Shown in pieces: positions 1 to 64,000 of a stretch of DNA of 64,000 bases. A model generated the notes under the pieces. It was not told the DNA's origin. It saw only the letters and a program-made list of their open reading frames with translations, and ran no database searches. How positions within the stretch are numbered: the stretch's first letter is position 1; each line of letters starts with the position of its first letter. The DNA is from Candidatus Bathyarchaeota archaeon (lineage in GTDB: Archaea; Thermoproteota; Bathyarchaeia; Bathyarchaeales; Bathycorpusculaceae): NCBI GenBank assembly GCA_963811105.1, contig CAWEPZ010000001.1:51372-115371 (forward strand). The letters are read 5' to 3'. The position numbers and the translations under genes were made by a program.

Positions 1-338
1 TACAGGTTTAGATGTACTAAAACGATTAGAGATTGAAATTAAAGGCTCAGATGGAAAAATCAACGTTAAAAACATCTGTGTTCCAATAGATATAGTTAGG
101 ATTAGCTTGTTGAGGTTTCCAAAGAAACAACTAATCACTTGAAAATGGTTGATGGCTTAGAAAAAGAAGCAAATGAAGAGGAATGGCATAAAGAGTGCCA
201 TCGATTGTTTGATGAATGGTTCCGAAAGTGGTTTTAGAAAAAATGATTATAAAAAAGTTCTTTAGGTTTATTCAGCTTCAATAGTCATCTCAGTTACGTA
301 CTCTAAATATCTTAGAATTACAATTCAGGGGAAGATTC

Positions 339-1739
339 ATGAAAATAAAATTCTTAGGCGCAACACATCAAGTGACAGGATCAAGCTACATGTTGGAAAC
401 TGCCGAATTGAAAATCCTCGTGGATTGCGGGCTGTTTCAAGAACGGGATTATTCTCACAGAAACTGGGAAGCCTTCCATGTTCCTCCAGACCAGATCCAG
501 TATCTCGTCCTCACCCATGTTCACCAAGATCACGCTGGGCTTATTCCTAAACTTGTTAAAGAAGGGTTTCACGGAGATATTCTGCTCACCCCTGCGTCTA
601 AAGAGTTGTTTCCGATAGTGATTTTGGATTCGGCTCGAATTCAAGAAGAGGATGCTGCTGCCTTCAAGAAAAACCGCCATGATAACGAAGAACAAAAGGA
701 ACCTTATCCGGAAACCCCTTTATATACAGTCCAAGATGCAGAAAAGTGTTTTCCCCTCCTGAAAGCTGTTCCCTATGAAGATTTTTTGCCGCTAAACGAT
801 CTAGTCAAGGTTTGTTTCCACGATGCTGGTCACATCCTTGGCTCGGCCATGATTGAGATCGTTTTCCAAGACGACAATGGGTCGCGAAACATCATCTTCT
901 CGGGCGATATCGGACAGTTTGACACGCCTTTACTCAACAACCCCACTGTATTTGATCGAGCAGATTATGTGGTTATGGAGTCCACATATGGAGATCGAAA
1001 TCACGATAACCTACAAGATATTGATGATAAACTCAGCAAGACTATCAATGACACAGCAAAAGCTGGCGGAAACGTCATTGTCCCCACCTTTGCCATTGAG
1101 CGAGCCCAAGAACTCTTATACCATATTAGCTTATTAGCGCGAGCAAAAAGAATTCCTTACATTATTACGTTTCTTGATAGCCCTATGGCCGTCGAAATCA
1201 CGAAGGTCTTTGAACAGAGCAAGAAGTATTTTGACAAACAAACTCTGGAACTCTTCAAGGATGGTCAAACACCCTTCGACTTTCCAGGATTGAAACTCGT
1301 CGAATCTGTTGAAGGATCTAAGGCGATCAACCTAATCAAAGGCTCTACAATCATTATTGCTGGCTCCGGGATGATTAGTGGAGGACGAATTAAACATCAT
1401 CTGGTGAGAGAGATAACTCGTCCTGAATCTACACTTATTATCGTGGGATACCAAGCGGTTGGAACACTGGGACGACAAATCTTGGACGGTGTTTCACCCG
1501 TCAGTATTCTGGGTCAATCCTATCCCGTGCGGATGAGGATCGAGAACATTAATGGTTTATCTGCGCATGCTGAAATGAATGATTTGCGGCGCTGGCTTAA
1601 CAACTTCAGAGTCCCGCCGAAGCATGTTTTCTTGACTCATGGCGAAGAAGGATCGATCTTGAGCTTAGAGAATTATTTGCATTCAAAGGGCGGATGGGAA
1701 GTGACCGCCCCAGTGTACTTAGAAGAATATGACCTCTGA
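339..1739 (+). CDS. MBL-fold metallo-hydrolase, beta-CASP family (RNA-processing nuclease-like)
   Basis: N-terminal MKIKFLGA..VTGS, LVDCG, THVHQDHAG (HxHxDH), AGHILGS, FSGDIG, MESTYGDR, SAHA and LTHGE motifs. Confidence 0.9.
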   Translation: MKIKFLGATHQVTGSSYMLETAELKILVDCGLFQERDYSHRNWEAFHVPPDQIQYLVLTHVHQDHAGLIPKLVKEGFHGDILLTPASKELFPIVILDSARIQEEDAAAFKKNRHDNEEQKEPYPETPLYTVQDAEKCFPLLKAVPYEDFLPLNDLVKVCFHDAGHILGSAMIEIVFQDDNGSRNIIFSGDIGQFDTPLLNNPTVFDRADYVVMESTYGDRNHDNLQDIDDKLSKTINDTAKAGGNVIVPTFAIERAQELLYHISLLARAKRIPYIITFLDSPMAVEITKVFEQSKKYFDKQTLELFKDGQTPFDFPGLKLVESVEGSKAINLIKGSTIIIAGSGMISGGRIKHHLVREITRPESTLIIVGYQAVGTLGRQILDGVSPVSILGQSYPVRMRIENINGLSAHAEMNDLRRWLNNFRVPPKHVFLTHGEEGSILSLENYLHSKGGWEVTAPVYLEEYDL

Positions 1740-1832
1740 CTCCTGTAGATTGTGAGGCTTTTACTGATTAGAGTTTATTGTACCAATGCGTTTTGTGAAG
1801 GAGTTACTTATCAATTAAAGTTCATTTAACCT

Positions 1833-2075
1833 CTAATTTTTTCGATTGGCTGCTAAACCATAAATTGTTATGGCCAAGCCGATGATTGCTGCGACTCCCC
1901 CGCCAACCGCCATAAACTGATCTTGAGCAACCTTATTTCGAACCTCCGCAGAAAGAGACTGCGATATTTGACCCAGCAAACCTCCGTACTGCTGCAAATC
2001 CGAATAGCCAATCCAGAAAACCACAATACCAATAGCCAACAGGAAAACGCCCACTCCTAATGCTCCAGCTCTCAT
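1833..2075 (-). CDS. Small two-TM membrane protein
   Basis: 80-aa ORF with two hydrophobic helices, directly downstream of the 2103-2492 gene. Confidence 0.65.
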   Translation of the reverse strand: MRAGALGVGVFLLAIGIVVFWIGYSDLQQYGGLLGQISQSLSAEVRNKVAQDQFMAVGGGVAAIIGLAITIYGLAANRKN

Positions 2076-2102
2076 TTTTTCTACCTCGCGCCCACATTAG
2101 TT

Positions 2103-2492
2103 TCAAGATAGGCATAAGCCGTCCTTATTACATAGGCTTGGGGGAAATACTTCTTGCTTTGAAGCTTTGAGTTCACTTATTCTATTTTGCACCATTTTTA
2201 ACAGTTCTTTCCTAAGCTGCTCTCCCGAAATATCCCGCTGAATAAAACACATTCTGCCGGCTAATACATCATCTTTTAAAGTGTCTCTTATCCAAGCTTG
2301 AAAATCGCCCCGTGGATAATGAAACAAAATAGAGCTATTATCTATGCCATCCAATTTGGCTGCAAAATCTTCCAGACTGACTGCTGAAACTTTTGTGTAG
2401 AGTCCCTCTGCAGTGCAAAAATAAAAAGCGTTATTTGAAGGCACAGTGGACAGGATTTCTAAAGCATCTTGATTTGTAAGAGTTTTACTCAT
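2103..2492 (-). CDS. DUF5752-like protein
   Basis: AFYFCT..G.YT..A.SLEDF...L...SI.FH..RGDFQAWIRD.L.D..LA pattern typical of this archaeal family. Confidence 0.75.
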   Translation of the reverse strand: MSKTLTNQDALEILSTVPSNNAFYFCTAEGLYTKVSAVSLEDFAAKLDGIDNSSILFHYPRGDFQAWIRDTLKDDVLAGRMCFIQRDISGEQLRKELLKMVQNRISELKASKQEVFPPSLCNKDGLCLS

Positions 2493-2543
2493 TTCTAATC
2501 GCCTTGATACACTAAACTTTGGTGAGGCTACTCTATATCCGTT

Positions 2544-2567
2544 TGTTGTTGGGTTTCGACAGTTACA
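2544..2567 (-). promoter_or_regulatory. 24-bp palindromic operator upstream of the DUF5752-like gene
   Basis: Minus strand TGTAACTGT-cgaaac-CCAACAACA-aacg-GATATA; 52 bp from the start at 2492. Confidence 0.7.
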
Positions 2568-2646
2568 ATGGTGCTAACAGTTCTTGACAAAACAACCTGT
2601 TTCAATTTGTATAACCTAATTGTCCTTAGAGCAAGTGCTTGTTGTC

Positions 2647-2670
2647 TGTCTGTGCTTAATAGCAGTCACA
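2647..2670 (+). promoter_or_regulatory. 24-bp palindromic operator plus TATA (orphan; downstream gene decayed)
   Basis: TGTCTGTGC-ttaata-GCAGTCACA-tatg-TTAATA. Confidence 0.65.
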
Positions 2671-2791
2671 TATGTTAATAGAATCGCTGAGGCACCAGTT
2701 GAAGCACCTGCACCCTCCGAAGAGAAACCAAGCGAATAAACGTCCTGCGTATGAAATGCATGGACGACCCCTTTTTTTGAATCAAACCTAC

Positions 2792-3019
2792 CTACTTATC
2801 CGCACTGGATCAGCAGACCACAATATGTGACTTGCTGCCTACGCCATTTCCAAAGGAATGCGAATCAAATACAGCGAAGGTATAATCAAGGACGGCGTGG
2901 CAGTAGCTGGAGAAACTGAGCAGGGCGTGTTTGAAGCCTTAGGATTGCAATGTCCGTTGCCTGTTGAGCGGGAGATAGTGGACGGCAAACCCGTTTGGAT
3001 GCCGCCTGAAAAAATGTAA
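2792..3019 (+). pseudogene. 3' remnant of a family X DNA polymerase (thumb region)
   Basis: Manual translation LLIRTGSADHNM*LAAYAISKGMRIKYSEG...AGETEQGVFEALGLQCPLPVERE resembles the PolX TGS..HN...E..IFEALGL...P..RE pattern; internal stop, no 5' part. Confidence 0.75.
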
Positions 3020-3604
3020 ACAAACTTGAAAAGATACTGACGTTGGGGTGAATCGCGTTAAAGAATTTGCGCTCTATAACAGAGGGGGTCTTTGCTTTCT
3101 TGCTTTGTTTGTTGTTTCTTCAATTACGGGAAGGTTTTCTTTGAGTTCTCTGAATTGTTTGAGCACTGTCACGCCGAGTTGCGTGATCGTGTAGAGTTTT
3201 CTGTCTTTTCCAATGATCTTAAGTTCAACCAGTCCCTGTTTAGTTAAGAAGTCAAGGTACTCCTTTAGCACGCTGCAGTTGACCTTAGCCGTGTACATGA
3301 CGTGCGTCAGCTTCAACGGACCCAAGTGATCTAAAACCTCCAGAATTTCCAAATGCATTTCCAGTTGAGATCGTCTCACAGTTTCACCTTCTATTTTGCA
3401 GACACACTCAGTTGCTTATTAGGTATGATTCAAGGTACTTAACTCACTTATGAAAACCAACATAATATTCAAGATATGAATCGCGAATAACCTTCCAAAA
3501 GCTGCTATTTGACGCGTTATAATTGCCCTACTCCTTGCCCTCATATCCTATGGGGAGATAGTGGACACTAAAGCAGTTTGGATGCCGCCTGAAAAAAACT
3601 GTAA
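2970..3604 (+). repeat. Imperfect ~50-bp direct repeat (2970-3020 and 3553-3604) flanking the wHTH gene
   Basis: GGGAGATAGTGGACggcAAAcCcGTTTGGATGCCGCCTGAAAAAA versus GGGAGATAGTGGACactAAAgCaGTTTGGATGCCGCCTGAAAAAA. Confidence 0.85.
3074..3379 (-). CDS. Winged helix-turn-helix transcription regulator (HTH_45/ArnR1-like)
   Basis: MRRS.LE...EIL.......KLTHVMY...VN...LKEYLDFL...GLV......Y.IT..G pattern. Confidence 0.85.
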   Translation of the reverse strand: MRRSQLEMHLEILEVLDHLGPLKLTHVMYTAKVNCSVLKEYLDFLTKQGLVELKIIGKDRKLYTITQLGVTVLKQFRELKENLPVIEETTNKARKQRPPLL

Positions 3605-3915
3605 CATTCTATCAAGTTAACCTCGTTGTGAATCTGAAAGAAGAAGTGATAAACAACAAATTCTTGTAGTTTTGATGGGGTGGAAAGGGGGATTAAGCGG
3701 ATTTAGCCAAGCGCTAACATTGACAAGGCGCCAAAAATACTGCGAAATACCTTAGCATCTGTTAGCAGCCGGACCCGCTCAACTTGGCTCTAAGCTACTT
3801 CCACTTTCTAATTAGATACTCACAATTATAGCAAATATGAAATAATGCTGTTATAAATTGAAACAACAACCGCTAAGTTACTGCAATTGTTTTAGCGTTA
3901 CTGAACTTTGTACTT

Positions 3916-3939
3916 TGTTATATATCTGACACAGTAACA
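3916..3939 (+). promoter_or_regulatory. 24-bp palindromic operator upstream of tfs
   Basis: TGTTATATA-tctgac-ACAGTAACA-tgac-TATTTAT; 50 bp from 3989; left half degenerate. Confidence 0.55.
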
Positions 3940-3988
3940 TGACTATTTATGCTTCAATATTCTTCTATTGTGAAAAAGGAGTTGTATC

Positions 3989-4339
3989 TTGGTGGATTTT
4001 TGTTCAGAGTGCGGTTCCCGTCTTATAGCTAAAAAGGTCAAAACAGGAAAACAAACTACACTCGTGCTTGTATGTACCAAATGTGGGCACAAACTAAAAG
4101 AATCAAGTGAAAACATAAAAATCAACGGCAAAACTATAGACCACAGTCCAAAGCAACTAGTTTCAGTGTTAGGTAAAGAAATTCAGCTAAGTACTCTGCC
4201 AACCATACAGGTTACCTGCTCAAGATGTGGAAACAACAATGCTTATGCCTGGCAAGTTCAAACAAGAGGCGCAGATGAATCATCCACCCAATTTCTAAGA
4301 TGCACAAACTGCGGATATACATTTAGAGAGAATACGTAA
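3989..4339 (+). CDS. tfs: Transcription factor S (TFS / RpoM-like cleavage factor)
   Basis: Two zinc ribbons (FCSECGS..CTKCGH; CSRCGN..CTNCGY) and QTRGADE acidic hairpin. Confidence 0.92.
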   Translation: MVDFCSECGSRLIAKKVKTGKQTTLVLVCTKCGHKLKESSENIKINGKTIDHSPKQLVSVLGKEIQLSTLPTIQVTCSRCGNNNAYAWQVQTRGADESSTQFLRCTNCGYTFRENT

Positions 4340-4728
4340 GGTTTATTCACCAAAAAGAGTTTTGATTAAGTTTGAAAAGGGAAAAAACCCGTTACTTAGC
4401 TTTGAAAAACATCTAAGGCAACAAATAAAATAGTTTTCCCAATTTTTCAGTTGCAGTAAAAAAATTAAGAGAGTAACCAATAAAACCAACCAATAAAACC
4501 AAAAATCTCCACATGGACTGCCTATTCAGTTCAAACAGAACCTGCCTACAGCTTTAGAAACACAATATCTACTTCGCAATCGTTGCTGGATAGGCTTTTG
4601 GGCGAGGACATCGAGTATAGTAGAAGGACAGGGAGAAGAAAGGTTCAACTTGCATTGTAAGAAAATTCTCGTGAAAAAATGAGAGAAAGAAACGAGTAAA
4701 TTGTTTGCTTAACTGAGACTTACTTTTA

Positions 4729-4752
4729 CGTTATTGTCGTTAGACAGTCACA
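4729..4752 (+). promoter_or_regulatory. 24-bp palindromic operator upstream of the C2H2 protein gene
   Basis: CGTTATTGT-cgttag-ACAGTCACA-aatg-CTTAAG; 45 bp from 4797. Confidence 0.7.
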
Positions 4753-4796
4753 AATGCTTAAGAAAAGCATAAACCACTTGTATTATAGGTAAGATT

Positions 4797-5036
4797 TTGA
4801 CTGAGCCTGATTTTCCCTACGAAAAGAAACCAAATGAATCATTCAATGATTTGATTGCACCATCCCCACCAGATGGCTCTTTTGAATCACCAGATCAGCA
4901 GCCTTCCCTTCCTCCAATTAGTAATCCAACGCCAAACAAGGTTACTTGCCAAATATGTGGTAAAGTTTTCAATACTAAAGAAGAATTAACCATGCATTTG
5001 GAAACTGAGCATCAAACCCCCAAGAAGAAAATTTAA
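4797..5036 (+). CDS. Small Pro-rich protein with C-terminal C2H2 zinc finger
   Basis: CQICGKVFNTKEELTMHLETEH (C-x2-C-x12-H-x4-H). Confidence 0.8.
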   Translation: MTEPDFPYEKKPNESFNDLIAPSPPDGSFESPDQQPSLPPISNPTPNKVTCQICGKVFNTKEELTMHLETEHQTPKKKI

Positions 5037-5110
5037 AACTCAAAACGCCCTAATTTATTCAATAGTTGTTGATTCTCCCAAACAATTCTTTGATGGGAAA
5101 CATGATATCA

Positions 5111-5134
5111 TGTAGTTGTGACAACACAATCACA
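5111..5134 (+). promoter_or_regulatory. 24-bp palindromic operator upstream of the 57-aa Cys/His microprotein gene
   Basis: TGTAGTTGT-gacaac-ACAATCACA-atac-TATATG; 46 bp from 5180. Confidence 0.7.
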
Positions 5135-5179
5135 ATACTATATGTAGTATTATTCATTCATTTTGTTTAGGTGTAAGTT

Positions 5180-5353
5180 TTGTCAAAAGTCCAACCTCAT
5201 CCAGGTCATGAAAAACACCTCTGCAAAATGGTAGAGGATAAAGTACCAATAGAAAAGATAAAGCCACTTGTGAAAGACGCGAAATACATCTGCAAAAGCT
5301 GTATGCGTACAGCTGCCAAAGCAGAAAACCTCTGCTCCCCAGAATCCCTTTAA
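5180..5353 (+). CDS. 57-aa Cys/His-rich putative metal-binding microprotein (absent from the ORF track)
   Basis: TTG start; MSKVQPHPGHEKHLCKMVEDKVPIEKIKPLVKDAKYICKSCMRTAAKAENLCSPESL*; followed by a T-tract. Confidence 0.8.
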   Translation: MSKVQPHPGHEKHLCKMVEDKVPIEKIKPLVKDAKYICKSCMRTAAKAENLCSPESL

Positions 5354-5603
5354 ACATCTTTTCTTTTTTTTGAGAACAAGTAAGAATAGCTTAGGGGTAA
5401 AGCCGAATACTTTTAGTGGGCTGCTTGTCCCGATATTATGTATTGAAGAAAGTTGGTTAGTTGCTTTGTCTTATCTTCCACGGTTCTCAGCTGCTTCTCT
5501 ATTCAGAATCAGGCACAACAGATAGTAAAGAGCGTATGAAGCAATGTTTCCTGCGCCTATGACCTTTTTTATGGCCAAACGGCCAGCCGCTGCCCATGTG
5601 TTT

Positions 5604-5675
5604 TTAGTTTTGGTGGCATTCATGTGGTTTATCTTTTGTTTTCTGGATCTTGCCCTTTGCTTCTTCGTCACTCAC
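5604..5675 (-). pseudogene. Possible truncated CsbD-like paralog
   Basis: MSDEEAKGKIQKTKDK... resembles the N-terminus of the 6252-6416 protein (MSEDEVKGKLKKDEGK), then stops. Confidence 0.35.
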
Positions 5676-5818
5676 TTAAAAACCCTCAAAAAATCAGCTC
5701 TCACAATGGCTAATAAACAAACTGGTACCCTGACGGTTCAAAGGAAACTGAAGCTAAAGAATAATTAAGAAACATTCATATGACTTCCAAAAAGACTGAA
5801 AAGAAAGGCTGATGAAGT

Positions 5819-5842
5819 TGTAACTGTTTGTTCACAGTCACA
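5819..5842 (+). promoter_or_regulatory. 24-bp palindromic operator upstream of the lmo0937-like gene
   Basis: TGTAACTGT-ttgttc-ACAGTCACA-cata-TTAAAA; near-perfect palindrome, 50 bp from 5892. Confidence 0.8.
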
Positions 5843-5891
5843 CATATTAAAATAAAGCAGTCAAGTTAAGGGTAAGTGAAGGTTTTTGAAA

Positions 5892-6050
5892 ATGGGCGCA
5901 CTTGATTTTCTTTTCGTAGTTGCTGTGATTCTTATCGTATTGTGGCTTTTGGGCTTTTTCATCTTCAACCTTGGCACTATCATATGGGTTCTGCTTGTCA
6001 TCGCCATCATTATAATACTTGCCCGACTGCTTACAGGACGCAGAGTATAA
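5892..6050 (+). CDS. lmo0937/DUF5670-like small membrane protein (absent from the ORF track)
   Basis: MGALDFLFVVAVILIVLWLLGFFIFNLGTIIWVLLVIAIIIILARLLTGRRV*; LWLLG and C-terminal GRR signature. Confidence 0.85.
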   Translation: MGALDFLFVVAVILIVLWLLGFFIFNLGTIIWVLLVIAIIIILARLLTGRRV

Positions 6051-6181
6051 CAGCAACCAAAAACATGGTAGCAGCGCCAAAAGCTGCTTCCCAACTTTTT
6101 TGTAAACGTGAAGAAGTCATATTTGTTCGAAGGATTCACATTCACAAGACGAAATAGACTCTCTTTAAAGCAACGGCTTAT

Positions 6182-6205
6182 TGTTGGTGCGAGATAACAG
6201 TCACA
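6182..6205 (+). promoter_or_regulatory. 24-bp palindromic operator upstream of the csbD-like gene
   Basis: TGTTGGTGC-gagata-ACAGTCACA-tacg-TTTAAT; 47 bp from 6252. Confidence 0.75.
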
Positions 6206-6251
6206 TACGTTTAATTAAATCTCAGAGGTACTACGTTTATAGTGAAATTTT

Positions 6252-6416
6252 ATGAGTGAAGATGAAGTTAAAGGAAAACTCAAAAAGGATGAAGGCAAAA
6301 TCCGCGTAGGCGCGGGCAAAGTTACTGGCAACACAGGTCAAATAATTAAAGGCGAAGCTGAGAAAGTTAAAGGAAAAATTCAAGAAGACGTCGGCAAAGC
6401 CAAAAGAAAACTCTAA
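6252..6416 (+). CDS. csbD: CsbD-family general stress protein (absent from the ORF track)
   Basis: MSEDEVKGKLKKDEGKIRVGAGKVTGNTGQIIKGEAEKVKGKIQEDVGKAKRKL*; KG..K..GK.TGN....G...K..GK.Q...G pattern. Confidence 0.85.
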   Translation: MSEDEVKGKLKKDEGKIRVGAGKVTGNTGQIIKGEAEKVKGKIQEDVGKAKRKL

Positions 6417-6444
6417 CAAAAATAAGACCAGTTATTCAATGCTT

Positions 6445-6525
6445 CAATTATTGGCTTAAATAGTTTTTCAAGAAGTCGAAAAACTACTTGAGTCAACTAT
6501 TAAGCCGATAGCTTGTCTCTTTTTT
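6445..6525 (+). terminator. Long imperfect hairpin followed by a T-tract
   Basis: Arms 6445-6476 and 6483-6515 are largely complementary; TCTCTTTTTT follows. Confidence 0.5.
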
Positions 6526-6664
6526 CTAATTCTTCATAATCAATCAGTTATTACTTATTACGTGGCAATGCCTTCGCCTTTTTCTGGCATAAAGACTACC
6601 AATTGCTAAGATTTTCTCGAAAAAGGCTTCAAAGTTAAGAAAAAGCAAACTAAACTAGGTGCTG

Positions 6665-8632
6665 CTATGATTTTATGGGCGTCTTTGTGGAAATACTCGT
6701 CATCTCTCTTTTAAATAGCCGACAAACATTCTCAGCGCCGACGATTTCCTCCTTCTCAAGGTTCCATTCAGAAGGATGCAGTATGAAGGGCTTCGATTGG
6801 CTGCCGCCTAAACCCCCGTGGCTGCCTATTAGCTCCTCAAATGCAGCCACTTCATCCTTCTCCTTGTCGTACATGCTCATAACGAGAATGTCCGGAATAC
6901 AGTTGAAGCTGTCTGTTCTCCGCAAGTGTTCTGCAGCCCGCTTCCCGAATTTAGCTAGCGGGTTTTCACCCTCTATCTTATCATTCGTGAGGTAATACTT
7001 GCCCCTTGCGCCTATCACGACTGCCCCCTGTTCTTCCGAGCGGATCAAAACGAAACTCACCCCCTCATGATGCGACAAACCTTCCACCATCTCTGGATAA
7101 GTCTTATTGACATCCTCCAGGCTTACCCGATCCGCCCATTGTGTGAAGTATATCAGGCCCATGTTTCCCGAAGCCAACACGATAGCATCTATTTTTTCAT
7201 CCTCCTTTTTCCTAGACTTCCGAACAACTCTGCTTCTAACATTCTGCAAAGGAATCGTCACCATCTGTCCGAAGTGATCTTGGTTGGAGTCGAGCTCGAA
7301 AGACATCCTGTGTCCCTCAGGGAGAAGCTTCTGTACAAGATCTGCTAAGGTGTAACCATAACGTTGCCTAAAGGTGGCGCCATTGGTCTGACCGTGGTCT
7401 GAAAGAACGCAGAGGTAATACGGTCGTTGAGAATATGCCTTTGCTCTGTCTATTCTTTTTATACACCTGTCCAGTTTTTTAAGAACGTAGAAAGCCTCAT
7501 CGTCCGAGATGCCGCAGTGATGCGCAACCTCATCATATCCCATGAAAGTGGTATATATCGCGTTCTTGTCACCTGCGATAATGTCGCCAATGATCGTGTA
7601 AGTACTCAATTCGCGCAGGAAGACATCTGCCACTACCCTTGTAAAGTAATACACGCGTCCGCGGTGTCGAAGTCTGGGCAGAGTATTTCTTCGCCACTGC
7701 CTGTACCTGGACCGAGTCTCCAGCACTAACTCCCAGAGAGTGTATGCAATCGTGTGGACAAGATTATTGGAAACGGCATAGAAAGTATTCCACGACTGGT
7801 GGTACAATTCGCCTATCTTGCTAAGCTTGCTGTATACGAAAACGTTGTCTTTGGCGTCACCAGAATAGAGATTAGCTATCGCGCGCCCATTATTCGCAAG
7901 CAAACCGTTCCCGTCAGAGATGCGTGTCTCGATTACTGGTGCATCGCCCATACCAGTGGTTGACACGACCTTGTTACCTTTTGCTTTTTCTACCCATCGG
8001 AAAGCAGGAATGTCTTTGTTATTCCCATGTAATATTCCCGCTTGGCTAGCGCCAGTCTGTGACGAAAAGTCCGTTTCCCACTCCTTAATCTTGTGCGTTC
8101 CGCTGCTAACCCACCCCGCTAGGGTTGGCATAGTTCCGTTCTCTATCGCTCTACGAAGAATCGTTTCAGCCAATCCGTCGATTTCCAGAAAGATGAAACC
8201 TGGTTTATCCTTATTTTCCGCTGCCTTCTTTGCACGTCCCTTCATTCTTTTCACAACCTCACGGTAGAATGATGCATCGTCATCGATTTCTAGCATTCCT
8301 GAAATCAAGGTGTTGATTATCGATATGTTCACAGGGAGCAAAACTAAACTCCACCCAGAGGCCTCAATTTCTGAAGTGAAGAAAGCCAGTGACCAGAGTA
8401 TTATGCCATTCAATAGTAGTGCACTCAACCCGAACGTTATCACAGAGCGTGCGAGTCCTAACCTCGCTAAGAAGGGCCAAAGCAATGCATTAACTAACCC
8501 GAGCCCGGCAGTCGCAATAACAGCGACAACAAGATTGCGGGAGTAAAATCCAATCAGGATGCCTGTAAGGAAGATATCTAAAGATATTAAGAACCATACA
8601 ATTAATGCCCGTGTGAAAATGTCTTTAGTCAA
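6665..8632 (-). CDS. Membrane protein (holin-4-like N-terminal TMs) fused to an alkaline phosphatase-superfamily (nucleotide pyrophosphatase/phosphodiesterase) domain
   Basis: N-terminal TMs (GLVNALLWP..T.GL..L.LNG), EIDGL, SSQTGASQAGILHG, GYDEVAHH, LSDHGQT, GSHGGLGG. Confidence 0.85.
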   Translation of the reverse strand: MTKDIFTRALIVWFLISLDIFLTGILIGFYSRNLVVAVIATAGLGLVNALLWPFLARLGLARSVITFGLSALLLNGIILWSLAFFTSEIEASGWSLVLLPVNISIINTLISGMLEIDDDASFYREVVKRMKGRAKKAAENKDKPGFIFLEIDGLAETILRRAIENGTMPTLAGWVSSGTHKIKEWETDFSSQTGASQAGILHGNNKDIPAFRWVEKAKGNKVVSTTGMGDAPVIETRISDGNGLLANNGRAIANLYSGDAKDNVFVYSKLSKIGELYHQSWNTFYAVSNNLVHTIAYTLWELVLETRSRYRQWRRNTLPRLRHRGRVYYFTRVVADVFLRELSTYTIIGDIIAGDKNAIYTTFMGYDEVAHHCGISDDEAFYVLKKLDRCIKRIDRAKAYSQRPYYLCVLSDHGQTNGATFRQRYGYTLADLVQKLLPEGHRMSFELDSNQDHFGQMVTIPLQNVRSRVVRKSRKKEDEKIDAIVLASGNMGLIYFTQWADRVSLEDVNKTYPEMVEGLSHHEGVSFVLIRSEEQGAVVIGARGKYYLTNDKIEGENPLAKFGKRAAEHLRRTDSFNCIPDILVMSMYDKEKDEVAAFEELIGSHGGLGGSQSKPFILHPSEWNLEKEEIVGAENVCRLFKREMTSISTKTPIKS

Positions 8633-9519
8633 ACTTTCTTCTCTCCAGATTTTAGATCAATGACGGTAATCTCGGGTGCGCAGTTAATACGTATCCAGAA
8701 CGCGTTTGTGCCAATGCCTCGGTTGGTGTACTGGACCATTTCCCCCACTTGATACCTTCCGAGGGGGTACTTCCTGAAACCGTCAACGCGAAAAGGAGTC
8801 CCAATCTTGGGTATCACGAATTGACCCCCGTGGGAATGCCCGGAGAGCTGGAGACTGAACCTATTGGTTTTTGCGCTGATGTCGGCGAAGTCAGGTTCAT
8901 GAGCCAGGAGAATAGCTGGTCCGTTGGGCGGCAGCTTCTGCAGGACCTCTTCCAACTGGTTCTTCTTCAAAGTGATGCCGTCGACTCCTGCAAAATGCAA
9001 CGCATATCCTTTTCGAGTAACAGTATAGACATTGTTGCTCAGCTCTATTATTTTGCTTTCTCTCAGTATCGAGCGGACCCTCTCCGCGCTGACCCAATAA
9101 TCGTGGTTGCCTAGCACTGCCACCGTCGTATCTCGCGCACGTATTTCCTTGAGCGCGTGTATGAGTTCTTCGACATTCTCTTGTGAGTAGGACACAAAAT
9201 CCCCCGTGATCGCAACGATATCTGGCTCCTGCTGGTTAATCAAACCAACTACCCCTATCAGCCTATCCAGAGAAATCCATTGCCCGTAATGTATGTCGCT
9301 GATGTGCACTATCCGGTAACCTTCGAAGGGGGTCGGAAGTGTGGGAATATTTATTTCAATTTTCACGATCTCGAAATCGCTAGGGTTAAATCTCTGGCCA
9401 AACAATCTAGAAGATCGTGACATCATTTTTTGCAAACCTCTTCGCATGCGGAAGGTCCAATCCACTCTAGCATCTTCTGTGGGCTCGCGCTTTCTCATTA
9501 TCAAAATGTCTCCAATCAA
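8629..9519 (-). CDS. Metallophosphoesterase (YkuE-like)
   Basis: SDIH, TGDF, LGNHD, LAHEPD and SGHSHGGQ motifs; overlaps the next gene by 4 bp. Confidence 0.9.
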   Translation of the reverse strand: MIGDILIMRKREPTEDARVDWTFRMRRGLQKMMSRSSRLFGQRFNPSDFEIVKIEINIPTLPTPFEGYRIVHISDIHYGQWISLDRLIGVVGLINQQEPDIVAITGDFVSYSQENVEELIHALKEIRARDTTVAVLGNHDYWVSAERVRSILRESKIIELSNNVYTVTRKGYALHFAGVDGITLKKNQLEEVLQKLPPNGPAILLAHEPDFADISAKTNRFSLQLSGHSHGGQFVIPKIGTPFRVDGFRKYPLGRYQVGEMVQYTNRGIGTNAFWIRINCAPEITVIDLKSGEKKV

Positions 9520-10044
9520 TCATCTGGGCGAATGTGAATGTTAATAGGAAAAACTAATTAATATAATTCGTTCGCACCATTTGAACTTTGTACAGGCAAT
9601 CTCGAACAATTCCGCTTTAAGCCTCACCTGAGGGAAGAGTGAAAACGATCTAAACAAGGGACAAACTATTACGTCCTATTGTTTCTTTAGAACTTTTGCT
9701 TCAACCAGCGCCTACAAAAATGTATTAAAGGACAAGAACTGTTAAGCCACCATTCATGAAAAAAATTTGTCAGGTGTTAGCGTTCTTCGCGAAAAAGGGT
9801 GTTTCGTTCACACCCATATGTGTTAAGGATTACCCGTATTAACTGAAGTCGACCACAAATTAACACTCAAATTTGCCGCGTTAAAGCTGCCTCTAAAGGA
9901 TGTAACAAACATAAGTGCTGCCTGTTTAATCTTTGATGTCAAACTAATGTTAGGTTTTTCAACCAAGCACTTAAGGAAGTGATAACATACAGCTACATTT
10001 ATTTTTTTAGTTCTTTTGAGTGGTAAAAACACAACAAAATGTAT

Positions 10045-10068
10045 TGTTGCTACTTATTTGCAATCACA
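10045..10068 (+). promoter_or_regulatory. 24-bp palindromic operator upstream of the 78-aa gene
   Basis: TGTTGCTAC-ttattt-GCAATCACA-actc-TTTAAG; 52 bp from 10120. Confidence 0.6.
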
Positions 10069-10119
10069 ACTCTTTAAGTATTTTATGAAACAAATGTTAA
10101 GTAAATTAGGTAAATTTGC

Positions 10120-10356
10120 ATGGATTTTGCTGAAGCTATAGAGTTTTCAAAGAAATTTCCCACCCGTCATCCAAAAATATTCAAAGGTTTCATTGAGTGG
10201 GGTATTTGGGATACTGAAACAGGGGATTACATAGTTCTAACTGATGCAGTTTCAGTTAAGGAATCATGTTTTAATGAGTTAGACGATTATGTTAAGAGCC
10301 ACAAATTAAGAACAGACAATGTTAAGGATTATTTGATGATTTCCACACGCTGTTAA
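10120..10356 (+). CDS. Hypothetical protein (78 aa)
   Basis: ATG-initiated ORF with operator and TATA upstream. Confidence 0.65.
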   Translation: MDFAEAIEFSKKFPTRHPKIFKGFIEWGIWDTETGDYIVLTDAVSVKESCFNELDDYVKSHKLRTDNVKDYLMISTRC

Positions 10357-10375
10357 TTTCTTGGTCTGTATCAAA

Positions 10376-10624
10376 TTAGGATTTTTGAATTGAGCGGAAA
10401 ACTGTGTGCCCGTTTTTTGTTACTGATTCTAAATTGTATTCATCAAGGATTTTGTCTAAGCATCCTTCTTCATCTGGGGAAGGAGTCCAACTAACGCCAA
10501 GAACCCAACTTTTTGTTTCTTTATTTTGTGATATGATTACCGCTTGTGCATCATAGAATGAAGCGCAATTAGCCATTATTTTTCTTAGCACTCTTATAGC
10601 GTCATATCTGTTCATATTTGACAC
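10376..10624 (-). CDS. Hypothetical protein (82 aa)
   Basis: Protein-like ORF convergent with the previous gene; TTAAG box upstream. Confidence 0.6.
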   Translation of the reverse strand: MSNMNRYDAIRVLRKIMANCASFYDAQAVIISQNKETKSWVLGVSWTPSPDEEGCLDKILDEYNLESVTKNGHTVFRSIQKS

Positions 10625-10937
10625 TCAAGGGGTAACCCGCTATTGTACGCACATTAACTTAAGCTTATGCTAAATCCGTCTTTTTCTTAACATAGAAGCT
10701 GCTAAGCAATCACCAACATGCTTAATTGGAATCTTTTCAAAAAAGAACACGGTTACCTCAACATATCCGTTCTTCTGAATACAAATCGTTTTAAATACAT
10801 TAAGCCGTAGACACGAACTATCCGCGAATAACACGTTGCAGGAGAAGGAGACTTTGCTTTTTACATATTAGTTCACCGAAAGAAGAGTAACACTTTTTAA
10901 GCAACTTTTTTATTTGCGAGATGCTCGTTAATAAAAC

Positions 10938-11165
10938 ATGGAAATCATTCTTTTTGTACTGGGGATAATTCTTATTATCATAGGTTTGCCATTTTGTTTC
11001 TCTTGTCAAATTCATATGCTTTGGGAAAATATTTCAAACCCTAAGAGAAATCAAACAAATCAACCGACAAACCAACATATAACACGCGACAGGGCTATTA
11101 GCCTATTTTTCATAATGATTGGCATTATTATAATCGTTCTTAGCTTCGCAGGTTCAGTTATGTGA
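10938..11165 (+). CDS. Small two-TM membrane protein
   Basis: Two hydrophobic segments; TTTTTAAG ~40 bp upstream. Confidence 0.6.
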   Translation: MEIILFVLGIILIIIGLPFCFSCQIHMLWENISNPKRNQTNQPTNQHITRDRAISLFFIMIGIIIIVLSFAGSVM

Positions 11166-11411
11166 AATAGAACCATCATAAATCTCTTCTTAGGCAACTT
11201 CAGAGTATTAACATATTGAATTTGAATCTCTAATATCTTGCAGGGGCAAAAATCCGCTTGGTTGCAGGGGTAAACTCTCGCTTTTTTGGGGTACAATTTG
11301 TTTTCCCATAACAGCTGTTTGAAAACTTGCCGAATTGGATTCCCTTAATAATAAGGATAGGAAAAAGCTAATAATTCCTCTGCCTCGATTTTCGGTTAAT
11401 TTATACTAATA

Positions 11412-12945
11412 TTATTTTTCTGTTTTTTTGATTTTTGCTTTTTCGTTTTTATCTTTGGTTTTGCGTTTGGGCATTCTTGGGAAAGAAGCATATAATGCTG
11501 ATGCTCTTGCACGGATAATTTTCTTGGTTTCAATCGTAACAGGAGATTTTGCAATAAGTTCATCAAGCTTCTTCTTGTTTTTTTCTATGCTTTCTGTGAA
11601 TTCTTCGCTGGATATTTCGCCCTCTGATTTCAGCTTTCTTAATTGTTCAATATGCGAAGCCATCAACTCAAATTGTTCCTCAATTATTATATCTGAAACA
11701 ATGTCAGTTTGGGGCATTCTTTTCCTAACATATCGAAACAGCAAAGGCACCTGAAGCACGATTGAGATAAATGCTACACCCAACACCATTGCGTTTATGG
11801 TTTGGATATCGCTCAGGGTAATGACGGCTGAAGTTGCTATTGTCGCCGCTAGAGCTATTGACAAGGCACCTTTAACTCCGCCAAGCATGGCTACATTATA
11901 CCATACTGCGGATATCTTGTTTCCAAATTTGTTAAAGACCCCAAGGATTGGATAAACTGTGGCAGCTCTGGCTACAGTTACGGCGGCGAATGCAGCAATA
12001 ATAAGCAGAATTGATTGTGAAAGAGTGATAATATTTGTCTGGAAGCCGATTATCAGAAAGGCTATTGTGTTGCCAAGGAATGCGGCTATAGCCCAAAAGG
12101 TCGTTACCGCTTCTCGTGAGGCGGGTTCCATGGCAGTTCGCATTGTGTAGTTGCCAAAGTATAAACCTGCAACTGCGACCGCAATTAGCCCTGAAGCGCC
12201 TATTCCATTTGCTAGAGCATATGACCCGTAAACAACTGCTATCGCTAAGATGGTTTCAGCTACTCGGTCCTCTATCAAACTTGATAGTAATTCACCTATG
12301 AATGCAACTACCAGCCCGATGAAGACACCTGCACCAAGAGTAAAGCCAAAGCTGAACAATGTTTGCGTTAAAGAGAACTCTTGAAGACTAATAGCGGAAA
12401 GAATTAAAGTAAAAATAACAATACCGGTTGCGTCGTTGAAAGCCGCTTCTGTATCAAGCAACGTTGAAAGTTCAGAGGGAACCTTTACACGTCGAAAAAC
12501 TTCTAAAACCGTAACCGTATCTGTGGGAGCAATTAACGCCGCGAAAAGAAAAGAAACATACGGAGAAAGACCAACAATCTTCCACAAAATAAGCCCTCCA
12601 ACAACAGTCGCTATCAAGACGCCAACGGTTGCCAAGGCTAACGAAGGCTTGATTACCGCTCGCAGGTCACTTGCACGAAGATGAATCATAGCCTCGAAAA
12701 TCAAAGGCGGAACCACTAATCCCACGAAAAGACCACCTACGAGAAGCTGACTGTAAAGTGATCTCAATGGAGAAGCCAGATCTAGCCCTTGTGATTCAAG
12801 CAAGAAGAGAACAACGGTTATTGTAACTCCTGCTAAGACCAAAACTAGTGTATACGGTACCTTAAGCTTGTGTGATAGGACCGCAGCTAAGAAAGCTATC
12901 AGCAGAAACGCCGCAATTACAATCTCTATACTGGGAACCGATCAT
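11412..12945 (-). CDS. Na+/H+ antiporter, CPA1 (NhaP-type); probable 1-bp frameshift near the start
   Basis: PPLIFEA, LIAPTDTV, EAAFNDATGIV, SGLIAV and GGVKGALSIALA motifs; the frame extends upstream of 12842 (VPSIEIVIAAFLL..KVPYTLVL) but the ATG at 12945 is out of frame. Confidence 0.88.
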
Positions 12946-13134
12946 CACCCGCTCTTTATCCACTCTTTTGTTAATTGGTTTTTTTATTCTTCAATGTTCT
13001 TAATCAATCTGTCTAGCAAAAACAAAAATGACTAATATTTTGTAATTTTATGCTCAATTCTAAAAACAAGTATGTCGGTTTAGAGATCGTTGAAATTCTA
13101 GTGAAAACCGGAAGGTTGGGGTCACTTTGCTCTC

Positions 13135-13444
13135 TTAATGTGCAATTCGCAAACTCTCTTTGAACCCCCGCATCTAAAACAGATACATCTTCAAACTTTT
13201 CTGCTACAATTTCGCGTATAGCTTGATAAAACGGGGGAACAACGAGAAGGAAGTACAACAAGAGCTTGGACATAAATCGCTATCAAGTACGGACAGATAC
13301 ACCAACACAGTTGTCTTCAATGAATTAGACTATGAAACAGCAAGAGCAACAACAGTTGAAGAATCAGAAAAACTCGGTTAAGAGGGCTGGATAAAATACG
13401 ACCAAATAAACGAAGTTCACTTGTACAGAAGACTAAAGCTATGA
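13135..13444 (+). pseudogene. Tyrosine recombinase/integrase C-terminal remnant
   Basis: Manual translation LKQIHLQTF/YNFAYSLIKRGNNEKEVQQELGHKSLSSTDRYT (decayed HxLR, LGH, catalytic Y); frameshift and internal stop. Confidence 0.75.
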
Positions 13445-13840
13445 AAAGTCTATTATTAGTTCAAAGAGTCTCGTTTCAAAACAATTTGACAAGTATGTGC
13501 TGAATAAGCCTATTAATTTGCATGACTGAATCATTTCTCGCCATTTTGTTAAAGAAACAAAGCCTCAATTACCCTTACCGCTTACCTGGTTAATGCCCAA
13601 TTTGACTCCTTATTTTTTTAGCGTTAAGACTTAGATTTTCTAAAGTAAAGCCAGAAACCGACCGTTGCAACACTAATTGAACTCGAAACACCTATTAGTT
13701 GTCCGGCTGTGTCACTGTCAAGGCGCGAGGCTAGAATCATTGAGACCAGGAGAAAAGCTAAAACTAAACCAAAGACTACCCATTTGCTCATTGTTTTTCT
13801 CTCCTAAAAAAATCTTAACAATTTTAGTGTAAAAGGGTTG

Positions 13841-13895
13841 TCGTCAAGCTTTCTTGACTAATTTGGACGATTTTTAGTCAAACTTTCTTGACTAA
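13841..13895. promoter_or_regulatory. Tandem pair of palindromic operators upstream of the membrane-bound ArsR regulator
   Basis: TCGTCAA-gctttc-TTGACTAA (13841) and TAGTCAA-actttc-TTGACTAA (13875), 34 bp apart. Confidence 0.7.
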
Positions 13896-13970
13896 CTATT
13901 TGGTTGAATATCGGCGTTTTTTATGTAAATCTTATAGCCTTAATCATCGTATACTTCAGCAGGGGATTGC

Positions 13971-15257
13971 ATGGCTGTCTCTGAAGAAGAAATCTACTCG
14001 ATCATGTTCACTTCACTTAAGCATCCTGTTCGTCGCAAAATTCTTCGAATGCTTGCCAATAAACCTATGACATTTATGGAGATGGTTGAACACCTTGGAG
14101 TTTCCACTTCACATTTAACTTATCATCTTGAAAGTCTTGGTGAACTGGTTTCTAAACTGGATAATGGCCAGTACAAGCTTTCCACCTTCGGCTTAGCCAC
14201 AGTAAGCGCAATGAACGGTGTAGAAGAAGCGCCACAGACAGAAACAAAGCGCCGAATAAAATTGAATTTAAAATGGAAAGCAATTTTTGGATCGCTGCTC
14301 ATTGCAGTCGTTCTTTTGGCTGGGATGTCCGCTTTTCAATTTATGTCGGTAAGTCAGTTATCTGCCAGTCAGAAGTCGCTTTCTGCTGAGAACCAGCAGT
14401 TGATGTCTTGGGGTATGGGATCTGACAAAGTGGTTGCTTTTCTCGCAAATGTTTCTCAAATCGATGTTAGAAATTACACGATAAATTTGGGTAATACTAT
14501 TACGTACCGCACTGACTTCAACATTTCTGAAGACGTTATAAAATGCTCATTAACTAGTCCAGAAAGCAATATAGATGTCAACCTACGCTTCAGAGGTACT
14601 CACTTCTCACGTTATGAACTTAATATGATTGAAAGTTCACCAATCTTTTCGCAGCCTCAACCAACCGCTGTTCTTCAAAATGCCAATTCTACGCTTATAC
14701 GGTATCAAGCATACTCAGGCGATGCATACATAACTCAAATGGTCAATTTGCTCGCCGCAGTGACCAACACTTCGAATCAAGAAATAATACAAGATGACAT
14801 GGCACTGCAAATAACTAATACAGGAGGTAACGTCGTGTTCTATTGGATGTTCCATCAAGGCGGGATTGATTTCCAAAGCAAAGGTTTGCAGATGACTTTT
14901 CAAAGCAGCACCTTAACTATAATGACCGATGGTTACTGGCTATTTACAGTCGGCAGCACCGACCTATTGATTACCCAAAACCAAGCGGTAACTATTGCCA
15001 AAAGCTACGTTGGCACTCTAACCTACACGATTGAAGGCGAACAAATAAGCAACTTCAAAGTAAAAGGTGATCCCCTGTCCACTCAGCTTGTCCCACACAC
15101 CCGCGGCAATTCAGTAGCTCTGATTCCATATTGGTACGTAGAAATGAGCTTAGATCGGATTTATGCAGGAGGCAAAAATGAAGTAGCTGTCGGAATCTAC
15201 GCAGACACAGGTCAAGTTGCAGACGTTCAATTGCTAAGCGTCAGCACAGAAACATAA
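13971..15257 (+). CDS. Membrane-anchored ArsR-type HTH regulator with large extracytoplasmic domain
   Basis: FTSLKHPVRRKILRML...STSHLTYHLESL (ArsR wHTH), one TM (AIFGSLLIAVVLLAG), ~300-aa C-terminal domain. Confidence 0.85.
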   Translation: MAVSEEEIYSIMFTSLKHPVRRKILRMLANKPMTFMEMVEHLGVSTSHLTYHLESLGELVSKLDNGQYKLSTFGLATVSAMNGVEEAPQTETKRRIKLNLKWKAIFGSLLIAVVLLAGMSAFQFMSVSQLSASQKSLSAENQQLMSWGMGSDKVVAFLANVSQIDVRNYTINLGNTITYRTDFNISEDVIKCSLTSPESNIDVNLRFRGTHFSRYELNMIESSPIFSQPQPTAVLQNANSTLIRYQAYSGDAYITQMVNLLAAVTNTSNQEIIQDDMALQITNTGGNVVFYWMFHQGGIDFQSKGLQMTFQSSTLTIMTDGYWLFTVGSTDLLITQNQAVTIAKSYVGTLTYTIEGEQISNFKVKGDPLSTQLVPHTRGNSVALIPYWYVEMSLDRIYAGGKNEVAVGIYADTGQVADVQLLSVSTET

Positions 15258-15799
15258 CACTTCAAATCTTCCCGGTCAACGAAAGTAACCAACGTCAAAC
15301 CCGAAGCTTCAAGGAAATCCATAAAAGCAGTGAGCGGAAAAAACCTCTTTAATCCAGTTACCACAACCCTTCCAGCAGGCTTAGCAACAGACATTAACTC
15401 CTTTAACGTTGCTGAAGGTTCAGGCATATTCTGAAACACCGTAAACGCAAAAACCAAATCAAAAACGCCCTCTCTAAAAGGCAAATAGTCAGCGTCAGCC
15501 TGCAAAACAAAAACATTTCCAAAAGCAGCCGCATGATGTTTAGCTTGCAGCAGTAGCTTACGTGAAATATCTAAGCCTATTATCATTTTCGCTTGGGTAG
15601 CGATTTCTCTGAAAAATAAGCCGCTTCCGCAACCAACATCTAAAACCACTTCATCGGCGACGGCAACGTTTTCCAGCGCTGCCAAGTATTTTGACTTCTG
15701 TTCTTTTGCATAGCGTCCCTCGTACATTTCCGCTGTCAAATTGTAGCGTTGCATTACTGTGCGTTTGTCTTTCCAACCTGTCAATGCCAAGTCCTTCAA
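15227..15799 (-). CDS. Class I SAM-dependent methyltransferase
   Basis: VLDVGCGSG, GLDIS, QADADYLPF..FDLV. Confidence 0.9.
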   Translation of the reverse strand: MKDLALTGWKDKRTVMQRYNLTAEMYEGRYAKEQKSKYLAALENVAVADEVVLDVGCGSGLFFREIATQAKMIIGLDISRKLLLQAKHHAAAFGNVFVLQADADYLPFREGVFDLVFAFTVFQNMPEPSATLKELMSVAKPAGRVVVTGLKRFFPLTAFMDFLEASGLTLVTFVDREDLKCYVSVLTLSN

Positions 15800-15847
15800 G
15801 AATTCTTATGTACCTAAGCTCTGACTAAAATAGTTGGCTGAAAACAA

Positions 15848-16639
15848 ATGCTGCAATCCAATAAGATCTCAGTTCTAACCCAACCAACACTTGCGGACGC
15901 CTCCACGCTAATTGAGAAAGCTTTCGCTCAAAGAAGAACTCTTATAGTTGTTGGCGCATGTCGCGTTCATTACGTTGGTAGAGCAAGTTCAAATCTTGAA
16001 AGCGGCGAGCGCGTCTTAATTATCAAATCGGATGGGTCGCTTCTTGTCCATCGTCCAGTTGGCTATGAACCTGTCAACTGGCAACCAGCAGGTAGTGTCT
16101 TCCATGTTCAAATCAAAGACGATGAGCTCGAAATTCATGGAATCCGCCAAAAGCCACGTGAAAGCGTCCGAGTAACCTTCAACAACATCTACATGGCTTC
16201 CTCACTTAACTTATCAGATTCAGGAGATTTTCTTTTACATGCAAGCGAAGATGATATGCACCGTGCCATTCTTCTTAAGCCTGAACTTCTTGAAGACGGA
16301 TTTAAGCCGATCAGCTGGGAGAAGAAAGTTGAGCCAGGCTTCGTAGACATCTACGGCGAAGACAAAAACGGCAGACTAGTTATAGTTGAAGTTAAACGCA
16401 AAACCGCTTCCAAAGAAGCTGCTCTGCAATTGGCAAAGTACATTGAACCCATTAAGGCCAAGGTGAACCGTGAGGTCCGAGCTGTGCTGGTTGCTCCTAG
16501 CCTTGGTAAAGATGTGCAGAGATTGTTGGTTACTCTTGGATTGGAGTTCAAGGCGCTAGACCCCAAAATTTGTGCTGAAGTTCTTAAGAAGACTGAAAAT
16601 TCAAAGTTAGAATTGTTCTTTAACCCTAAAGAACAATGA
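15848..16639 (+). CDS. nucS: Mismatch-specific endonuclease NucS/EndoMS
   Basis: C.V.Y.GRA.S.L..G.R.LIIK.DGS.LVH...PVNWQP; G.VDIYG.D....VIVEVKR; QL.KY. Confidence 0.95.
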   Translation: MLQSNKISVLTQPTLADASTLIEKAFAQRRTLIVVGACRVHYVGRASSNLESGERVLIIKSDGSLLVHRPVGYEPVNWQPAGSVFHVQIKDDELEIHGIRQKPRESVRVTFNNIYMASSLNLSDSGDFLLHASEDDMHRAILLKPELLEDGFKPISWEKKVEPGFVDIYGEDKNGRLVIVEVKRKTASKEAALQLAKYIEPIKAKVNREVRAVLVAPSLGKDVQRLLVTLGLEFKALDPKICAEVLKKTENSKLELFFNPKEQ

Positions 16640-16661
16640 TTTAGGGTTTCAATTATTAATA

Positions 16662-17180
16662 TTACGATTTTCCATTTGGGCGCCAAGTCATTCCGCTATA
16701 AACCAGAATTATAATGAGAGAAAGCAAAAAAGCAATTCTGATTATCGAAAACGTTTGGATTGTTGATATCAGCAGAATTGCAGCTGGAAATGGACCGATT
16801 AGGGAATAGAAAAATATGGCTGTGGCTATGCCGTAGGTTTGTTTATAGTCTTTGAGGTTGCGCTTTCCAAAATACAAAGCAGATAGCCTGCCTAAGCCAA
16901 AGGTGCATTTTTTGCAGTTGTAGCAGGGTCTCAGGCAGCCTAAAAACTTGAGTACGCCATAGACGCCGATGAGTGCAACCAATAGGAATACTACTCCAGC
17001 TGCTAAGTTGATGAGTAGGAAAGCAATGATATCGAGACTAATCCATAGCGCAAGGGCAAGGTTTCCTAATATTGTAAAGTTTTTTGGGAACTCTATGGTT
17101 TCGCTGATTTTCGTTTCCCCGTCAGGTGTTATTGTTAGCTGAGGGATAAGAAGTTTCCAGCTTGAAGTCTTAAGCGTCAA
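16662..17180 (-). CDS. Hypothetical four-TM membrane protein with Cys cluster
   Basis: Hydrophobic helices flanking GCLRPCYNCKKCTFG. Confidence 0.7.
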   Translation of the reverse strand: MTLKTSSWKLLIPQLTITPDGETKISETIEFPKNFTILGNLALALWISLDIIAFLLINLAAGVVFLLVALIGVYGVLKFLGCLRPCYNCKKCTFGLGRLSALYFGKRNLKDYKQTYGIATAIFFYSLIGPFPAAILLISTIQTFSIIRIAFLLSLIIILVYSGMTWRPNGKS

Positions 17181-17261
17181 GTTTAGAGCCCACCAAACCG
17201 AACTTGAGAGTTAAAAATTTGAGAAGGCTTAAATGAAACGTTTTTCTTCTGCCTAAACGAA

Positions 17262-17798
17262 GTGAAAAGCTTGAATTTTTGGAAGCAAATTCCTGCAGGC
17301 GATAATCCGCCGGAATTTTTGAACATGGTTATCGAAGTGAACAGTGGTTCAAGAGACAAGTTTGAGTATAAATCCGAGTGGGAAGCCTTCGTTCTAAACC
17401 GCATTATACCTTCATCAGTGGTTTTTCCAGTTGAGTACGGGTTTGTGCCTCAAACATTCTCTGAAGATGGCGACCCACTAGACATAATGGCGTTGACTTA
17501 TGAGCCGTTGGAAGTTGGTACAGTTGCTAAGGTCCGAGTAATAGGCTTGCTGGTGATGGAGGATGAGAAGGGTTTGGATAACAAGATTTTGTCGGTTCTA
17601 TTAAATGACTTGCGTTTTGAAGGTTACAATGATTTAACTGATGTTCCCGAATATCAGCTGAAAGAGATTCAAGAGTTCTTCACAACATATAAGCGGCTGG
17701 AGCCTTGCAAGTGGGCTAAAATTAAGGGCTGGAAGAAACCGGTAGAAGCTAAACAGGTTGTGTTGGCGGCGATGGAACGCTTCCAAGAACTTAAATGA
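17262..17798 (+). CDS. ppa: Inorganic pyrophosphatase (family I)
   Basis: YGFVPQT.SEDGDPLD and M.DE.G.D.K motifs. Confidence 0.95.
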   Translation: MKSLNFWKQIPAGDNPPEFLNMVIEVNSGSRDKFEYKSEWEAFVLNRIIPSSVVFPVEYGFVPQTFSEDGDPLDIMALTYEPLEVGTVAKVRVIGLLVMEDEKGLDNKILSVLLNDLRFEGYNDLTDVPEYQLKEIQEFFTTYKRLEPCKWAKIKGWKKPVEAKQVVLAAMERFQELK

Positions 17799-17845
17799 AG
17801 ATTCAAGAAATATGAAAGCCCTAAAAATTGGGCTTATTAACTAGC

Positions 17846-18409
17846 TTATTTTTTTGGTCTGTTGTCTTCTCGACAGAAGACTGCTGCTGCAACGGTTGTT
17901 GTCCATAACCCGTTTTTGTCTCCTGCTGCAGACTGAGTTATGTTGGCTGTTTTGATGATTAAACCAGTGGTTTTGAAGAGTTGTTTTCGTTCGTCCCAAG
18001 CTGTTTCTGGATCAAATTGAATGCCCATGGTTGTTGCAAGCATTGTTGCCGCCAAGTCTTCCGCGTAGTTACCTGCTGACTCATCTGTCTGTCCATAAGA
18101 ATGGTGTTCTGATAGGTAGCCGTACTGGTTTTTACCTGACGGAATTGCTACGCCGATTGATGACGCGACGAGTCTGTGAGGTTCATTGGTTGAGTTGCGA
18201 GCGATAACCACAAAAGTGATTTCGCCTGGCTGCACAAGTTTTAAGCCTTTTTCCCGTGTAAGATGCTCGCATCCAGGAGGAACGATGCTTGAAACACTGA
18301 CTAAGTTGCAAAATTGTATGCCTGCGTCTCTGAGAGCCAGTTCAAAAGATTGGAGTTGCTCTTTATGTTTGCCAACTCCCTTCGTTAGAAAGAAGTACTT
18401 CGGTATCAT
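17846..18409 (-). CDS. pdaD: Pyruvoyl-dependent arginine decarboxylase
   Basis: [20 protein letters not shown] (Ser-Ser cleavage site), GYLSEHH; start refined to MIPKY. Confidence 0.93.
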
Positions 18410-18512
18410 TTGATTTCGGAAAACAATGATTACAGAATGCATTTATTAGGCTTTTGTTTTAAAACGTAGTATTATCGTGAAAACAGCAGAATTGGTTTAT
18501 TGAGGAATAGAT

Positions 18513-19698
18513 TTGCGGTTGCACCAAAGCGTGTTCAAAGATGAATCAAAGCTTGACATAAATTACATTCCGCAAAAGCTGCCTCACAGAGAAAAAGAAC
18601 ACCGTTTGCTAACGGAATTCTTCAGTTTTATACTGAGCTGCCCCGAAAGGATGTCTCAGAGAGTCATTATGACTGGTGACATTGGCACAGGAAAAACAGC
18701 TTTAGCCCAGCACTTTGGAGCAAACCTAACCTCAGATGCCAACAAGAGAGGCATGAAATTCCGCTATGTTCATGTTAATTGCCGTGAATATCGGGGAAGC
18801 CTAAGTCCGATTCTGCATAAAGCCTTAACTGCTTTTCGCCCAAACTATCCAATGCGTGGTTACTCTGCGGAAGAAGTCCTTACCGCACTCATGCAGATTT
18901 TAGACGAAGAAAAAGCCTCCATGATACTGGCTTTGGATGAATTTGATAGCCTAATTGAAAAAGAAGGCTCAGACGCCGTATACAAACTCACGAGACTGCA
19001 GGAAACGCGGCATGGCAAACCTCAGCGGATCTCATTTATTTTCATCATGCGTGATTTAAAAGCCCTCGAGCAATTGGATGCGAGTGCAAGAAGCACCCTT
19101 CAACGTAGCATCATAAGTCTAGAACGTTACGGCAAACAACAACTCTTTGACATCCTAAGTGACCGTGTTTCTATGGCATTCGAACTTGGAACTGTAGAAG
19201 ACGATGTTGTTGATTTGATTGCCGAACTTGCCTTTAAGGAGACTGGAAATGCCCGCTTCGGCATCGAATTGTTATGGCGTGCAGGAAAATATGCTGACGC
19301 ACAAGACTCTGAACAAGTTGCCGCTGAATGCGTACGCATAGCGATATCCAATATTATTCCAGGCGTGAAGCGAAGCGACTTGGCAAGGCTGAGTTTACAT
19401 GAGAAAATGTTTCTGCTGGCAATAGCGCGATATTTTAAGGAGAACGAGCAGGCTTACTGCTTCACTGAGCGAAGTCGAGAAAACCTACGGTGTCATCTGC
19501 GAAGAATTCGGGGAGACACCGAGCGGTCATACACAAGTGTGGAATTATGCGCAGTTTCTTTCATCGATTGGGATTTTGAAAACTGAAGTGACGTCCTCAA
19601 CTGTTCGTGGTAGGTCAACGCAAGTTTCCCTGCTTTCTATTCCAGCAATCGAATTGGAAAAAGAATTGAGCGCCAGCTTAGAAGAAGGAAGAACGTGA
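18513..19698 (+). CDS. cdc6: Orc1/Cdc6 family replication initiator (1-bp frameshift near 19458)
   Basis: YIP..LPHRE, GDIGTGKT, VHVNC, LDEFD, GNARFGIELL; the wH domain continues in another frame (ASLSEVEKTY..ICE..GHTQVW...GIL...RGRST) to the stop at 19698. Confidence 0.92.
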
Positions 19699-19704
19699 AG
19701 TTAC

Positions 19705-19981
19705 ATGGAACTTGAAGAGGTTTTTTCATCCAAACCCCGCATGAAAATTTTGAAGCTAATTTACAAGTTGGGCTCACCAAACATTTCGGATATTTCTAGA
19801 CAAATCCACGCTAACTTTACCGTAACTGCTGAACACCTTAAACTTTTGGAATCTGAGGGGATTTTGCAGGAACGATTTTACGGTAGGGTGCATATGTACA
19901 GGTTTAACGAAGCGTACAGCTAAGGCGAAAGCTGTGCAAAACCTAATAGAAGCGTGGGAACAAAGTAAACAAGGTGAATAA
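19705..19981 (+). CDS. ArsR-like HTH protein (frameshift near 19915)
   Basis: VFSSKPRMKILKL...NISDI.....HLKLLE.EGIL; tail AKAKAVQNLIEAWE in a shifted frame. Confidence 0.8.
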
Positions 19982-19984
19982 ATT

Positions 19985-20422
19985 ATGGCGATGGTTGATG
20001 TTTCAGATAAGGCGGAAATTTTCCGAGAAGCAACTGCAACAGGAAGCATAAAGCTCAAGCCGGGAACAATCGAATTAATCAAAACTGGAAAAATCGCAAA
20101 AGGCGATCCCATCTGCACAGCTAAGATTGCGGCGATACTTGCAGCTAAAAAGACAAGCACCTTAATTCCGCTATGCCACCCGTTGCCTTTGACAAATGTG
20201 CAAATTGACGTTAAAATCCCCAACGAATTCACTGTTGAAGTTTCTGCAACAGTTAAAGCTAGGGCGCAAACAGGTGTGGAAATGGAAGCGCTCGCGGCGG
20301 TTTCGATGGGGTTATTGACGGTTTGGGACATGACTAAACAGTACGAAAAAGATGCTGCTGGGCAGTACCCGTCCACTGCGATTGAGAATATTCATGTTGT
20401 GCGCAAGTTCAAACAGGTGTAG
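19985..20422 (+). CDS. moaC: Cyclic pyranopterin monophosphate synthase
   Basis: MVDVSDK, AAKKTS.LIPLCHP, TGVEMEAL, WDM.K. Confidence 0.96.
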   Translation: MAMVDVSDKAEIFREATATGSIKLKPGTIELIKTGKIAKGDPICTAKIAAILAAKKTSTLIPLCHPLPLTNVQIDVKIPNEFTVEVSATVKARAQTGVEMEALAAVSMGLLTVWDMTKQYEKDAAGQYPSTAIENIHVVRKFKQV

Positions 20423-20426
20423 ATGT

Positions 20427-20960
20427 ATGAGTGAAAGCTCGAAGATGCATAAGGCAAAGTCGCCTAAGATTTTGAATTTTGGCGTTTACATCTGCAGCAC
20501 TTCTCGATACAAGCTAATACAATCAGGCGAGAAAGGAATTAGTGACGTGGGCGGCGACACTATGGTTGAATTACTCAAAAACGCTGGGCAAAACGTACTC
20601 TTTAAGAAAATAGTTGCCGATGACAAAGCGTTAATTGCCGATGCAGTACAGCAAGCGTTGGAAATGCCTGATTTGGATGTAATTATGTTTTCTGGAGGTA
20701 CAGGCATTACACCAACCGATGTTACAATTGAGACGGTTTCGCCGTTTTTTGAGAAGACCATGCCGGGATTCGGCGAATTTTTTAGACGCATAAGCTTTGA
20801 TCGAGTTGGTTCAGCCGCGGTTTTGTCCCGTGCAGTAGCTGGAGTAGCAAAAGGCAAGGCTTTGTTTTGTATGCCTGGCTCCCCTGACGCCGTGCGTGTC
20901 GCGGTAGAAATGCTTATTTTGCCCGAGGCGCCTCACATCGTTAAGCACGCACGGGAATAA
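20427..20960 (+). CDS. moaB: Molybdopterin adenylyltransferase MoaB/MogA
   Basis: GGTGITPTDVT.E, PGFGE.FR, SRA.AG, PGSP.A; start refined to MSESSKMH. Confidence 0.94.
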   Translation: MSESSKMHKAKSPKILNFGVYICSTSRYKLIQSGEKGISDVGGDTMVELLKNAGQNVLFKKIVADDKALIADAVQQALEMPDLDVIMFSGGTGITPTDVTIETVSPFFEKTMPGFGEFFRRISFDRVGSAAVLSRAVAGVAKGKALFCMPGSPDAVRVAVEMLILPEAPHIVKHARE

Positions 20961-20963
20961 CGT

Positions 20964-21893
20964 ATGAATTTAACAGACAACTGCGGCAGACCACTTCTTA
21001 ACTTGCGGATTTCGATTACTCAGCGATGCAACAATCGCTGTTTGTACTGTCACAGGGAAGGCGAAGTGCAAAGGGCAAACGCTTCGGCTGAATTAATGTC
21101 TGTTGACGAAATCGTGCGCATAGCAACAATCGCCGTTAGCCTTGGCATTTCGAGGATAAAATTAACTGGCGGAGAACCGCTCATGCGAAAAGACCTTCCA
21201 GAAATTGTCGGAGGCATAGCTAAGGTGCCAGACTTGAGGGATTTGTCTTTAACCACCAACGGTCTTTTGCTGGATGGCGTGGCTAAGGAGTTACGCGAAA
21301 AAGGATTAAGACGCGTAAACATTAGTTTGCCCTCCTTGAACGAAGAAACTTACAGAAAATTAACAGGAGGAAACCTGCAAAAAGCGTTAGCAGGGGTCAA
21401 AGCGGCAATTGAAGTTGGATTCTGCCCGGTTAAGCTGAATATGGTTCTCTTAAGAGGGATGAACGTAGGCGATGTGCCAGAAATGATAGAGTACGCCAGT
21501 CAAACGGGCACCATACTGCAACTTATAGAGCTTGACTCTATCAATGTAACCGACACTTACTATTCAACATATTACAAGAACTTAGATGAGCAAGAAGAAA
21601 TGTTACGCAAGAATGCGGTAACAATTGAGAAAAGACCCTTAATGCACAACCGCCTAATCTACCACCTGCCAAAGGCAACTGTCGAAGTAGTACACCCGAT
21701 TGAGAATAGCGACTTCTGCATGCACTGTACACGTTTGCGCGTCACAAGCGACGGCAAACTAAAAACCTGCCTCATGAGAAACGACAACCTAATTGACATT
21801 CTAACCCCAATACGTAATGGTGCAAGCGACGAACAATTAAAACAGCTATTCGCAAAAGCTAACTTGCTAAGAGAGCCATACAATAAGAGTTAA
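20964..21893 (+). CDS. moaA: GTP 3',8-cyclase (radical SAM)
   Basis: LRISIT.RCNNRCLYCH.EG, LTGGEP, FC..CTRLRVTSDGKLK.CL. Confidence 0.96.
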   Translation: MNLTDNCGRPLLNLRISITQRCNNRCLYCHREGEVQRANASAELMSVDEIVRIATIAVSLGISRIKLTGGEPLMRKDLPEIVGGIAKVPDLRDLSLTTNGLLLDGVAKELREKGLRRVNISLPSLNEETYRKLTGGNLQKALAGVKAAIEVGFCPVKLNMVLLRGMNVGDVPEMIEYASQTGTILQLIELDSINVTDTYYSTYYKNLDEQEEMLRKNAVTIEKRPLMHNRLIYHLPKATVEVVHPIENSDFCMHCTRLRVTSDGKLKTCLMRNDNLIDILTPIRNGASDEQLKQLFAKANLLREPYNKS

Positions 21894-22033
21894 TGATTCT
21901 TGATACGAATCCTTTTTTCTGTTAAAAAGAGTGCTATTTAAGAAATATTTATCGAGACTACATATAATGGAGATATTCAATTGATCGAATTCCCATCGAA
22001 ATTTGTAAATTGCTTTTTTAATCTCGACGATTG

Positions 22034-23590
22034 TCAGTTTCTTTTAGAAACTTCAGCTTGGTCACTGTTAATTCCTCGCCACATAATCTTGTAGCCGAGC
22101 GATGCCAAAACGTTAGATGGGTCATCTGCACCTTCTTCTTCGATGATTTTTGACGCTTCATTTAGGGGCATTTTTCCCGATTGACTGATGGCTTCTTTAA
22201 TTCTTGTGTCGATTTGTAAAAGTATTTTATTGCTGATCAAAATATTAGCAATCGCAACGTAGCCGGAAGGTGGATTGCCCACCAAGAAAGCTCTTGCGGC
22301 TTCTGGTGAAACGCCAATTCTACACGCGAATTCCTTAAAAGAAACTACTGGTTCGGTAAATTTAATCTGCAAACCCTCAAGAAGATTAATCTCCTTTGAT
22401 TTGACTTCTTCAAACTTGGTTCCCAAATATCGCAGAATCGGGGCAAGAGGAATTTTGTTGCGGTAATAAATTAAGTCAAGCTGTGGACGTTTTTCCAAAG
22501 CAGAGAGTTTTTCGCATGCCAACTCTTCATTGACCAGGAGGAGCATCTTTGCCTTCACTAACTTTAGCTTCTCTATTTTCCTCATTAAGTACTCTTCTGT
22601 CCAGAATCCCACGATTTCTAAATAGATTTTGAGGCCGGCTTTTTCAAGGGAGAAATCGGGAATAATTACATTTTTTCCAGCAGTTACAGGTTCAGGTTCT
22701 CTTTTTAATATCCAGCCAGAAGTCAATGCTTGAAATTGGGTGGCGAAATCCGATTCGATAGAGCTATCATAAGTCAAAGTCGGCAAACGTGTTTTCTTTA
22801 ACAGTGAGCCATATTTTTTGCTTTCAATTTTGAAGTCGAAGATTTCGTTTGTAAACTTCCAAAGAACCTTTGCCTTGACTGTCCATTCGGGGTTAGCAAC
22901 GATTATTGGCAACAGCTTGGCTATGCCCACTCCGTATCTTCGAGTTAGCTTAAACAGGCTGCCTGGGCCGTCTATTTTAACCCACAGATCATTATCTCTG
23001 TAGACTTCATAGATTAACCCAAATTTCTTTATCGCATGAAAAAGGTCTTGCCAGTTGCCTGATGCTGTGAAACTTAGTTCTGTGGCATCAAAAAGTAATG
23101 TCTGTGTCAAACCTAAATTATACTCGCCCAGTAACTCAGAGGTTGAAGGTGGGGTAAACTTTTCAAGAACCAATTCGCTATCTAAATCAGAGTAAAAATT
23201 CTCTTCAACATCCCCTATTGATAGAGCCATCTCGGAAGCTACGGTCGCTATTATTTTTCGTCTTTTTTCAGAAGTGAAAGGTACCCCAAAATTTTCTGTG
23301 ACTTGAAATATTTTTCTGCGCAAATCAACTGGGTTAATTTTGCTTTGGCAGACAAATGTGCTTTTCCGATCAAGGAGTAATGACAAAGCTCTGACAAAGC
23401 GATATTCGTAGCCTTTGTCTTCAAGCTCAGCGACTAAGGCTTTTAGAACTTTCTTTTTTTCTCCAACATGTATCTTGTAAGCTTCGACAAGAAGGTTCGC
23501 GGCATCATCGTTACTACTGGAAGGTTTAGCGTAGCGGGGAAGAATCTCGCCCTTCCTCTTCCAAACTGAAAGCAAGTCGCTTGGAAACAT
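22034..23590 (-). CDS. DUF790 family nuclease (Bax1-like XPB partner)
   Basis: YN..L.Q.LLF.A, DGP.SLF..T.RYG, YDS.IE..F, REPEP, IPDF, EIVGFWT.EY; adjacent to XPB. Confidence 0.9.
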   Translation of the reverse strand: MFPSDLLSVWKRKGEILPRYAKPSSSNDDAANLLVEAYKIHVGEKKKVLKALVAELEDKGYEYRFVRALSLLLDRKSTFVCQSKINPVDLRRKIFQVTENFGVPFTSEKRRKIIATVASEMALSIGDVEENFYSDLDSELVLEKFTPPSTSELLGEYNLGLTQTLLFDATELSFTASGNWQDLFHAIKKFGLIYEVYRDNDLWVKIDGPGSLFKLTRRYGVGIAKLLPIIVANPEWTVKAKVLWKFTNEIFDFKIESKKYGSLLKKTRLPTLTYDSSIESDFATQFQALTSGWILKREPEPVTAGKNVIIPDFSLEKAGLKIYLEIVGFWTEEYLMRKIEKLKLVKAKMLLLVNEELACEKLSALEKRPQLDLIYYRNKIPLAPILRYLGTKFEEVKSKEINLLEGLQIKFTEPVVSFKEFACRIGVSPEAARAFLVGNPPSGYVAIANILISNKILLQIDTRIKEAISQSGKMPLNEASKIIEEEGADDPSNVLASLGYKIMWRGINSDQAEVSKRN

Positions 23591-24940
23591 TATGTTGCGT
23601 CTCCAGTTTTTTGGTGGCGTCTACGACTTGTTCCGACTTCCATGGTTTCTTTAGAGATTATCTCGATTAGCCGAGCTATTTTGCCTTCTTTCTTCCTGAG
23701 CAGTCGTCCGAGTCTTTGGACGTATTCTCTGTTGCTTCCCGTTCCTCCAAGAACTAAGCCTACTGATGCGTCAGGCACGTCTAAACCCTCGTCCAAAACC
23801 TGAGAAGTCACAACAACAGGGTATTTGCCGTTTCCGAAGTTTGATAGTATTTCTCGGCGTTCTTCTCTAGGAGTCTGATATGTAATCGCTGGGACTAGAA
23901 AAGCGCAAACTAATCGTATAAACCAAGTCGTTAAAGAGAGTGAAAATCAGGGTTTTCTCATTTTTGTAAGCCTCTAGCTTCTGGGCTAGCAGGTTTAGCT
24001 TAGCTTCTGAGTTAACGGCAACCTTAACCGCTCGGTTTCTTGCGAGTAATGCTTCGCGTGCTTTTGGGTCCCTTCCAGTGGTCATTATGAACTTTTGAAA
24101 GTCTGCAGCACCTCTCAAAGTGATTTTCCGCTGTCTGAGAAAGCTTCTAAAAATCCTCATCTGGGACTCGTAGATTTGCTGCTCTTTAGGTGTTAGTTCA
24201 ACTAATATTTTTTCGTATGTGTATGGTGAAAGGTGCTCCCCTGAAAGTTCTTCAACGTCGACTGAATAGACTGGGTCGCCGACAAGTTGGGGAAGAAGAG
24301 AATGCCTCTGATCGCTTCTTTCATAAGTTGCAGTTAAGCCCATGCGGTAAGGGGCGATATACATCTCGGCTATCTGCATGTAGCCTACAGAGGCTAAATG
24401 ATGCACCTCGTCGAACACTAATAACATAAATTTGTTGCCAAGCTGTTCCGCATGTATGTAAGCTGAATCATAAGTTGTAACCGTAACCATCCGAACAGTG
24501 CTTTCGCCCCCGCCAATAGCTCCGGTATCCAAGTTAAGGCAGTCTTTAATGCGTTTTCTCCATTGATCAATCAAATCCAATGTTGGAACAACAATCAACG
24601 TCTGTATTTTCAATCGTTCAATTGCTTTTAATGCGATGAAAGTCTTTCCAGCTGCAGTGGGCAATACCAGAACCCCTCTGTTGCGGGCTCTGTACCAATT
24701 GTCCAAAGCTTCGTTCTGGTAATCCCTGAGTGCAACATTGCTTTTAATTTGTTCGAGAGGAGGCAAATCAAGAGTATCATTTTCAAACTTAATTCTGCTC
24801 TCGGCCAAGTACTCCAAAATATCTCTGTAATGGTAAGCTTTAATTCTATAGCAGCCAACTCTTGGGTCCCATTTACCGTAAGGAGTTCCCACTTCGCCCT
24901 TCAAAAGCAGGGTGCCCCTGTCAAACCACAAACGTAGCAT
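23590..24940 (-). CDS. xpb: XPB/Rad25-type SF2 helicase (frameshift near 23900)
   Basis: LRDYQ.EA, LPTAAGKT, DEVHH, GLTAT.ER.D; continues after a T-run indel to VLDEGLDVPDA and QRLGRLLR. Confidence 0.9.
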
Positions 24941-25057
24941 ATCACTGCATCAATTTCAAACCAATTAAGTCTGTCTAATAAATAGTTCAATTCAAGACCA
25001 TTTTTCAGCCCTTAAACGGCCTAAAGGGTCCTTGGTCTTAAACAACAGTTCTGCGAC

Positions 25058-25555
25058 TTATAATTCAATTATTTTTGCTTCATGTTTAGCGGTGTCTAGC
25101 ACTGCAATTGTGGATTTTCCCGTCAGATACCCACAGAGTTCTCCCGGGTTAATGGCTAAGGTTTTGTCTATGCACACGATGCTTTTGTTGTGTGAGTGTC
25201 CGTGGATGACGGCGTCAAAGTATCCGCTGTCTATTATGGAGTTGAGCAATTCGGTTTCTGTTCCATGCAACAGCGCGATTTTGTAGCCTTCCACTTCAAG
25301 AGATGCGAACTGTCCGTGGATTGTGCAGTTAGTGGTTTCGTTAAAGCGTTTTTTTAGGAGTTCGTGGTCTCCGTCGTTGTTGCCAAACACACCGATTAGT
25401 TTGCAATTAAGCACTTTGAATTTTGGGATAACAAAACCTGCAACGTAATCGCCCGCGTGAAGCACCAAGCCTACTTTTTGGTCGTTTAGATATTTTACGG
25501 CTCTTTCTATTAGGGGCAAATTGTCATGCGTATCAGACATCACGCCTATCAACAT
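25058..25555 (-). CDS. Metallophosphoesterase, YfcE/MJ0936 family
   Basis: SDTHDN, HAGD, GNND, HGHSH, NPGE. Confidence 0.92.
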   Translation of the reverse strand: MLIGVMSDTHDNLPLIERAVKYLNDQKVGLVLHAGDYVAGFVIPKFKVLNCKLIGVFGNNDGDHELLKKRFNETTNCTIHGQFASLEVEGYKIALLHGTETELLNSIIDSGYFDAVIHGHSHNKSIVCIDKTLAINPGELCGYLTGKSTIAVLDTAKHEAKIIEL

Positions 25556-26000
25556 CTTTTTTCACCTTGGTGTTTTTCACGCTGGCTCACTAAAAGTTTT
25601 CTCTCTAGGACACAGCTTTTTGAAAAAATCACGAAACCATAATGTTAACTCTAAACAACCAACCAACGTCAGAGATAAAGAATCTAAAAGTAAACTGCAC
25701 TAATGAATATAGTGAAAGACAACGTCAAACGCTAAGTCGAGAAGAAGCCATCTTGACGTCATGTCAGGCATAATAGAGATAGCTAAGGAAAGCGCTTTAA
25801 AGATCCAAATCATGTAAAAAGCAAACCTAGCTTTGCCCAACTAAGCGATTATGTTGCGTTTAGCTAAAGAACAATTCACTGAGTACAAGTACCTGCATCA
25901 GGGCAATAAAGAAGAGAAGATATTGCGTTCGGGTTATGAAAAACGGTTGCTACAGTCACGGCACAAGTTAAAGCTGAATCCGTGCACCGTTCCAAATTAG

Positions 26001-26201
26001 CTATTTTTTCTTTGGCACGAACGGGTTCTCTGGAAAATAAACAGCTTTCTGGGATATCTCTACGCTACAAGAACCAGGGTGAGCTTTGCAGTAGTCTTCA
26101 CAGTCCTGAGCTATGCTCCTTTCTGAGTATCCAAGGCCACAAATATCACAGAGAAAAACTGTTCTATCTCCAACCTTCTTTTCTGTAACCAAAATTAGCA
26201 C
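26001..26201 (-). CDS. Small zinc-finger-like protein
   Basis: FLCDICGLGY....A..CE.YC..H..CS.EI. Confidence 0.75.
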   Translation of the reverse strand: MLILVTEKKVGDRTVFLCDICGLGYSERSIAQDCEDYCKAHPGSCSVEISQKAVYFPENPFVPKKK

Positions 26202-26338
26202 TCCCCTAAAAAATGATTAATTAAGGCGTATTTAAGAAGTTGGCTCTAATCATTGCAAGACTATCAGGCGCGTAATTCAATAACCTCGTTTTTAAAGGAA
26301 AGAAAGAGAATTTACGATTGAAACCTCCCAAGCCTTAA

Positions 26339-26361
26339 GGTTCAAATTCCACCCTGCACCA
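26339..26361 (+). repeat. tRNA 3'-end-like fragment (att-like)
   Basis: GGTTCAAATTCCACCCTGCACCA: T-loop plus acceptor 3' strand; no 5' half seen. Confidence 0.5.
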
Positions 26362-26471
26362 ATATAAGCAAAACTTCAGGGGTGTTTGTCTTCAGCGATC
26401 TCTTCTATGGTTTGGATATATTTAATTCTCCCCGTTTATTCTTCTTCTTAATGTTTTTTGGAGGCGTTTGA

Positions 26472-27426
26472 TTGATTAAGAAAAAGAGCGGAACAAAAGT
26501 TGCGATTGTTGGTGCTGGCTTTGTGGGTACAACATTTGCCTATTCATTGTTGATACGCAGTTTGGTTTCTGAGATTGTTTTGATTGATACAGATAGAGAC
26601 AGAGCAGAAGGAGAGGCTATGGATTTGAGCTATGGGCTACCTTTCTTGGAGCCTGTGGATGTTCGAGCAGGTGACTACCAGGACTGTGAGGATTCAGATA
26701 TAGTTGTTGTTACCGCTGGAGGCGCTAGAAAAAGCGGGCAGTCTCGTCTAGAATTGGCAAAAGAAAACTTCACCCTCATGAGAGAGGTAATCTCGAAAAT
26801 CACTGAGTACAATAAAAAATGTATCCTGTTAATGGTTACAAACCCACTCGATGTCATGACATATATCAGCCTTGAAGCTTTCAGATTTCTCAAAAACAAA
26901 GGTGATTGGGAGCGGAACAGTCTTGGATACAGCTAGACTTCGGTATTCGCTTGGAGAATACTTAGGAGTTGATTCAAGAAACGTCCATTCTTACATAATT
27001 GGTGAACACGGAGACAGCGAAGTTCCAGTTTGGAGCCTTGCGAACGTTGCTGGAATCCGGCTGAAAGAGTACTGCCCTCTGTGCAATGTGCCGTACAAAA
27101 AAAGTGTTTTCGATGAACTTTTCGTAAAAGTGCGCGATGCCGGGAAAGAAATCATAAGACGCAAAGGCAGAACAAACTACAGCATCGGTTTGAGCTTAAC
27201 AAAGATAGTTGAAAGCATAATCCGAAACGAGAATTCTATCTTAACCGTATCTTGTTACCTTGAAAACTATCACGGAATAGATGATGTGTGCCTAAGCGTA
27301 CCAGCTGTGGTCAACAAAGATGGCGTGAAGAAAATAATCGATCTGCCGCTTAATGAAAAAGAAGAAGAAGCATTCCGAAAGTCTGCTGAGACAGTCAAGG
27401 AAATCAACCAATCCCTCGGTCTATAA
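26472..27426 (+). CDS. ldh: L-lactate dehydrogenase (LDH/MDH family; frameshift near 26865)
   Basis: KVAIVGAGFVG, AEGEAMDL, SRLEL, VTNPLD, then GSGTVLDTARLR, IGEHGDSE, II.RKG.T.Y in a shifted frame. Confidence 0.88.
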
Positions 27427-27503
27427 CTGGGCACCTTTTTTTTACGGTACTCATTTTTTCTCACCTCGGCCATAAATTACAAAGAAAATAAGAGTTTTTG
27501 CGA

Positions 27504-28048
27504 GTGAAATCTCCAGCAGGGCGTAGGATCAAATCCCCTCCAGCTCCAATGTCTGCGCACATAGAGTTTCAACTCTAACTTAGACAGCACATCAGGCAAT
27601 GCATTTCTGAGACATTCATTTAGAGAATTCGAGGATTGGCCATCTACAGCAGACCGATTTATAGAATATTCTTAACCGAATTTCTCATGGTGAATATGAT
27701 TACATTCGGCTTTCGATTTTCTGTAACTTGCAGATCAAGTCAATGCGCGCTTTGTTTATTGTCTTCATGTGCCTCAGAATTCGTATAACTGACATCATCG
27801 ATAGGACTACCAATCCTTTCTCCGACTGACGTGTTTATCTTCACAGGCAACATGCTCTAATGCAGGCTGTTAAATAAAAATAATCGCGCACGATGTGCCA
27901 TAAAAGGATTAGACAAATGGTGAAAGGGAATAACATATGCCATATTTGTGTTCTCATTGTAACTAGTTTTTTAGGCTAAAATAAAAAAAGGAAATGCAGG
28001 TGAAATCTCTTGCAGGGCGTAGGATCAAATCCTCCCCTCCCGATGCCA
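27504..28048 (+). repeat. Direct repeat pair ending in tRNA 3'-end-like sequence (27504-27548 and 28000-28048)
   Basis: GTGAAATCTCnnGCAGGGCGTAGGATCAAATCC...CCA occurs twice, 496 bp apart. Confidence 0.7.
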
Positions 28049-28345
28049 AATATTTGCTAAGCTTGTGATTTTTATTTCTTAAACAACAACTTAATAACCC
28101 AAACCCACGGTGCCAGCAAAAAACTTTTCAAGGCCAAAGAAAGAGGCATGGATTTCCTTCAAAGACACATTGAATGGGTTCGCTCGCTAAAAAACTCCGC
28201 AATCCAAAGCAAGCCATAACAGGATCCTAAAAAAAACCGTTGAGCTTAAGATTCATGAATTAATAGATTTATGTGAGGAAATCAATCTTTTAAGAAAACC
28301 GGGAAATTGGTTTCTTAATTCTTGGTTTCGGTCAAGTATTTTTGA

Positions 28346-29065
28346 TTATAAATCCTGAAGCACCAACGGAAGCTCACTTAAATTCTTAATAACTATGTCT
28401 GGGTGAACATTCTCAATATCTTTCTCAACACGCCTCTGAACATAAACTGATTTCATTCCAACCGCTTTGGCTCCTTCAACATCAGCATCCAAAGTATCCC
28501 CAACAAAAACCGTTTCAGAAGCGCCAACACCAAGCGCCTGAAGTGTTCTCTTGAAGATTTCTGGACTAGGCTTACGTTTGTTAATGGCTCCAGACACGAC
28601 AACTGCATCAAGCAATGAGACTAACCCGTGAGCTTTAAGCAGTTTATCCACGCATTCGGGAATTGCAAAATTTGAGATTATTCCAAGCTTATATTTCCTA
28701 TGTAATCCCCGTAGCAAAGCTTCCGCATCTTTGTCTAAATAAACAAATGTCATAAATTCGTTACAAAACTCTTCAGACGCCCCTGTTACTAATGAGCTGG
28801 AAATGCCGTAGTTGTAGCCTAAGCTTTTGAGCGTTTCAGAAACCCTAATGTTGAAGTGAGGTTCTTCAAGGTTAGCGTTCGCTTTAGCGTAAAGCTCGTC
28901 GCGACTCTTTACATAGGCTTCTTGAAATGTGTCAAAGGAGACGTCTACGCCGTTTTTATTTAGGAAATTGTACATTTTCATTAACGCGGGACTGTAAAGA
29001 TCATGGTTTTTCCTAATCATCACAAGAGTATCGAACATATCAAATAAGACAGCTTTGATCGTCAT
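28346..29065 (-). CDS. HAD-superfamily hydrolase
   Basis: AVLFDMFDTL, IISN, KPSPEIF, FVGDT..ADV.GA. Confidence 0.92.
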   Translation of the reverse strand: MTIKAVLFDMFDTLVMIRKNHDLYSPALMKMYNFLNKNGVDVSFDTFQEAYVKSRDELYAKANANLEEPHFNIRVSETLKSLGYNYGISSSLVTGASEEFCNEFMTFVYLDKDAEALLRGLHRKYKLGIISNFAIPECVDKLLKAHGLVSLLDAVVVSGAINKRKPSPEIFKRTLQALGVGASETVFVGDTLDADVEGAKAVGMKSVYVQRRVEKDIENVHPDIVIKNLSELPLVLQDL

Positions 29066-29110
29066 CTCTGTATTTATCCCATCAGTAAGCTTTAGTAAAG
29101 CTTAAAATTC

Positions 29111-30397
29111 TTATCGCAACGTAAAAGGACTTTTTTGGTTTGATCGCTTCAACTTTTTGTGTATAACATAGTAAACTGATCCTGCAAGAAGGAAAACAAC
29201 GCCAATTATCCATGCTTGTGTTGACGCGAAAAGAATAAACGCTAAAAGCATTATGCAAGTCGCCAGTCCCAGCAAAGGCAAAATCTTACTGAGTTTGCCA
29301 GCGCCTTTGAGTTTGAATGCAGCAATATTACATACGCAATAAGTAAACAGAAGAGCAAATGTGCTAACTGCTATAACACTTGTTAAATCCAAAAAGACTA
29401 AACCCGCCATCAAAACACCTGCCAACAAAATAGCATAGTACGGTGTGAAAAACCTGTGATGCACCCGGGCCAAGAAAGAGGGCAAATCATTTCCTCGAGC
29501 CATCGAATAAGCCATTCTTGAAACTCCCAAAATAGCTGTTAACAAAACACTTGCTGTAGCAACTAAACCGCCAACCGAAATAATTTGAACTGCAAGTGAA
29601 TTACCCGAAACTCTCATAGCTGAATCCAAAGGTGAACCAGAAGCCGCTAACCCAGCGGGCTTCAACAATCCAATGGCTACTACCCCAACTAAAACGTAAA
29701 CCACCATCGCAATAGCAAGAGACAAAACTAGAGCTTTGGGCACATTTCTCTTAGCATCCTTCACCTCCTCCGCAACAACCGCAACCCGTGCAAAGCCACC
29801 GTAAGCAAAGAAGATGAAAAAGGATCCGTAAAGCACGCCGCTAGTTAATGGATTAAATGGCAAGAAGTTACTCCCGTTAAAATGTAATGCGCCAAAAGCT
29901 ACAAAGAACGCCAAAACTGTCAGCTTAATGGCGACTAAAATATTGTTGACTCTTGTTGATTCTTTAGCACCAATTAAATTCAAACCAGTAAAAGCAAGGC
30001 ACAAACCAGCAGCTACTAAATTGGTTGGCAAACTTGGAAATGCTGCTGATAAATAATAGGCGAATCCTAGAGCAACTGCGGCTCCTGTGAAGGTGTTAGC
30101 CACCAGCCACATCCAGCCTGCCAAGAAACCTGAGAAAGGTGAGATCAGTTGGCGTCCATACTCGTAAACGCTTCCTTCAACGGGTTGCCATGCTGTTAGT
30201 TTTGCAAAACTTGTTGCTGTAATGAAAGCGATGATTCCTGCAATAATCATGGAAATGATAAGTCCGGAGCCTGCGTAACCTGCCAAGATACCGATGACAA
30301 CGAATATGCCGCCGCCTATGATTGCGCCAACGCTGATGGCAACTGCGCTCCATAAACCGATTGAACACTTCAGCTTTCTTGGTTCTTGCGTTTCCAC
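29111..30397 (-). CDS. APC-family amino acid permease
   Basis: GAIIGGGIF, EGSVY.Y, FFAYGGF...AEEVKD.KRNVP, ~12 TMs. Confidence 0.92.
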   Translation of the reverse strand: METQEPRKLKCSIGLWSAVAISVGAIIGGGIFVVIGILAGYAGSGLIISMIIAGIIAFITATSFAKLTAWQPVEGSVYEYGRQLISPFSGFLAGWMWLVANTFTGAAVALGFAYYLSAAFPSLPTNLVAAGLCLAFTGLNLIGAKESTRVNNILVAIKLTVLAFFVAFGALHFNGSNFLPFNPLTSGVLYGSFFIFFAYGGFARVAVVAEEVKDAKRNVPKALVLSLAIAMVVYVLVGVVAIGLLKPAGLAASGSPLDSAMRVSGNSLAVQIISVGGLVATASVLLTAILGVSRMAYSMARGNDLPSFLARVHHRFFTPYYAILLAGVLMAGLVFLDLTSVIAVSTFALLFTYCVCNIAAFKLKGAGKLSKILPLLGLATCIMLLAFILFASTQAWIIGVVFLLAGSVYYVIHKKLKRSNQKSPFTLR

Positions 30398-30462
30398 CTG
30401 TGACCACAGCTAAACGAAACATTCAAACAAATGACATATAAAACCTTACAAGCACCAAAACC

Positions 30463-33356
30463 CTATTTGTCCCAGAATTCTCTTGTGCGTAGATACTGAA
30501 TCTTCGCCTTAAGCAAATCTAAATAAAACTGCTCCTCCTGCGGATGCATCCTGCCTAAAATCCGCGAAGCCGTTTCAGGGCCAACCCCTTTCACCTGCAA
30601 TGCTCGAATTGCCTGTTTTACCATAGCTAAGCACTAAATCAGCTTTGCGTCTGGCGTTGCTTAGTTCTTTTAGTTCTTCAGGAGTTAGTTCCTTGTCTTC
30701 ACGACGTTTCCTCAAATCTCCCTTCAACTTTTCTAAGTCTTGGCTTGGATAAAGGAGTGTGAGCAAACGTGAATTGCAGTTTTTGCATTGCGGTTCATCA
30801 GGCAGGTCTTTTATTCGCATCTGTGTTGTCCATGTTCCGCAGTTCATGCATAGCAGCTTTGCGCTTCGAACTTCAATTGAGTGTTTCATTCTGTCAATGT
30901 TGCTTAGGACTACATGTTCGGGCGCCATCAACTCTGCAGTGTCAGCGTACTGCATCAAAATGTGATATGCAAGAGGCGACGGCTTTTCATGCACAACTGC
31001 GCTTACATTTACTTTTCCATTTTTTATTTCTTGTATTATCTCTTTGACTTTTGGCAGATCCACTTTGTCCATCATGGCTTCTCGCAAAGTTTCATCATAA
31101 ATCGGTGTGCCCTCGAAAGCCGCCTTGAGCTTTTCTCCCCGCTCAGACATAGCTAAAGTTTTTCCCCTCGGAATAGCTCCGAATCTTTCAGCAATAGCTT
31201 TCATCCTTGCCACGAATGGAAATTTGGAGTTAACATAATTCAAAAAAGCTTCATCAATTCGCTGGTCAGTTAAATCGAAGAGTTCTCTTGGCAAGCCTTC
31301 AGCTTCTTGTTTGGAAAGTTTGTGGGTGGTTTCTAGCAGGATACGGTATCCGTCTGTCCACCATCCGGTGATTGCCTCGCGTTCAGACAGAACTGAATCA
31401 AAGATTCCGCCTAGTGTTCGGTTAACAAGCTCGCCGAAACATGCGTGAACAACAACATATCGATCCAATGTTTCTATAACTATGCGGTTTTGCGTAGGCA
31501 ACGGTGTTCCTGTTTTGAGGTGTTCGTCAATTTCCAGTGCAGCTTCCAGAAGTGTTGCTTTGTCAGTCTTCAATTCAACAGCCAATATCTCAGCTGCATC
31601 CTCAGGTTTCTTGCCCTCTTTAATCAATTTCCCGATTTTCTCTCGCATTTCCCCTGTCTGCTGCGCTAAACCAAAAGGCACCGGCAGGATTTCTCCATCC
31701 CACCCTGGAATTGCTGCTGACGGATCCTCCGCTGGAATAACATGTACTGTTCCTGTTTCTTCGTTTATTTGGACCATGCGCCAGACTTTTCCCCGCATGA
31801 TAAAATGCAAACCTACCCGAGCGTGCAGTGTCATGAATTCGTCGCCTAAAGTGCCGATTTTTCTGTCAGTTAGAACATTGATTACTGGATAGCGTTTCTC
31901 ATCAGGAATCATTGATAAGTTGCTGTAGTAATATTCGCGGGTTCTTCCTGTTTTCTCCAAGACTTTGCCTTCTTCTTCCAATCTAAGGTTGCGTAAGCTC
32001 TCTAAAAAACCAATTACATCCTCAAGCTGCTTCCTGCTCAAGGTGCTGTATGGGTAAGCTCGATTGATTATTTTAAAGAGTTCAGTTTGGCTTATGCTTT
32101 GTTTATCCATAAGGATGCCTGCAATTTGATGAGCCAAAACATCCAGCGCGTTTTTGTGCATAAGCACTGGTTCAAGCCTGATTTTGTTGGCGTTTTCTAC
32201 AGCTGCTATGGATTCTAACGTGTCATCGGGGTAAGCAGTGAGGATGACTCCTTCTGAGAGCCGTTCAAGACTATGGCCGCTTCTACCGACCCGTTGGATT
32301 AAGCTGCTGACTTGCCTTGGCGACATGTATTGAATAACTAAATCTACATTGCCAATGTCAATGCCCAACTCTAATGTGCTTGTGCAGATAATTGCTTTGA
32401 GCGTTCCAGCCTTGAAAGCGTCCTCTACGCTAGTGCGTTCTTCCTTCGAAAGCGAACCATGATGCACGGATACATCATTTCGGTTTAGTTGGTCAAATCT
32501 GTGCCCGAGCAACTCAGCGATTGTTCGGCTGTTCACAAAAACCAGAGTAGATTTATGGTTGTCTATGAGCTCGATTAGTCGACGGATTCTAGCTGAGGCT
32601 TCAGGAGTTGTTTCCAGTTTAGCCGCAATTTCGTAGTCTTTTTCTGTTGGCGTTAAATATTCTACTCGGTAGCGGTAGTTCTTAGCCAAAACAGCTTGTA
32701 CAATGTCGATTTCTCTGTGGGTTCCTGCAATAAACTTTGCCACTTCTTCAGGATTGCCTACAGTTGCTGATAAGCCAATTCTTTGAAACTCTTTACCTGT
32801 TACTTCAAAGACGCGTTCAAGCGCTATTGCCAACTGGGCACCACGTTTACTTTCAGCTAAATCATGAACCTCATCAATTATTACGCATTGCACATTACTT
32901 AGGTGACGGCGCATTTGGGACCCCGGAAGAATCGCCTGCAGTGTTTCAGGGGTAGTAACTAGCATTTGTGGAGGTTGACGCGCTTGTTTTCTGCGGATTT
33001 TCATTTCAGTATCGCCATGCCGCACTTCAACAGTAATGCCTAATTGTTCGCTCCAAAATGTTAACCGCTTGAACATGTCACGGTTCAACGCACGAAGCGG
33101 CGTGATATAAATTACTTGTATGCCGTTTTGCTCTTGATTTTTCTCTTCAACTAAACGGGAGAATACTGGGAGAAGCACAGCTTCTGTTTTCCCAGTGCCA
33201 GTTGGCGCAATCAAAAGAACATTCTTTCCCTCAAGAATTGGAGGAAACGCCAGAGTCTGAGGTAATGTTGGCTCAGAAAAGCCAAGCTCTGCCTAGTGCT
33301 TTTTGGACAGGTTTAGCGAGTAATTCGAAAACAGAAGTTGACTTGTCAATCTGCAT
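30463..33356 (-). CDS. lhr: Lhr-like DEAD/DEAH SF2 helicase (frameshifts near 33292 and 30615)
   Basis: GF.EPT..Q, APTGTGKT, TPLRAL.RD, DEVH, GLSAT, TSTLELGIDIG, QRVGRSGH, C-terminal Zn ribbon and GVGPETASRIL; both termini lie in shifted frames. Confidence 0.9.
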
Positions 33357-33544
33357 TTTCTTTATTTAGATAGCTGCAAAAGGAGTGCTTTAACTCTTTA
33401 GAATAAAACCCACATAATTTTGCCTAATTGATATGACGTATTGCTCAGTTGTTTTCCCTTGAATAGGGAAAAAAGTTGACAAATAGTTGCAGCGTAATGA
33501 CTCAAACAAGAAAATCTGATTAAGTGACTAAGTAGAATTTTGAT

Positions 33545-34759
33545 TTAACGTTTGAAAGAAGAAATAAGAAGAGAAATTAGGTAATCGTTTTCGACTAGTC
33601 CGTACGCTCCTTTTTTTGCAGAGAACTCATCGAACTTTTTGACTCCATCAGGTTTTAGATTTGGCGATTTGATTGCGAAGGGCACTGGTTCTCTTGAGTG
33701 GGTTCCGATTTTTATAGGTGTGGGATGATCAGGCAGTATTGCAATTGCGTATGGCTCGCTTATGCCGTTAAGAATTCTGCCGAGTAGTCTTTTGTCTAGG
33801 TCTTCGATGGTTTTTACTTTTAATGTGTAGTCTTTGCAGTGTCCGGCTTCGTCGGGCGCTTCTACATGAACAAAAACCAAATCATTGCTTTGAAGAGCTT
33901 TCAAGGCGGCGTCTGCTTTGCCCTCATAGTTAGTGTCATACATTCCTGTGGCTCCGGGGACGTTGATGATTTCCATTCCGGCGTAAGTGCCGATTCCTTT
34001 CACCAAATCAACGGCAGATATGACTGCAGATTTCAATCCATACTTTTCTTTCAGAGTTGGCATGGATGGCTTTTTGCCTCCGCCCCAAGGCCAAATTAAG
34101 TTGCCTGGTCGTTTGCCCGCTTTTTCCCGTGCAATGTTTATAGGATGAGACTTCAGAATATTGCGGGAACCGTTAACTAAGTTTCTTAGTAATTGCGCGG
34201 TTTTTTCTGCTTCTGGCGTCCTCGCTTTTGGCAGTACCGCTGAAACACTTATTCCTGTAGCGTCATGTGGCGGAGTGCAAACGATAAGCTCGGGGTTTTG
34301 AAAGTTTCGCAGTATCAAAAAGTGTCTGTAATCAAGACCTGGGTAGAATTCAATTTCGCCTTTTTTTCCAAAAGCGTCATTTACAGCACCTATAAGTTTA
34401 GATGATTCCTGAGTTGTTATGTGTCCTGCAGAGTAATCAAGGATGAGTCCATCTTTCTCAGTTATCAAGTTACATCGGTATGCTGCGTCCTTTTCTGCAA
34501 GTTTTATGCCTCTAGAAGGCGCTTCGAGTGGGCCTCTGCCAGTGCAGTATATTCGCGGGTCGTAACCTAGAAGTGAGCATATAGCGGCGTCTGAACCTGG
34601 ATTTAACTCGTCAGGAACCGTTTTGATGAGACCGCTTCTGCCTTGGGCTGCGATTGAATCCATGTTAGGTTTGTATGCTGCTTGAAGAGGAGTTTTGTTT
34701 CCCAATTCAGGAACTGGGTAATCAGCCATTCCGTCTCCAACAACGAGAATAAACTTCAT
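33545..34759 (-). CDS. apgM: Cofactor-independent phosphoglycerate mutase, archaeal type
   Basis: GDGMAD, KTPL..A..PNMD, PGSD.A, GRGPLEA, HVEAPDEAGH, PDHPTP, H..EPVP. Confidence 0.94.
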   Translation of the reverse strand: MKFILVVGDGMADYPVPELGNKTPLQAAYKPNMDSIAAQGRSGLIKTVPDELNPGSDAAICSLLGYDPRIYCTGRGPLEAPSRGIKLAEKDAAYRCNLITEKDGLILDYSAGHITTQESSKLIGAVNDAFGKKGEIEFYPGLDYRHFLILRNFQNPELIVCTPPHDATGISVSAVLPKARTPEAEKTAQLLRNLVNGSRNILKSHPINIAREKAGKRPGNLIWPWGGGKKPSMPTLKEKYGLKSAVISAVDLVKGIGTYAGMEIINVPGATGMYDTNYEGKADAALKALQSNDLVFVHVEAPDEAGHCKDYTLKVKTIEDLDKRLLGRILNGISEPYAIAILPDHPTPIKIGTHSREPVPFAIKSPNLKPDGVKKFDEFSAKKGAYGLVENDYLISLLISSFKR

Positions 34760-35190
34760 TTAATTAACTCCGAGTTGTTTCTTAGTCAGATTATTGCTTT
34801 ATTATCTGATGTTTGTTTTTCTTTGTTTTCAGAAGATATTGTGGTCATAAGTTTATTTGCTTACTGGTTAAACTGAAACTCAAATGTTTCTTGCTTTTAC
34901 CTTTGTTTGTAGAAAGCTTTTCTGAATATTTTTATACAAAAGAGGATTTATGTTTTCAAGCAACTGTCAGTTTAGTTATGTATCTCTTTAAAACGATTTG
35001 TATGCAGAGAAACGGATACGATGCAATAGCCGTGTTGTTTTGTGAAAAGGTGCAGTTTGAGTGTCTTAATATTTTCATTTTGCATTTCTAAATTATAATA
35101 GGCGCTCGTTCGCTCAATTTCAATGAGGGAAGTGATGGTTAATTAAGCTTATTAGCTCGCTCCTCTCATAATTGTGGAAGGTTCGATGAA

Positions 35191-35619
35191 ATGACCGCAG
35201 CTCCCTTTGCAAGCACGATTGTGGCAGTAGCTCTAATCCCTGTAGCGTTCTTTTTTGTTCATGCCTTCCTCAGTGGAAAGCGCAAGAACCGTTTTCATCC
35301 AGTTACTGGAATTCTAGCAGTTACTTGGGACTTAACGGTTTCAATAGGCTACATGATTTATCGAACATTTGGCGGATCAGCAAACGGGTCAACTCTTCAG
35401 CTAACCCCTCTTCTAAACGCTTACTTCATTATTGTCCACGTACCTATTGCGATTCTCGTAATGTCGTTGGAAATAGTTGTTTTTGCCCTTGGCTTATGGC
35501 AGCTAAAAAAGAGAACCGCAAACCGATGGCACGGGAAAATAGCAAAAGCCCTGTTCTTCATTTGGTGGTTCGCTTTTCTGTCGGGAGAAATACTCTACAT
35601 CTTGCTCTATATGATTTGA
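35191..35619 (+). CDS. Four-TM membrane protein (DUF420-like)
   Basis: Four TMs with His residues (RFH, IVH, RWHG). Confidence 0.65.
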   Translation: MTAAPFASTIVAVALIPVAFFFVHAFLSGKRKNRFHPVTGILAVTWDLTVSIGYMIYRTFGGSANGSTLQLTPLLNAYFIIVHVPIAILVMSLEIVVFALGLWQLKKRTANRWHGKIAKALFFIWWFAFLSGEILYILLYMI

Positions 35620-36128
35620 GATGTTGAAAACAAGAGTTAATTAAAAAAATGAATAAACAAGAAGGGGCATCTTAACTAAAAGAATTCTTAACTAAATGTA
35701 ATTTAACTTCTAATTCATTCATTTTAATAGAGCCAAACCCAAATGATAACCTGTCAAAAGGACATAAAATACGCATATAGCTTCTATGAATAATTCTTAC
35801 AGAGAACAAGTGAAAACAATTACTTAAAAAACATGACTTAGCGGTAATAGAAGAACAAAATCAAATTATAAACTATAAACCTAAACCAACCCAAATTGAC
35901 ATCATTTAAATACTTTATTTTAGCTCTCAACTAATCCAAGTGGTCTTTGAGCATTTTGAAATGCTGTGAAGTCGCAACAAAAGCAAACTGACTCGACAAT
36001 AGACTCTGATAAGACCACATGAAACATTAAACAGTAAAATCCCTATGAAATAGGCGAAATAATTATAGAAGGAAAAAACGAATGGAAAACTCTGATACAG
36101 AACGCGAGTCTGCCCTGTAAAAATCGTC

Positions 36129-36629
36129 TTATAGACGCATCATGTGGCTTAAAATATGAATTATCAAGATGAGGTAGAATGCTGTCGTCATGCTGATATG
36201 TATAAATCTTATCTGCCTTCTTGAACTCTGCATTATGTTGAACCTTTGAAGAAGACCCGTCACTACAAGCGTCAGCACGGCAACAAATAATGCAAATCCC
36301 GTTCCAATGAAGGACACACTTGTTATCCAATACGTGAAGTGAACAGAAATAAACATGAAGGCAATCAGATTTCCAAAAACGTGTATTCTTACCCATGCTT
36401 TGAGTCTCATGGGACGACGACGGTTCAGAACATAAAATGCAGGTGTAACAAACGCGATCCATAAGCCCCCTATCAAGACCAGCAAATGAGTAAATTGTAA
36501 AGGACCTACAAAAAAACCGAACAAAGACTTGTCAAGAATTGTAAATGCCAAAAGACATATCGTGAAAAGAATTATAAATAGAGCGCCCAATAGATCAGGG
36601 TCTCTTAAATTAACCATATCTTTAATCAC
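36129..36629 (-). CDS. Polytopic membrane protein with paired TM histidines (possible heme b binding)
   Basis: WVRIHVFG..SVHF and FIHIS..IIHIL pairs 13 residues apart. Confidence 0.6.
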   Translation of the reverse strand: MIKDMVNLRDPDLLGALFIILFTICLLAFTILDKSLFGFFVGPLQFTHLLVLIGGLWIAFVTPAFYVLNRRRPMRLKAWVRIHVFGNLIAFMFISVHFTYWITSVSFIGTGFALFVAVLTLVVTGLLQRFNIMQSSRRQIRFIHISMTTAFYLILIIHILSHMMRL

Positions 36630-36820
36630 TTTGCTTTTAATACATTAAAAACTCTAAGACATATACGTCATCGTTATATTTTAACATAGCAAGAATTATT
36701 TAACACTGAAGACACGACAGTACACCATAATTATTGAAGGACAGAACAAATAGAAAACTCTAATTGAGAAAGTAAGCAAAAACCGTAATTTCTTTTTTTG
36801 TGGAATTCCGTCTTTAACTG

Positions 36821-37120
36821 TTACACGTCAATAAATAAGTCGTTGCCGTCCACTTTCACTTCATAGACTGGTAAACCTTGAGTATTTCCAGAGATTGCTT
36901 TCCTCGTTATTACGTCGAAGCATGAAAAATGACGAGAGCAGGCAACAATTGTGTTATTCAGAGTGCCCTTGAAGAGCATAGCATTCATATTGGGGCATCA
37001 ATCGCCGATGACATAGAACTTGCCTTCAACGTTAGCAATCAGTATCTTTTTTCCATCAACTTCCACATAAATCATCTTGCCTACGGGAATATCGCTTGTT
37101 TTGGCGGCTTTCACAAAAGT
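36821..37120 (-). pseudogene. Rieske [2Fe-2S] ferredoxin pseudogene
   Basis: FVKAAKTSDIPVGKMIYVEVDGKKILIANVEGKFYVIGD*CPNM...GTL....VACSRHFSCFDV.T...LPVYEVKVDGNDLFIDV*; in-frame stop and CxH changed to CxN. Confidence 0.85.
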
Positions 37121-37554
37121 CGCAGTTTGTCCTGTGCTTCAATTACTGCAGAAAAATCTACTTGTTTCGAAATATTTTCAGTTGTCACGCTCGAACACCA
37201 CCTAAGCAGCAAGATTAAGCTAGATAAACTAAATTTATGAATTATCAGTTCACAATAATTTTGGCGTTAGATGTACGTGGCAAGTTATCCACCGAAAAGT
37301 AACAGCCCTTTTTGAGCAACTGCATTATCACGCGATTCTTAACAGAAATACTTATCGCCTATGACGTTAACAGAACCCAAGAGAAATTGCCGAAGCCCAA
37401 ATGTGGCTAAAGAGCCTTTCTTCTCTTCGTTAACTAATATGGAAAAAGCAAAGAACCTCTCTATTGCAGCGAACTATTCGCGGATAATTCGCATTTACGC
37501 CTTAATGTATTTAGAACAAAAAAAAGAAGAAAGATAGTTGGTTTTTTTATGCGA

Positions 37555-40200
37555 TTATTTTTGTCTGCCGAATTTGAGCATAACAACTGTGGCTGCAATG
37601 ATTGTTATGATTATTGCAACTGCTGCTATCGCTATGTAGGTCATCAATGATGCTTCTGTTGCCACCGCACTTACAGTTGTTGTAGTCGTTGATGTTGGCG
37701 CTGCGGCTCCTGAGCCGACTGTCAAACCGGTTGTTGCGACCGAGCTACCGTAGGATGGTGTTCCTGCGAAAATAGCTGTAATTTTGTAAACGCCTGCTGT
37801 TGGGGGTGTCCATGCGTATTGGAAGGTGCCGGTTATGTCGCTTGTTGCTGTGCCTATGTTAACGCTGTTTCCGTTCGAGTCTGTGGCTACCAAGTTAACT
37901 GGGACTCCAGTTACTGTGACATTAGTTGGGATTGGAATTTGCATGTAAATGTATTCCATGTATGCGCTCATTGATTGATCAGATATACATGCAAGTTTTG
38001 GCTCTGCTTCTGAAGCTGTGCCTACTGGTGAAGTGGTGGATGGAAGTGTGCCTGGCGATTGATCCATTACGGTTCCTTGGATTAATACGCTTGTTCCGGC
38101 TGTTACTTCAGTTTGTGGTGCTGTTACGGTTGTTTCGCTTTTGCTTGGGCCGAAAACGTACATAAATCCGTCGTATCCGCTGCCAGCTGTTAGATAGCCG
38201 TCTGCAAATGCGCCTGGGGTCATGTATCCGGTGATGTTCCACATGTTTGTGCCAGTGGTAGCGTTAAGAGCGTACATTTTCCAGCCTCTGGTCATGGGCT
38301 GTGAGGGGGTGTGTTCGTTACTGAACACGAAAATTTTTCCGTCGCCGACGCTAACGCCTCCTGATCCGAAGAATGAGTATTGGTTGATGCCGTCAGTTGT
38401 GTACGGTGTTTCGAATGCGTAGGGTGTTGGTGATATGAAGTGCCAAGCTATTTTTCCCGTTGACCAGTTTATCGCGTAAACTCCGTCGTAGGTCTGTGTG
38501 TATATTAAGCCGTAACCAGATTCCGCAGAGTATGACCAGAAACATCCCCATGGATCTCCAGTTTGCTCGCTTACCCAAGCTTGTTTGCCCGTTCTAAGGT
38601 CCCATGCTGCCCATTGTCTTTGTGTTTGTGTTGATGCTGCATACATTCCGTTGTCAGCCATGCCATCTTCAAAGTATGTGAGACTTGAAGTTACGTTCCA
38701 AAGCAGTTTTCCTGTTGTTAAGTCGACGCCCTGAAGGAATCTTGAAATTTGTGTGCCTGCGGTTGAAACTGTGCCTGTTGTAACTGCTATGCCAGTGTTG
38801 AAATCGGCAGTGCCCAAGCTGGCAAATGGATAGCTTACGTTGCTAATTATTCTGGTGGTAAAGTCTGTGCTGCTTCCGGTTAGGTTCCAGATAACCAGGC
38901 GATATGGATCAGTAGTTACGCCTGTGGTTTGTACGCTGTAGACTTTCTCGTTTCCCCACACTGTGCCCGTAAAAGGAATTGTTATGTTTGTGCTGGCTGC
39001 GCCTGTGAATGGATTGTACTTCACTAGTCTGGTTGCGCTGATGTAAACTAGCGATGGTGCTGATCTCCAGTCGGATTCTGCTCCTACTACTTCTGGAGTG
39101 GCTGCTTCCCACATGATTCTAGTTGGTATCATCGTTATGCCTGTTTGTTCCCAGTAGATTTGGCCTGTTCGCAAGTCGTAGCATTGCCAAACGCTCGTAG
39201 GTAACATTACTTCTGAGCCGTTTACTAATTGCATCATTGATTTTGTTATTGTTTGGTAGCATCTGCCCATGAAGATTATGCTTGGGAAGTTTGTGTCCAT
39301 ACCGAATCCTCCTCCGCTGTAGATTGATGTTTGAACGCCTCCGCCTCCTCTTTCTGCTACGTCGCCGCCTACAATGCCGCCTAGTTCACCTGCGCGTCTC
39401 CAAATAACGTGCGCTGTGTTTGGTGCTGTAACGTATGGTCCTTGGAATCTGTAGTTGTTGGCGTATCCCCATGGATAGCTTCCTGCGATCTGCCACCATT
39501 CTCGGAAGTTGACTGAAATTGGTCGTGCCCAATAGCTTGTTGGGAGTGGTGCTGGTGGCCATGAGGCAACTAGATCAGTTTGTACTTCAAAGTTTATTGT
39601 TTTGCTTGTCGAGGTTTGATAGTAGGTTGATGTTAGGTTTGTTCCTCCGGTTGCTGGGGCTCCTGCGAGCCTTGTTCCGTTGGGGTATGCGACTAGTACT
39701 CCGCCTAGGTAGAATCCTGCTGGGAGGTATTGTCCTGGGAAGGTGAAAACTGCAGACCAATTGCCAATCTGGTCAGGTTCATAGGTGAACCATGCTGTTG
39801 AGTCGGCTGGGTATGAGTTTAGAGGTCCAATTTTTTCGGTGGTTTTATCTGGTTTTGTTAAGGTTACGGTGTAGTCTTTGAGTGATCTGACTGCGTTGGG
39901 TGGGGGCTGAATCCACATGTTGACTAGTATTGGTTGAGTTAAGCCTACTATAGAGGGACTAACACTTAGATAGGATGTTGTAGCAACTGTTCCGTCTGGT
40001 ATGATTCCGCTGGCTAAAGGTCCCGTTGTGCCAGAAACAACTATTCCTTGAGGGTTGCCGGCCGTTATTCCTGCTGCTTTAGTTGGTGAAGTAAATGTTG
40101 CGGTTGAAGCCATTAAAAATATCAAAAGGGATATTACTGCAATGTTTGCTTTTTTTCTTGAAATATTCAATTTTATCTCTCCGTATTTGATTTTGAGCAA
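37555..40200 (-). CDS. PQQ-like beta-propeller cell-surface protein, paralog 1 (signal peptide, C-terminal TM anchor)
   Basis: CYDLRTG, DLTTGKLLW, A.N.STG..AW repeats; EHTPSQP.TRGW; C-terminal TM plus basic tail; true start probably ~30 bp inside. Confidence 0.88.
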   Translation of the reverse strand: MLKIKYGEIKLNISRKKANIAVISLLIFLMASTATFTSPTKAAGITAGNPQGIVVSGTTGPLASGIIPDGTVATTSYLSVSPSIVGLTQPILVNMWIQPPPNAVRSLKDYTVTLTKPDKTTEKIGPLNSYPADSTAWFTYEPDQIGNWSAVFTFPGQYLPAGFYLGGVLVAYPNGTRLAGAPATGGTNLTSTYYQTSTSKTINFEVQTDLVASWPPAPLPTSYWARPISVNFREWWQIAGSYPWGYANNYRFQGPYVTAPNTAHVIWRRAGELGGIVGGDVAERGGGGVQTSIYSGGGFGMDTNFPSIIFMGRCYQTITKSMMQLVNGSEVMLPTSVWQCYDLRTGQIYWEQTGITMIPTRIMWEAATPEVVGAESDWRSAPSLVYISATRLVKYNPFTGAASTNITIPFTGTVWGNEKVYSVQTTGVTTDPYRLVIWNLTGSSTDFTTRIISNVSYPFASLGTADFNTGIAVTTGTVSTAGTQISRFLQGVDLTTGKLLWNVTSSLTYFEDGMADNGMYAASTQTQRQWAAWDLRTGKQAWVSEQTGDPWGCFWSYSAESGYGLIYTQTYDGVYAINWSTGKIAWHFISPTPYAFETPYTTDGINQYSFFGSGGVSVGDGKIFVFSNEHTPSQPMTRGWKMYALNATTGTNMWNITGYMTPGAFADGYLTAGSGYDGFMYVFGPSKSETTVTAPQTEVTAGTSVLIQGTVMDQSPGTLPSTTSPVGTASEAEPKLACISDQSMSAYMEYIYMQIPIPTNVTVTGVPVNLVATDSNGNSVNIGTATSDITGTFQYAWTPPTAGVYKITAIFAGTPSYGSSVATTGLTVGSGAAAPTSTTTTTVSAVATEASLMTYIAIAAVAIIITIIAATVVMLKFGRQK

Positions 40201-40461
40201 GAATTCTATTGCTCACGGAGCTATTTCCTTTAAAATTGCTTATAAGTTTTGAGTAGAATTTCCTTTTGCTTTAAGTAAAAAAAAAACTATTGGCGATTTG
40301 ATTGGACAACGAGGCAGAAACGTCTGCTCCTTTGGCGCCTTGGGCCGAGTCTGAATAATAAGCGTAAAAACTTGTGTAACAATTTCGGATTATTCTCTGT
40401 TTTAATGAAGTTTCGTTTTGTTGTTAGATTGGTTGATATTGTGTGTTTATAGAATTTCTCA

Positions 40462-40923
40462 CTAATTAGCTTTGCCGCATTCTGAGCAAAAAGCGCCTTG
40501 TTCAACTTTTGTTCCACAGTATTTGCAGTTTATAGGTAACCTAGCTATTAGGTGGTCAATTTTTAACATAGTTTGATTGTAGCTTGCTATCAATGATTGC
40601 CGTTCATTTTGCATTCTAGCTTGAAGTTGCTCAAGGTTTTTTGCAAAAGCAGTCGTTGTTATTTGTCTTTCAACTTGGAGGCTGGAAACTAGCTTTAATG
40701 AATTAGCTTTCACGATTCCAAACATTACTATTGCTTGTCCAATTGACTGGATTACGGCACCAAATATCAACGCGCTTTGATTGTTGGGAACAATTTGTGA
40801 TACTAATCCGAAAAGTCTACTTTCTTGTAAGATTATAAGTAAGCCAACAACAAAAAAGGCTAACCCAAGTATTATATAACCCCGAGGAGGAAAAACTATT
40901 TTCTTCATAAGACAATTCTCCAT
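40462..40923 (-). CDS. Two-TM, coiled-coil, C-terminal zinc-ribbon protein
   Basis: CKYCG......FCSECG at the C-terminus. Confidence 0.8.
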   Translation of the reverse strand: MENCLMKKIVFPPRGYIILGLAFFVVGLLIILQESRLFGLVSQIVPNNQSALIFGAVIQSIGQAIVMFGIVKANSLKLVSSLQVERQITTTAFAKNLEQLQARMQNERQSLIASYNQTMLKIDHLIARLPINCKYCGTKVEQGAFCSECGKAN

Positions 40924-40984
40924 GCAGTAAAGATTACTCTGATTGAATTAGTAATTAACAAGGGCTAGTACGCTTAAAAGACGT

Positions 40985-41008
40985 TGTGACTGTAATTAAG
41001 CAACCACA
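40985..41008 (-). promoter_or_regulatory. 24-bp palindromic operator upstream of the zinc-ribbon gene
   Basis: Minus strand TGTGGTTGC-ttaatt-ACAGTCACA-acgt-CTTTTAAG; 62 bp from 40923. Confidence 0.75.
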
Positions 41009-41214
41009 AACCCGCCGTTTATCATTGAGTCTCACACTTAGGATTCTAAAAACTTGTGACGTTCCTACCGCTTAGAAAACTGCGCAATTAAAGTTGTTCT
41101 TCTATTTAAGCGCTTTAAGTAAGGAATGGTTAAGCGAATTTGGTGATGCTGCATAATATTATTTTGGGCGTTTCACGTTTTCCAACTTCTGTAATTAACA
41201 AGTTGACAACCGAT

Positions 41215-41238
41215 TGTGACTGACAGAACACAACAACA
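41215..41238 (+). promoter_or_regulatory. 24-bp palindromic operator upstream of tatA
   Basis: TGTGACTGA-cagaac-ACAACAACA-aagc-TATTTATT. Confidence 0.7.
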
Positions 41239-41305
41239 AAGCTATTTATTAAAACACGGGGTAAGAAATAAGCTAAATAAACAATTCAAGGAGTATTTGT
41301 TAGAA

Positions 41306-41641
41306 ATGCTTGAAGGATGGGAATGGATTATCATCGGTGTTGTTGCTATCGTCATTATTATGTGGGGTCCTGCTAAGATTCCCGAGTTTGCTAAATCTTT
41401 AGGTAGGGCTAAAGGTGAATTTAGTAAGGCGCAGAAAGAGTTTACTGATGCTGCAACTGGTGCTGCTATGACTAACACTGCAGTTGTTGTTGAAAAGCGG
41501 CCTGCTTCTGCAATAAAGACTAAGGATGAGATGTTGCTTGAGACTGCTCAGCGGCTTGGAATACCTACCGAAGGCAAAACTAGAGAGCAAATATCCGAAG
41601 AAATATCCGTCAAAGTAAAATTGCTAGGCGCGGAACAATAA
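41306..41641 (+). CDS. tatA: Twin-arginine translocase TatA/E subunit
   Basis: G.EWIII....II.WGP.KIPE.AKSLGRA.GEF.K; start refined to MLEGWEW. Confidence 0.92.
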   Translation: MLEGWEWIIIGVVAIVIIMWGPAKIPEFAKSLGRAKGEFSKAQKEFTDAATGAAMTNTAVVVEKRPASAIKTKDEMLLETAQRLGIPTEGKTREQISEEISVKVKLLGAEQ

Positions 41642-42028
41642 GTCTTCTTTCGCTTTATTTTTTTCGAAGCGGAACGAGTCTAAGTATAGGATCATTTGTT
41701 TTTGTTTCATTAAACCGCAACCTAATTTGCTTTATGAATTGATAGAGCTCGGAAAAGAAGAAAAGAAGGACAAAGCATCGGAACAAAGGTTTGATGCATC
41801 TTTATTTTTCAAATCTGATTGTAGGTTTGCAACTTTCCCGGTTGATCACGGCGCAGTATTTTAATTTGGATGTAACCGATCGATGAAGTAGATGAGCTCA
41901 ATGCTTAAATTGCATAAAGATGCCGTAGAAGGTTTTATTACATGCAGACTCAAGACTTTGGTGGCAAGAAATTACGTGGAATCTAAAGTAAATTCGAGGT
42001 TAACAGAAAACTATTGAGAGTTGAAAAT

Positions 42029-43741
42029 ATGTTGCTTTTGACAAAGAGAACCCAAACCTGCATAGTTATTCTTATTGTTACGCTTATACTTGCCATAACC
42101 ATTCCAGAAATATCCCTTGTAGCATCAACATCTCCCGCTGACAGCTGGACAGCAAGCACATGGTTCCACCTTTACTCACCTGCGGGAAAAACCCCAGAAG
42201 GCGCAACCCTCGCAACCCTCAGTCCAACAGGTTTAACCCCGACCCAGATTCGGAAAGCCTACAATCTACCTGCGCAGGGTGGCAACGGAACAATTGCCCT
42301 AATCGATGCCTACGATTGCCCAACAGTTCAAAATGACTTTATCACATTTAGCAACCAATTCGGGTTACCCACAACAAACTTTCAAGAACACAAAATGACT
42401 CCAAACATTGCAGCTGATGCTGGTTGGGCAGTTGAGATATCGCTTGACGTGCAGTGGGCTCACGCTATAGCTCCAAACGCAACAATACTCCTGGTAGAGG
42501 CCAAGAGTAGCTCATTGGCTGATCTTCTTGCGGCAGTTAGTTACGCCACAAATCGTGCTGATGTGGTTGCAGTATCTATGAGTTGGGGTGGGTCTGAGTT
42601 TATAGGTGAAAGCACTTTGAATTCCTATTTTACCAGCAATCATGGCGTTGTCTTCTTTTCCTCTTCAGGAGACAGCGGATCTGGTGTAATCTGGCCTTCC
42701 TCTTCCTCGAATGTAGTTGCAGTTGGCGGGACATCCTTAAAGCTTAACCCTGATGGAACAGTTTCTTCAGAAACGGCTTGGAGCGGCAGCGGCGGCGGCA
42801 TAAGTGTTTATGAATCAGAACCTCAATATCAAATAACCTATAACATCTCAGGAGTTAATGGCAAACGTGGCATTCCTGATGTTTCTTACGATGCAGATCC
42901 AGCATCAGGCTTCCCGGTATATGACACAACTGCTTACGGTGGGCAAACCGGGTGGTTCCAAGTTGGCGGAACAAGCGCAAGCGCTCCTCAATGGGCAGCT
43001 ATACATTCTCTTGGGCTTTCGGTTTCAAGCAACAACTTGTACCAGAATGCAAAATGGAACAGCGCAACATACTTCAGAGATATCACTTCGGGATCAAACG
43101 GCGTATACTTAGCAGCTCCAGGGTACGACCTAGTGACTGGCTTAGGCAGCCCCATAACCTGGAACTTTACAGCCGGAATCGGCTCTGACTTTTCTATTTC
43201 ATCATCCCCCTCTACAATATCAGTGCGGAATGGATCTTTGGGTAATTCCAACATCACAGTCAAATCTGTTAACGGCTTCGCTGGCAAAGTTTCTCTTTCA
43301 GCGTACCCACCTCCTGGTTGGACTGCATCATTCAACTCCTCTTCGGTTGTTGTTCCTTTAGGTGGTTCAAATAAATCTGTGCTTTCCGTGACTACCTCCC
43401 CTGGGGCTAAAGCGGGAACATATAATGTCACCATAGTAGGGTCTTACGGCTCACTAAATCACAATGCCTCATTAGCAGTAAACATTACGACTGGAACGAC
43501 TTCAATCACGGGTTTCATTGTTCAGAGTGGAGGTAGTGGTTACACTACTCCTGCTGTAATCATTACGGGGGGAGGCGGATCAGGCGCTATGGCTACTGCA
43601 AGAGTCTCAAATGGCGTAGTCCTTGGCATAGTGCTTACGAAATCGGGCACCGGTTATACTTCAACTCCTACCGTTAGCATCAGAGATCCTAGTCCAAGAG
43701 CCAAAGGCGCTGCTGCCATGGCATTACTCTCCTCAACTTGA
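42029..43741 (+). CDS. Secreted S53 (sedolisin-like) peptidase with Ig-like domain and C-terminal Gly-rich beta module
   Basis: EISLD (E-x3-D), [29 protein letters not shown]; N-terminal hydrophobic signal. Confidence 0.9.
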
Positions 43742-44026
43742 GGAAATAACCTAATTATCTAAATTGGTTAGCACTCGCAAATAACAGTGGACTAACAATT
43801 GCATCTAAAAGAAGTCTGAAGAAGCACAAACCAGGCGTTAAGACTAATATGAAGTGAATGATTATTTTAGGGCATGGGTAAGCAACATTTTAGCATGGGT
43901 TAAAGTAATGCCTCTATTTGAATTGGCTTATTCTGAGCATTTTATTATTCAACTTCCAAAAAACACGATTTGTTACTGACTTGCGCCCCTTTGATTACCT
44001 TTCTTGCATGAGATGCCTTGCTTGGT

Positions 44027-44050
44027 TGTGGGTGTCACTTGACAGTCACA
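44027..44050 (+). promoter_or_regulatory. 24-bp palindromic operator upstream of the multicopper oxidase gene
   Basis: TGTGGGTGT-cacttg-ACAGTCACA-tatt-TTAAAA; 49 bp from the ATG at 44099. Confidence 0.8.
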
Positions 44051-44098
44051 TATTTTAAAATACTTACAGTCAGGAAAATTACGTTGAGGAAATTTTTC

Positions 44099-47000
44099 AT
44101 GTCAAGCGCTCCCGATTCAGAGAAAAATGTAGAGGATATCTCCAAAAGGCGTTTCTTTAAATCAAGCACTGCTATTGCAGGTGCTCCAATTAAAGCATTG
44201 ACAAAAGAAACCAATAGAAAACGTGTATTGGGACGACACAATTCTCCTGCAAGTAGATCAATGTCCCGCCGTACCTTCGTCAAAGTTGCAGCGGGAGGCG
44301 CAGCTATTGTTGGTCTAGCGTTTGCAGTATCCAAGTCACTTCCAGAAGTAAAAGCTGTTCCTGGTTCGTCCACTGATTTGAAGTACACGGGCAAGGTAAC
44401 ACAAGCTGACAGACTAAAGGCAGCGGCAAATCGACCAAAAGCCACAGTTATCGCGCCTACAGTTTCTCCGTCCCCTGGCGGTACACCTGACTATTTTGGC
44501 ACCACACCTAACTACGCCAACAGCCCAATGCCTACTGTTACTGGCACTCTTGGGACTGGTATTACTCTTAACGGTTTTTCTGTTACGAATAGTGGGTCGG
44601 GGTATACGACTCCTGCTGTTGTTCTCTCCGGTGGGGGTGGTACTGGTGCTGCTGCGACTGCGCGGGTTTCTCAGGGTCGTGTTATTGCTTTGGTGCTTAC
44701 TAATGCGGGTACCGGTTATACTTCGGCTCCATCTGTAGCGTTAAGGGATCCTAGTCCAAGAGCTAAAGGAGCCGTCGCAACTGCAACCTTCATCAGCAAT
44801 GGCGGGTCATTTGTAATTACTGGTGGGATCCGTAAATTCGTTGATTCCTTGCCTGGTCTTGGAGCCAGTGGAATGAACAACCTTGGGCAGTTCATCCCAG
44901 TTGCTGTTCCAGATATAACAACGTTTCCTGGATCTGACTTTTACAGAATTGAGTTGAGGCAATATACTGAGAAAATGCATTCAGATCTGCCTCCGACCAC
45001 TTTACGTGGGTACGTGCAGGTTGATGCGGCTGGTAATCCGATTGCTGCTATTCATTATCTTGGACCAGTAATTGTTGCCACCAGAGACCGTCCCGTTCGT
45101 GTAAAGTTTACTAACAGACTTCCTACAGCTGCTGGAGGCAATTTGTTCATACCAGTCGATACAACGTATATGGGTGCTGGAGCAGGCCCTGCTGGAGGCA
45201 GCTTTACGCAGAACCGTGCGGCCATGCACCTTCACGGCGGTAACACGATCTGGATTAGCGATGGAACCCCTCATCAATGGACTGTTCCTGTAGGTGAAAC
45301 CACTGCATATCCAAAAGGTGTATCAGTTAGGTACGTACCAGACATGGATAGTGGAAACGAACCACAGGGAACATTAACATTCTTCTACAGCAACCAGCAA
45401 AGCGCACGACTGATGTTCTACCACGACCACGCTTACGGCATAACACGACTCAACGTTTACGCCGGAGAAGCCGCAGGATATCTATTAACCGACACCACCG
45501 AAACAGCTCTCATATCTAACGGCATTCTCCCAGATCTGGGAATTCCGCTAATAATTCAAGACAAGACTTTTGTTGACGCCACAACGATAGCTGCTCAAGA
45601 CCCAACTTGGAACTGGGGAACAACACCGCCAACTCCACAAACAGGCGACTTATGGTGGCCTCACGTTTACATGCCAAACCAGAATCCATCGCCAACGGCA
45701 TCAGGGGCGAATCCATGTGGCAGATGGGATTATGGCCCATGGTTCTTCCCACCCTGGACAGTACAATTTGGAACATTAAGCAACCCCTATTATAATCCGT
45801 CAGCTGCACCATGGGAACCAACAGTTATCCCAGGAACTCCCAATCCATCAGGCGTGCCCGAATCCTTCATGGACACACCCCTTGTCAACGGAAATGCCTA
45901 CCCCTTCTTAACAGTTTCACCGAGACTCTACAGGTTCCGTATCCTGAATGCCTGTAACGACCGATTCCTTAACCTGCAAATCTATCAAGCAACAAGCATC
46001 ATTGACACAATCACAATCACTGGCGGTGGAAGTGGATACGCGTCAGCGCCATCTGTAACGATCACAGGCGGCGGAGGAACTGGTGCACTTGCTACAGCAA
46101 CTATCACAGGTGGAGCTGTAACAGCAATTAATCTCTTGAGCGTAGGTAGCGGCTACTCAACAGCACCAACTGTAACCATTTCGCCACCAACCGGTTTAGG
46201 TGGCACAACTTCCACAGCATCAGCTACAGTTTACACGGGACTAACAGAAGTCGGCATGCTTCCTGCGAATCCAGGCACATGGCCAGCGGATTATCCAACA
46301 GCAGACGGTCGAGCAGGCGGTTTCCCAGACCCCGCCCTCAGAGGACCAGCAATAATACAAATTGGTACTGAAGGAGGATTCCTACCCGCACCGGCACTGA
46401 TAACCAATAGACCCATAGGGTATGATTACAATCGAAGAAGCATAACAGTATTGAATGTCTTAGAAAAAGCTTGTAATTTAGGACCAGCGGAAAGAGCTGA
46501 CGTACTTATCGATTTCACCAATTTTGCAGGCAAAACTCTTATTCTGTATAACGACGCACCGGCACCGGTGCCTGCATTTGACCCACGGGTTGATTATTTC
46601 ACTGGTGATGGTGATCAGACATCAACAGGTGGCGCTTCAAACACGATTCCTGGATATGGTCCCAATACTCGAACGATAATGCAAATTCGTGTAGCTGCAG
46701 GAGGATCCTCGACTGCCCCACCGAACGATTACAGCCCAGCGAAACTAGCCGCGCTCACAACAGCCTTAGCTAATGCATTCCGCACCACTCAAGATACCAT
46801 CATCGTTCCAGAATCCGCGTACAACGCAGCCTACGGAGGAACCTTCCCAGATAACTATGTATTGATCCAAGATACAACTCACGCTTTCATCCCAATGGGT
46901 CAGACAACCCCACTGACGATGCCTTTGCTTCCCAAAGGTATCCAAGAGCTTTTCACCAACGACTACGGACGAATGAACGCATTACTTTCCTATGAAATAC

Positions 47001-47857
47001 CTAACACCAACGGCACAATCCAGACAACTATAATTCAGGCCTACATTGACCCGCCAAACGAAATTATGGCGCCATCACTTGCCTCAACTCCAATAGGATC
47101 AACAAACGATGGAACACAAATCTGGAAGTTCACCCACAACGGAGTAGACACCCATGCCATACACTTCCACCTATTCAATATTCAACTAATAAACCGCGTC
47201 GGCTGGGATGGAGCAGTAAAACCGCCAAACAATAACGAACTTGGCTGGAAAGATACAATTCAAATGAATCCACTGGAAGATGCGATAGTCGCACTAAGAC
47301 CAATAATTGCTACAAATCATCCGTTCAAAGTTCCAAACAGCATTCGACTGCTTGATCCAACTCAACCACAAGGAGGAATCATGAATTTCACTAACATCAA
47401 TCCACTGGGCAATCCTGTTACAGTAACTAATGAAATGACAAACTTCGGTTGGGAATACGTTGACCATTGCCACTTACTTGGTCATGAAGAAAACGACATG
47501 ATGCGACCCATGTGTTGTGCAGTCCCACCAGAAGCTCCCACCAGTCTATCGGTTACAGGAACTGTAGGAGGCATCGGACTAAGCTGGATAAACAACGCAT
47601 TAAACACAACCAGCCTAACAATACAAAGATCAACAACATCAGCATTCACCACTTTCGTAACATTTACACCCCCATTAGCGACAGCCACGACCTTCACTGA
47701 CACAACCGCAGTCGTTGGAACACCATACTATTACAGAGTAATAGCCGTAAACACAGTTGGCATAATCATGGCAACAGGAATCCCGGTAACAGGATACCCA
47801 TCAATGACCGCAAACTCCAACCCATCAAACACCGTAAACACAACAAGAACCGCGTAA
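44099..47857 (+). CDS. Tat-exported multicopper oxidase (CotA/bilirubin oxidase-like) with inserted Gly-rich beta modules and C-terminal FN3-like domain
   Basis: HLHGG, FYHDH, HAIHFH, HCHLLGHEENDMM (all four Cu motifs, Met axial ligand); SRRTFVK plus h-region; start refined to the ATG at 44099. Confidence 0.92.
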   Translation: MSSAPDSEKNVEDISKRRFFKSSTAIAGAPIKALTKETNRKRVLGRHNSPASRSMSRRTFVKVAAGGAAIVGLAFAVSKSLPEVKAVPGSSTDLKYTGKVTQADRLKAAANRPKATVIAPTVSPSPGGTPDYFGTTPNYANSPMPTVTGTLGTGITLNGFSVTNSGSGYTTPAVVLSGGGGTGAAATARVSQGRVIALVLTNAGTGYTSAPSVALRDPSPRAKGAVATATFISNGGSFVITGGIRKFVDSLPGLGASGMNNLGQFIPVAVPDITTFPGSDFYRIELRQYTEKMHSDLPPTTLRGYVQVDAAGNPIAAIHYLGPVIVATRDRPVRVKFTNRLPTAAGGNLFIPVDTTYMGAGAGPAGGSFTQNRAAMHLHGGNTIWISDGTPHQWTVPVGETTAYPKGVSVRYVPDMDSGNEPQGTLTFFYSNQQSARLMFYHDHAYGITRLNVYAGEAAGYLLTDTTETALISNGILPDLGIPLIIQDKTFVDATTIAAQDPTWNWGTTPPTPQTGDLWWPHVYMPNQNPSPTASGANPCGRWDYGPWFFPPWTVQFGTLSNPYYNPSAAPWEPTVIPGTPNPSGVPESFMDTPLVNGNAYPFLTVSPRLYRFRILNACNDRFLNLQIYQATSIIDTITITGGGSGYASAPSVTITGGGGTGALATATITGGAVTAINLLSVGSGYSTAPTVTISPPTGLGGTTSTASATVYTGLTEVGMLPANPGTWPADYPTADGRAGGFPDPALRGPAIIQIGTEGGFLPAPALITNRPIGYDYNRRSITVLNVLEKACNLGPAERADVLIDFTNFAGKTLILYNDAPAPVPAFDPRVDYFTGDGDQTSTGGASNTIPGYGPNTRTIMQIRVAAGGSSTAPPNDYSPAKLAALTTALANAFRTTQDTIIVPESAYNAAYGGTFPDNYVLIQDTTHAFIPMGQTTPLTMPLLPKGIQELFTNDYGRMNALLSYEIPNTNGTIQTTIIQAYIDPPNEIMAPSLASTPIGSTNDGTQIWKFTHNGVDTHAIHFHLFNIQLINRVGWDGAVKPPNNNELGWKDTIQMNPLEDAIVALRPIIATNHPFKVPNSIRLLDPTQPQGGIMNFTNINPLGNPVTVTNEMTNFGWEYVDHCHLLGHEENDMMRPMCCAVPPEAPTSLSVTGTVGGIGLSWINNALNTTSLTIQRSTTSAFTTFVTFTPPLATATTFTDTTAVVGTPYYYRVIAVNTVGIIMATGIPVTGYPSMTANSNPSNTVNTTRTA

Positions 47858-47965
47858 ACACCCGCGCCAAAATCCCCCTCTATCTTTCTTCTTTCTTAAC
47901 AAATAAAATTTGAAAAATTATACCTCAAACCGAATTGGCTAATAGTATTATAATTAATTGGAGAT

Positions 47966-48877
47966 TTGAATATGACCGGAAAATTTTTTACTTGGCCAAA
48001 ACTCCTGATAATTCTTGTAGCAATAATAATTGTTATTGTGGGCGTAGTGTGGTTTTCTTCTCTAAACGCGCCTTCATCATCCACTTCTCCGACTCCAACT
48101 CCCATAGTTCCTTCAAGCTCGCCAACTCAAACTGCTACTTCAACACCTAAACCAAGTCCAACCCCTATCAGTTCCTCAACGCCGATTTCATCAACTCCTA
48201 CACCGGCGCCCCAAACTTCCGCTACGCCAACTCCAACCTTAACCCCAACTTTAACACCTACATCAACTCCTACTCCAACTCCAACAACCACTCCTTCGCC
48301 AACCCCAACACCAACTCCACAACCCACAACCGTTGTCTTCAACTTCGACAATGCAACCCCAACACTTTCCCCAGGTCGAGGCACACCCATCGATCAAACA
48401 GCAACTGGTGTCACAGCACATTTCAGCTCACCATCTGACATACCATCGAAACCAGCTTTTTCAGTCCAAAACCTCAACTCATTAGCAGCGATATCAACCG
48501 TAATAAATTCCCCAAATTTTTCAGGCCTCTTCCTTTGGCCCAGCACAATCAACAGAGACCGCCTAGACATCAGTTTTAGCAGCAACGTAACACGCATTAG
48601 CTTCACATTCAAGACCGCGGAATTACATGATCCAGGTCCAGGCGGAACCGGCAGCCCCATCAGGTTGACGGCATACTTGAACTCCGCCTCCAATCCAGTC
48701 GGGTCTCCGTTGACAGTTAATGGCGTCGAAACACCGTTCGATACTTACCCCGAAGGCACATTAACCTTCAACTCAGGCGGACAACCATTCAACACGGTTG
48801 AGATAGATCTGCCTTACATCTCTGCTGAAGGAGCAACAGGTTTCATAATCGACAACGTAACCATCATTACAACCTAA
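47966..48877 (+). CDS. Membrane-anchored extracellular protein with Pro/Thr stalk and C-terminal beta-rich domain
   Basis: N-terminal TM, ~80-aa S/T/P repeat (TPTPTPT), then a globular domain ending FIIDNV. Confidence 0.8.
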   Translation: MNMTGKFFTWPKLLIILVAIIIVIVGVVWFSSLNAPSSSTSPTPTPIVPSSSPTQTATSTPKPSPTPISSSTPISSTPTPAPQTSATPTPTLTPTLTPTSTPTPTPTTTPSPTPTPTPQPTTVVFNFDNATPTLSPGRGTPIDQTATGVTAHFSSPSDIPSKPAFSVQNLNSLAAISTVINSPNFSGLFLWPSTINRDRLDISFSSNVTRISFTFKTAELHDPGPGGTGSPIRLTAYLNSASNPVGSPLTVNGVETPFDTYPEGTLTFNSGGQPFNTVEIDLPYISAEGATGFIIDNVTIITT

Positions 48878-49102
48878 CCTTGGCTAAGCACAAATAAATT
48901 ATAGCGCACTTTTTGTTGTGATTTCTATCAGCATTTATTTGAAATAGATAACCTTGTTGTTTGCCAATAACTAAAGTAATGGAAGTTCGGGTTCCAAGAT
49001 TTGAAGCTGAGCGCGGGTAACTTTTCCACTCTGGCGGGTTCAAAAACATGCCCTGCTTTCTTAAAGAAGTATGGGTGTTGCGGGTGATGTCTGCTCAGGT
49101 GA

Positions 49103-49129
49103 CGGAGTTCGAGTCCCTCCCCATCACTA
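49103..49129 (+). repeat. tRNA 3'-end-like fragment (att-like) next to an integrase remnant
   Basis: CGGAGTTCGAGTCCCTCCCCATCACTA, 44 bp from the integrase stop. Confidence 0.5.
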
Positions 49130-49172
49130 CTACGGCAAATTATGCCGAGGGTTTACACCGCTGATGTTTCTG

Positions 49173-49395
49173 TTATTTTCTTTTGCGGAAAAGTCCGTTA
49201 CCGTGGAAGTCGCAAACGAAATCAAATCCTGCGTTGATTAATGTAATTGCTTCGCCCTCTGTTTTTGTTGTTTTGTAGATGTATTTCGATTTCCTCTTTG
49301 AAGAGTTCCTCTGGAAGTTGCACGTAGATTAGGGTGTTTTCGATGCCTTTGTGGCCAAGATTTGTTTAACGTGTAGGATGTCTTTTGTTCGGTTG
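49173..49395 (-). pseudogene. Tyrosine recombinase/integrase C-terminal remnant
   Basis: NRTKDILHVKQ/LGHKGIENTLIYVQL...EAITLINAGFDFVCDFHGNGLFRKRK*, with frameshifts. Confidence 0.8.
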
Positions 49396-49599
49396 CTCAC
49401 CGACGATTAGATGGGAAAGAATAAATGATGATTACAAGAAAAGTGGTCAGACTGACGAACAATTTGTGGGAGAAGATAAGCGAGTTAAATTTGAGGAATA
49501 GACTGAACATGGATAACAAGTAGAACTCTGATGATTATAGGTCTACATAAAAAATATTTACTAATCATTCATTAGAAAGGTTACTTAAGAATTAAGTCA

Positions 49600-49623
49600 A
49601 GTTACTGTCCTGCCACAGTCACA
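49600..49623 (+). promoter_or_regulatory. 24-bp palindromic operator upstream of the 682-aa gene
   Basis: AGTTACTGT-cctgcc-ACAGTCACA-cact-TTAATA; 46 bp from 49669. Confidence 0.75.
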
Positions 49624-49668
49624 CACTTTAATATAGAAGTCGAACCCTCATTTTCTTGAGGCTCAATT

Positions 49669-51717
49669 ATGTCATCAACTCAACTTGTTAGCGGTCTGGG
49701 TGCCGCAATCGGTTCAGATTTTATTCAATCAAAAAACAAACTCGTTTTTGTGGAATATGCAACCGGCAAAATCTCCAGTCTTGACCTTTTCCCAAGTTTT
49801 AACATTGTTTCCCAAGGAACCACAACTTTGAAAGGAACTTTCTTATTTGATTTTGACAATGGAGTTCAAGGTGGAATCAGCCCTAACGCCGATGTTTGGT
49901 GGGATCAACAAACTCCAATCCTGCGCCAAATGGTACCTCAAAATAACGCGCGGATATTAAACCTCGGAATGGTAAATTTCAATACTATCACAGCCGCAAA
50001 CCTTCAGAACCTACCATATTCAATCACTCCAATTGTAGGTAATAACGACTCAAGCAACAAACTTGTAAACGGTGATGTCTTTGCGGTGAAGACCACCAAT
50101 GGCAACTACGCAAAAGTAAAGGTTGTTGCTTACGGCTACGATTTAGTGATTGAGTGGGCAACATACCAAATCAACCAAGGATACAGTGTTCTTGGAACTG
50201 GGTACACTACACCTGAAGATATTAAACTGAGCGCTGACGGAATCCACGCCTACATAACTGAACGAACCGGAAACTTGCTTCGAGTTGCTCTAACCAATGC
50301 CAACCGTTCAGCAGCCATTTTAGTAGCCTCAGGCATGACAGCGCCACAAGAGATTGCCCTCGACGAAGCTCACAACGCTGCCTACGTGGTTGAGTATGAA
50401 TCAATAGGAGCCCTAATAAAAATTGATTTAACGACTGGCACCAAGACAACAATCATACCTGGGCTTAACAACGCCGTGGGTCTAGTGCTCAGTTCAGACT
50501 TACAATATGCATACATTAGCGAACAAACCACTGGACCAGATATGGGACGGATAAGCGCATACCTCTTAAGCAATGGCTCACGGCAAACAATCGTTAAAGG
50601 TTTAACTGCCCCGTTCTTTCTACGCTGGTTAGATGCAACCCAGAGTTTGCTCCTTGTTCCTGAACGTGATCCAGCCAACCGAATAGATCTAATAAATATA
50701 GCAGCGAAGACTTCACAAGTCATAGTGAGTGGTGCGCCCTTCCGCCCTTCAAGCGTTGCCTTACCGAATACTAACCAAATTCTAGTATGCTGCGATCAGG
50801 TAATTGACATTTATAACCTAACTCCGCAACCTCAGCTGGGCGGTCCACTTCTTATGGGAATAGGTTTTATTCCCTTTGATCAGATCGCGCAAACTGGTCC
50901 TCAGACAGGTCGAGCTGATACAACGGTAAATTCAACTTACTTCTATCAAGTAAAGAACACACCCTTTGGCGGCACGCTTCCTCTTATGATAAATCATCAA
51001 CGAGCAGCTAATGATGGCGCAGCATACTATCGCGTTCAAGTAGACGGTCAAATTCGAATGGATTCTTGGACAGACCAAAAATGGAATGGAGCCCAATATG
51101 TTGCCATAACTACGAATCCTTCTACGGTAAATGGGAAAGTTGGTTGTTACCCGGTGCATCCGGTTAGTGAGCTGTTTCTATGGATGAATCCATCACTTGG
51201 AAGCCTCATGGACTCAACTAATTTGCAGAAAACCAATCCTAACTATCACATTATCCTTGTTGAGTTTTTGGCGGCTAACGGAAATCCAATTGAGTATAGT
51301 ACTCCACTGAAAATATTAGTTGATAATGACTCCTGCGTCGCTACTCTCTCACCTGTAACCCTTAACAGTAAAACTGCAGATGCGTGTGGCTTATTAGTTT
51401 ACAATAGTGGTTCTAAAACAACTGACCAAGTTATGATGGGCTTTACAGCCAGCCAACCCAATAATGATGCCACTTTTTCAATGAGTCTGTACAGAGGGGT
51501 TACTCCTGTTACTACTTTGCCTGCTATTCCCCCAACCAGTGGTCCAGTCAGTTCAGCCGCTTCTCCCATAAAAGATACCGTAAACGACCTCTTAGGAACT
51601 TGTGGTATTGCAGCCTTTGCACTGTATCTATACGTGGCGGCGACAGCGAATAATGGTTGGAATCGACAGAGCCAATATGACGCTTCAGCAGCGCAAGCAT
51701 TCGTGCTTGCTCCTTAG
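49669..51717 (+). CDS. Hypothetical 682-aa protein with probable beta-propeller (NHL/YncE-like repeats); no signal peptide
   Basis: Repeats G...P..I.L......AY..E (GYTTPEDIKLS, GMTAPQEIALD, GLNNAVGLVLS, GLTAPFFLRW). Confidence 0.75.
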   Translation: MSSTQLVSGLGAAIGSDFIQSKNKLVFVEYATGKISSLDLFPSFNIVSQGTTTLKGTFLFDFDNGVQGGISPNADVWWDQQTPILRQMVPQNNARILNLGMVNFNTITAANLQNLPYSITPIVGNNDSSNKLVNGDVFAVKTTNGNYAKVKVVAYGYDLVIEWATYQINQGYSVLGTGYTTPEDIKLSADGIHAYITERTGNLLRVALTNANRSAAILVASGMTAPQEIALDEAHNAAYVVEYESIGALIKIDLTTGTKTTIIPGLNNAVGLVLSSDLQYAYISEQTTGPDMGRISAYLLSNGSRQTIVKGLTAPFFLRWLDATQSLLLVPERDPANRIDLINIAAKTSQVIVSGAPFRPSSVALPNTNQILVCCDQVIDIYNLTPQPQLGGPLLMGIGFIPFDQIAQTGPQTGRADTTVNSTYFYQVKNTPFGGTLPLMINHQRAANDGAAYYRVQVDGQIRMDSWTDQKWNGAQYVAITTNPSTVNGKVGCYPVHPVSELFLWMNPSLGSLMDSTNLQKTNPNYHIILVEFLAANGNPIEYSTPLKILVDNDSCVATLSPVTLNSKTADACGLLVYNSGSKTTDQVMMGFTASQPNNDATFSMSLYRGVTPVTTLPAIPPTSGPVSSAASPIKDTVNDLLGTCGIAAFALYLYVAATANNGWNRQSQYDASAAQAFVLAP

Positions 51718-52081
51718 TCATTCTATGCTGCTAGAAACCAATTCCATCAGATGCGTTAGCAAATCAGAGGCAGAGAAAAAAGGGGACTGCAAAACCGCAA
51801 ATATGTTAATGTTGACGTCGACAGCGGAGGGCTAATCCAAACTAGACTACAATCCCAGGAATATCGAATCTTCTTGGTGGCAGTTGTAAGAAAAAGAAAG
51901 GGAAAAATAGAAGCACAGAAGGCGTTTGTACAGCAGCGATTCCTGTCGGACCCGCCTTAGAAGAAAGAGTTTCTAAAAAAGAGAGAAAGCAGCTACGTAG
52001 AATAAGGAGAATTGGCGATGACTGCCAGTGTGTTACGGGTTCATTTACACCCAAGACAGCGTAATAGTGAGTAAGTGTGTT

Positions 52082-52414
52082 TTATAGTCCCCAGCTTTGT
52101 GTGATGTTTTGATGGGGCATGCTTTTCTTGTGTTTTTCTTTTTTCTTAGTGTTGCTCTTGAACCTGTTGATTTTGACCACGTTATTTTCCGCGGTAACCC
52201 AATGTGTGCTGTTTAGATTCTTGTGATGTACAAACTTTTTTACCATTATTGCCAATGAGTAAGTTGGAACATCTTCCTCATTTAGTTCCAAGCCTTTAGG
52301 AGTTATTGATGAATTTAATTTGAATTGGCTACGCAAGAAACTTGCGAGGTTTGTTTTCTCGGAGTCCAAATCAGCCATGTCAACTTTTACGACACCCTTA
52401 TGCTTAAACAGCAA
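52082..52414 (-). CDS. Basic small protein, possibly eL22 (L22e)-like
   Basis: VKVD....LASFL ... SL..MVKKFVHHKNL...WV......VKI.RF recalls eL22 (YL..LTKKYL....L....RV....Y.LRYF); judged by eye. Confidence 0.5.
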   Translation of the reverse strand: MLFKHKGVVKVDMADLDSEKTNLASFLRSQFKLNSSITPKGLELNEEDVPTYSLAIMVKKFVHHKNLNSTHWVTAENNVVKINRFKSNTKKKEKHKKSMPHQNITQSWGL

Positions 52415-52642
52415 GCTTCCACCTCTGTTTGTACTACTATATGGGCCTATTCTGTCTAATAAAAACTACTCAGTCTCGATTCAGAAGTAACACACCATTC
52501 CGCATATGAATCGGATGGCAGAAAAAACTGAAGATTATGTGGGGGGCATCTTGTTATTGACGAAAGCAATATGGACCATAATCCATAACTGAAACAGCCA
52601 GAAATTTCTGACTATGTGCCTGCTTGTTTGCTAGAGCTTTGG

Positions 52643-52765
52643 GCATCAACTATTCCTAGTACTTCAGTATTACCCTCCTCTACTCCCTCCGCACCTGAAT
52701 TTGACTTTGGAGTAGTCCTCTTCATTATGACATTTGTATCTCTTACGTTCATAATAATTCGGTGA
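52643..52765 (+). pseudogene. 3' remnant carrying a PEF-CTERM-like sorting tail
   Basis: ASTIPSTSVLPSSTPSAPEFDFGVVLFIMTFVSLTFIIIR*. Confidence 0.55.
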
Positions 52766-52814
52766 AAAGCGAAATATTTGAGTAAATTATAGGGCTTTCA
52801 TAGTTTGACATTGT

Positions 52815-53010
52815 TTAGCTTCTGTTTTTCTTGCCAGAATTTTTAAAAGGGGTTCGGGAGTTTTGGCAAAGAATGACTGCGATTTTTCGGTCTATCTCAT
52901 CGATGTTACCGCTCTCTAGCAGATTTTCGGCATATGTTTGACTGATTTTCTTTGGATTTTTTTCAGCGAGTGGTTTGATAATTAAGTTTTCGGGGTGTTC
53001 TATGTTTGCC
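52815..53010 (-). pseudogene. Lrp/AsnC-family regulator fragment
   Basis: NIDEIDRKIAVILCQNSRTPF (Lrp HTH start), then truncated. Confidence 0.65.
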
Positions 53011-53050
53011 GCTTCAGCCCAAATAAACGCGGACTGATGCAAATTACAAA

Positions 53051-53308
53051 TACAGCATAGCTTGGACACCAGACATCTCAGGCAACTACACAGTCGTTGC
53101 AAACTTCGCAGGCACAAACGGTTACTTCCCATCTGACTCGTCAACAACTTTCACCGTAATGAATGCAGAAGCAACACCTGCACCAACAACAATTAGTTCC
53201 CAAGCATCAATGACTGACACATACGTCTTAGCCTCAGCAATTGCCATAATCATCGCAATCGCCATAGTTGGCGCAGTACTAGCACTCTTAGTCAGAAAAC
53301 GGCCATAG
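53051..53308 (+). pseudogene. 3' remnant of a fourth PQQ-like surface-protein paralog
   Basis: YSIAWTPDISGNYTVVANFAGTNGYFPS...IAIIIAIAIVGAVLALLVRKRP* matches the C-termini of the three intact paralogs; T-rich tract follows. Confidence 0.88.
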
Positions 53309-53574
53309 ACAAAAAAAGGGAAACAAACTTTCCTCCCAACTTTCTTTTTCTTAATTATAGCCTCTATATTATTACTCTTGAAGTCATTGGGGCAAAACTA
53401 TTTTGGGGTTGATTCGGATTGCGGAAGACTTTTGTCCCCAAAGCCTTACTTCTGTGCGGATGAAAACATCTCGCTTAGGCTTAGTAGATGATGATGAGGG
53501 TGAAAAAACCAACCGATCATCATCTACCTTTACTAAGTTAAATTTGCCAATTGAGTCCTGCAGAAACGAAGGTC

Positions 53575-53920
53575 TAGTGCTCAGCTGTGGGTTTGGGATG
53601 CCACGCTTTCATTGATGGACGATAAAGAATGGGAATGGGGAACCGGCACAAACGTCTAATCTATTGCTGCAGGATACGTGAATAATGATGCGATTACCGA
53701 GATAGTTACTGGCGGTTACTACGGATACTCCGACTCTAATAGTCTTCCTGATTCTGCTCAGCTTTGCGAATGGTGGTTCTGGGCTTAGTCAGCTTCACCT
53801 TACTGATGTGGGGAGATGCTTTTTCTATTTTCTATTTATGTCGTAACGTGAGGCTCTAAAAGTTTAGACGAATCGACGATGACAGTCGTCAAGTTGCTCA
53901 GCTATGCGTTTGGGCGTGGT
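53575..53920 (+). pseudogene. Decayed FG-GAP/VCBS-like repeat protein fragments
   Basis: AQLWVW, SIAAGYVNNDAITEIVTGGYY, AQLCEW and AQLCVW pieces in broken frames. Confidence 0.5.
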
Positions 53921-54569
53921 AGATTGCTGCTTTGGCTTTGAAGGCTTGACGAACTGCAATGGTGGAACATATTTAGAGATGGCTAACGGTTCAGAACATT
54001 GCGAGGCTGATATGCGCTTCCCTCTGTCGTTGTGCGACAACAATAAACCTTACGCTCGTTTAAAATGAGCGACCCCCATCGGGTTTGGTTCTTGGTTTTT
54101 TTGGATAAGAATTTGCGTGTTTGGTATTTGCCGCTGAGTGCTGTTGAGAGCAATATTGTGGGGCGGTTGGGTTATGGCTGGAACCAGCTGCTTGTTAATC
54201 AAGCGCTTTTTTGCGGGTGGTTTTCGTTTAAGTTTGATTCGCATGTTACACGTGGTATTTTATTCATGTTTGAGGTGCAGCGGATGGGGTTAGTAGCTGA
54301 GGTTCATGAACGACGTTTCATGTGGGCATCTGCCTGAGTTCCCACTTGCTGAGGCAGCGTGATGTAGGTACCTGATAGGGATAAGGCGTCACTAAGCATG
54401 AGCAATTAGAAACTGTGACCAAATAAAACAATTCCAGCCCAAACGGAGATATCACCCGAAGACCAAAAGTTTAGTTGGCTTTTTGCGACGTTTGAGATAC
54501 CAGTCAAAATGAAGGGTTGCTCTGTTGATAAACTTCATAATATAAGGATGCCACCAACCAAAATATAGG

Positions 54570-55750
54570 GTTGGATTAAAATTTAATCCCAACCCAGCTC
54601 CAGCCGAAGACTTGCGTTTATTTCTCCATTTCAGGTTCAATTTTACCTGCTGAGCCAGCGTTCAATTAAAAAAAGGAAAAGGGTTGGTTTAAAACCAAGA
54701 TTTGCAGTTTGTTTAACTTGCTTGGAAGGTTGAATCAGGTATTGTTTGATTCACACTGATATTGAAAAGTGTGATAGCTTCTCCGGATGCATCAGTATAT
54801 GAATAATTTCCGCTTCCAGTCCAATTGGCAAGATTATTTAAGTAGCCTGTCCACTGGGTTCCCCACGAATTCCAATCAGCTGCAAAATCAGTAGATGCTA
54901 TCCATGTGACACCATTATCAGTACTGCTCCACGACTTCTGCTGACCTGCATTCAGGATATAGCTGTAGTTACCGGATGCGCCGCCTAAGATATCAATACG
55001 TATCGTTAGATTATTTGCATGTATATCCCTGCCTGCCCACTGATATTCTGCCGTTGTTCCCTGACTTGTAACGTTGGCGCTAAATTGCAAATTGGTTGCA
55101 GCCGCAACACTAACTGGAGGAGTGGATTGTCCCTTGTTTCCGCCATTATTGAGGTATATGTATGAAGCCGTACCAGCAACAACAATGACGACTACTAAGA
55201 CTGCGATTACAATGTATGTTGTTTTTTTATTCACTTGAATCACCAAAATCTTTTGCAGTATTCTTTTTAGCTGAAAGGCAATATTAAGCTTTTCCAAGTG
55301 CTCGGCTTTGAGGCAAACCTCAGCTTCTGCGCCAGCAAAAACTCCTCCGAACTTTGTAGTTAGGAGTAAGCGTTGGTAAGTCATGTTTATTCCAAAACCA
55401 TCGTAAGAAGAATCGTAGCGAAAGCTTTTTCGCAATTGAATCGCTTGTTGAGGAGCAAGTACATCAGATACTATGAAGTTCAGATTCACCGTTGATCCTT
55501 TGTATAGGCTAAAAGATTCAAGGTTACATTGTAAGCAGGTGCGTTTCCGTTGTTGGTGACAGCGCAGCTTAGTTGGATCATGGCAATGGGAAATAGGTTT
55601 TTGCTTCCATAGTCATAGGTTGAGATGTTTATTGCTACTACTTTTGGAAGTTCGATAGCAGGTGACACACTGTATTTTGGAGTAATCTTCGATGTAGTCA
55701 TGTTAATTTGGTTGGATTAAATTTTAATCCCCAAACCCGCTTCATCTGCA
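54570..55750 (+). repeat. Imperfect direct repeat from two decayed paralog fragments (54570-54606 and 55711-55750)
   Basis: GTTGGATTAAAATTTAATCCCAACCC versus GTTGGATTAAATTTTAATCCCCAAACCC. Confidence 0.55.
54713..55234 (-). CDS. Membrane-anchored secreted protein
   Basis: Start refined to GTG MNKKTTYIVIAVLVVVIVVAG; canonical GGAAAAGCTTAATA BRE/TATA upstream; ends IPDSTFQAS. Confidence 0.8.
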   Translation of the reverse strand: MNKKTTYIVIAVLVVVIVVAGTASYIYLNNGGNKGQSTPPVSVAAATNLQFSANVTSQGTTAEYQWAGRDIHANNLTIRIDILGGASGNYSYILNAGQQKSWSSTDNGVTWIASTDFAADWNSWGTQWTGYLNNLANWTGSGNYSYTDASGEAITLFNISVNQTIPDSTFQAS

Positions 55751-55808
55751 TATAGATTGTCTTTTATTCGAAACCTCTTAAATTAGTTTAATCTCTTGGA
55801 CGCTTGCG

Positions 55809-56069
55809 GTGGCTTCCTTGCCTACAAGAAAAGAAAATAAAGGGCAAAAAGTTGAAAGTGAGCAAACGATTTCCAAGGAAAAGAAAGCTGAAGAATCATC
55901 CAAAAAGCAGGCTGCTCTCATTGACCTTAGTCCTGACGCTATAATTGTAAAGAACATGGATGAAACGATAACTTTCTGGAATAAGGGTGCAGAAAACTCT
56001 ACGGTTACACAAAACAAGACAACGATTGCTTTATTGTATCAATTAGCAAATAAAACTTGTGCAGTCTAA
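55809..56069 (+). pseudogene. PAS-domain sensor fragment
   Basis: KKAEE...QAALIDLSPDAIIVKNMDETITFWNKGAE, then frame loss. Confidence 0.75.
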
Positions 56070-56245
56070 ACTGAAGGTGTTTTTAGTTTGCTGTTTGGGT
56101 TTGCTGAGGCTCTGAAAGCCCCGGAAAAGAAAGAGGAATTTCGGGAAAATTTCTTAATTGCATGTTGACAGAGCCTACTCATCATCTGGTTTGTATTATT
56201 ATGTGGTCAAAGAAAGGGGGAAAGTAGGTTTTAGTGGTTTGTTGG

Positions 56246-58894
56246 TTAGCGTTTTCTAAGTATGAGAATTGTGGCGATGGCAACTGAAACAATTACTACG
56301 ATTGCTAATCCTATTCCTACCGATAAGATTGACATTGAATAGTCTGGTGCAGGTTGAGCTGGTGCGGCGGTCACAGTCGCTGATGGTGTGCCGATTGAAA
56401 TTGCAGTAGCTGCGGATGAGCTACCGTAAGAGTCGTCTCCTGCGAAGGATGCTATGATTTTGTAGTCGCCAGGGATTGTAGGGGTCCATGTTTTGCTGAA
56501 GGTGCCATAGTATCCGTCTGAGGTTACTGTTCCGATTGTTATGTAATTGCCGTTAGGATCGAGAGCTGAAAGAGTTACTGGGACACCAGTTATTGTTTCA
56601 TTATGGTAAATGCCATCGATGGGGTATTGCATGTGAAGGTATTGCATTTGTGTGGTCATGGATGCTGCTGACACGCATGGGGTTCCTGACTGAGCTGGAG
56701 ATTCATCTAGTACTGTGCCCTGTATGACTATTCCGTTTCCTTGTGGAAGCACTACATTTGGCGCGGTTACTGTTGTTGCGCTTAATCCCTTGCCAAAGGC
56801 ATAATTGTAGCCGGTTTCAGAGCTGGATGCAATTAGATAGCCGTCTGCTGCTGCAGATGGTGTGGCATCTCCTACGATTTTCCAAATGCCCTCGCCTGTG
56901 GTGATGTTGATGCAGTGAAGTTGCCATCCTCTTGTTAGTGGCCAGCTGGGTGTGTGTTCACTGTTCGCGACATATAGTTTTCCGTCAGCAATCCAGCCTC
57001 CTGAATTGAAACTGTATTGGGCCGTGCCGTTTTCGTAGTATGGGGTTTCCCATTGGTTTAGAGTTGGAGCCATGTAATGCCATGCGATGCTTCCGTCAGT
57101 CCAATTGAAAGCCCAGACTCCGTCGTAGCTGAAACGGTAGAATAAGCCGTAAGCCGAGGCTACAGCGTAAGCTCCGAAGCTGTTAGCTCCCCAAGGATAA
57201 TCCATTCTTGGAGTTGTCCATTTCAAAGCTCCAGTTCTTAAATCGTAGCCTTGCCAAGTGCCTAAAATCGTTAATATCGCGATTGTACCATGATCTGTGA
57301 TGTAGTCTGATCGGCTGTATGTTGGTGTCGTTACGTTTTTTGACCACAGTGCATTGCCGCTTAGTATGTCGTAGGCTGTTAAGACGAATCCTCCATAGGT
57401 TGCCGTGGTGTTGAGTTGTTCGTAAGCGTCTACTTGCATCCATATACCAGTAGTGAAATCGATCTGTACATCGCCGCTGTAGCGGTCGGTATCGTTAACG
57501 ACTCCTGCCCCGAAGTAAGTGGCTCTGCCTGCTGGCGAATAAGTGGTGTTTGTTAATATTCTGCCAGCGAGAGTGCTGGAGGTTCCTTGGGTAGTCCAGT
57601 TGATCAGGTTGTATTGAGTCCGTGTGGAAGTGCTAAGATTCTGAACAGCTATTGACATGCCGCCGTACTGGTTGTAGAAGTAGTTGTAGGCTACTCCTGT
57701 GTTCACTGGAGAAATTGAGTAATTTGTGACTGCTCCGGTATATGGGTTGGTTTTGTATAACGTGGTGCCACTAATGTCAATGAGTTCTGCTGACCATGAA
57801 ATTTGCGCTAGTTCGCCTAAAATTGTTGATGATGCTACTGGTGGGTAGTATACGACTTCAGTTGGGGTGTGTCCGCCTGATGCTGTTGGTATTTCATAGT
57901 ATACTTGGCCTGTTCGCAGATTATAGCTGGCGGCTACTTGTCCTACTCCTGGCTTATTGTAAGTTTGATAGCATCTTCCTTGATATATTACCGAGGGGTT
58001 TCCAGGACTGGATGTCATGCCATAAATGCCTGTGGGTCCTCCGATTAAGCCGGCAATAGCATGCTCTTGCTTCCATACAATGTGGGGGGTGTTTGGTGCT
58101 TCAATCCAGGGGTGGAAGTTGTAGTTAGCTGCATAATGGATGTTTGTGTTTGGGTAGAGTGCGTCCCATGTGGCTCCTCCTCCTTGATAGCCGTCTTGTG
58201 GCCAGTCTCCTAGAATTGGCCACCATTCTCTGTTAGCTAGTGAGACGGGTCGGGTCCAGTAGTCGTTTGGAAGCGCGGCTGGTGGCCATGAGTTTACATT
58301 TTCGCTTTGCACGGTTAGATTCTGCCAGTCAGTTGAAGATGGTTTATAATAGACGTTGCCAAACTCTGATAATCCAGTGGTCCCGCTAGAACCTAAGCTT
58401 CCAGTGTAGCTTGATGCATTTACGATATAGCCTTGATAATATAGGCCTTTAGGAAAGTAATCGCCGCTGAAGACGAACTTGAGTCTCCATGTGCCAACCT
58501 GGTCCACATTGTATTCAAACCAAGATGTACCGTCACCTTGATAAGAGTTCAATGGGCCGACAGTATCTGTGGTTCCATCCGGCTTCTGAATGTATACGGT
58601 AAAGTTGTTAAAGAATTGCATGTTGTTTATAGACGGGGTACACCAGATATTTACTAGAAGGGGCTGGCCGAGTCCTATTGGGTTTGGCCTAAAGCTCAGG
58701 CGAGCTTCTTCATCGATCACTTGATCTATCGGAACGCCAGTTGGCTGAGGTCCTGGAATAGCGCTTCCCGCTCCAACAGGTGCTCCGCCGTGGTTAAGTT
58801 CTTCTTGAGCTTTAGCCTGAAAAGGAGCAACCGAGATGCAAGTCATCAAAAGAACAGCAATGATTAGCATTGTCATCAATAACGCTTTTTTCAT
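56246..58894 (-). CDS. PQQ-like beta-propeller cell-surface protein, paralog 2
   Basis: Signal peptide; same conserved blocks as 37555-40200; C-terminal TM plus RKR. Confidence 0.9.
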   Translation of the reverse strand: MKKALLMTMLIIAVLLMTCISVAPFQAKAQEELNHGGAPVGAGSAIPGPQPTGVPIDQVIDEEARLSFRPNPIGLGQPLLVNIWCTPSINNMQFFNNFTVYIQKPDGTTDTVGPLNSYQGDGTSWFEYNVDQVGTWRLKFVFSGDYFPKGLYYQGYIVNASSYTGSLGSSGTTGLSEFGNVYYKPSSTDWQNLTVQSENVNSWPPAALPNDYWTRPVSLANREWWPILGDWPQDGYQGGGATWDALYPNTNIHYAANYNFHPWIEAPNTPHIVWKQEHAIAGLIGGPTGIYGMTSSPGNPSVIYQGRCYQTYNKPGVGQVAASYNLRTGQVYYEIPTASGGHTPTEVVYYPPVASSTILGELAQISWSAELIDISGTTLYKTNPYTGAVTNYSISPVNTGVAYNYFYNQYGGMSIAVQNLSTSTRTQYNLINWTTQGTSSTLAGRILTNTTYSPAGRATYFGAGVVNDTDRYSGDVQIDFTTGIWMQVDAYEQLNTTATYGGFVLTAYDILSGNALWSKNVTTPTYSRSDYITDHGTIAILTILGTWQGYDLRTGALKWTTPRMDYPWGANSFGAYAVASAYGLFYRFSYDGVWAFNWTDGSIAWHYMAPTLNQWETPYYENGTAQYSFNSGGWIADGKLYVANSEHTPSWPLTRGWQLHCINITTGEGIWKIVGDATPSAAADGYLIASSSETGYNYAFGKGLSATTVTAPNVVLPQGNGIVIQGTVLDESPAQSGTPCVSAASMTTQMQYLHMQYPIDGIYHNETITGVPVTLSALDPNGNYITIGTVTSDGYYGTFSKTWTPTIPGDYKIIASFAGDDSYGSSSAATAISIGTPSATVTAAPAQPAPDYSMSILSVGIGLAIVVIVSVAIATILILRKR

Positions 58895-59233
58895 TCTCTT
58901 TTATTCTCCTTTAATTTAAAAGTAAGTGCTTTTCGAAGAAGCGTCTAGCTATCAACGATGAGCACTTGCCTCAATTAACTTATTGAGCGAATCGTATATA
59001 TTATTATAGTGGAAAGTTGCCGCTAACTTGCAGCGCTAAGTTGATAATGCCATTGAAGGACAAGGAATATGCTAAAAATTGTGCCTCTGAAAAGAGAAGG
59101 ATTGTGCGGGAGATTTTGCCACTTTAATCTTATAGAAGCAATAAAAGACCACGTGAGTTTTCAATATCTTATTTTGAAAAAAAGGGAAAAGTTGCGGAGA
59201 AACTGAGTTTGTTAGCGACATCGCCTCTTTCAC

Positions 59234-59256
59234 TGGGGTTCGAATCCCTTCCCCGG
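59234..59256 (+). repeat. 23-bp tRNA-3'-like direct repeat, copy 1
   Basis: TGGGGTTCGAATCCCTTCCCCGG, identical to 62515-62537. Confidence 0.9.
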
Positions 59257-59495
59257 CAACAATAACTTGGTATAATTGATTTAAACCGCCAATGGGCAAT
59301 TCCTTGGATGAACACTATTGGAAACAAGAGCGAATTAAAAGATGTTTGCTGAGGCTCACTAATAAGGAGATAAAGAATTGAAAATCTCGGAACATAACGC
59401 AATCGTTTTAAGTAACAAATTTTGAGCCTTCTCAGCCCCTTCCAAAGCATCAAAAAAAATAAAAAAGGAAAAGGTATGGTTTTTGGTTTTCATTT

Positions 59496-62108
59496 TCATG
59501 CTCGTTTTCTAATTATCAGTACTGTGGCTATGGCTAGCGCAATGATTATAGCGATTCCTACAGCTACTATATAGGTCATTACATCGGTTGCGGTTGCTAG
59601 GTTTAAAGGTGCAGATGTTGGCGTATTAGTCACCGTTGGCGCGTTGACGACGTTTGCGTGTGTTTCTGCATATGAGCTGCCGTAGGAATTGCTGCCTGCA
59701 AATGTTGCGGTAATCTGGTAGTTACCCGAGATCGCTGGTGTCCACGTGAATGCATATGTTCCGCTCATGTCACTTGTTGCATCACCAATATGTACTGGGT
59801 TGCCGTTAGGGTCAATAGCATCGATGGAAACTGGAACACCTTGTGCATTAGGTATGGGGGCTTGTTGGTATAGGTAATTCATCCATGCGCTCATTGATGA
59901 ATCGGAAATGCATGGAGTCCCTGGTTGTCCTGGTGAATTGTCTAAGACTGTTCCAGAAATTATTGCGTTTTGTCCAACTGTAATTTGTATTTGTGGCGCT
60001 GAAACTGTAGTTATGCTTGGTCCTTTACCGATAACATACATGTAACCGTCATACATGTTGCCTGCTGTTAAGTATCCGTCCGATATTCCACCTGGACTCC
60101 AATAGCCAGTGAAGTTCCACATTCCTTCACCATTAGTGATGTTGACACAGTTCAAAGTCCAACCTCTTGTTATTGGCAATGAAGGAGTGTGCTCATCTGT
60201 GTAAGTGTAAAGTTTTCCGTCAGCAATTTGCATACCACTGCTGCCTCCAGAGTTGAAAGAGAAGGAATAGACTGATGAACCGTTTTCATTGGTGTATGGT
60301 GTTTCAAATGGCGGGGCTGTTTCTTCGAACTTCCAAGCGATTTTGCCGTCAGTCCAGTTGAAAGCATAGACGCCATCATAGCCTTCACGGAAGAACAGGC
60401 CGTACGCAGATTGTATAGTGTATCCGCCAAAGCTGGATGCAGACCAAGGATAAGTCATCTCGTCGCTTTGCCATACTTGTGCGCCTGTGGCTAAGTCAAA
60501 TCCTAAGAAATACCCTTTTTCCGTCAGTACTGCAAGGATGCCGTGGTCAGCAATGTCGGTACTTGCACTGTATTGGTTTACGGGGACTGTTTTGTTCCAA
60601 AGCATTTCGCCTGTGGTTAATTTGTAGCCTGTTATAATTATTTGGTTTGCTACACCAGTTGTGCTGTCTGAAACAGCGCTTACAGTAGCTCCGATGCCAA
60701 CATTATAGTCAATTAGAGAAGGTAAACTGCTCCGTGGATAAGTCGTGTTGCTAATTATTCTATCAGCAAAGTTAGTGTTAGTTCCCGCTGTAGTCCAGTT
60801 GATTAAACGGTAGTTTCCGCCGCCTAAATTCTGAACGTATAAGACGTACTCGTTCATGTAATAGGTTCCGCCGCTGCCTGTTAATGGCGAAATTGAAACG
60901 TTGGTCGTTATTGCGCCAGAGTATGGATTGATTTTTAGAAGGTATCCGTTGCTGATTGAAATAAGTTCTGTTGAGACACTTGCTCCTGCTGTTCCGCCAG
61001 GTACTGCTGGTTTGCCTGAAATTGTTGAGTATGTTGATGTGTATGCAATTATGTTGGGTGTAACTCCGCCGTCTGTTGTTGGAATGTCATAGTATATTTT
61101 TCCAGTTTGTAAGTCATAGCATTCTGCGACACTGCCGGGTAAGCTACGGTATGTTCCATTGATTAATTGAGTTGTTGTTTTAGTAACTGTTTGGTAGCAT
61201 CTTCCGGCATAGATTACGCTGGGTGTACTTACGCTGTCAAGTTGGCTGTATTGTCCTGCTGGAGAGCCTCCGATTAATCCGTCTACTGCTTCTAATTGTC
61301 TCCAAAGTACATGTGCGCTGTTTGGTGCTTGAACCCATGGAATGAAGGCGTAATTGTTACTCCAAGCTGGATTATTGCCTGGGTAAAGCTGGTCCCATAT
61401 TGGTCCGCCACCTACATAACCAGTGGCTGGGTAGTTTCCTGCTATTACCCACCATTCTCTATTGTTTGGTGAGATTGGCTGTGTCCAGTAGTCTGTTGGA
61501 AGCGGTGAATACCATGACATCACTTGGTCTTGTTGAACAGTTAAGTTTTGAACTGGTGTAGAACTGGGTTTGTAATAGCAATCTTGTTGGAAGTTCACAT
61601 AAGTAACGGTTGATGCAGAGTAAAGTGCTGAACCTGGTGCTATGGTGTAGTTACCAGAAGGGAAATATCCACCTGGGAAGTCAAATTGGAACGAGTAGTT
61701 ACCAACTTGATCAACTGGGTATTCTAAATAAGCTGTTGCATCTCCGGCAAAAGAATTTAGTGTCTTAACATCTTGAGTTCCGTCGGGCTTCGTAATTGTT
61801 ATTGTGTATCCTGTGAAATATCTGCTCACATGTAATGGCGGTACGATCCATACGTTTATCAGTACATCTTGGTTGACTCCAATGGGGTTAGGTGAAATGC
61901 TAAGAAAAGCTCTAGTGTCAATTGTTTCACTGGCAGTAACACCTGAGGGTAATGTTGCTGAACCTCCAGTTTGCAAATTTGTCGGAGTAACGCCAGAAGG
62001 CAGAGATGATTGAGCTTTTGTGGGCATTGCCATGAATGTTACGGTAGCCATTAATAAAAGCAGAATAATTGTTGCTGTAGTTTTCAGTTTTGATGTTTGT
62101 TTGTTCAT
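59496..62108 (-). CDS. PQQ-like beta-propeller cell-surface protein, paralog 3
   Basis: Signal peptide; CYDLQTG, EHTPS.P.TRGW, PCISDSSMS; C-terminal TM plus RKRA. Confidence 0.9.
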   Translation of the reverse strand: MNKQTSKLKTTATIILLLLMATVTFMAMPTKAQSSLPSGVTPTNLQTGGSATLPSGVTASETIDTRAFLSISPNPIGVNQDVLINVWIVPPLHVSRYFTGYTITITKPDGTQDVKTLNSFAGDATAYLEYPVDQVGNYSFQFDFPGGYFPSGNYTIAPGSALYSASTVTYVNFQQDCYYKPSSTPVQNLTVQQDQVMSWYSPLPTDYWTQPISPNNREWWVIAGNYPATGYVGGGPIWDQLYPGNNPAWSNNYAFIPWVQAPNSAHVLWRQLEAVDGLIGGSPAGQYSQLDSVSTPSVIYAGRCYQTVTKTTTQLINGTYRSLPGSVAECYDLQTGKIYYDIPTTDGGVTPNIIAYTSTYSTISGKPAVPGGTAGASVSTELISISNGYLLKINPYSGAITTNVSISPLTGSGGTYYMNEYVLYVQNLGGGNYRLINWTTAGTNTNFADRIISNTTYPRSSLPSLIDYNVGIGATVSAVSDSTTGVANQIIITGYKLTTGEMLWNKTVPVNQYSASTDIADHGILAVLTEKGYFLGFDLATGAQVWQSDEMTYPWSASSFGGYTIQSAYGLFFREGYDGVYAFNWTDGKIAWKFEETAPPFETPYTNENGSSVYSFSFNSGGSSGMQIADGKLYTYTDEHTPSLPITRGWTLNCVNITNGEGMWNFTGYWSPGGISDGYLTAGNMYDGYMYVIGKGPSITTVSAPQIQITVGQNAIISGTVLDNSPGQPGTPCISDSSMSAWMNYLYQQAPIPNAQGVPVSIDAIDPNGNPVHIGDATSDMSGTYAFTWTPAISGNYQITATFAGSNSYGSSYAETHANVVNAPTVTNTPTSAPLNLATATDVMTYIVAVGIAIIIALAIATVLIIRKRA

Positions 62109-62236
62109 TCTTGTTTTTCTCCATTAGTTTTTGTCTTTGGCATAAGTTCATGAAACAATAATATAGGGTTTTGGCTTTGGCGACGTTTTTTGTTTTCATT
62201 CTTTGGTTCATGCAAATGCCGTCTATGCTGGGTTTT

Positions 62237-62443
62237 CTATGTCGCAAAATACAGCCTGCCGGTGTCAGCAGGTATTGAGTGTTTGAACCCCAACTTTTCC
62301 AGGTTGAGGCTGTCAACGAATGCGTCAATGAACCTGACTGGGTTTTCTCTTTCAACGTACTTGTCGATTGTGCTTGGGAATAGCACTGGCTGGTCTCTGT
62401 GGGTCTCAAACCGATAAGAGTTCAAAACCTGTTTTTTCTTCAT
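62237..62443 (-). mobile_element. IS1182-family transposase N-terminal fragment
   Basis: RDQPVLFPSTIDKYVERENPVRFIDAFVDSLNLEKLGF......TGR, truncated. Confidence 0.8.
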
Positions 62444-62514
62444 GATTGTTAGTTCCTTCGTTCTACCGCTATTATTAAAAGAAAGCGAGCAAAATTTAGC
62501 GTTTACTAGTAAAT

Positions 62515-62542
62515 TGGGGTTCGAATCCCTTCCCCGGTGCCA
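62515..62542 (+). repeat. 23-bp tRNA-3'-like direct repeat, copy 2 (extends to TGCCA)
   Basis: TGGGGTTCGAATCCCTTCCCCGGTGCCA, ~20 bp from the end of the integrase remnant. Confidence 0.9.
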
Positions 62543-62560
62543 TAAACATCAAATTGGGGA

Positions 62561-62875
62561 TATTTTGGTTTTCTGAGGATTTTTACTTTGTCAAAGTCGC
62601 AGACGTACTGGAAGCCTCCTATTAGAGGCTTTCATGCTTCTTCAAGCGTCCAGGCAACTTTAACGAGGTAGTCCTGCTCGCCGAAATCCACGAGTTGCGT
62701 GTAACGCATTGTATTCTTGATGTTCTTGTGACCTAGCAATCGCATGATATGGAGGATGTCTTTGGTCTTATGGTAGAGCATAATTCCCTTTCAGTATCTT
62801 AAAGCGTGAAAATGTATCTTCAATAGTTTTGGATTGCTAAGTTTGTGAGCTAAGCTTTTTCTTTGATTACATAGT
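62561..62875 (-). pseudogene. Tyrosine recombinase/integrase C-terminal remnant
   Basis: RKSLAHKLSNPKLLKIHFHALRY*KGIMLYHKTKDILHIMRLLGHKNIKNTMRYTQL (HxLR, LGH, Y) with two internal stops. Confidence 0.88.
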
Positions 62876-63152
62876 AAAGTCCAAGCTCACGCAAGAACTA
62901 AAAGAAGTTCACGTAATATTGAAATTGACCATAAGTCTTAACATCTTCCGCACTGTATTTCACTTTTACCGGATTCGCTAGCAACGGGTCAAACTTTAAC
63001 TCAGTCTTCGATTCCTTCTACAAATTTTCAAACCAATGCTTCCGCCAACAATTAATGATGTTATAGAAGCAACTGCTAAAATAGTCACAATCAAAATAAC
63101 GAGAGGAATTGTTTGAAAATTAATAAAGCAAAACGCTGCTAATTCTACGAAT

Positions 63153-64000
63153 TTATTGTTGTTCCAACCAGTTTCTGGAATTCATCACTGTTTTTCCTGC
63201 AAACTTTAATGTTAGTGCCCCTTCATAGGGGCACTCTTCAACGCACCGTGCACAAAGGATACATCTAGATTCGGTTACATCGCCGCCTTTCTTCTCATAT
63301 ACATCTGTAGCTTGAGTTCGGCAAACACGTTTACAAACGCCACACTTAGTGCATTTTATCTCGTTTTTCTTTAATTTTGTCAATGCCATTTTTTTGAAGG
63401 GCGTAAAGGTGCTAAATAAGGAAATTAATCCGCCCAGTGGGCAAATTCTGCACCAGAACGTCTGTATGCAAAAGCTAAAATCGTTACAACCGCTAATATG
63501 GCTAAATTTATCGAAGTAATGTAGAAGCCAACTATCCAAAGGGCGATTCAGAGGCTATTTCAGAAACATATGAAAACTTCATTTGAGCCCTAAAGCGCTT
63601 TCACCTAATATGCAAAGAGGCTCATTGGACAAACTAAACAGAAAGGCTCATTGAGGGCACCGCTGATGCCTGATTGCCCCGTGGGTCCAGCTGGTGTGGT
63701 GTTTGGAATAAGTTGTGTTCCAAAAATAGCGTATGAAGAAAAAATGACACTAAGAAGTAAGGCAACCGCAAGGATAACATACCGTGACTGAGAAATCGCA
63801 GTATTTGTTTTTTTGGAAAATTGTAGATGCCGCAGCCGTGAAACTTTGCGTAGCCGGGTTAACAAGTCCATGTAAAGACCAAGGGGGCATATCCAACCGC
63901 AAAACGCCTTTCCAAAAATTATGGAGGTAATCAATAGCAAAGCGATAACTATGCCTATTTTTTCCAAACCAGAAGTTGAATATATGGCGGCGTACCCATT
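63153..64000 (-). CDS. NapH/MauN-type membrane 4Fe-4S protein (5' end outside the window; frameshifted)
   Basis: GKAFCGWICPLG, FCLVCP, FWCRICPLG, CTKCGVCKRVC, CILCARCVEECP split over frames. Confidence 0.85.

Follow-up and report, generated by a model that had tools for sequence, protein, structure and literature searches.

General-stress regulons of bacteria are marked by recurring gene families, among them CsbD, KGG, DUF5670/lmo0937-like and PRC-barrel. In the SigB (Firmicutes), RpoS (E. coli) and EcfG/PhyR (Alphaproteobacteria) systems, the member genes are read from alternative sigma-factor promoters. Archaea, to our knowledge, have no sigma factors, and their promoters are of the TATA type; a comparable archaeal regulon can therefore be an analogue of the SigB and EcfG systems, not a member of their class. 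Known archaeal counterparts in promoter architecture are Pyrococcus TFB-RF1, Methanocaldococcus Ptr2 and the UAS of Halobacterium GvpE, which control one promoter or a few and are proposed to recruit TFB/TBP.

Few uncultured archaea of sediments, soils and peat are as abundant as the Bathyarchaeia, and how they regulate their genes is not known to have been described. The DNA analyzed here comes from a soil/peat Bathyarchaeia MAG with a 3.49-Mb genome (78% coding, with about 3900 genes, according to a crude gene caller); the window, i.e., the whole stretch under analysis, comprises 64 kb. Its promoters suggest that gene families which bacteria place under stress sigma factors are instead controlled in this archaeon through a TATA-proximal operator.

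A spaced palindrome upstream of the TATA box

The element is a 24-bp palindrome with the core pattern TGT-N3-TGY-N6-RCA-N3-ACA and the fuller consensus t-TGT-n-G-y-TGy-N6-rCA-r-T-C-ACA; literature searches found no published description of it. The exact pattern occurs six times in the window, compared to 0.03 expected, and none of 100 shuffled window sequences contained six or more matches. When up to one mismatch is allowed, 12 matches are obtained, consisting of 11 of the 12 sites of the original prediction and an additional one at position 62721. The putative operator sites and the two doubtful matches are as follows (PWM scores in bits, family matches from Pfam):

2544..2567, minus strand: one mismatch, PWM 23.1; before the DUF5752-like gene 2103-2492 (minus strand; DUF5752, E 2.4e-10), with the start codon 51 nt from the motif
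2647..2670, plus strand: exact, PWM 17.7; followed by tatg and TTAATAG; downstream gene not intact
3916..3939, plus strand: doubtful half-site, three mismatches, PWM 11.5; ACAGTAACA followed by tgac and TATTTAT; 49 nt upstream of the TFS-paralogue gene 3989-4339 (Zn_ribbon_TFIIS, E 1.9e-18)
4729..4752, plus strand: PWM 21.7; before the gene of a small C2H2 zinc-finger protein, 4797-5036 (zf-C2H2, E 2.2e-6)
5111..5134, plus strand: exact, PWM 26.8; before the gene of a 57-aa Cys/His-rich microprotein, 5180-5353 (TTG start with a Shine-Dalgarno-like sequence; no Pfam family matched)
5819..5842, plus strand: exact, PWM 25.0; before the gene of a DUF5670 (lmo0937-like) membrane microprotein, 5892-6050 (DUF5670, E 5.8e-8)
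6182..6205, plus strand: exact, PWM 25.3; before csbD, 6252-6416 (CsbD, E 4e-10)
10045..10068, plus strand: PWM 23.4; before the gene of a 78-aa protein, 10120-10356 (no Pfam family matched)
40985..41008, minus strand: exact, PWM 27.9; before the gene of a 153-aa membrane protein, 40462-40923 (minus strand; Cys-rich, zinc-ribbon-like C-terminal end; no Pfam family matched)
41215..41238, plus strand, divergent from the preceding site: PWM 26.9, weaker half proximal; followed by aagc and TATTTATT; before tatA, 41306-41641 (TatA_B_E, E 5.8e-13)
44027..44050, plus strand: exact, PWM 27.2; before the gene of a 1252-aa multicopper oxidase with a Tat signal, 44099-47857 (Cu-oxidase_2)
49600..49623, plus strand: PWM 21.7; before the gene of a 682-aa protein, 49669-51717 (no Pfam family matched)
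62721..62744, plus strand: weak match, one mismatch, PWM 17.0; absent from the original prediction

Eleven of the 12 predicted sites are solid. The remaining one, at 3916, is at best a half-site, since it carries three mismatches and its score lies under the 14-bit threshold used; the proposed membership of tfs in the regulon, which rests on this degenerate site, is doubtful. The additional match at 62721 is probably not functional, since it has neither a TATA-like box at +4 nor a downstream ORF. The predicted layout is otherwise borne out: a TATA-like box, expected at about 4 bp, follows all 12 sites at 3-6 bp in the direction of the gene that each precedes, where there is one, and the sites at 2544 and 40985 act on the minus strand. 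The distance from motif end to start codon is 44-51 nt at nine sites (2544, 3916, 4729, 5111, 5819, 6182, 10045, 44027 and 49600), 61 nt at 40985 and 67 nt at 41215. Between positions 10045 and 40985 of the window, there are no PWM sites of 12 bits or more. Promoters paralogous to those at 5111 and 10045 are located at C2:500327 and C13:106834, respectively, and a second tatA copy (C13:147166) likewise has a site. The site at 2544 is kept in relatives L001-L003 and L005-L007. The equivalent of the site at 2647, which was correctly described as having no intact gene, precedes a csbD ORF in L002, L005, L007 and L014; in the window it is what remains of the promoter of a csbD copy that has been lost.

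In the genome as a whole, the exact pattern occurs 39 times, and the 6-bp spacer between the palindrome halves is the only one enriched, each other spacer length giving 0-4 matches. A PWM scan yielded about 120 sites. At 20 bits or more there are 92 strand-hits, compared to two in a third-order Markov shuffle, and 70 of 75 such sites are intergenic. The original observation holds and extends further than first described. The half-site adjoining the BRE/TATA region is more strongly conserved than the distal one (12.5 versus 10.6 bits). Combined with YTTAA, this proximal half-site occurs 19 times at a gap of 4 bp and 1-4 times at each of the remaining gaps between 0 and 9 bp, such that only the 4-bp gap to the TATA-like box is enriched. 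The TATA boxes match TTTAA/CTTAA well, and start codons mostly lie 43-65 nt downstream of the motif. Some of the palindromes serve divergent promoters, and three have a TATA-like box at equal offset on both sides. In an alignment of 201 general promoters, the region ahead of the TATA box is no more than faintly rich in A; this crude model is too weak a baseline for judging whether the regulon promoters have the weak BRE that the original prediction ascribes to them, which stays a conjecture. As to the ordinary BRE-TATA promoters given as examples for surface-protein genes in the original prediction, one string is found exactly (55282-55295, minus strand), and the other (62160-62175, minus strand, upstream of the surface-protein gene 59496-62108) differs by one letter. 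The 24-bp element is a real, non-generic cis-element, dyad-symmetric, strictly spaced and fixed in place upstream of the TATA box.

Target genes and distribution among genomes

The motif marks approximately 80-100 promoters of the roughly 3900 called genes, a size that is approximate because the 10 bp next to about 28 of the 120 PWM sites contain no TATA-like word, and many sites are not followed by a callable ORF. The 12 promoters of the window are a local sample of this genome-wide set. Small stress-type proteins predominate among the targets and comprise CsbD, KGG, DUF5670, DUF5518, PRC-barrel and bPH (bPH_3) proteins, C2H2 microproteins, and stand-alone Lrp/AsnC-RAM and GYD proteins. Targets of an oxidative or envelope type include an MsrA-like protein, a divergent thermosome paralogue (Cpn60_TCP1), the two TatA proteins, the Tat-exported multicopper oxidase, plastocyanin-like proteins and an F420-type oxidoreductase. 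All three CsbD loci and all three DUF5670 loci, together with the entire KGG cluster, are linked to sites, either directly or as the second gene; the hallmark stress families originally proposed are found behind the motif. One CsbD subtype lacks the site at all eight of its loci, and for some targets, such as InlB-B-repeat surface proteins and an ABC ATPase, a connection with stress is not obvious. Because only about 100 of the 3900 genes and one of six thermosome paralogues are marked, the motif is not a generic promoter, in agreement with the earlier reading.

Defining motif-rich genomes as those with at least five exact matches, we found the motif to be enriched in 53 of the 61 genomes of the genus (5-39 exact matches each) and in one genome of a sister genus; the reversed control pattern gave 0-2 matches per genome. 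In a distant family, genome G138 contains 63 matches, with the same motif, the same geometry and homologous targets. None of 256 genomes of other classes showed enrichment. The system is thus confined to a few Bathyarchaeia lineages and is not archaea-wide. In L001-L014, the orthologues of the csbD, DUF5670 and C2H2 genes retain their sites despite variation in the N6 spacer, and at least 13 csbD loci of other genomes have a site 44-53 nt upstream of the start codon. The eight motif-poor genomes of the genus gave no match to the C2H2 protein or to P90 and P99, two single-copy proteins considered below, and a single weak match to CsbD (G066, E 5.5e-4).

Mode of action and the binding factor

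Judging from its fixed place and the mostly stress-type genes behind it, the element very probably serves as the docking site for a transcription factor in charge of a stress regulon; that it is an operator defining a regulon can be said with considerable confidence. The fuller proposal, which we favor by a modest degree, is that of an operator for a dimeric activator, through which some 80-100 promoters would be switched on jointly under stress. The motif, its geometry, its extent in the genome, its conservation and the genes behind it are observed; from these we infer protein binding, dimer symmetry, activation, co-regulation and the stress trigger. A single sequence-specific factor of twofold symmetry (a dimer or a dimer of dimers) would bind the dyad, which ends 4 bp ahead of a YTTAAR TATA box. 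Given the usual distance from TATA box to transcription start in archaea, the site would span about -59 to -36 relative to that start and touch the 5' edge of the BRE position. The factor, most likely an activator, would aid the loading of TFB/TBP on otherwise silent promoters, and oxygen exposure, desiccation or similar stress in soil or peat would induce the regulon as a whole. Rigid spacing upstream of the TATA box is a geometry known from archaeal activators; this spacing, together with the three palindromes flanked on both sides by TATA-like boxes, points to activation.

The same operator and regulon could instead be governed by a repressor that blocks TFB at the 5' edge of the BRE, stress then causing de-repression. 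This is possible, if clearly less probable than activation: with 4 bp between site and TATA box, the last bases of the site overlap the expected BRE, such that repression is equally compatible with the geometry; the good TTTAA/CTTAA boxes could act unaided, and many archaeal regulators repress. Known archaeal repressors, however, mostly bind over or downstream of the TATA box or transcription start at variable positions, whereas the motif is rigidly placed and lies entirely upstream of the TATA box. Far less probably, the motif extends the core promoter and is recognized by an alternative basal factor, i.e., a paralogue of TFB or TBP like those of the haloarchaeal networks, and not by a separate transcription factor. 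Genome G000 has about five TFB genes (10 TFIIB repeats), and the stronger conservation of the TATA-side half-site would fit such a factor, but the dyad reaches 28 bp upstream of the TATA box, past the BRE footprint of TFB, and some palindromes serve divergent promoters. In addition, among five genomes examined, motif-rich G008 has two TFB genes like motif-poor G051 and G006, in the same two length classes as those of G051, G006 and the likewise motif-poor G024. Least credible of all is a non-regulatory nature of the copies, as repeats, mobile elements (MITE-like, or duplicated promoters) or recombination sites: some sites do lie in duplicated cassettes (C1:50849 and C11:653298; C3:5830 and C11:223309) or directly past the stop codon of a multi-copy, often pseudogenised TrmB-like gene, but sequence conservation around the 39 exact sites falls to near background outside the motif and the TATA box, unrelated genes follow at one fixed distance, and orthologous promoters in dozens of species retain the site while the spacer drifts.

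Returning to the proposed activator, the phyletic pattern did not single out the binding protein among the candidates considered (one HTH_45, C2H2, TrmB-like, P90 and P99), none of which is universal. Orthologues of the HTH_45 protein at C13:130127 occur in 13 of the 61 genomes of the genus, and the C2H2 protein is present in 44 of the 53 motif-rich genomes. The TrmB-like protein is patchy and pseudogenised and, although next to two sites, does not track the motif. The best trackers are P90 (G000 C9:280807-281076) and P99 (C2:562131-562427), found in 48 and 45 of the 53 motif-rich genomes, respectively, each with a solid exception. In motif-bearing genomes, all 35 P90 and all seven P99 orthologue promoters carry the motif. 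P90 matches neither a Pfam family nor a known fold; its predicted structure has a beta-beta-alpha-beta core and a long basic C-terminal helix. As a speculative and rather doubtful extension, P90 or P99 might be a small regulator of a hitherto unknown type that controls its own gene and acts as the master switch for a general stress response in archaea. The module of regulator and operator-bearing targets would then have passed from one Bathyarchaeia family to another (genus g1, G149 and G138) with the colonization of oxic, drying soils and peat.

With about 100 promoters, a 24-bp operator, a geometry fixed to the single base and conservation in dozens of species, the proposed regulon is open to direct testing, and the operator offers a handle for capturing the first Bathyarchaeia transcription factor. 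The gene set predicted to be co-induced could be used as an indicator of stress in metatranscriptomes of peat and soil, e.g., upon water-table drawdown or oxygen exposure. P90, P99, the 65-aa MPEQ family and the C2H2 microproteins are flagged as stress-linked small-protein families.

Comparison with known regulons

Like the SigB, RpoS and EcfG regulons, that of the Bathyarchaeon places one signal before many small, otherwise unrelated genes, and its content overlaps theirs in CsbD, KGG-repeat (GsiB/YciG type), lmo0937/DUF5670 and PRC-barrel proteins and small membrane "stress" proteins. Unlike them, it combines a TATA promoter with a separate palindromic operator and involves no sigma, anti-sigma or PhyR-like parts, and its induction by stress is a prediction. 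The radiation-desiccation regulon of Deinococcus (RDRM/DdrO) also shares a lineage-specific palindrome and many small uncharacterized proteins; it is, however, bacterial and depends on a protease-cleaved XRE-type repressor, with a motif of unrelated sequence lying over the promoter or transcription start. The TGM of Thermococcales, bound by TrmBL1/Tgr (TATCAC-N5-GTGATA), is likewise a multi-promoter palindrome of a single lineage, recognized by genome comparison, the effect of which depends on its position relative to the TATA box. It differs in sequence, half-site orientation and spacing, and its positions vary, whereas the Bathyarchaeon motif is fixed. As with TFB-RF1, Ptr2 and GvpE, whose binding sequences are unrelated to the motif, the site abuts or lies just upstream of the BRE/TATA region where spacing matters, and recruitment of TFB/TBP would be the shared mode of action.

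The proposed operator in the window and across the genome

The 24-bp palindrome TGT-N3-TGY-N6-RCA-N3-ACA is over-represented in the window: the pattern TGTNNNTGYNNNNNNRCANNNACA occurs six times exactly, against 0.03 expected, and none of 100 dinucleotide shuffles reached six. Eleven of the twelve sites proposed were recovered with at most one mismatch, a tolerance at which the window contains 12 matches (these eleven and a weak extra one at 62721); with two mismatches allowed the pattern becomes noisy (19 matches against 10.4 expected). The remaining site, at 3916 before a TFS paralogue, is a doubtful member of the set, because it requires three mismatches and scores 11.5 bits with the position weight matrix (PWM); of the motif it keeps no more than the outer TGT and the half next to the promoter, ACAGTAACA. 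The promoter geometry holds in its sequence context: on the gene side of each site about 4 nt are followed by a TATA-like box, and the end of the motif lies 44-51 nt from the start codon at nine sites, 61 nt at 40985 (minus strand) and 67 nt at 41215 (plus strand).

Site 2647 indeed has no intact gene downstream. In four relatives (loci L002, L005, L007 and L014) a csbD copy lies behind the equivalent site, and the window segment 2647-2830 is therefore read as a promoter relic, in which a regulon member would have been lost recently and its operator survives. At C1:50956 (C numbers denote contigs of the window genome, G000), some 415 bp before the window begins, an 18-bit site precedes a truncated 26-aa DUF5670-like ORF, apparently what is left of a paralogue of the gene at 5892-6050 in the window.

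The G000 assembly (3.49 Mb, 15 contigs), in which the window corresponds to C1:51372-115371, contains 39 exact matches, and when the central spacer was scanned from 0 to 12 bp, N6 alone was enriched, all other lengths giving 0-4 matches each. An iterated PWM with a threshold of 14 bits or more yielded about 120 distinct sites, the regulon size being approximate. At 20 bits or more, 92 strand-hits were found in the real genome versus 2 in a third-order Markov shuffle, and 70 of the 75 sites at this level are intergenic according to a crude codon-usage gene caller (3877 genes, 78% coding). A called gene start lies 30-110 nt downstream of 43 of these 75 sites; the others lie upstream of ORFs missed by the caller or act in the opposite orientation.

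The proximal half-site is combined with YTTAA 19 times at a gap of 4 bp, whereas each of the remaining gaps between 0 and 9 gives 1-4 occurrences. For 44 oriented promoters the consensus reads t-TGT-(t/g/a)-G-(t/c)-T-G-(t/c)-N6-(A/g)-C-A-(G/a)-(T/c)-C-A-C-A, n-A-t-n, (T/c)-T-T-A-A, in which the promoter-proximal half-site is better conserved than the distal one (12.5 versus 10.6 bits). In ordinary G000 promoters TATA-like words are most frequent 40-60 nt ahead of the start codon, in agreement with the geometry of the motif promoters; the general-promoter model was too blunt a baseline to show a weaker BRE in the regulon promoters. Three single palindromes are flanked on either side by a TATA-like box at the canonical offset and lie between divergent genes, examples of such pairs being a DUF5752-like gene with a Cys-rich 56-aa ORF, and an MsrA-like gene with a metallo-beta-lactamase-fold gene:

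C3:127690, two-sided palindrome
C9:228449, two-sided palindrome
C9:382965, two-sided palindrome

Genes behind the proposed operator

The genes linked to the sites encode mainly the following types of protein.

Small stress-type proteins (Pfam): CsbD; DUF5670 (lmo0937-like microprotein); KGG-repeat proteins; DUF5518; PRC-barrel; bacterial PH domain protein; DUF5752; four small C2H2 zinc-finger proteins; HTH_45 winged-helix protein
In relatives (Pfam): stand-alone Lrp/AsnC-RAM and GYD proteins
Larger proteins and those of the envelope or redox type: divergent Cpn60_TCP1 thermosome paralogue; F420-type oxidoreductase; two TatA copies; Tat-signal multicopper oxidase of the window (1252 aa); a Tat-signal gluconate-2-dehydrogenase subunit-3 protein; three plastocyanin-like proteins, one assigned by Pfam (Copper-bind) and two named from sequence resemblance alone; three InlB-B-repeat surface proteins
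No Pfam match: 65-aa 'MPEQ' family (four copies); 57-aa Cys/His microprotein (two copies); P90; P99; 91-aa acidic protein; 192-aa protein
Named from sequence only: MsrA-, cytochrome-b5-, hemerythrin-, glyoxalase-, cupin-, fasciclin- and second PRC-barrel-like proteins

Each of the three CsbD loci, each of the three DUF5670 loci and the KGG cluster has a linked site, which lies either immediately in front of the gene or one gene further upstream in the same motif promoter unit. Among the six thermosome genes of G000 only the most divergent has one, and the motif is thus not the generic core promoter. The surface-type genes of the window likewise have ordinary promoters without the motif, as had been claimed (for example the string at 62160-62175, minus strand). 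They encode three proteins of 870-880 aa, with PQQ_2 and Big_3_5 domains in the two that were scanned:

37555-40200, surface-type protein
56246-58894, surface-type protein
59496-62108, surface-type protein

A 575-aa protein (42014-43741) and the multicopper oxidase (44099-47857) have in common a repeated Gly-rich segment, GGGSGYT..P.V...GGGG.GA.ATA...G.V....L..., which may represent a common surface-anchoring or repeat module.

In related species, the syntenic csbD, DUF5670 and C2H2 genes still have the site in front of them, with drift in the N6 spacer and the degenerate positions. For CsbD, 30 loci were compared (25 other genomes and G000): the two subtypes that occur in G000 have a site 44-53 nt before the start codon (at least 13 loci), and none of the 8 loci of other subtypes has a site at that position. 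Direct queries of 5 motif-poor genomes returned no CsbD.

Distribution among genomes and two signature proteins

Genomes with 5 or more exact matches were considered motif-rich. In a sample of 61 genomes of the same genus, 53 contain 5-39 matches and 8 contain 0-2, the latter being the small genomes (1.0-2.0 Mb), and a reversed control pattern gave 0-2 matches everywhere. In a sample of 151 genomes of the class, at least 5 matches occur in only eight, and the remainder have 3 or fewer:

G000, own genus, 39 matches
G013, own genus, 21 matches
G017, own genus, 11 matches
G041, own genus, 5 matches
G200, own genus, 14 matches
G206, own genus, 11 matches
G149, sister genus, 10 matches
G138, different family, 63 matches

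None of 256 genomes from other classes of the phylum rose above the control (the maximum was 10 matches versus 6 for the control, in a 4.3-Mb genome). The sites of G138 retain the 4-bp distance to the TATA box and precede targets that are in part homologous (encoding a bPH protein, a homologue of P90 and a GYD-like protein), as well as ElaB-like, DJ-1/PfpI-like and AhpD-like genes, so named from the sequences alone. In G040, a genome of another family of the order that shows no enrichment, a single site that looks perfect lies some 275 bp upstream of a weak P90-like match (region C1:1003232-1003686 of that genome); outside the genus, this may be what remains of the system or a seed of it.

Contigs with close relatives of a window protein are titled as Candidatus Bathyarchaeota or Bathyarchaeia MAGs from bog, palsa, peat and soil projects. 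The beta-CASP protein of the window was also matched on contigs titled bacterial, two with 80-90% identity (L013, Gemmatimonadales; L015, Sulfotelmatobacter), which are probably mis-binned, and one with 40% (L017, Deltaproteobacteria), which need not be. A search for AmoA gave no matches and is uninformative, since the control genomes likewise gave none.

Two single-copy genes that belong to no known family track the motif best:

C9:280807-281076, P90, 90 aa
C2:562131-562427, P99, 99 aa

P90 is present in 48 of the 53 motif-rich and none of the 8 motif-poor genomes of the genus, and P99 in 45 and none, respectively; since the samples are draws of related genomes, such co-occurrence counts are not independent observations. 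In the class sample P90 occurs in seven of the eight motif-rich genomes, with strong matches elsewhere only in genus g16. It follows a proC-like and an HAD gene in conserved synteny, and in four of its five exceptions the HAD neighbour is likewise absent from the assembly. All 35 P90 orthologues examined in motif-bearing genomes have a promoter site of 17.8-29.4 bits, compared with neither of the two g16 homologues. For P99, a site precedes all 7 genus orthologues and none of 8 homologues from motif-less genera.

The P90 model has a pLDDT of 74 (best VIA Z 4.5), and that of P99 a pLDDT of 76. Foldseek returned no match at E 0.001 or better for either protein, the PadR-type rows for P99 (E 0.7-2) being too weak as evidence, and the protein atlas gave no usable match for P90. 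The one Pfam family to emerge was DUF7855, which matched 3 of 30 P90 members at E 8.5e-4 or weaker. Of 1275 candidates, 1028 are database relatives of the P90 family at E 0.001 or better; those with a source name are almost all annotated as hypothetical protein, and Pfam domains are absent throughout.

P90 did not pass as a universal factor: G017 (97% complete, 11 motif matches) has another gene at the syntenic place and no copy was found. Nor did P99, which is absent from the single-contig G068 and from G149, is pseudogenised in G001 and has homologues in motif-less genera. Because of these phyletic exceptions and the lack of a convincing match to a solved fold, we treat both proteins as putative signature members of the regulon and possible regulatory parts, and not as the factor as established.

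Candidate factors, proposed mode of action and known systems

None of the candidate DNA-binding factors passed the phyletic-pattern test. For a 74-aa HTH_45 protein that carries its own site (C13:130127), close orthologues are limited to 13 of 61 genomes, which speaks against it as master regulator, and the syntenic islands L001-L016 lack an orthologue of the HTH_45 gene of the window (3074-3379). The C2H2 microproteins are found in 44 of the 53 motif-rich and none of the 8 motif-poor genomes, being absent from 9 motif-rich ones, and are best regarded as predicted targets that the system does not require. The Lrp/AsnC proteins near sites are stand-alone RAM/GYD proteins and not full-length regulators. 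A 261-aa TrmB-like gene that adjoins two sites has a patchy distribution, with several copies per genome and frequent pseudogenes. Its two G000 copies (C3:4935-5853 and C11:223309-224227) are 92% identical, each with a site and TATA-like box about 110 bp past its stop codon; in other genus genomes the gene is multi-copy, often with internal stops, and thus resembles a mobile or decaying cassette.

G000 encodes about 26 winged-helix HTH_45 paralogues above the Pfam cut-off and 24 ORFs with the Lrp/AsnC ligand-binding domain, many of them stand-alone. TFB genes number about 5 (two of them seemingly split), and some adjoin HTH_45 genes (C2:394846-397531 and C11:296234-297667).

The four TGT/ACA triplets are centred at motif positions 2, 8, 17 and 23, so that two helical turns (21 bp) separate the outer pair and 9 bp the inner pair. 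Such a spacing would fit a dimer of dimers or else a dimer whose half-site contacts are bipartite. In view of the dyad symmetry, the one spacer and the one TATA distance, we propose a rigid twofold-symmetric DNA-binding protein, which would sit against the pre-initiation complex. Since the TATA box begins 5 bp past the motif, and given the usual archaeal TATA-to-start distance, the site would span about -59 to -36. Because the present sites, wholly upstream of the TATA box and fixed in phase, resemble archaeal activator sites, and three palindromes have TATA-like boxes on both sides, we lean towards an activator. A repressor that occludes the BRE is a less likely reading of the same promoters. 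The idea that an alternative TFB reads the motif is weakened, since TFB copy number does not track the motif: the motif-rich G008 has 2 genes, as motif-poor genomes do. The motif is not a dispersed repeat, as the flanks outside the motif and TATA box are at background level.

A transcription-factor operator with a lineage-specific regulon is a well-known kind of system. In the partial texts available, the literature on archaeal motif half-sites, on Bathyarchaeota promoters, transcription factors and stress, on archaeal general stress or CsbD regulons, and on Bathyarchaeia oxygen, peat, multicopper oxidase and stress contained nothing on the motif or on gene regulation in Bathyarchaeia; within these sources the motif, its regulon and its distribution appear undescribed. 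The SigB, RpoS and EcfG regulons contain the same gene families, and the Bathyarchaeia set, having these in common, looks like a general-stress regulon. It differs from them in being wired via an archaeal TATA-proximal operator, and thus looks like a functional analogue of the SigB, RpoS and EcfG systems rather than a member.
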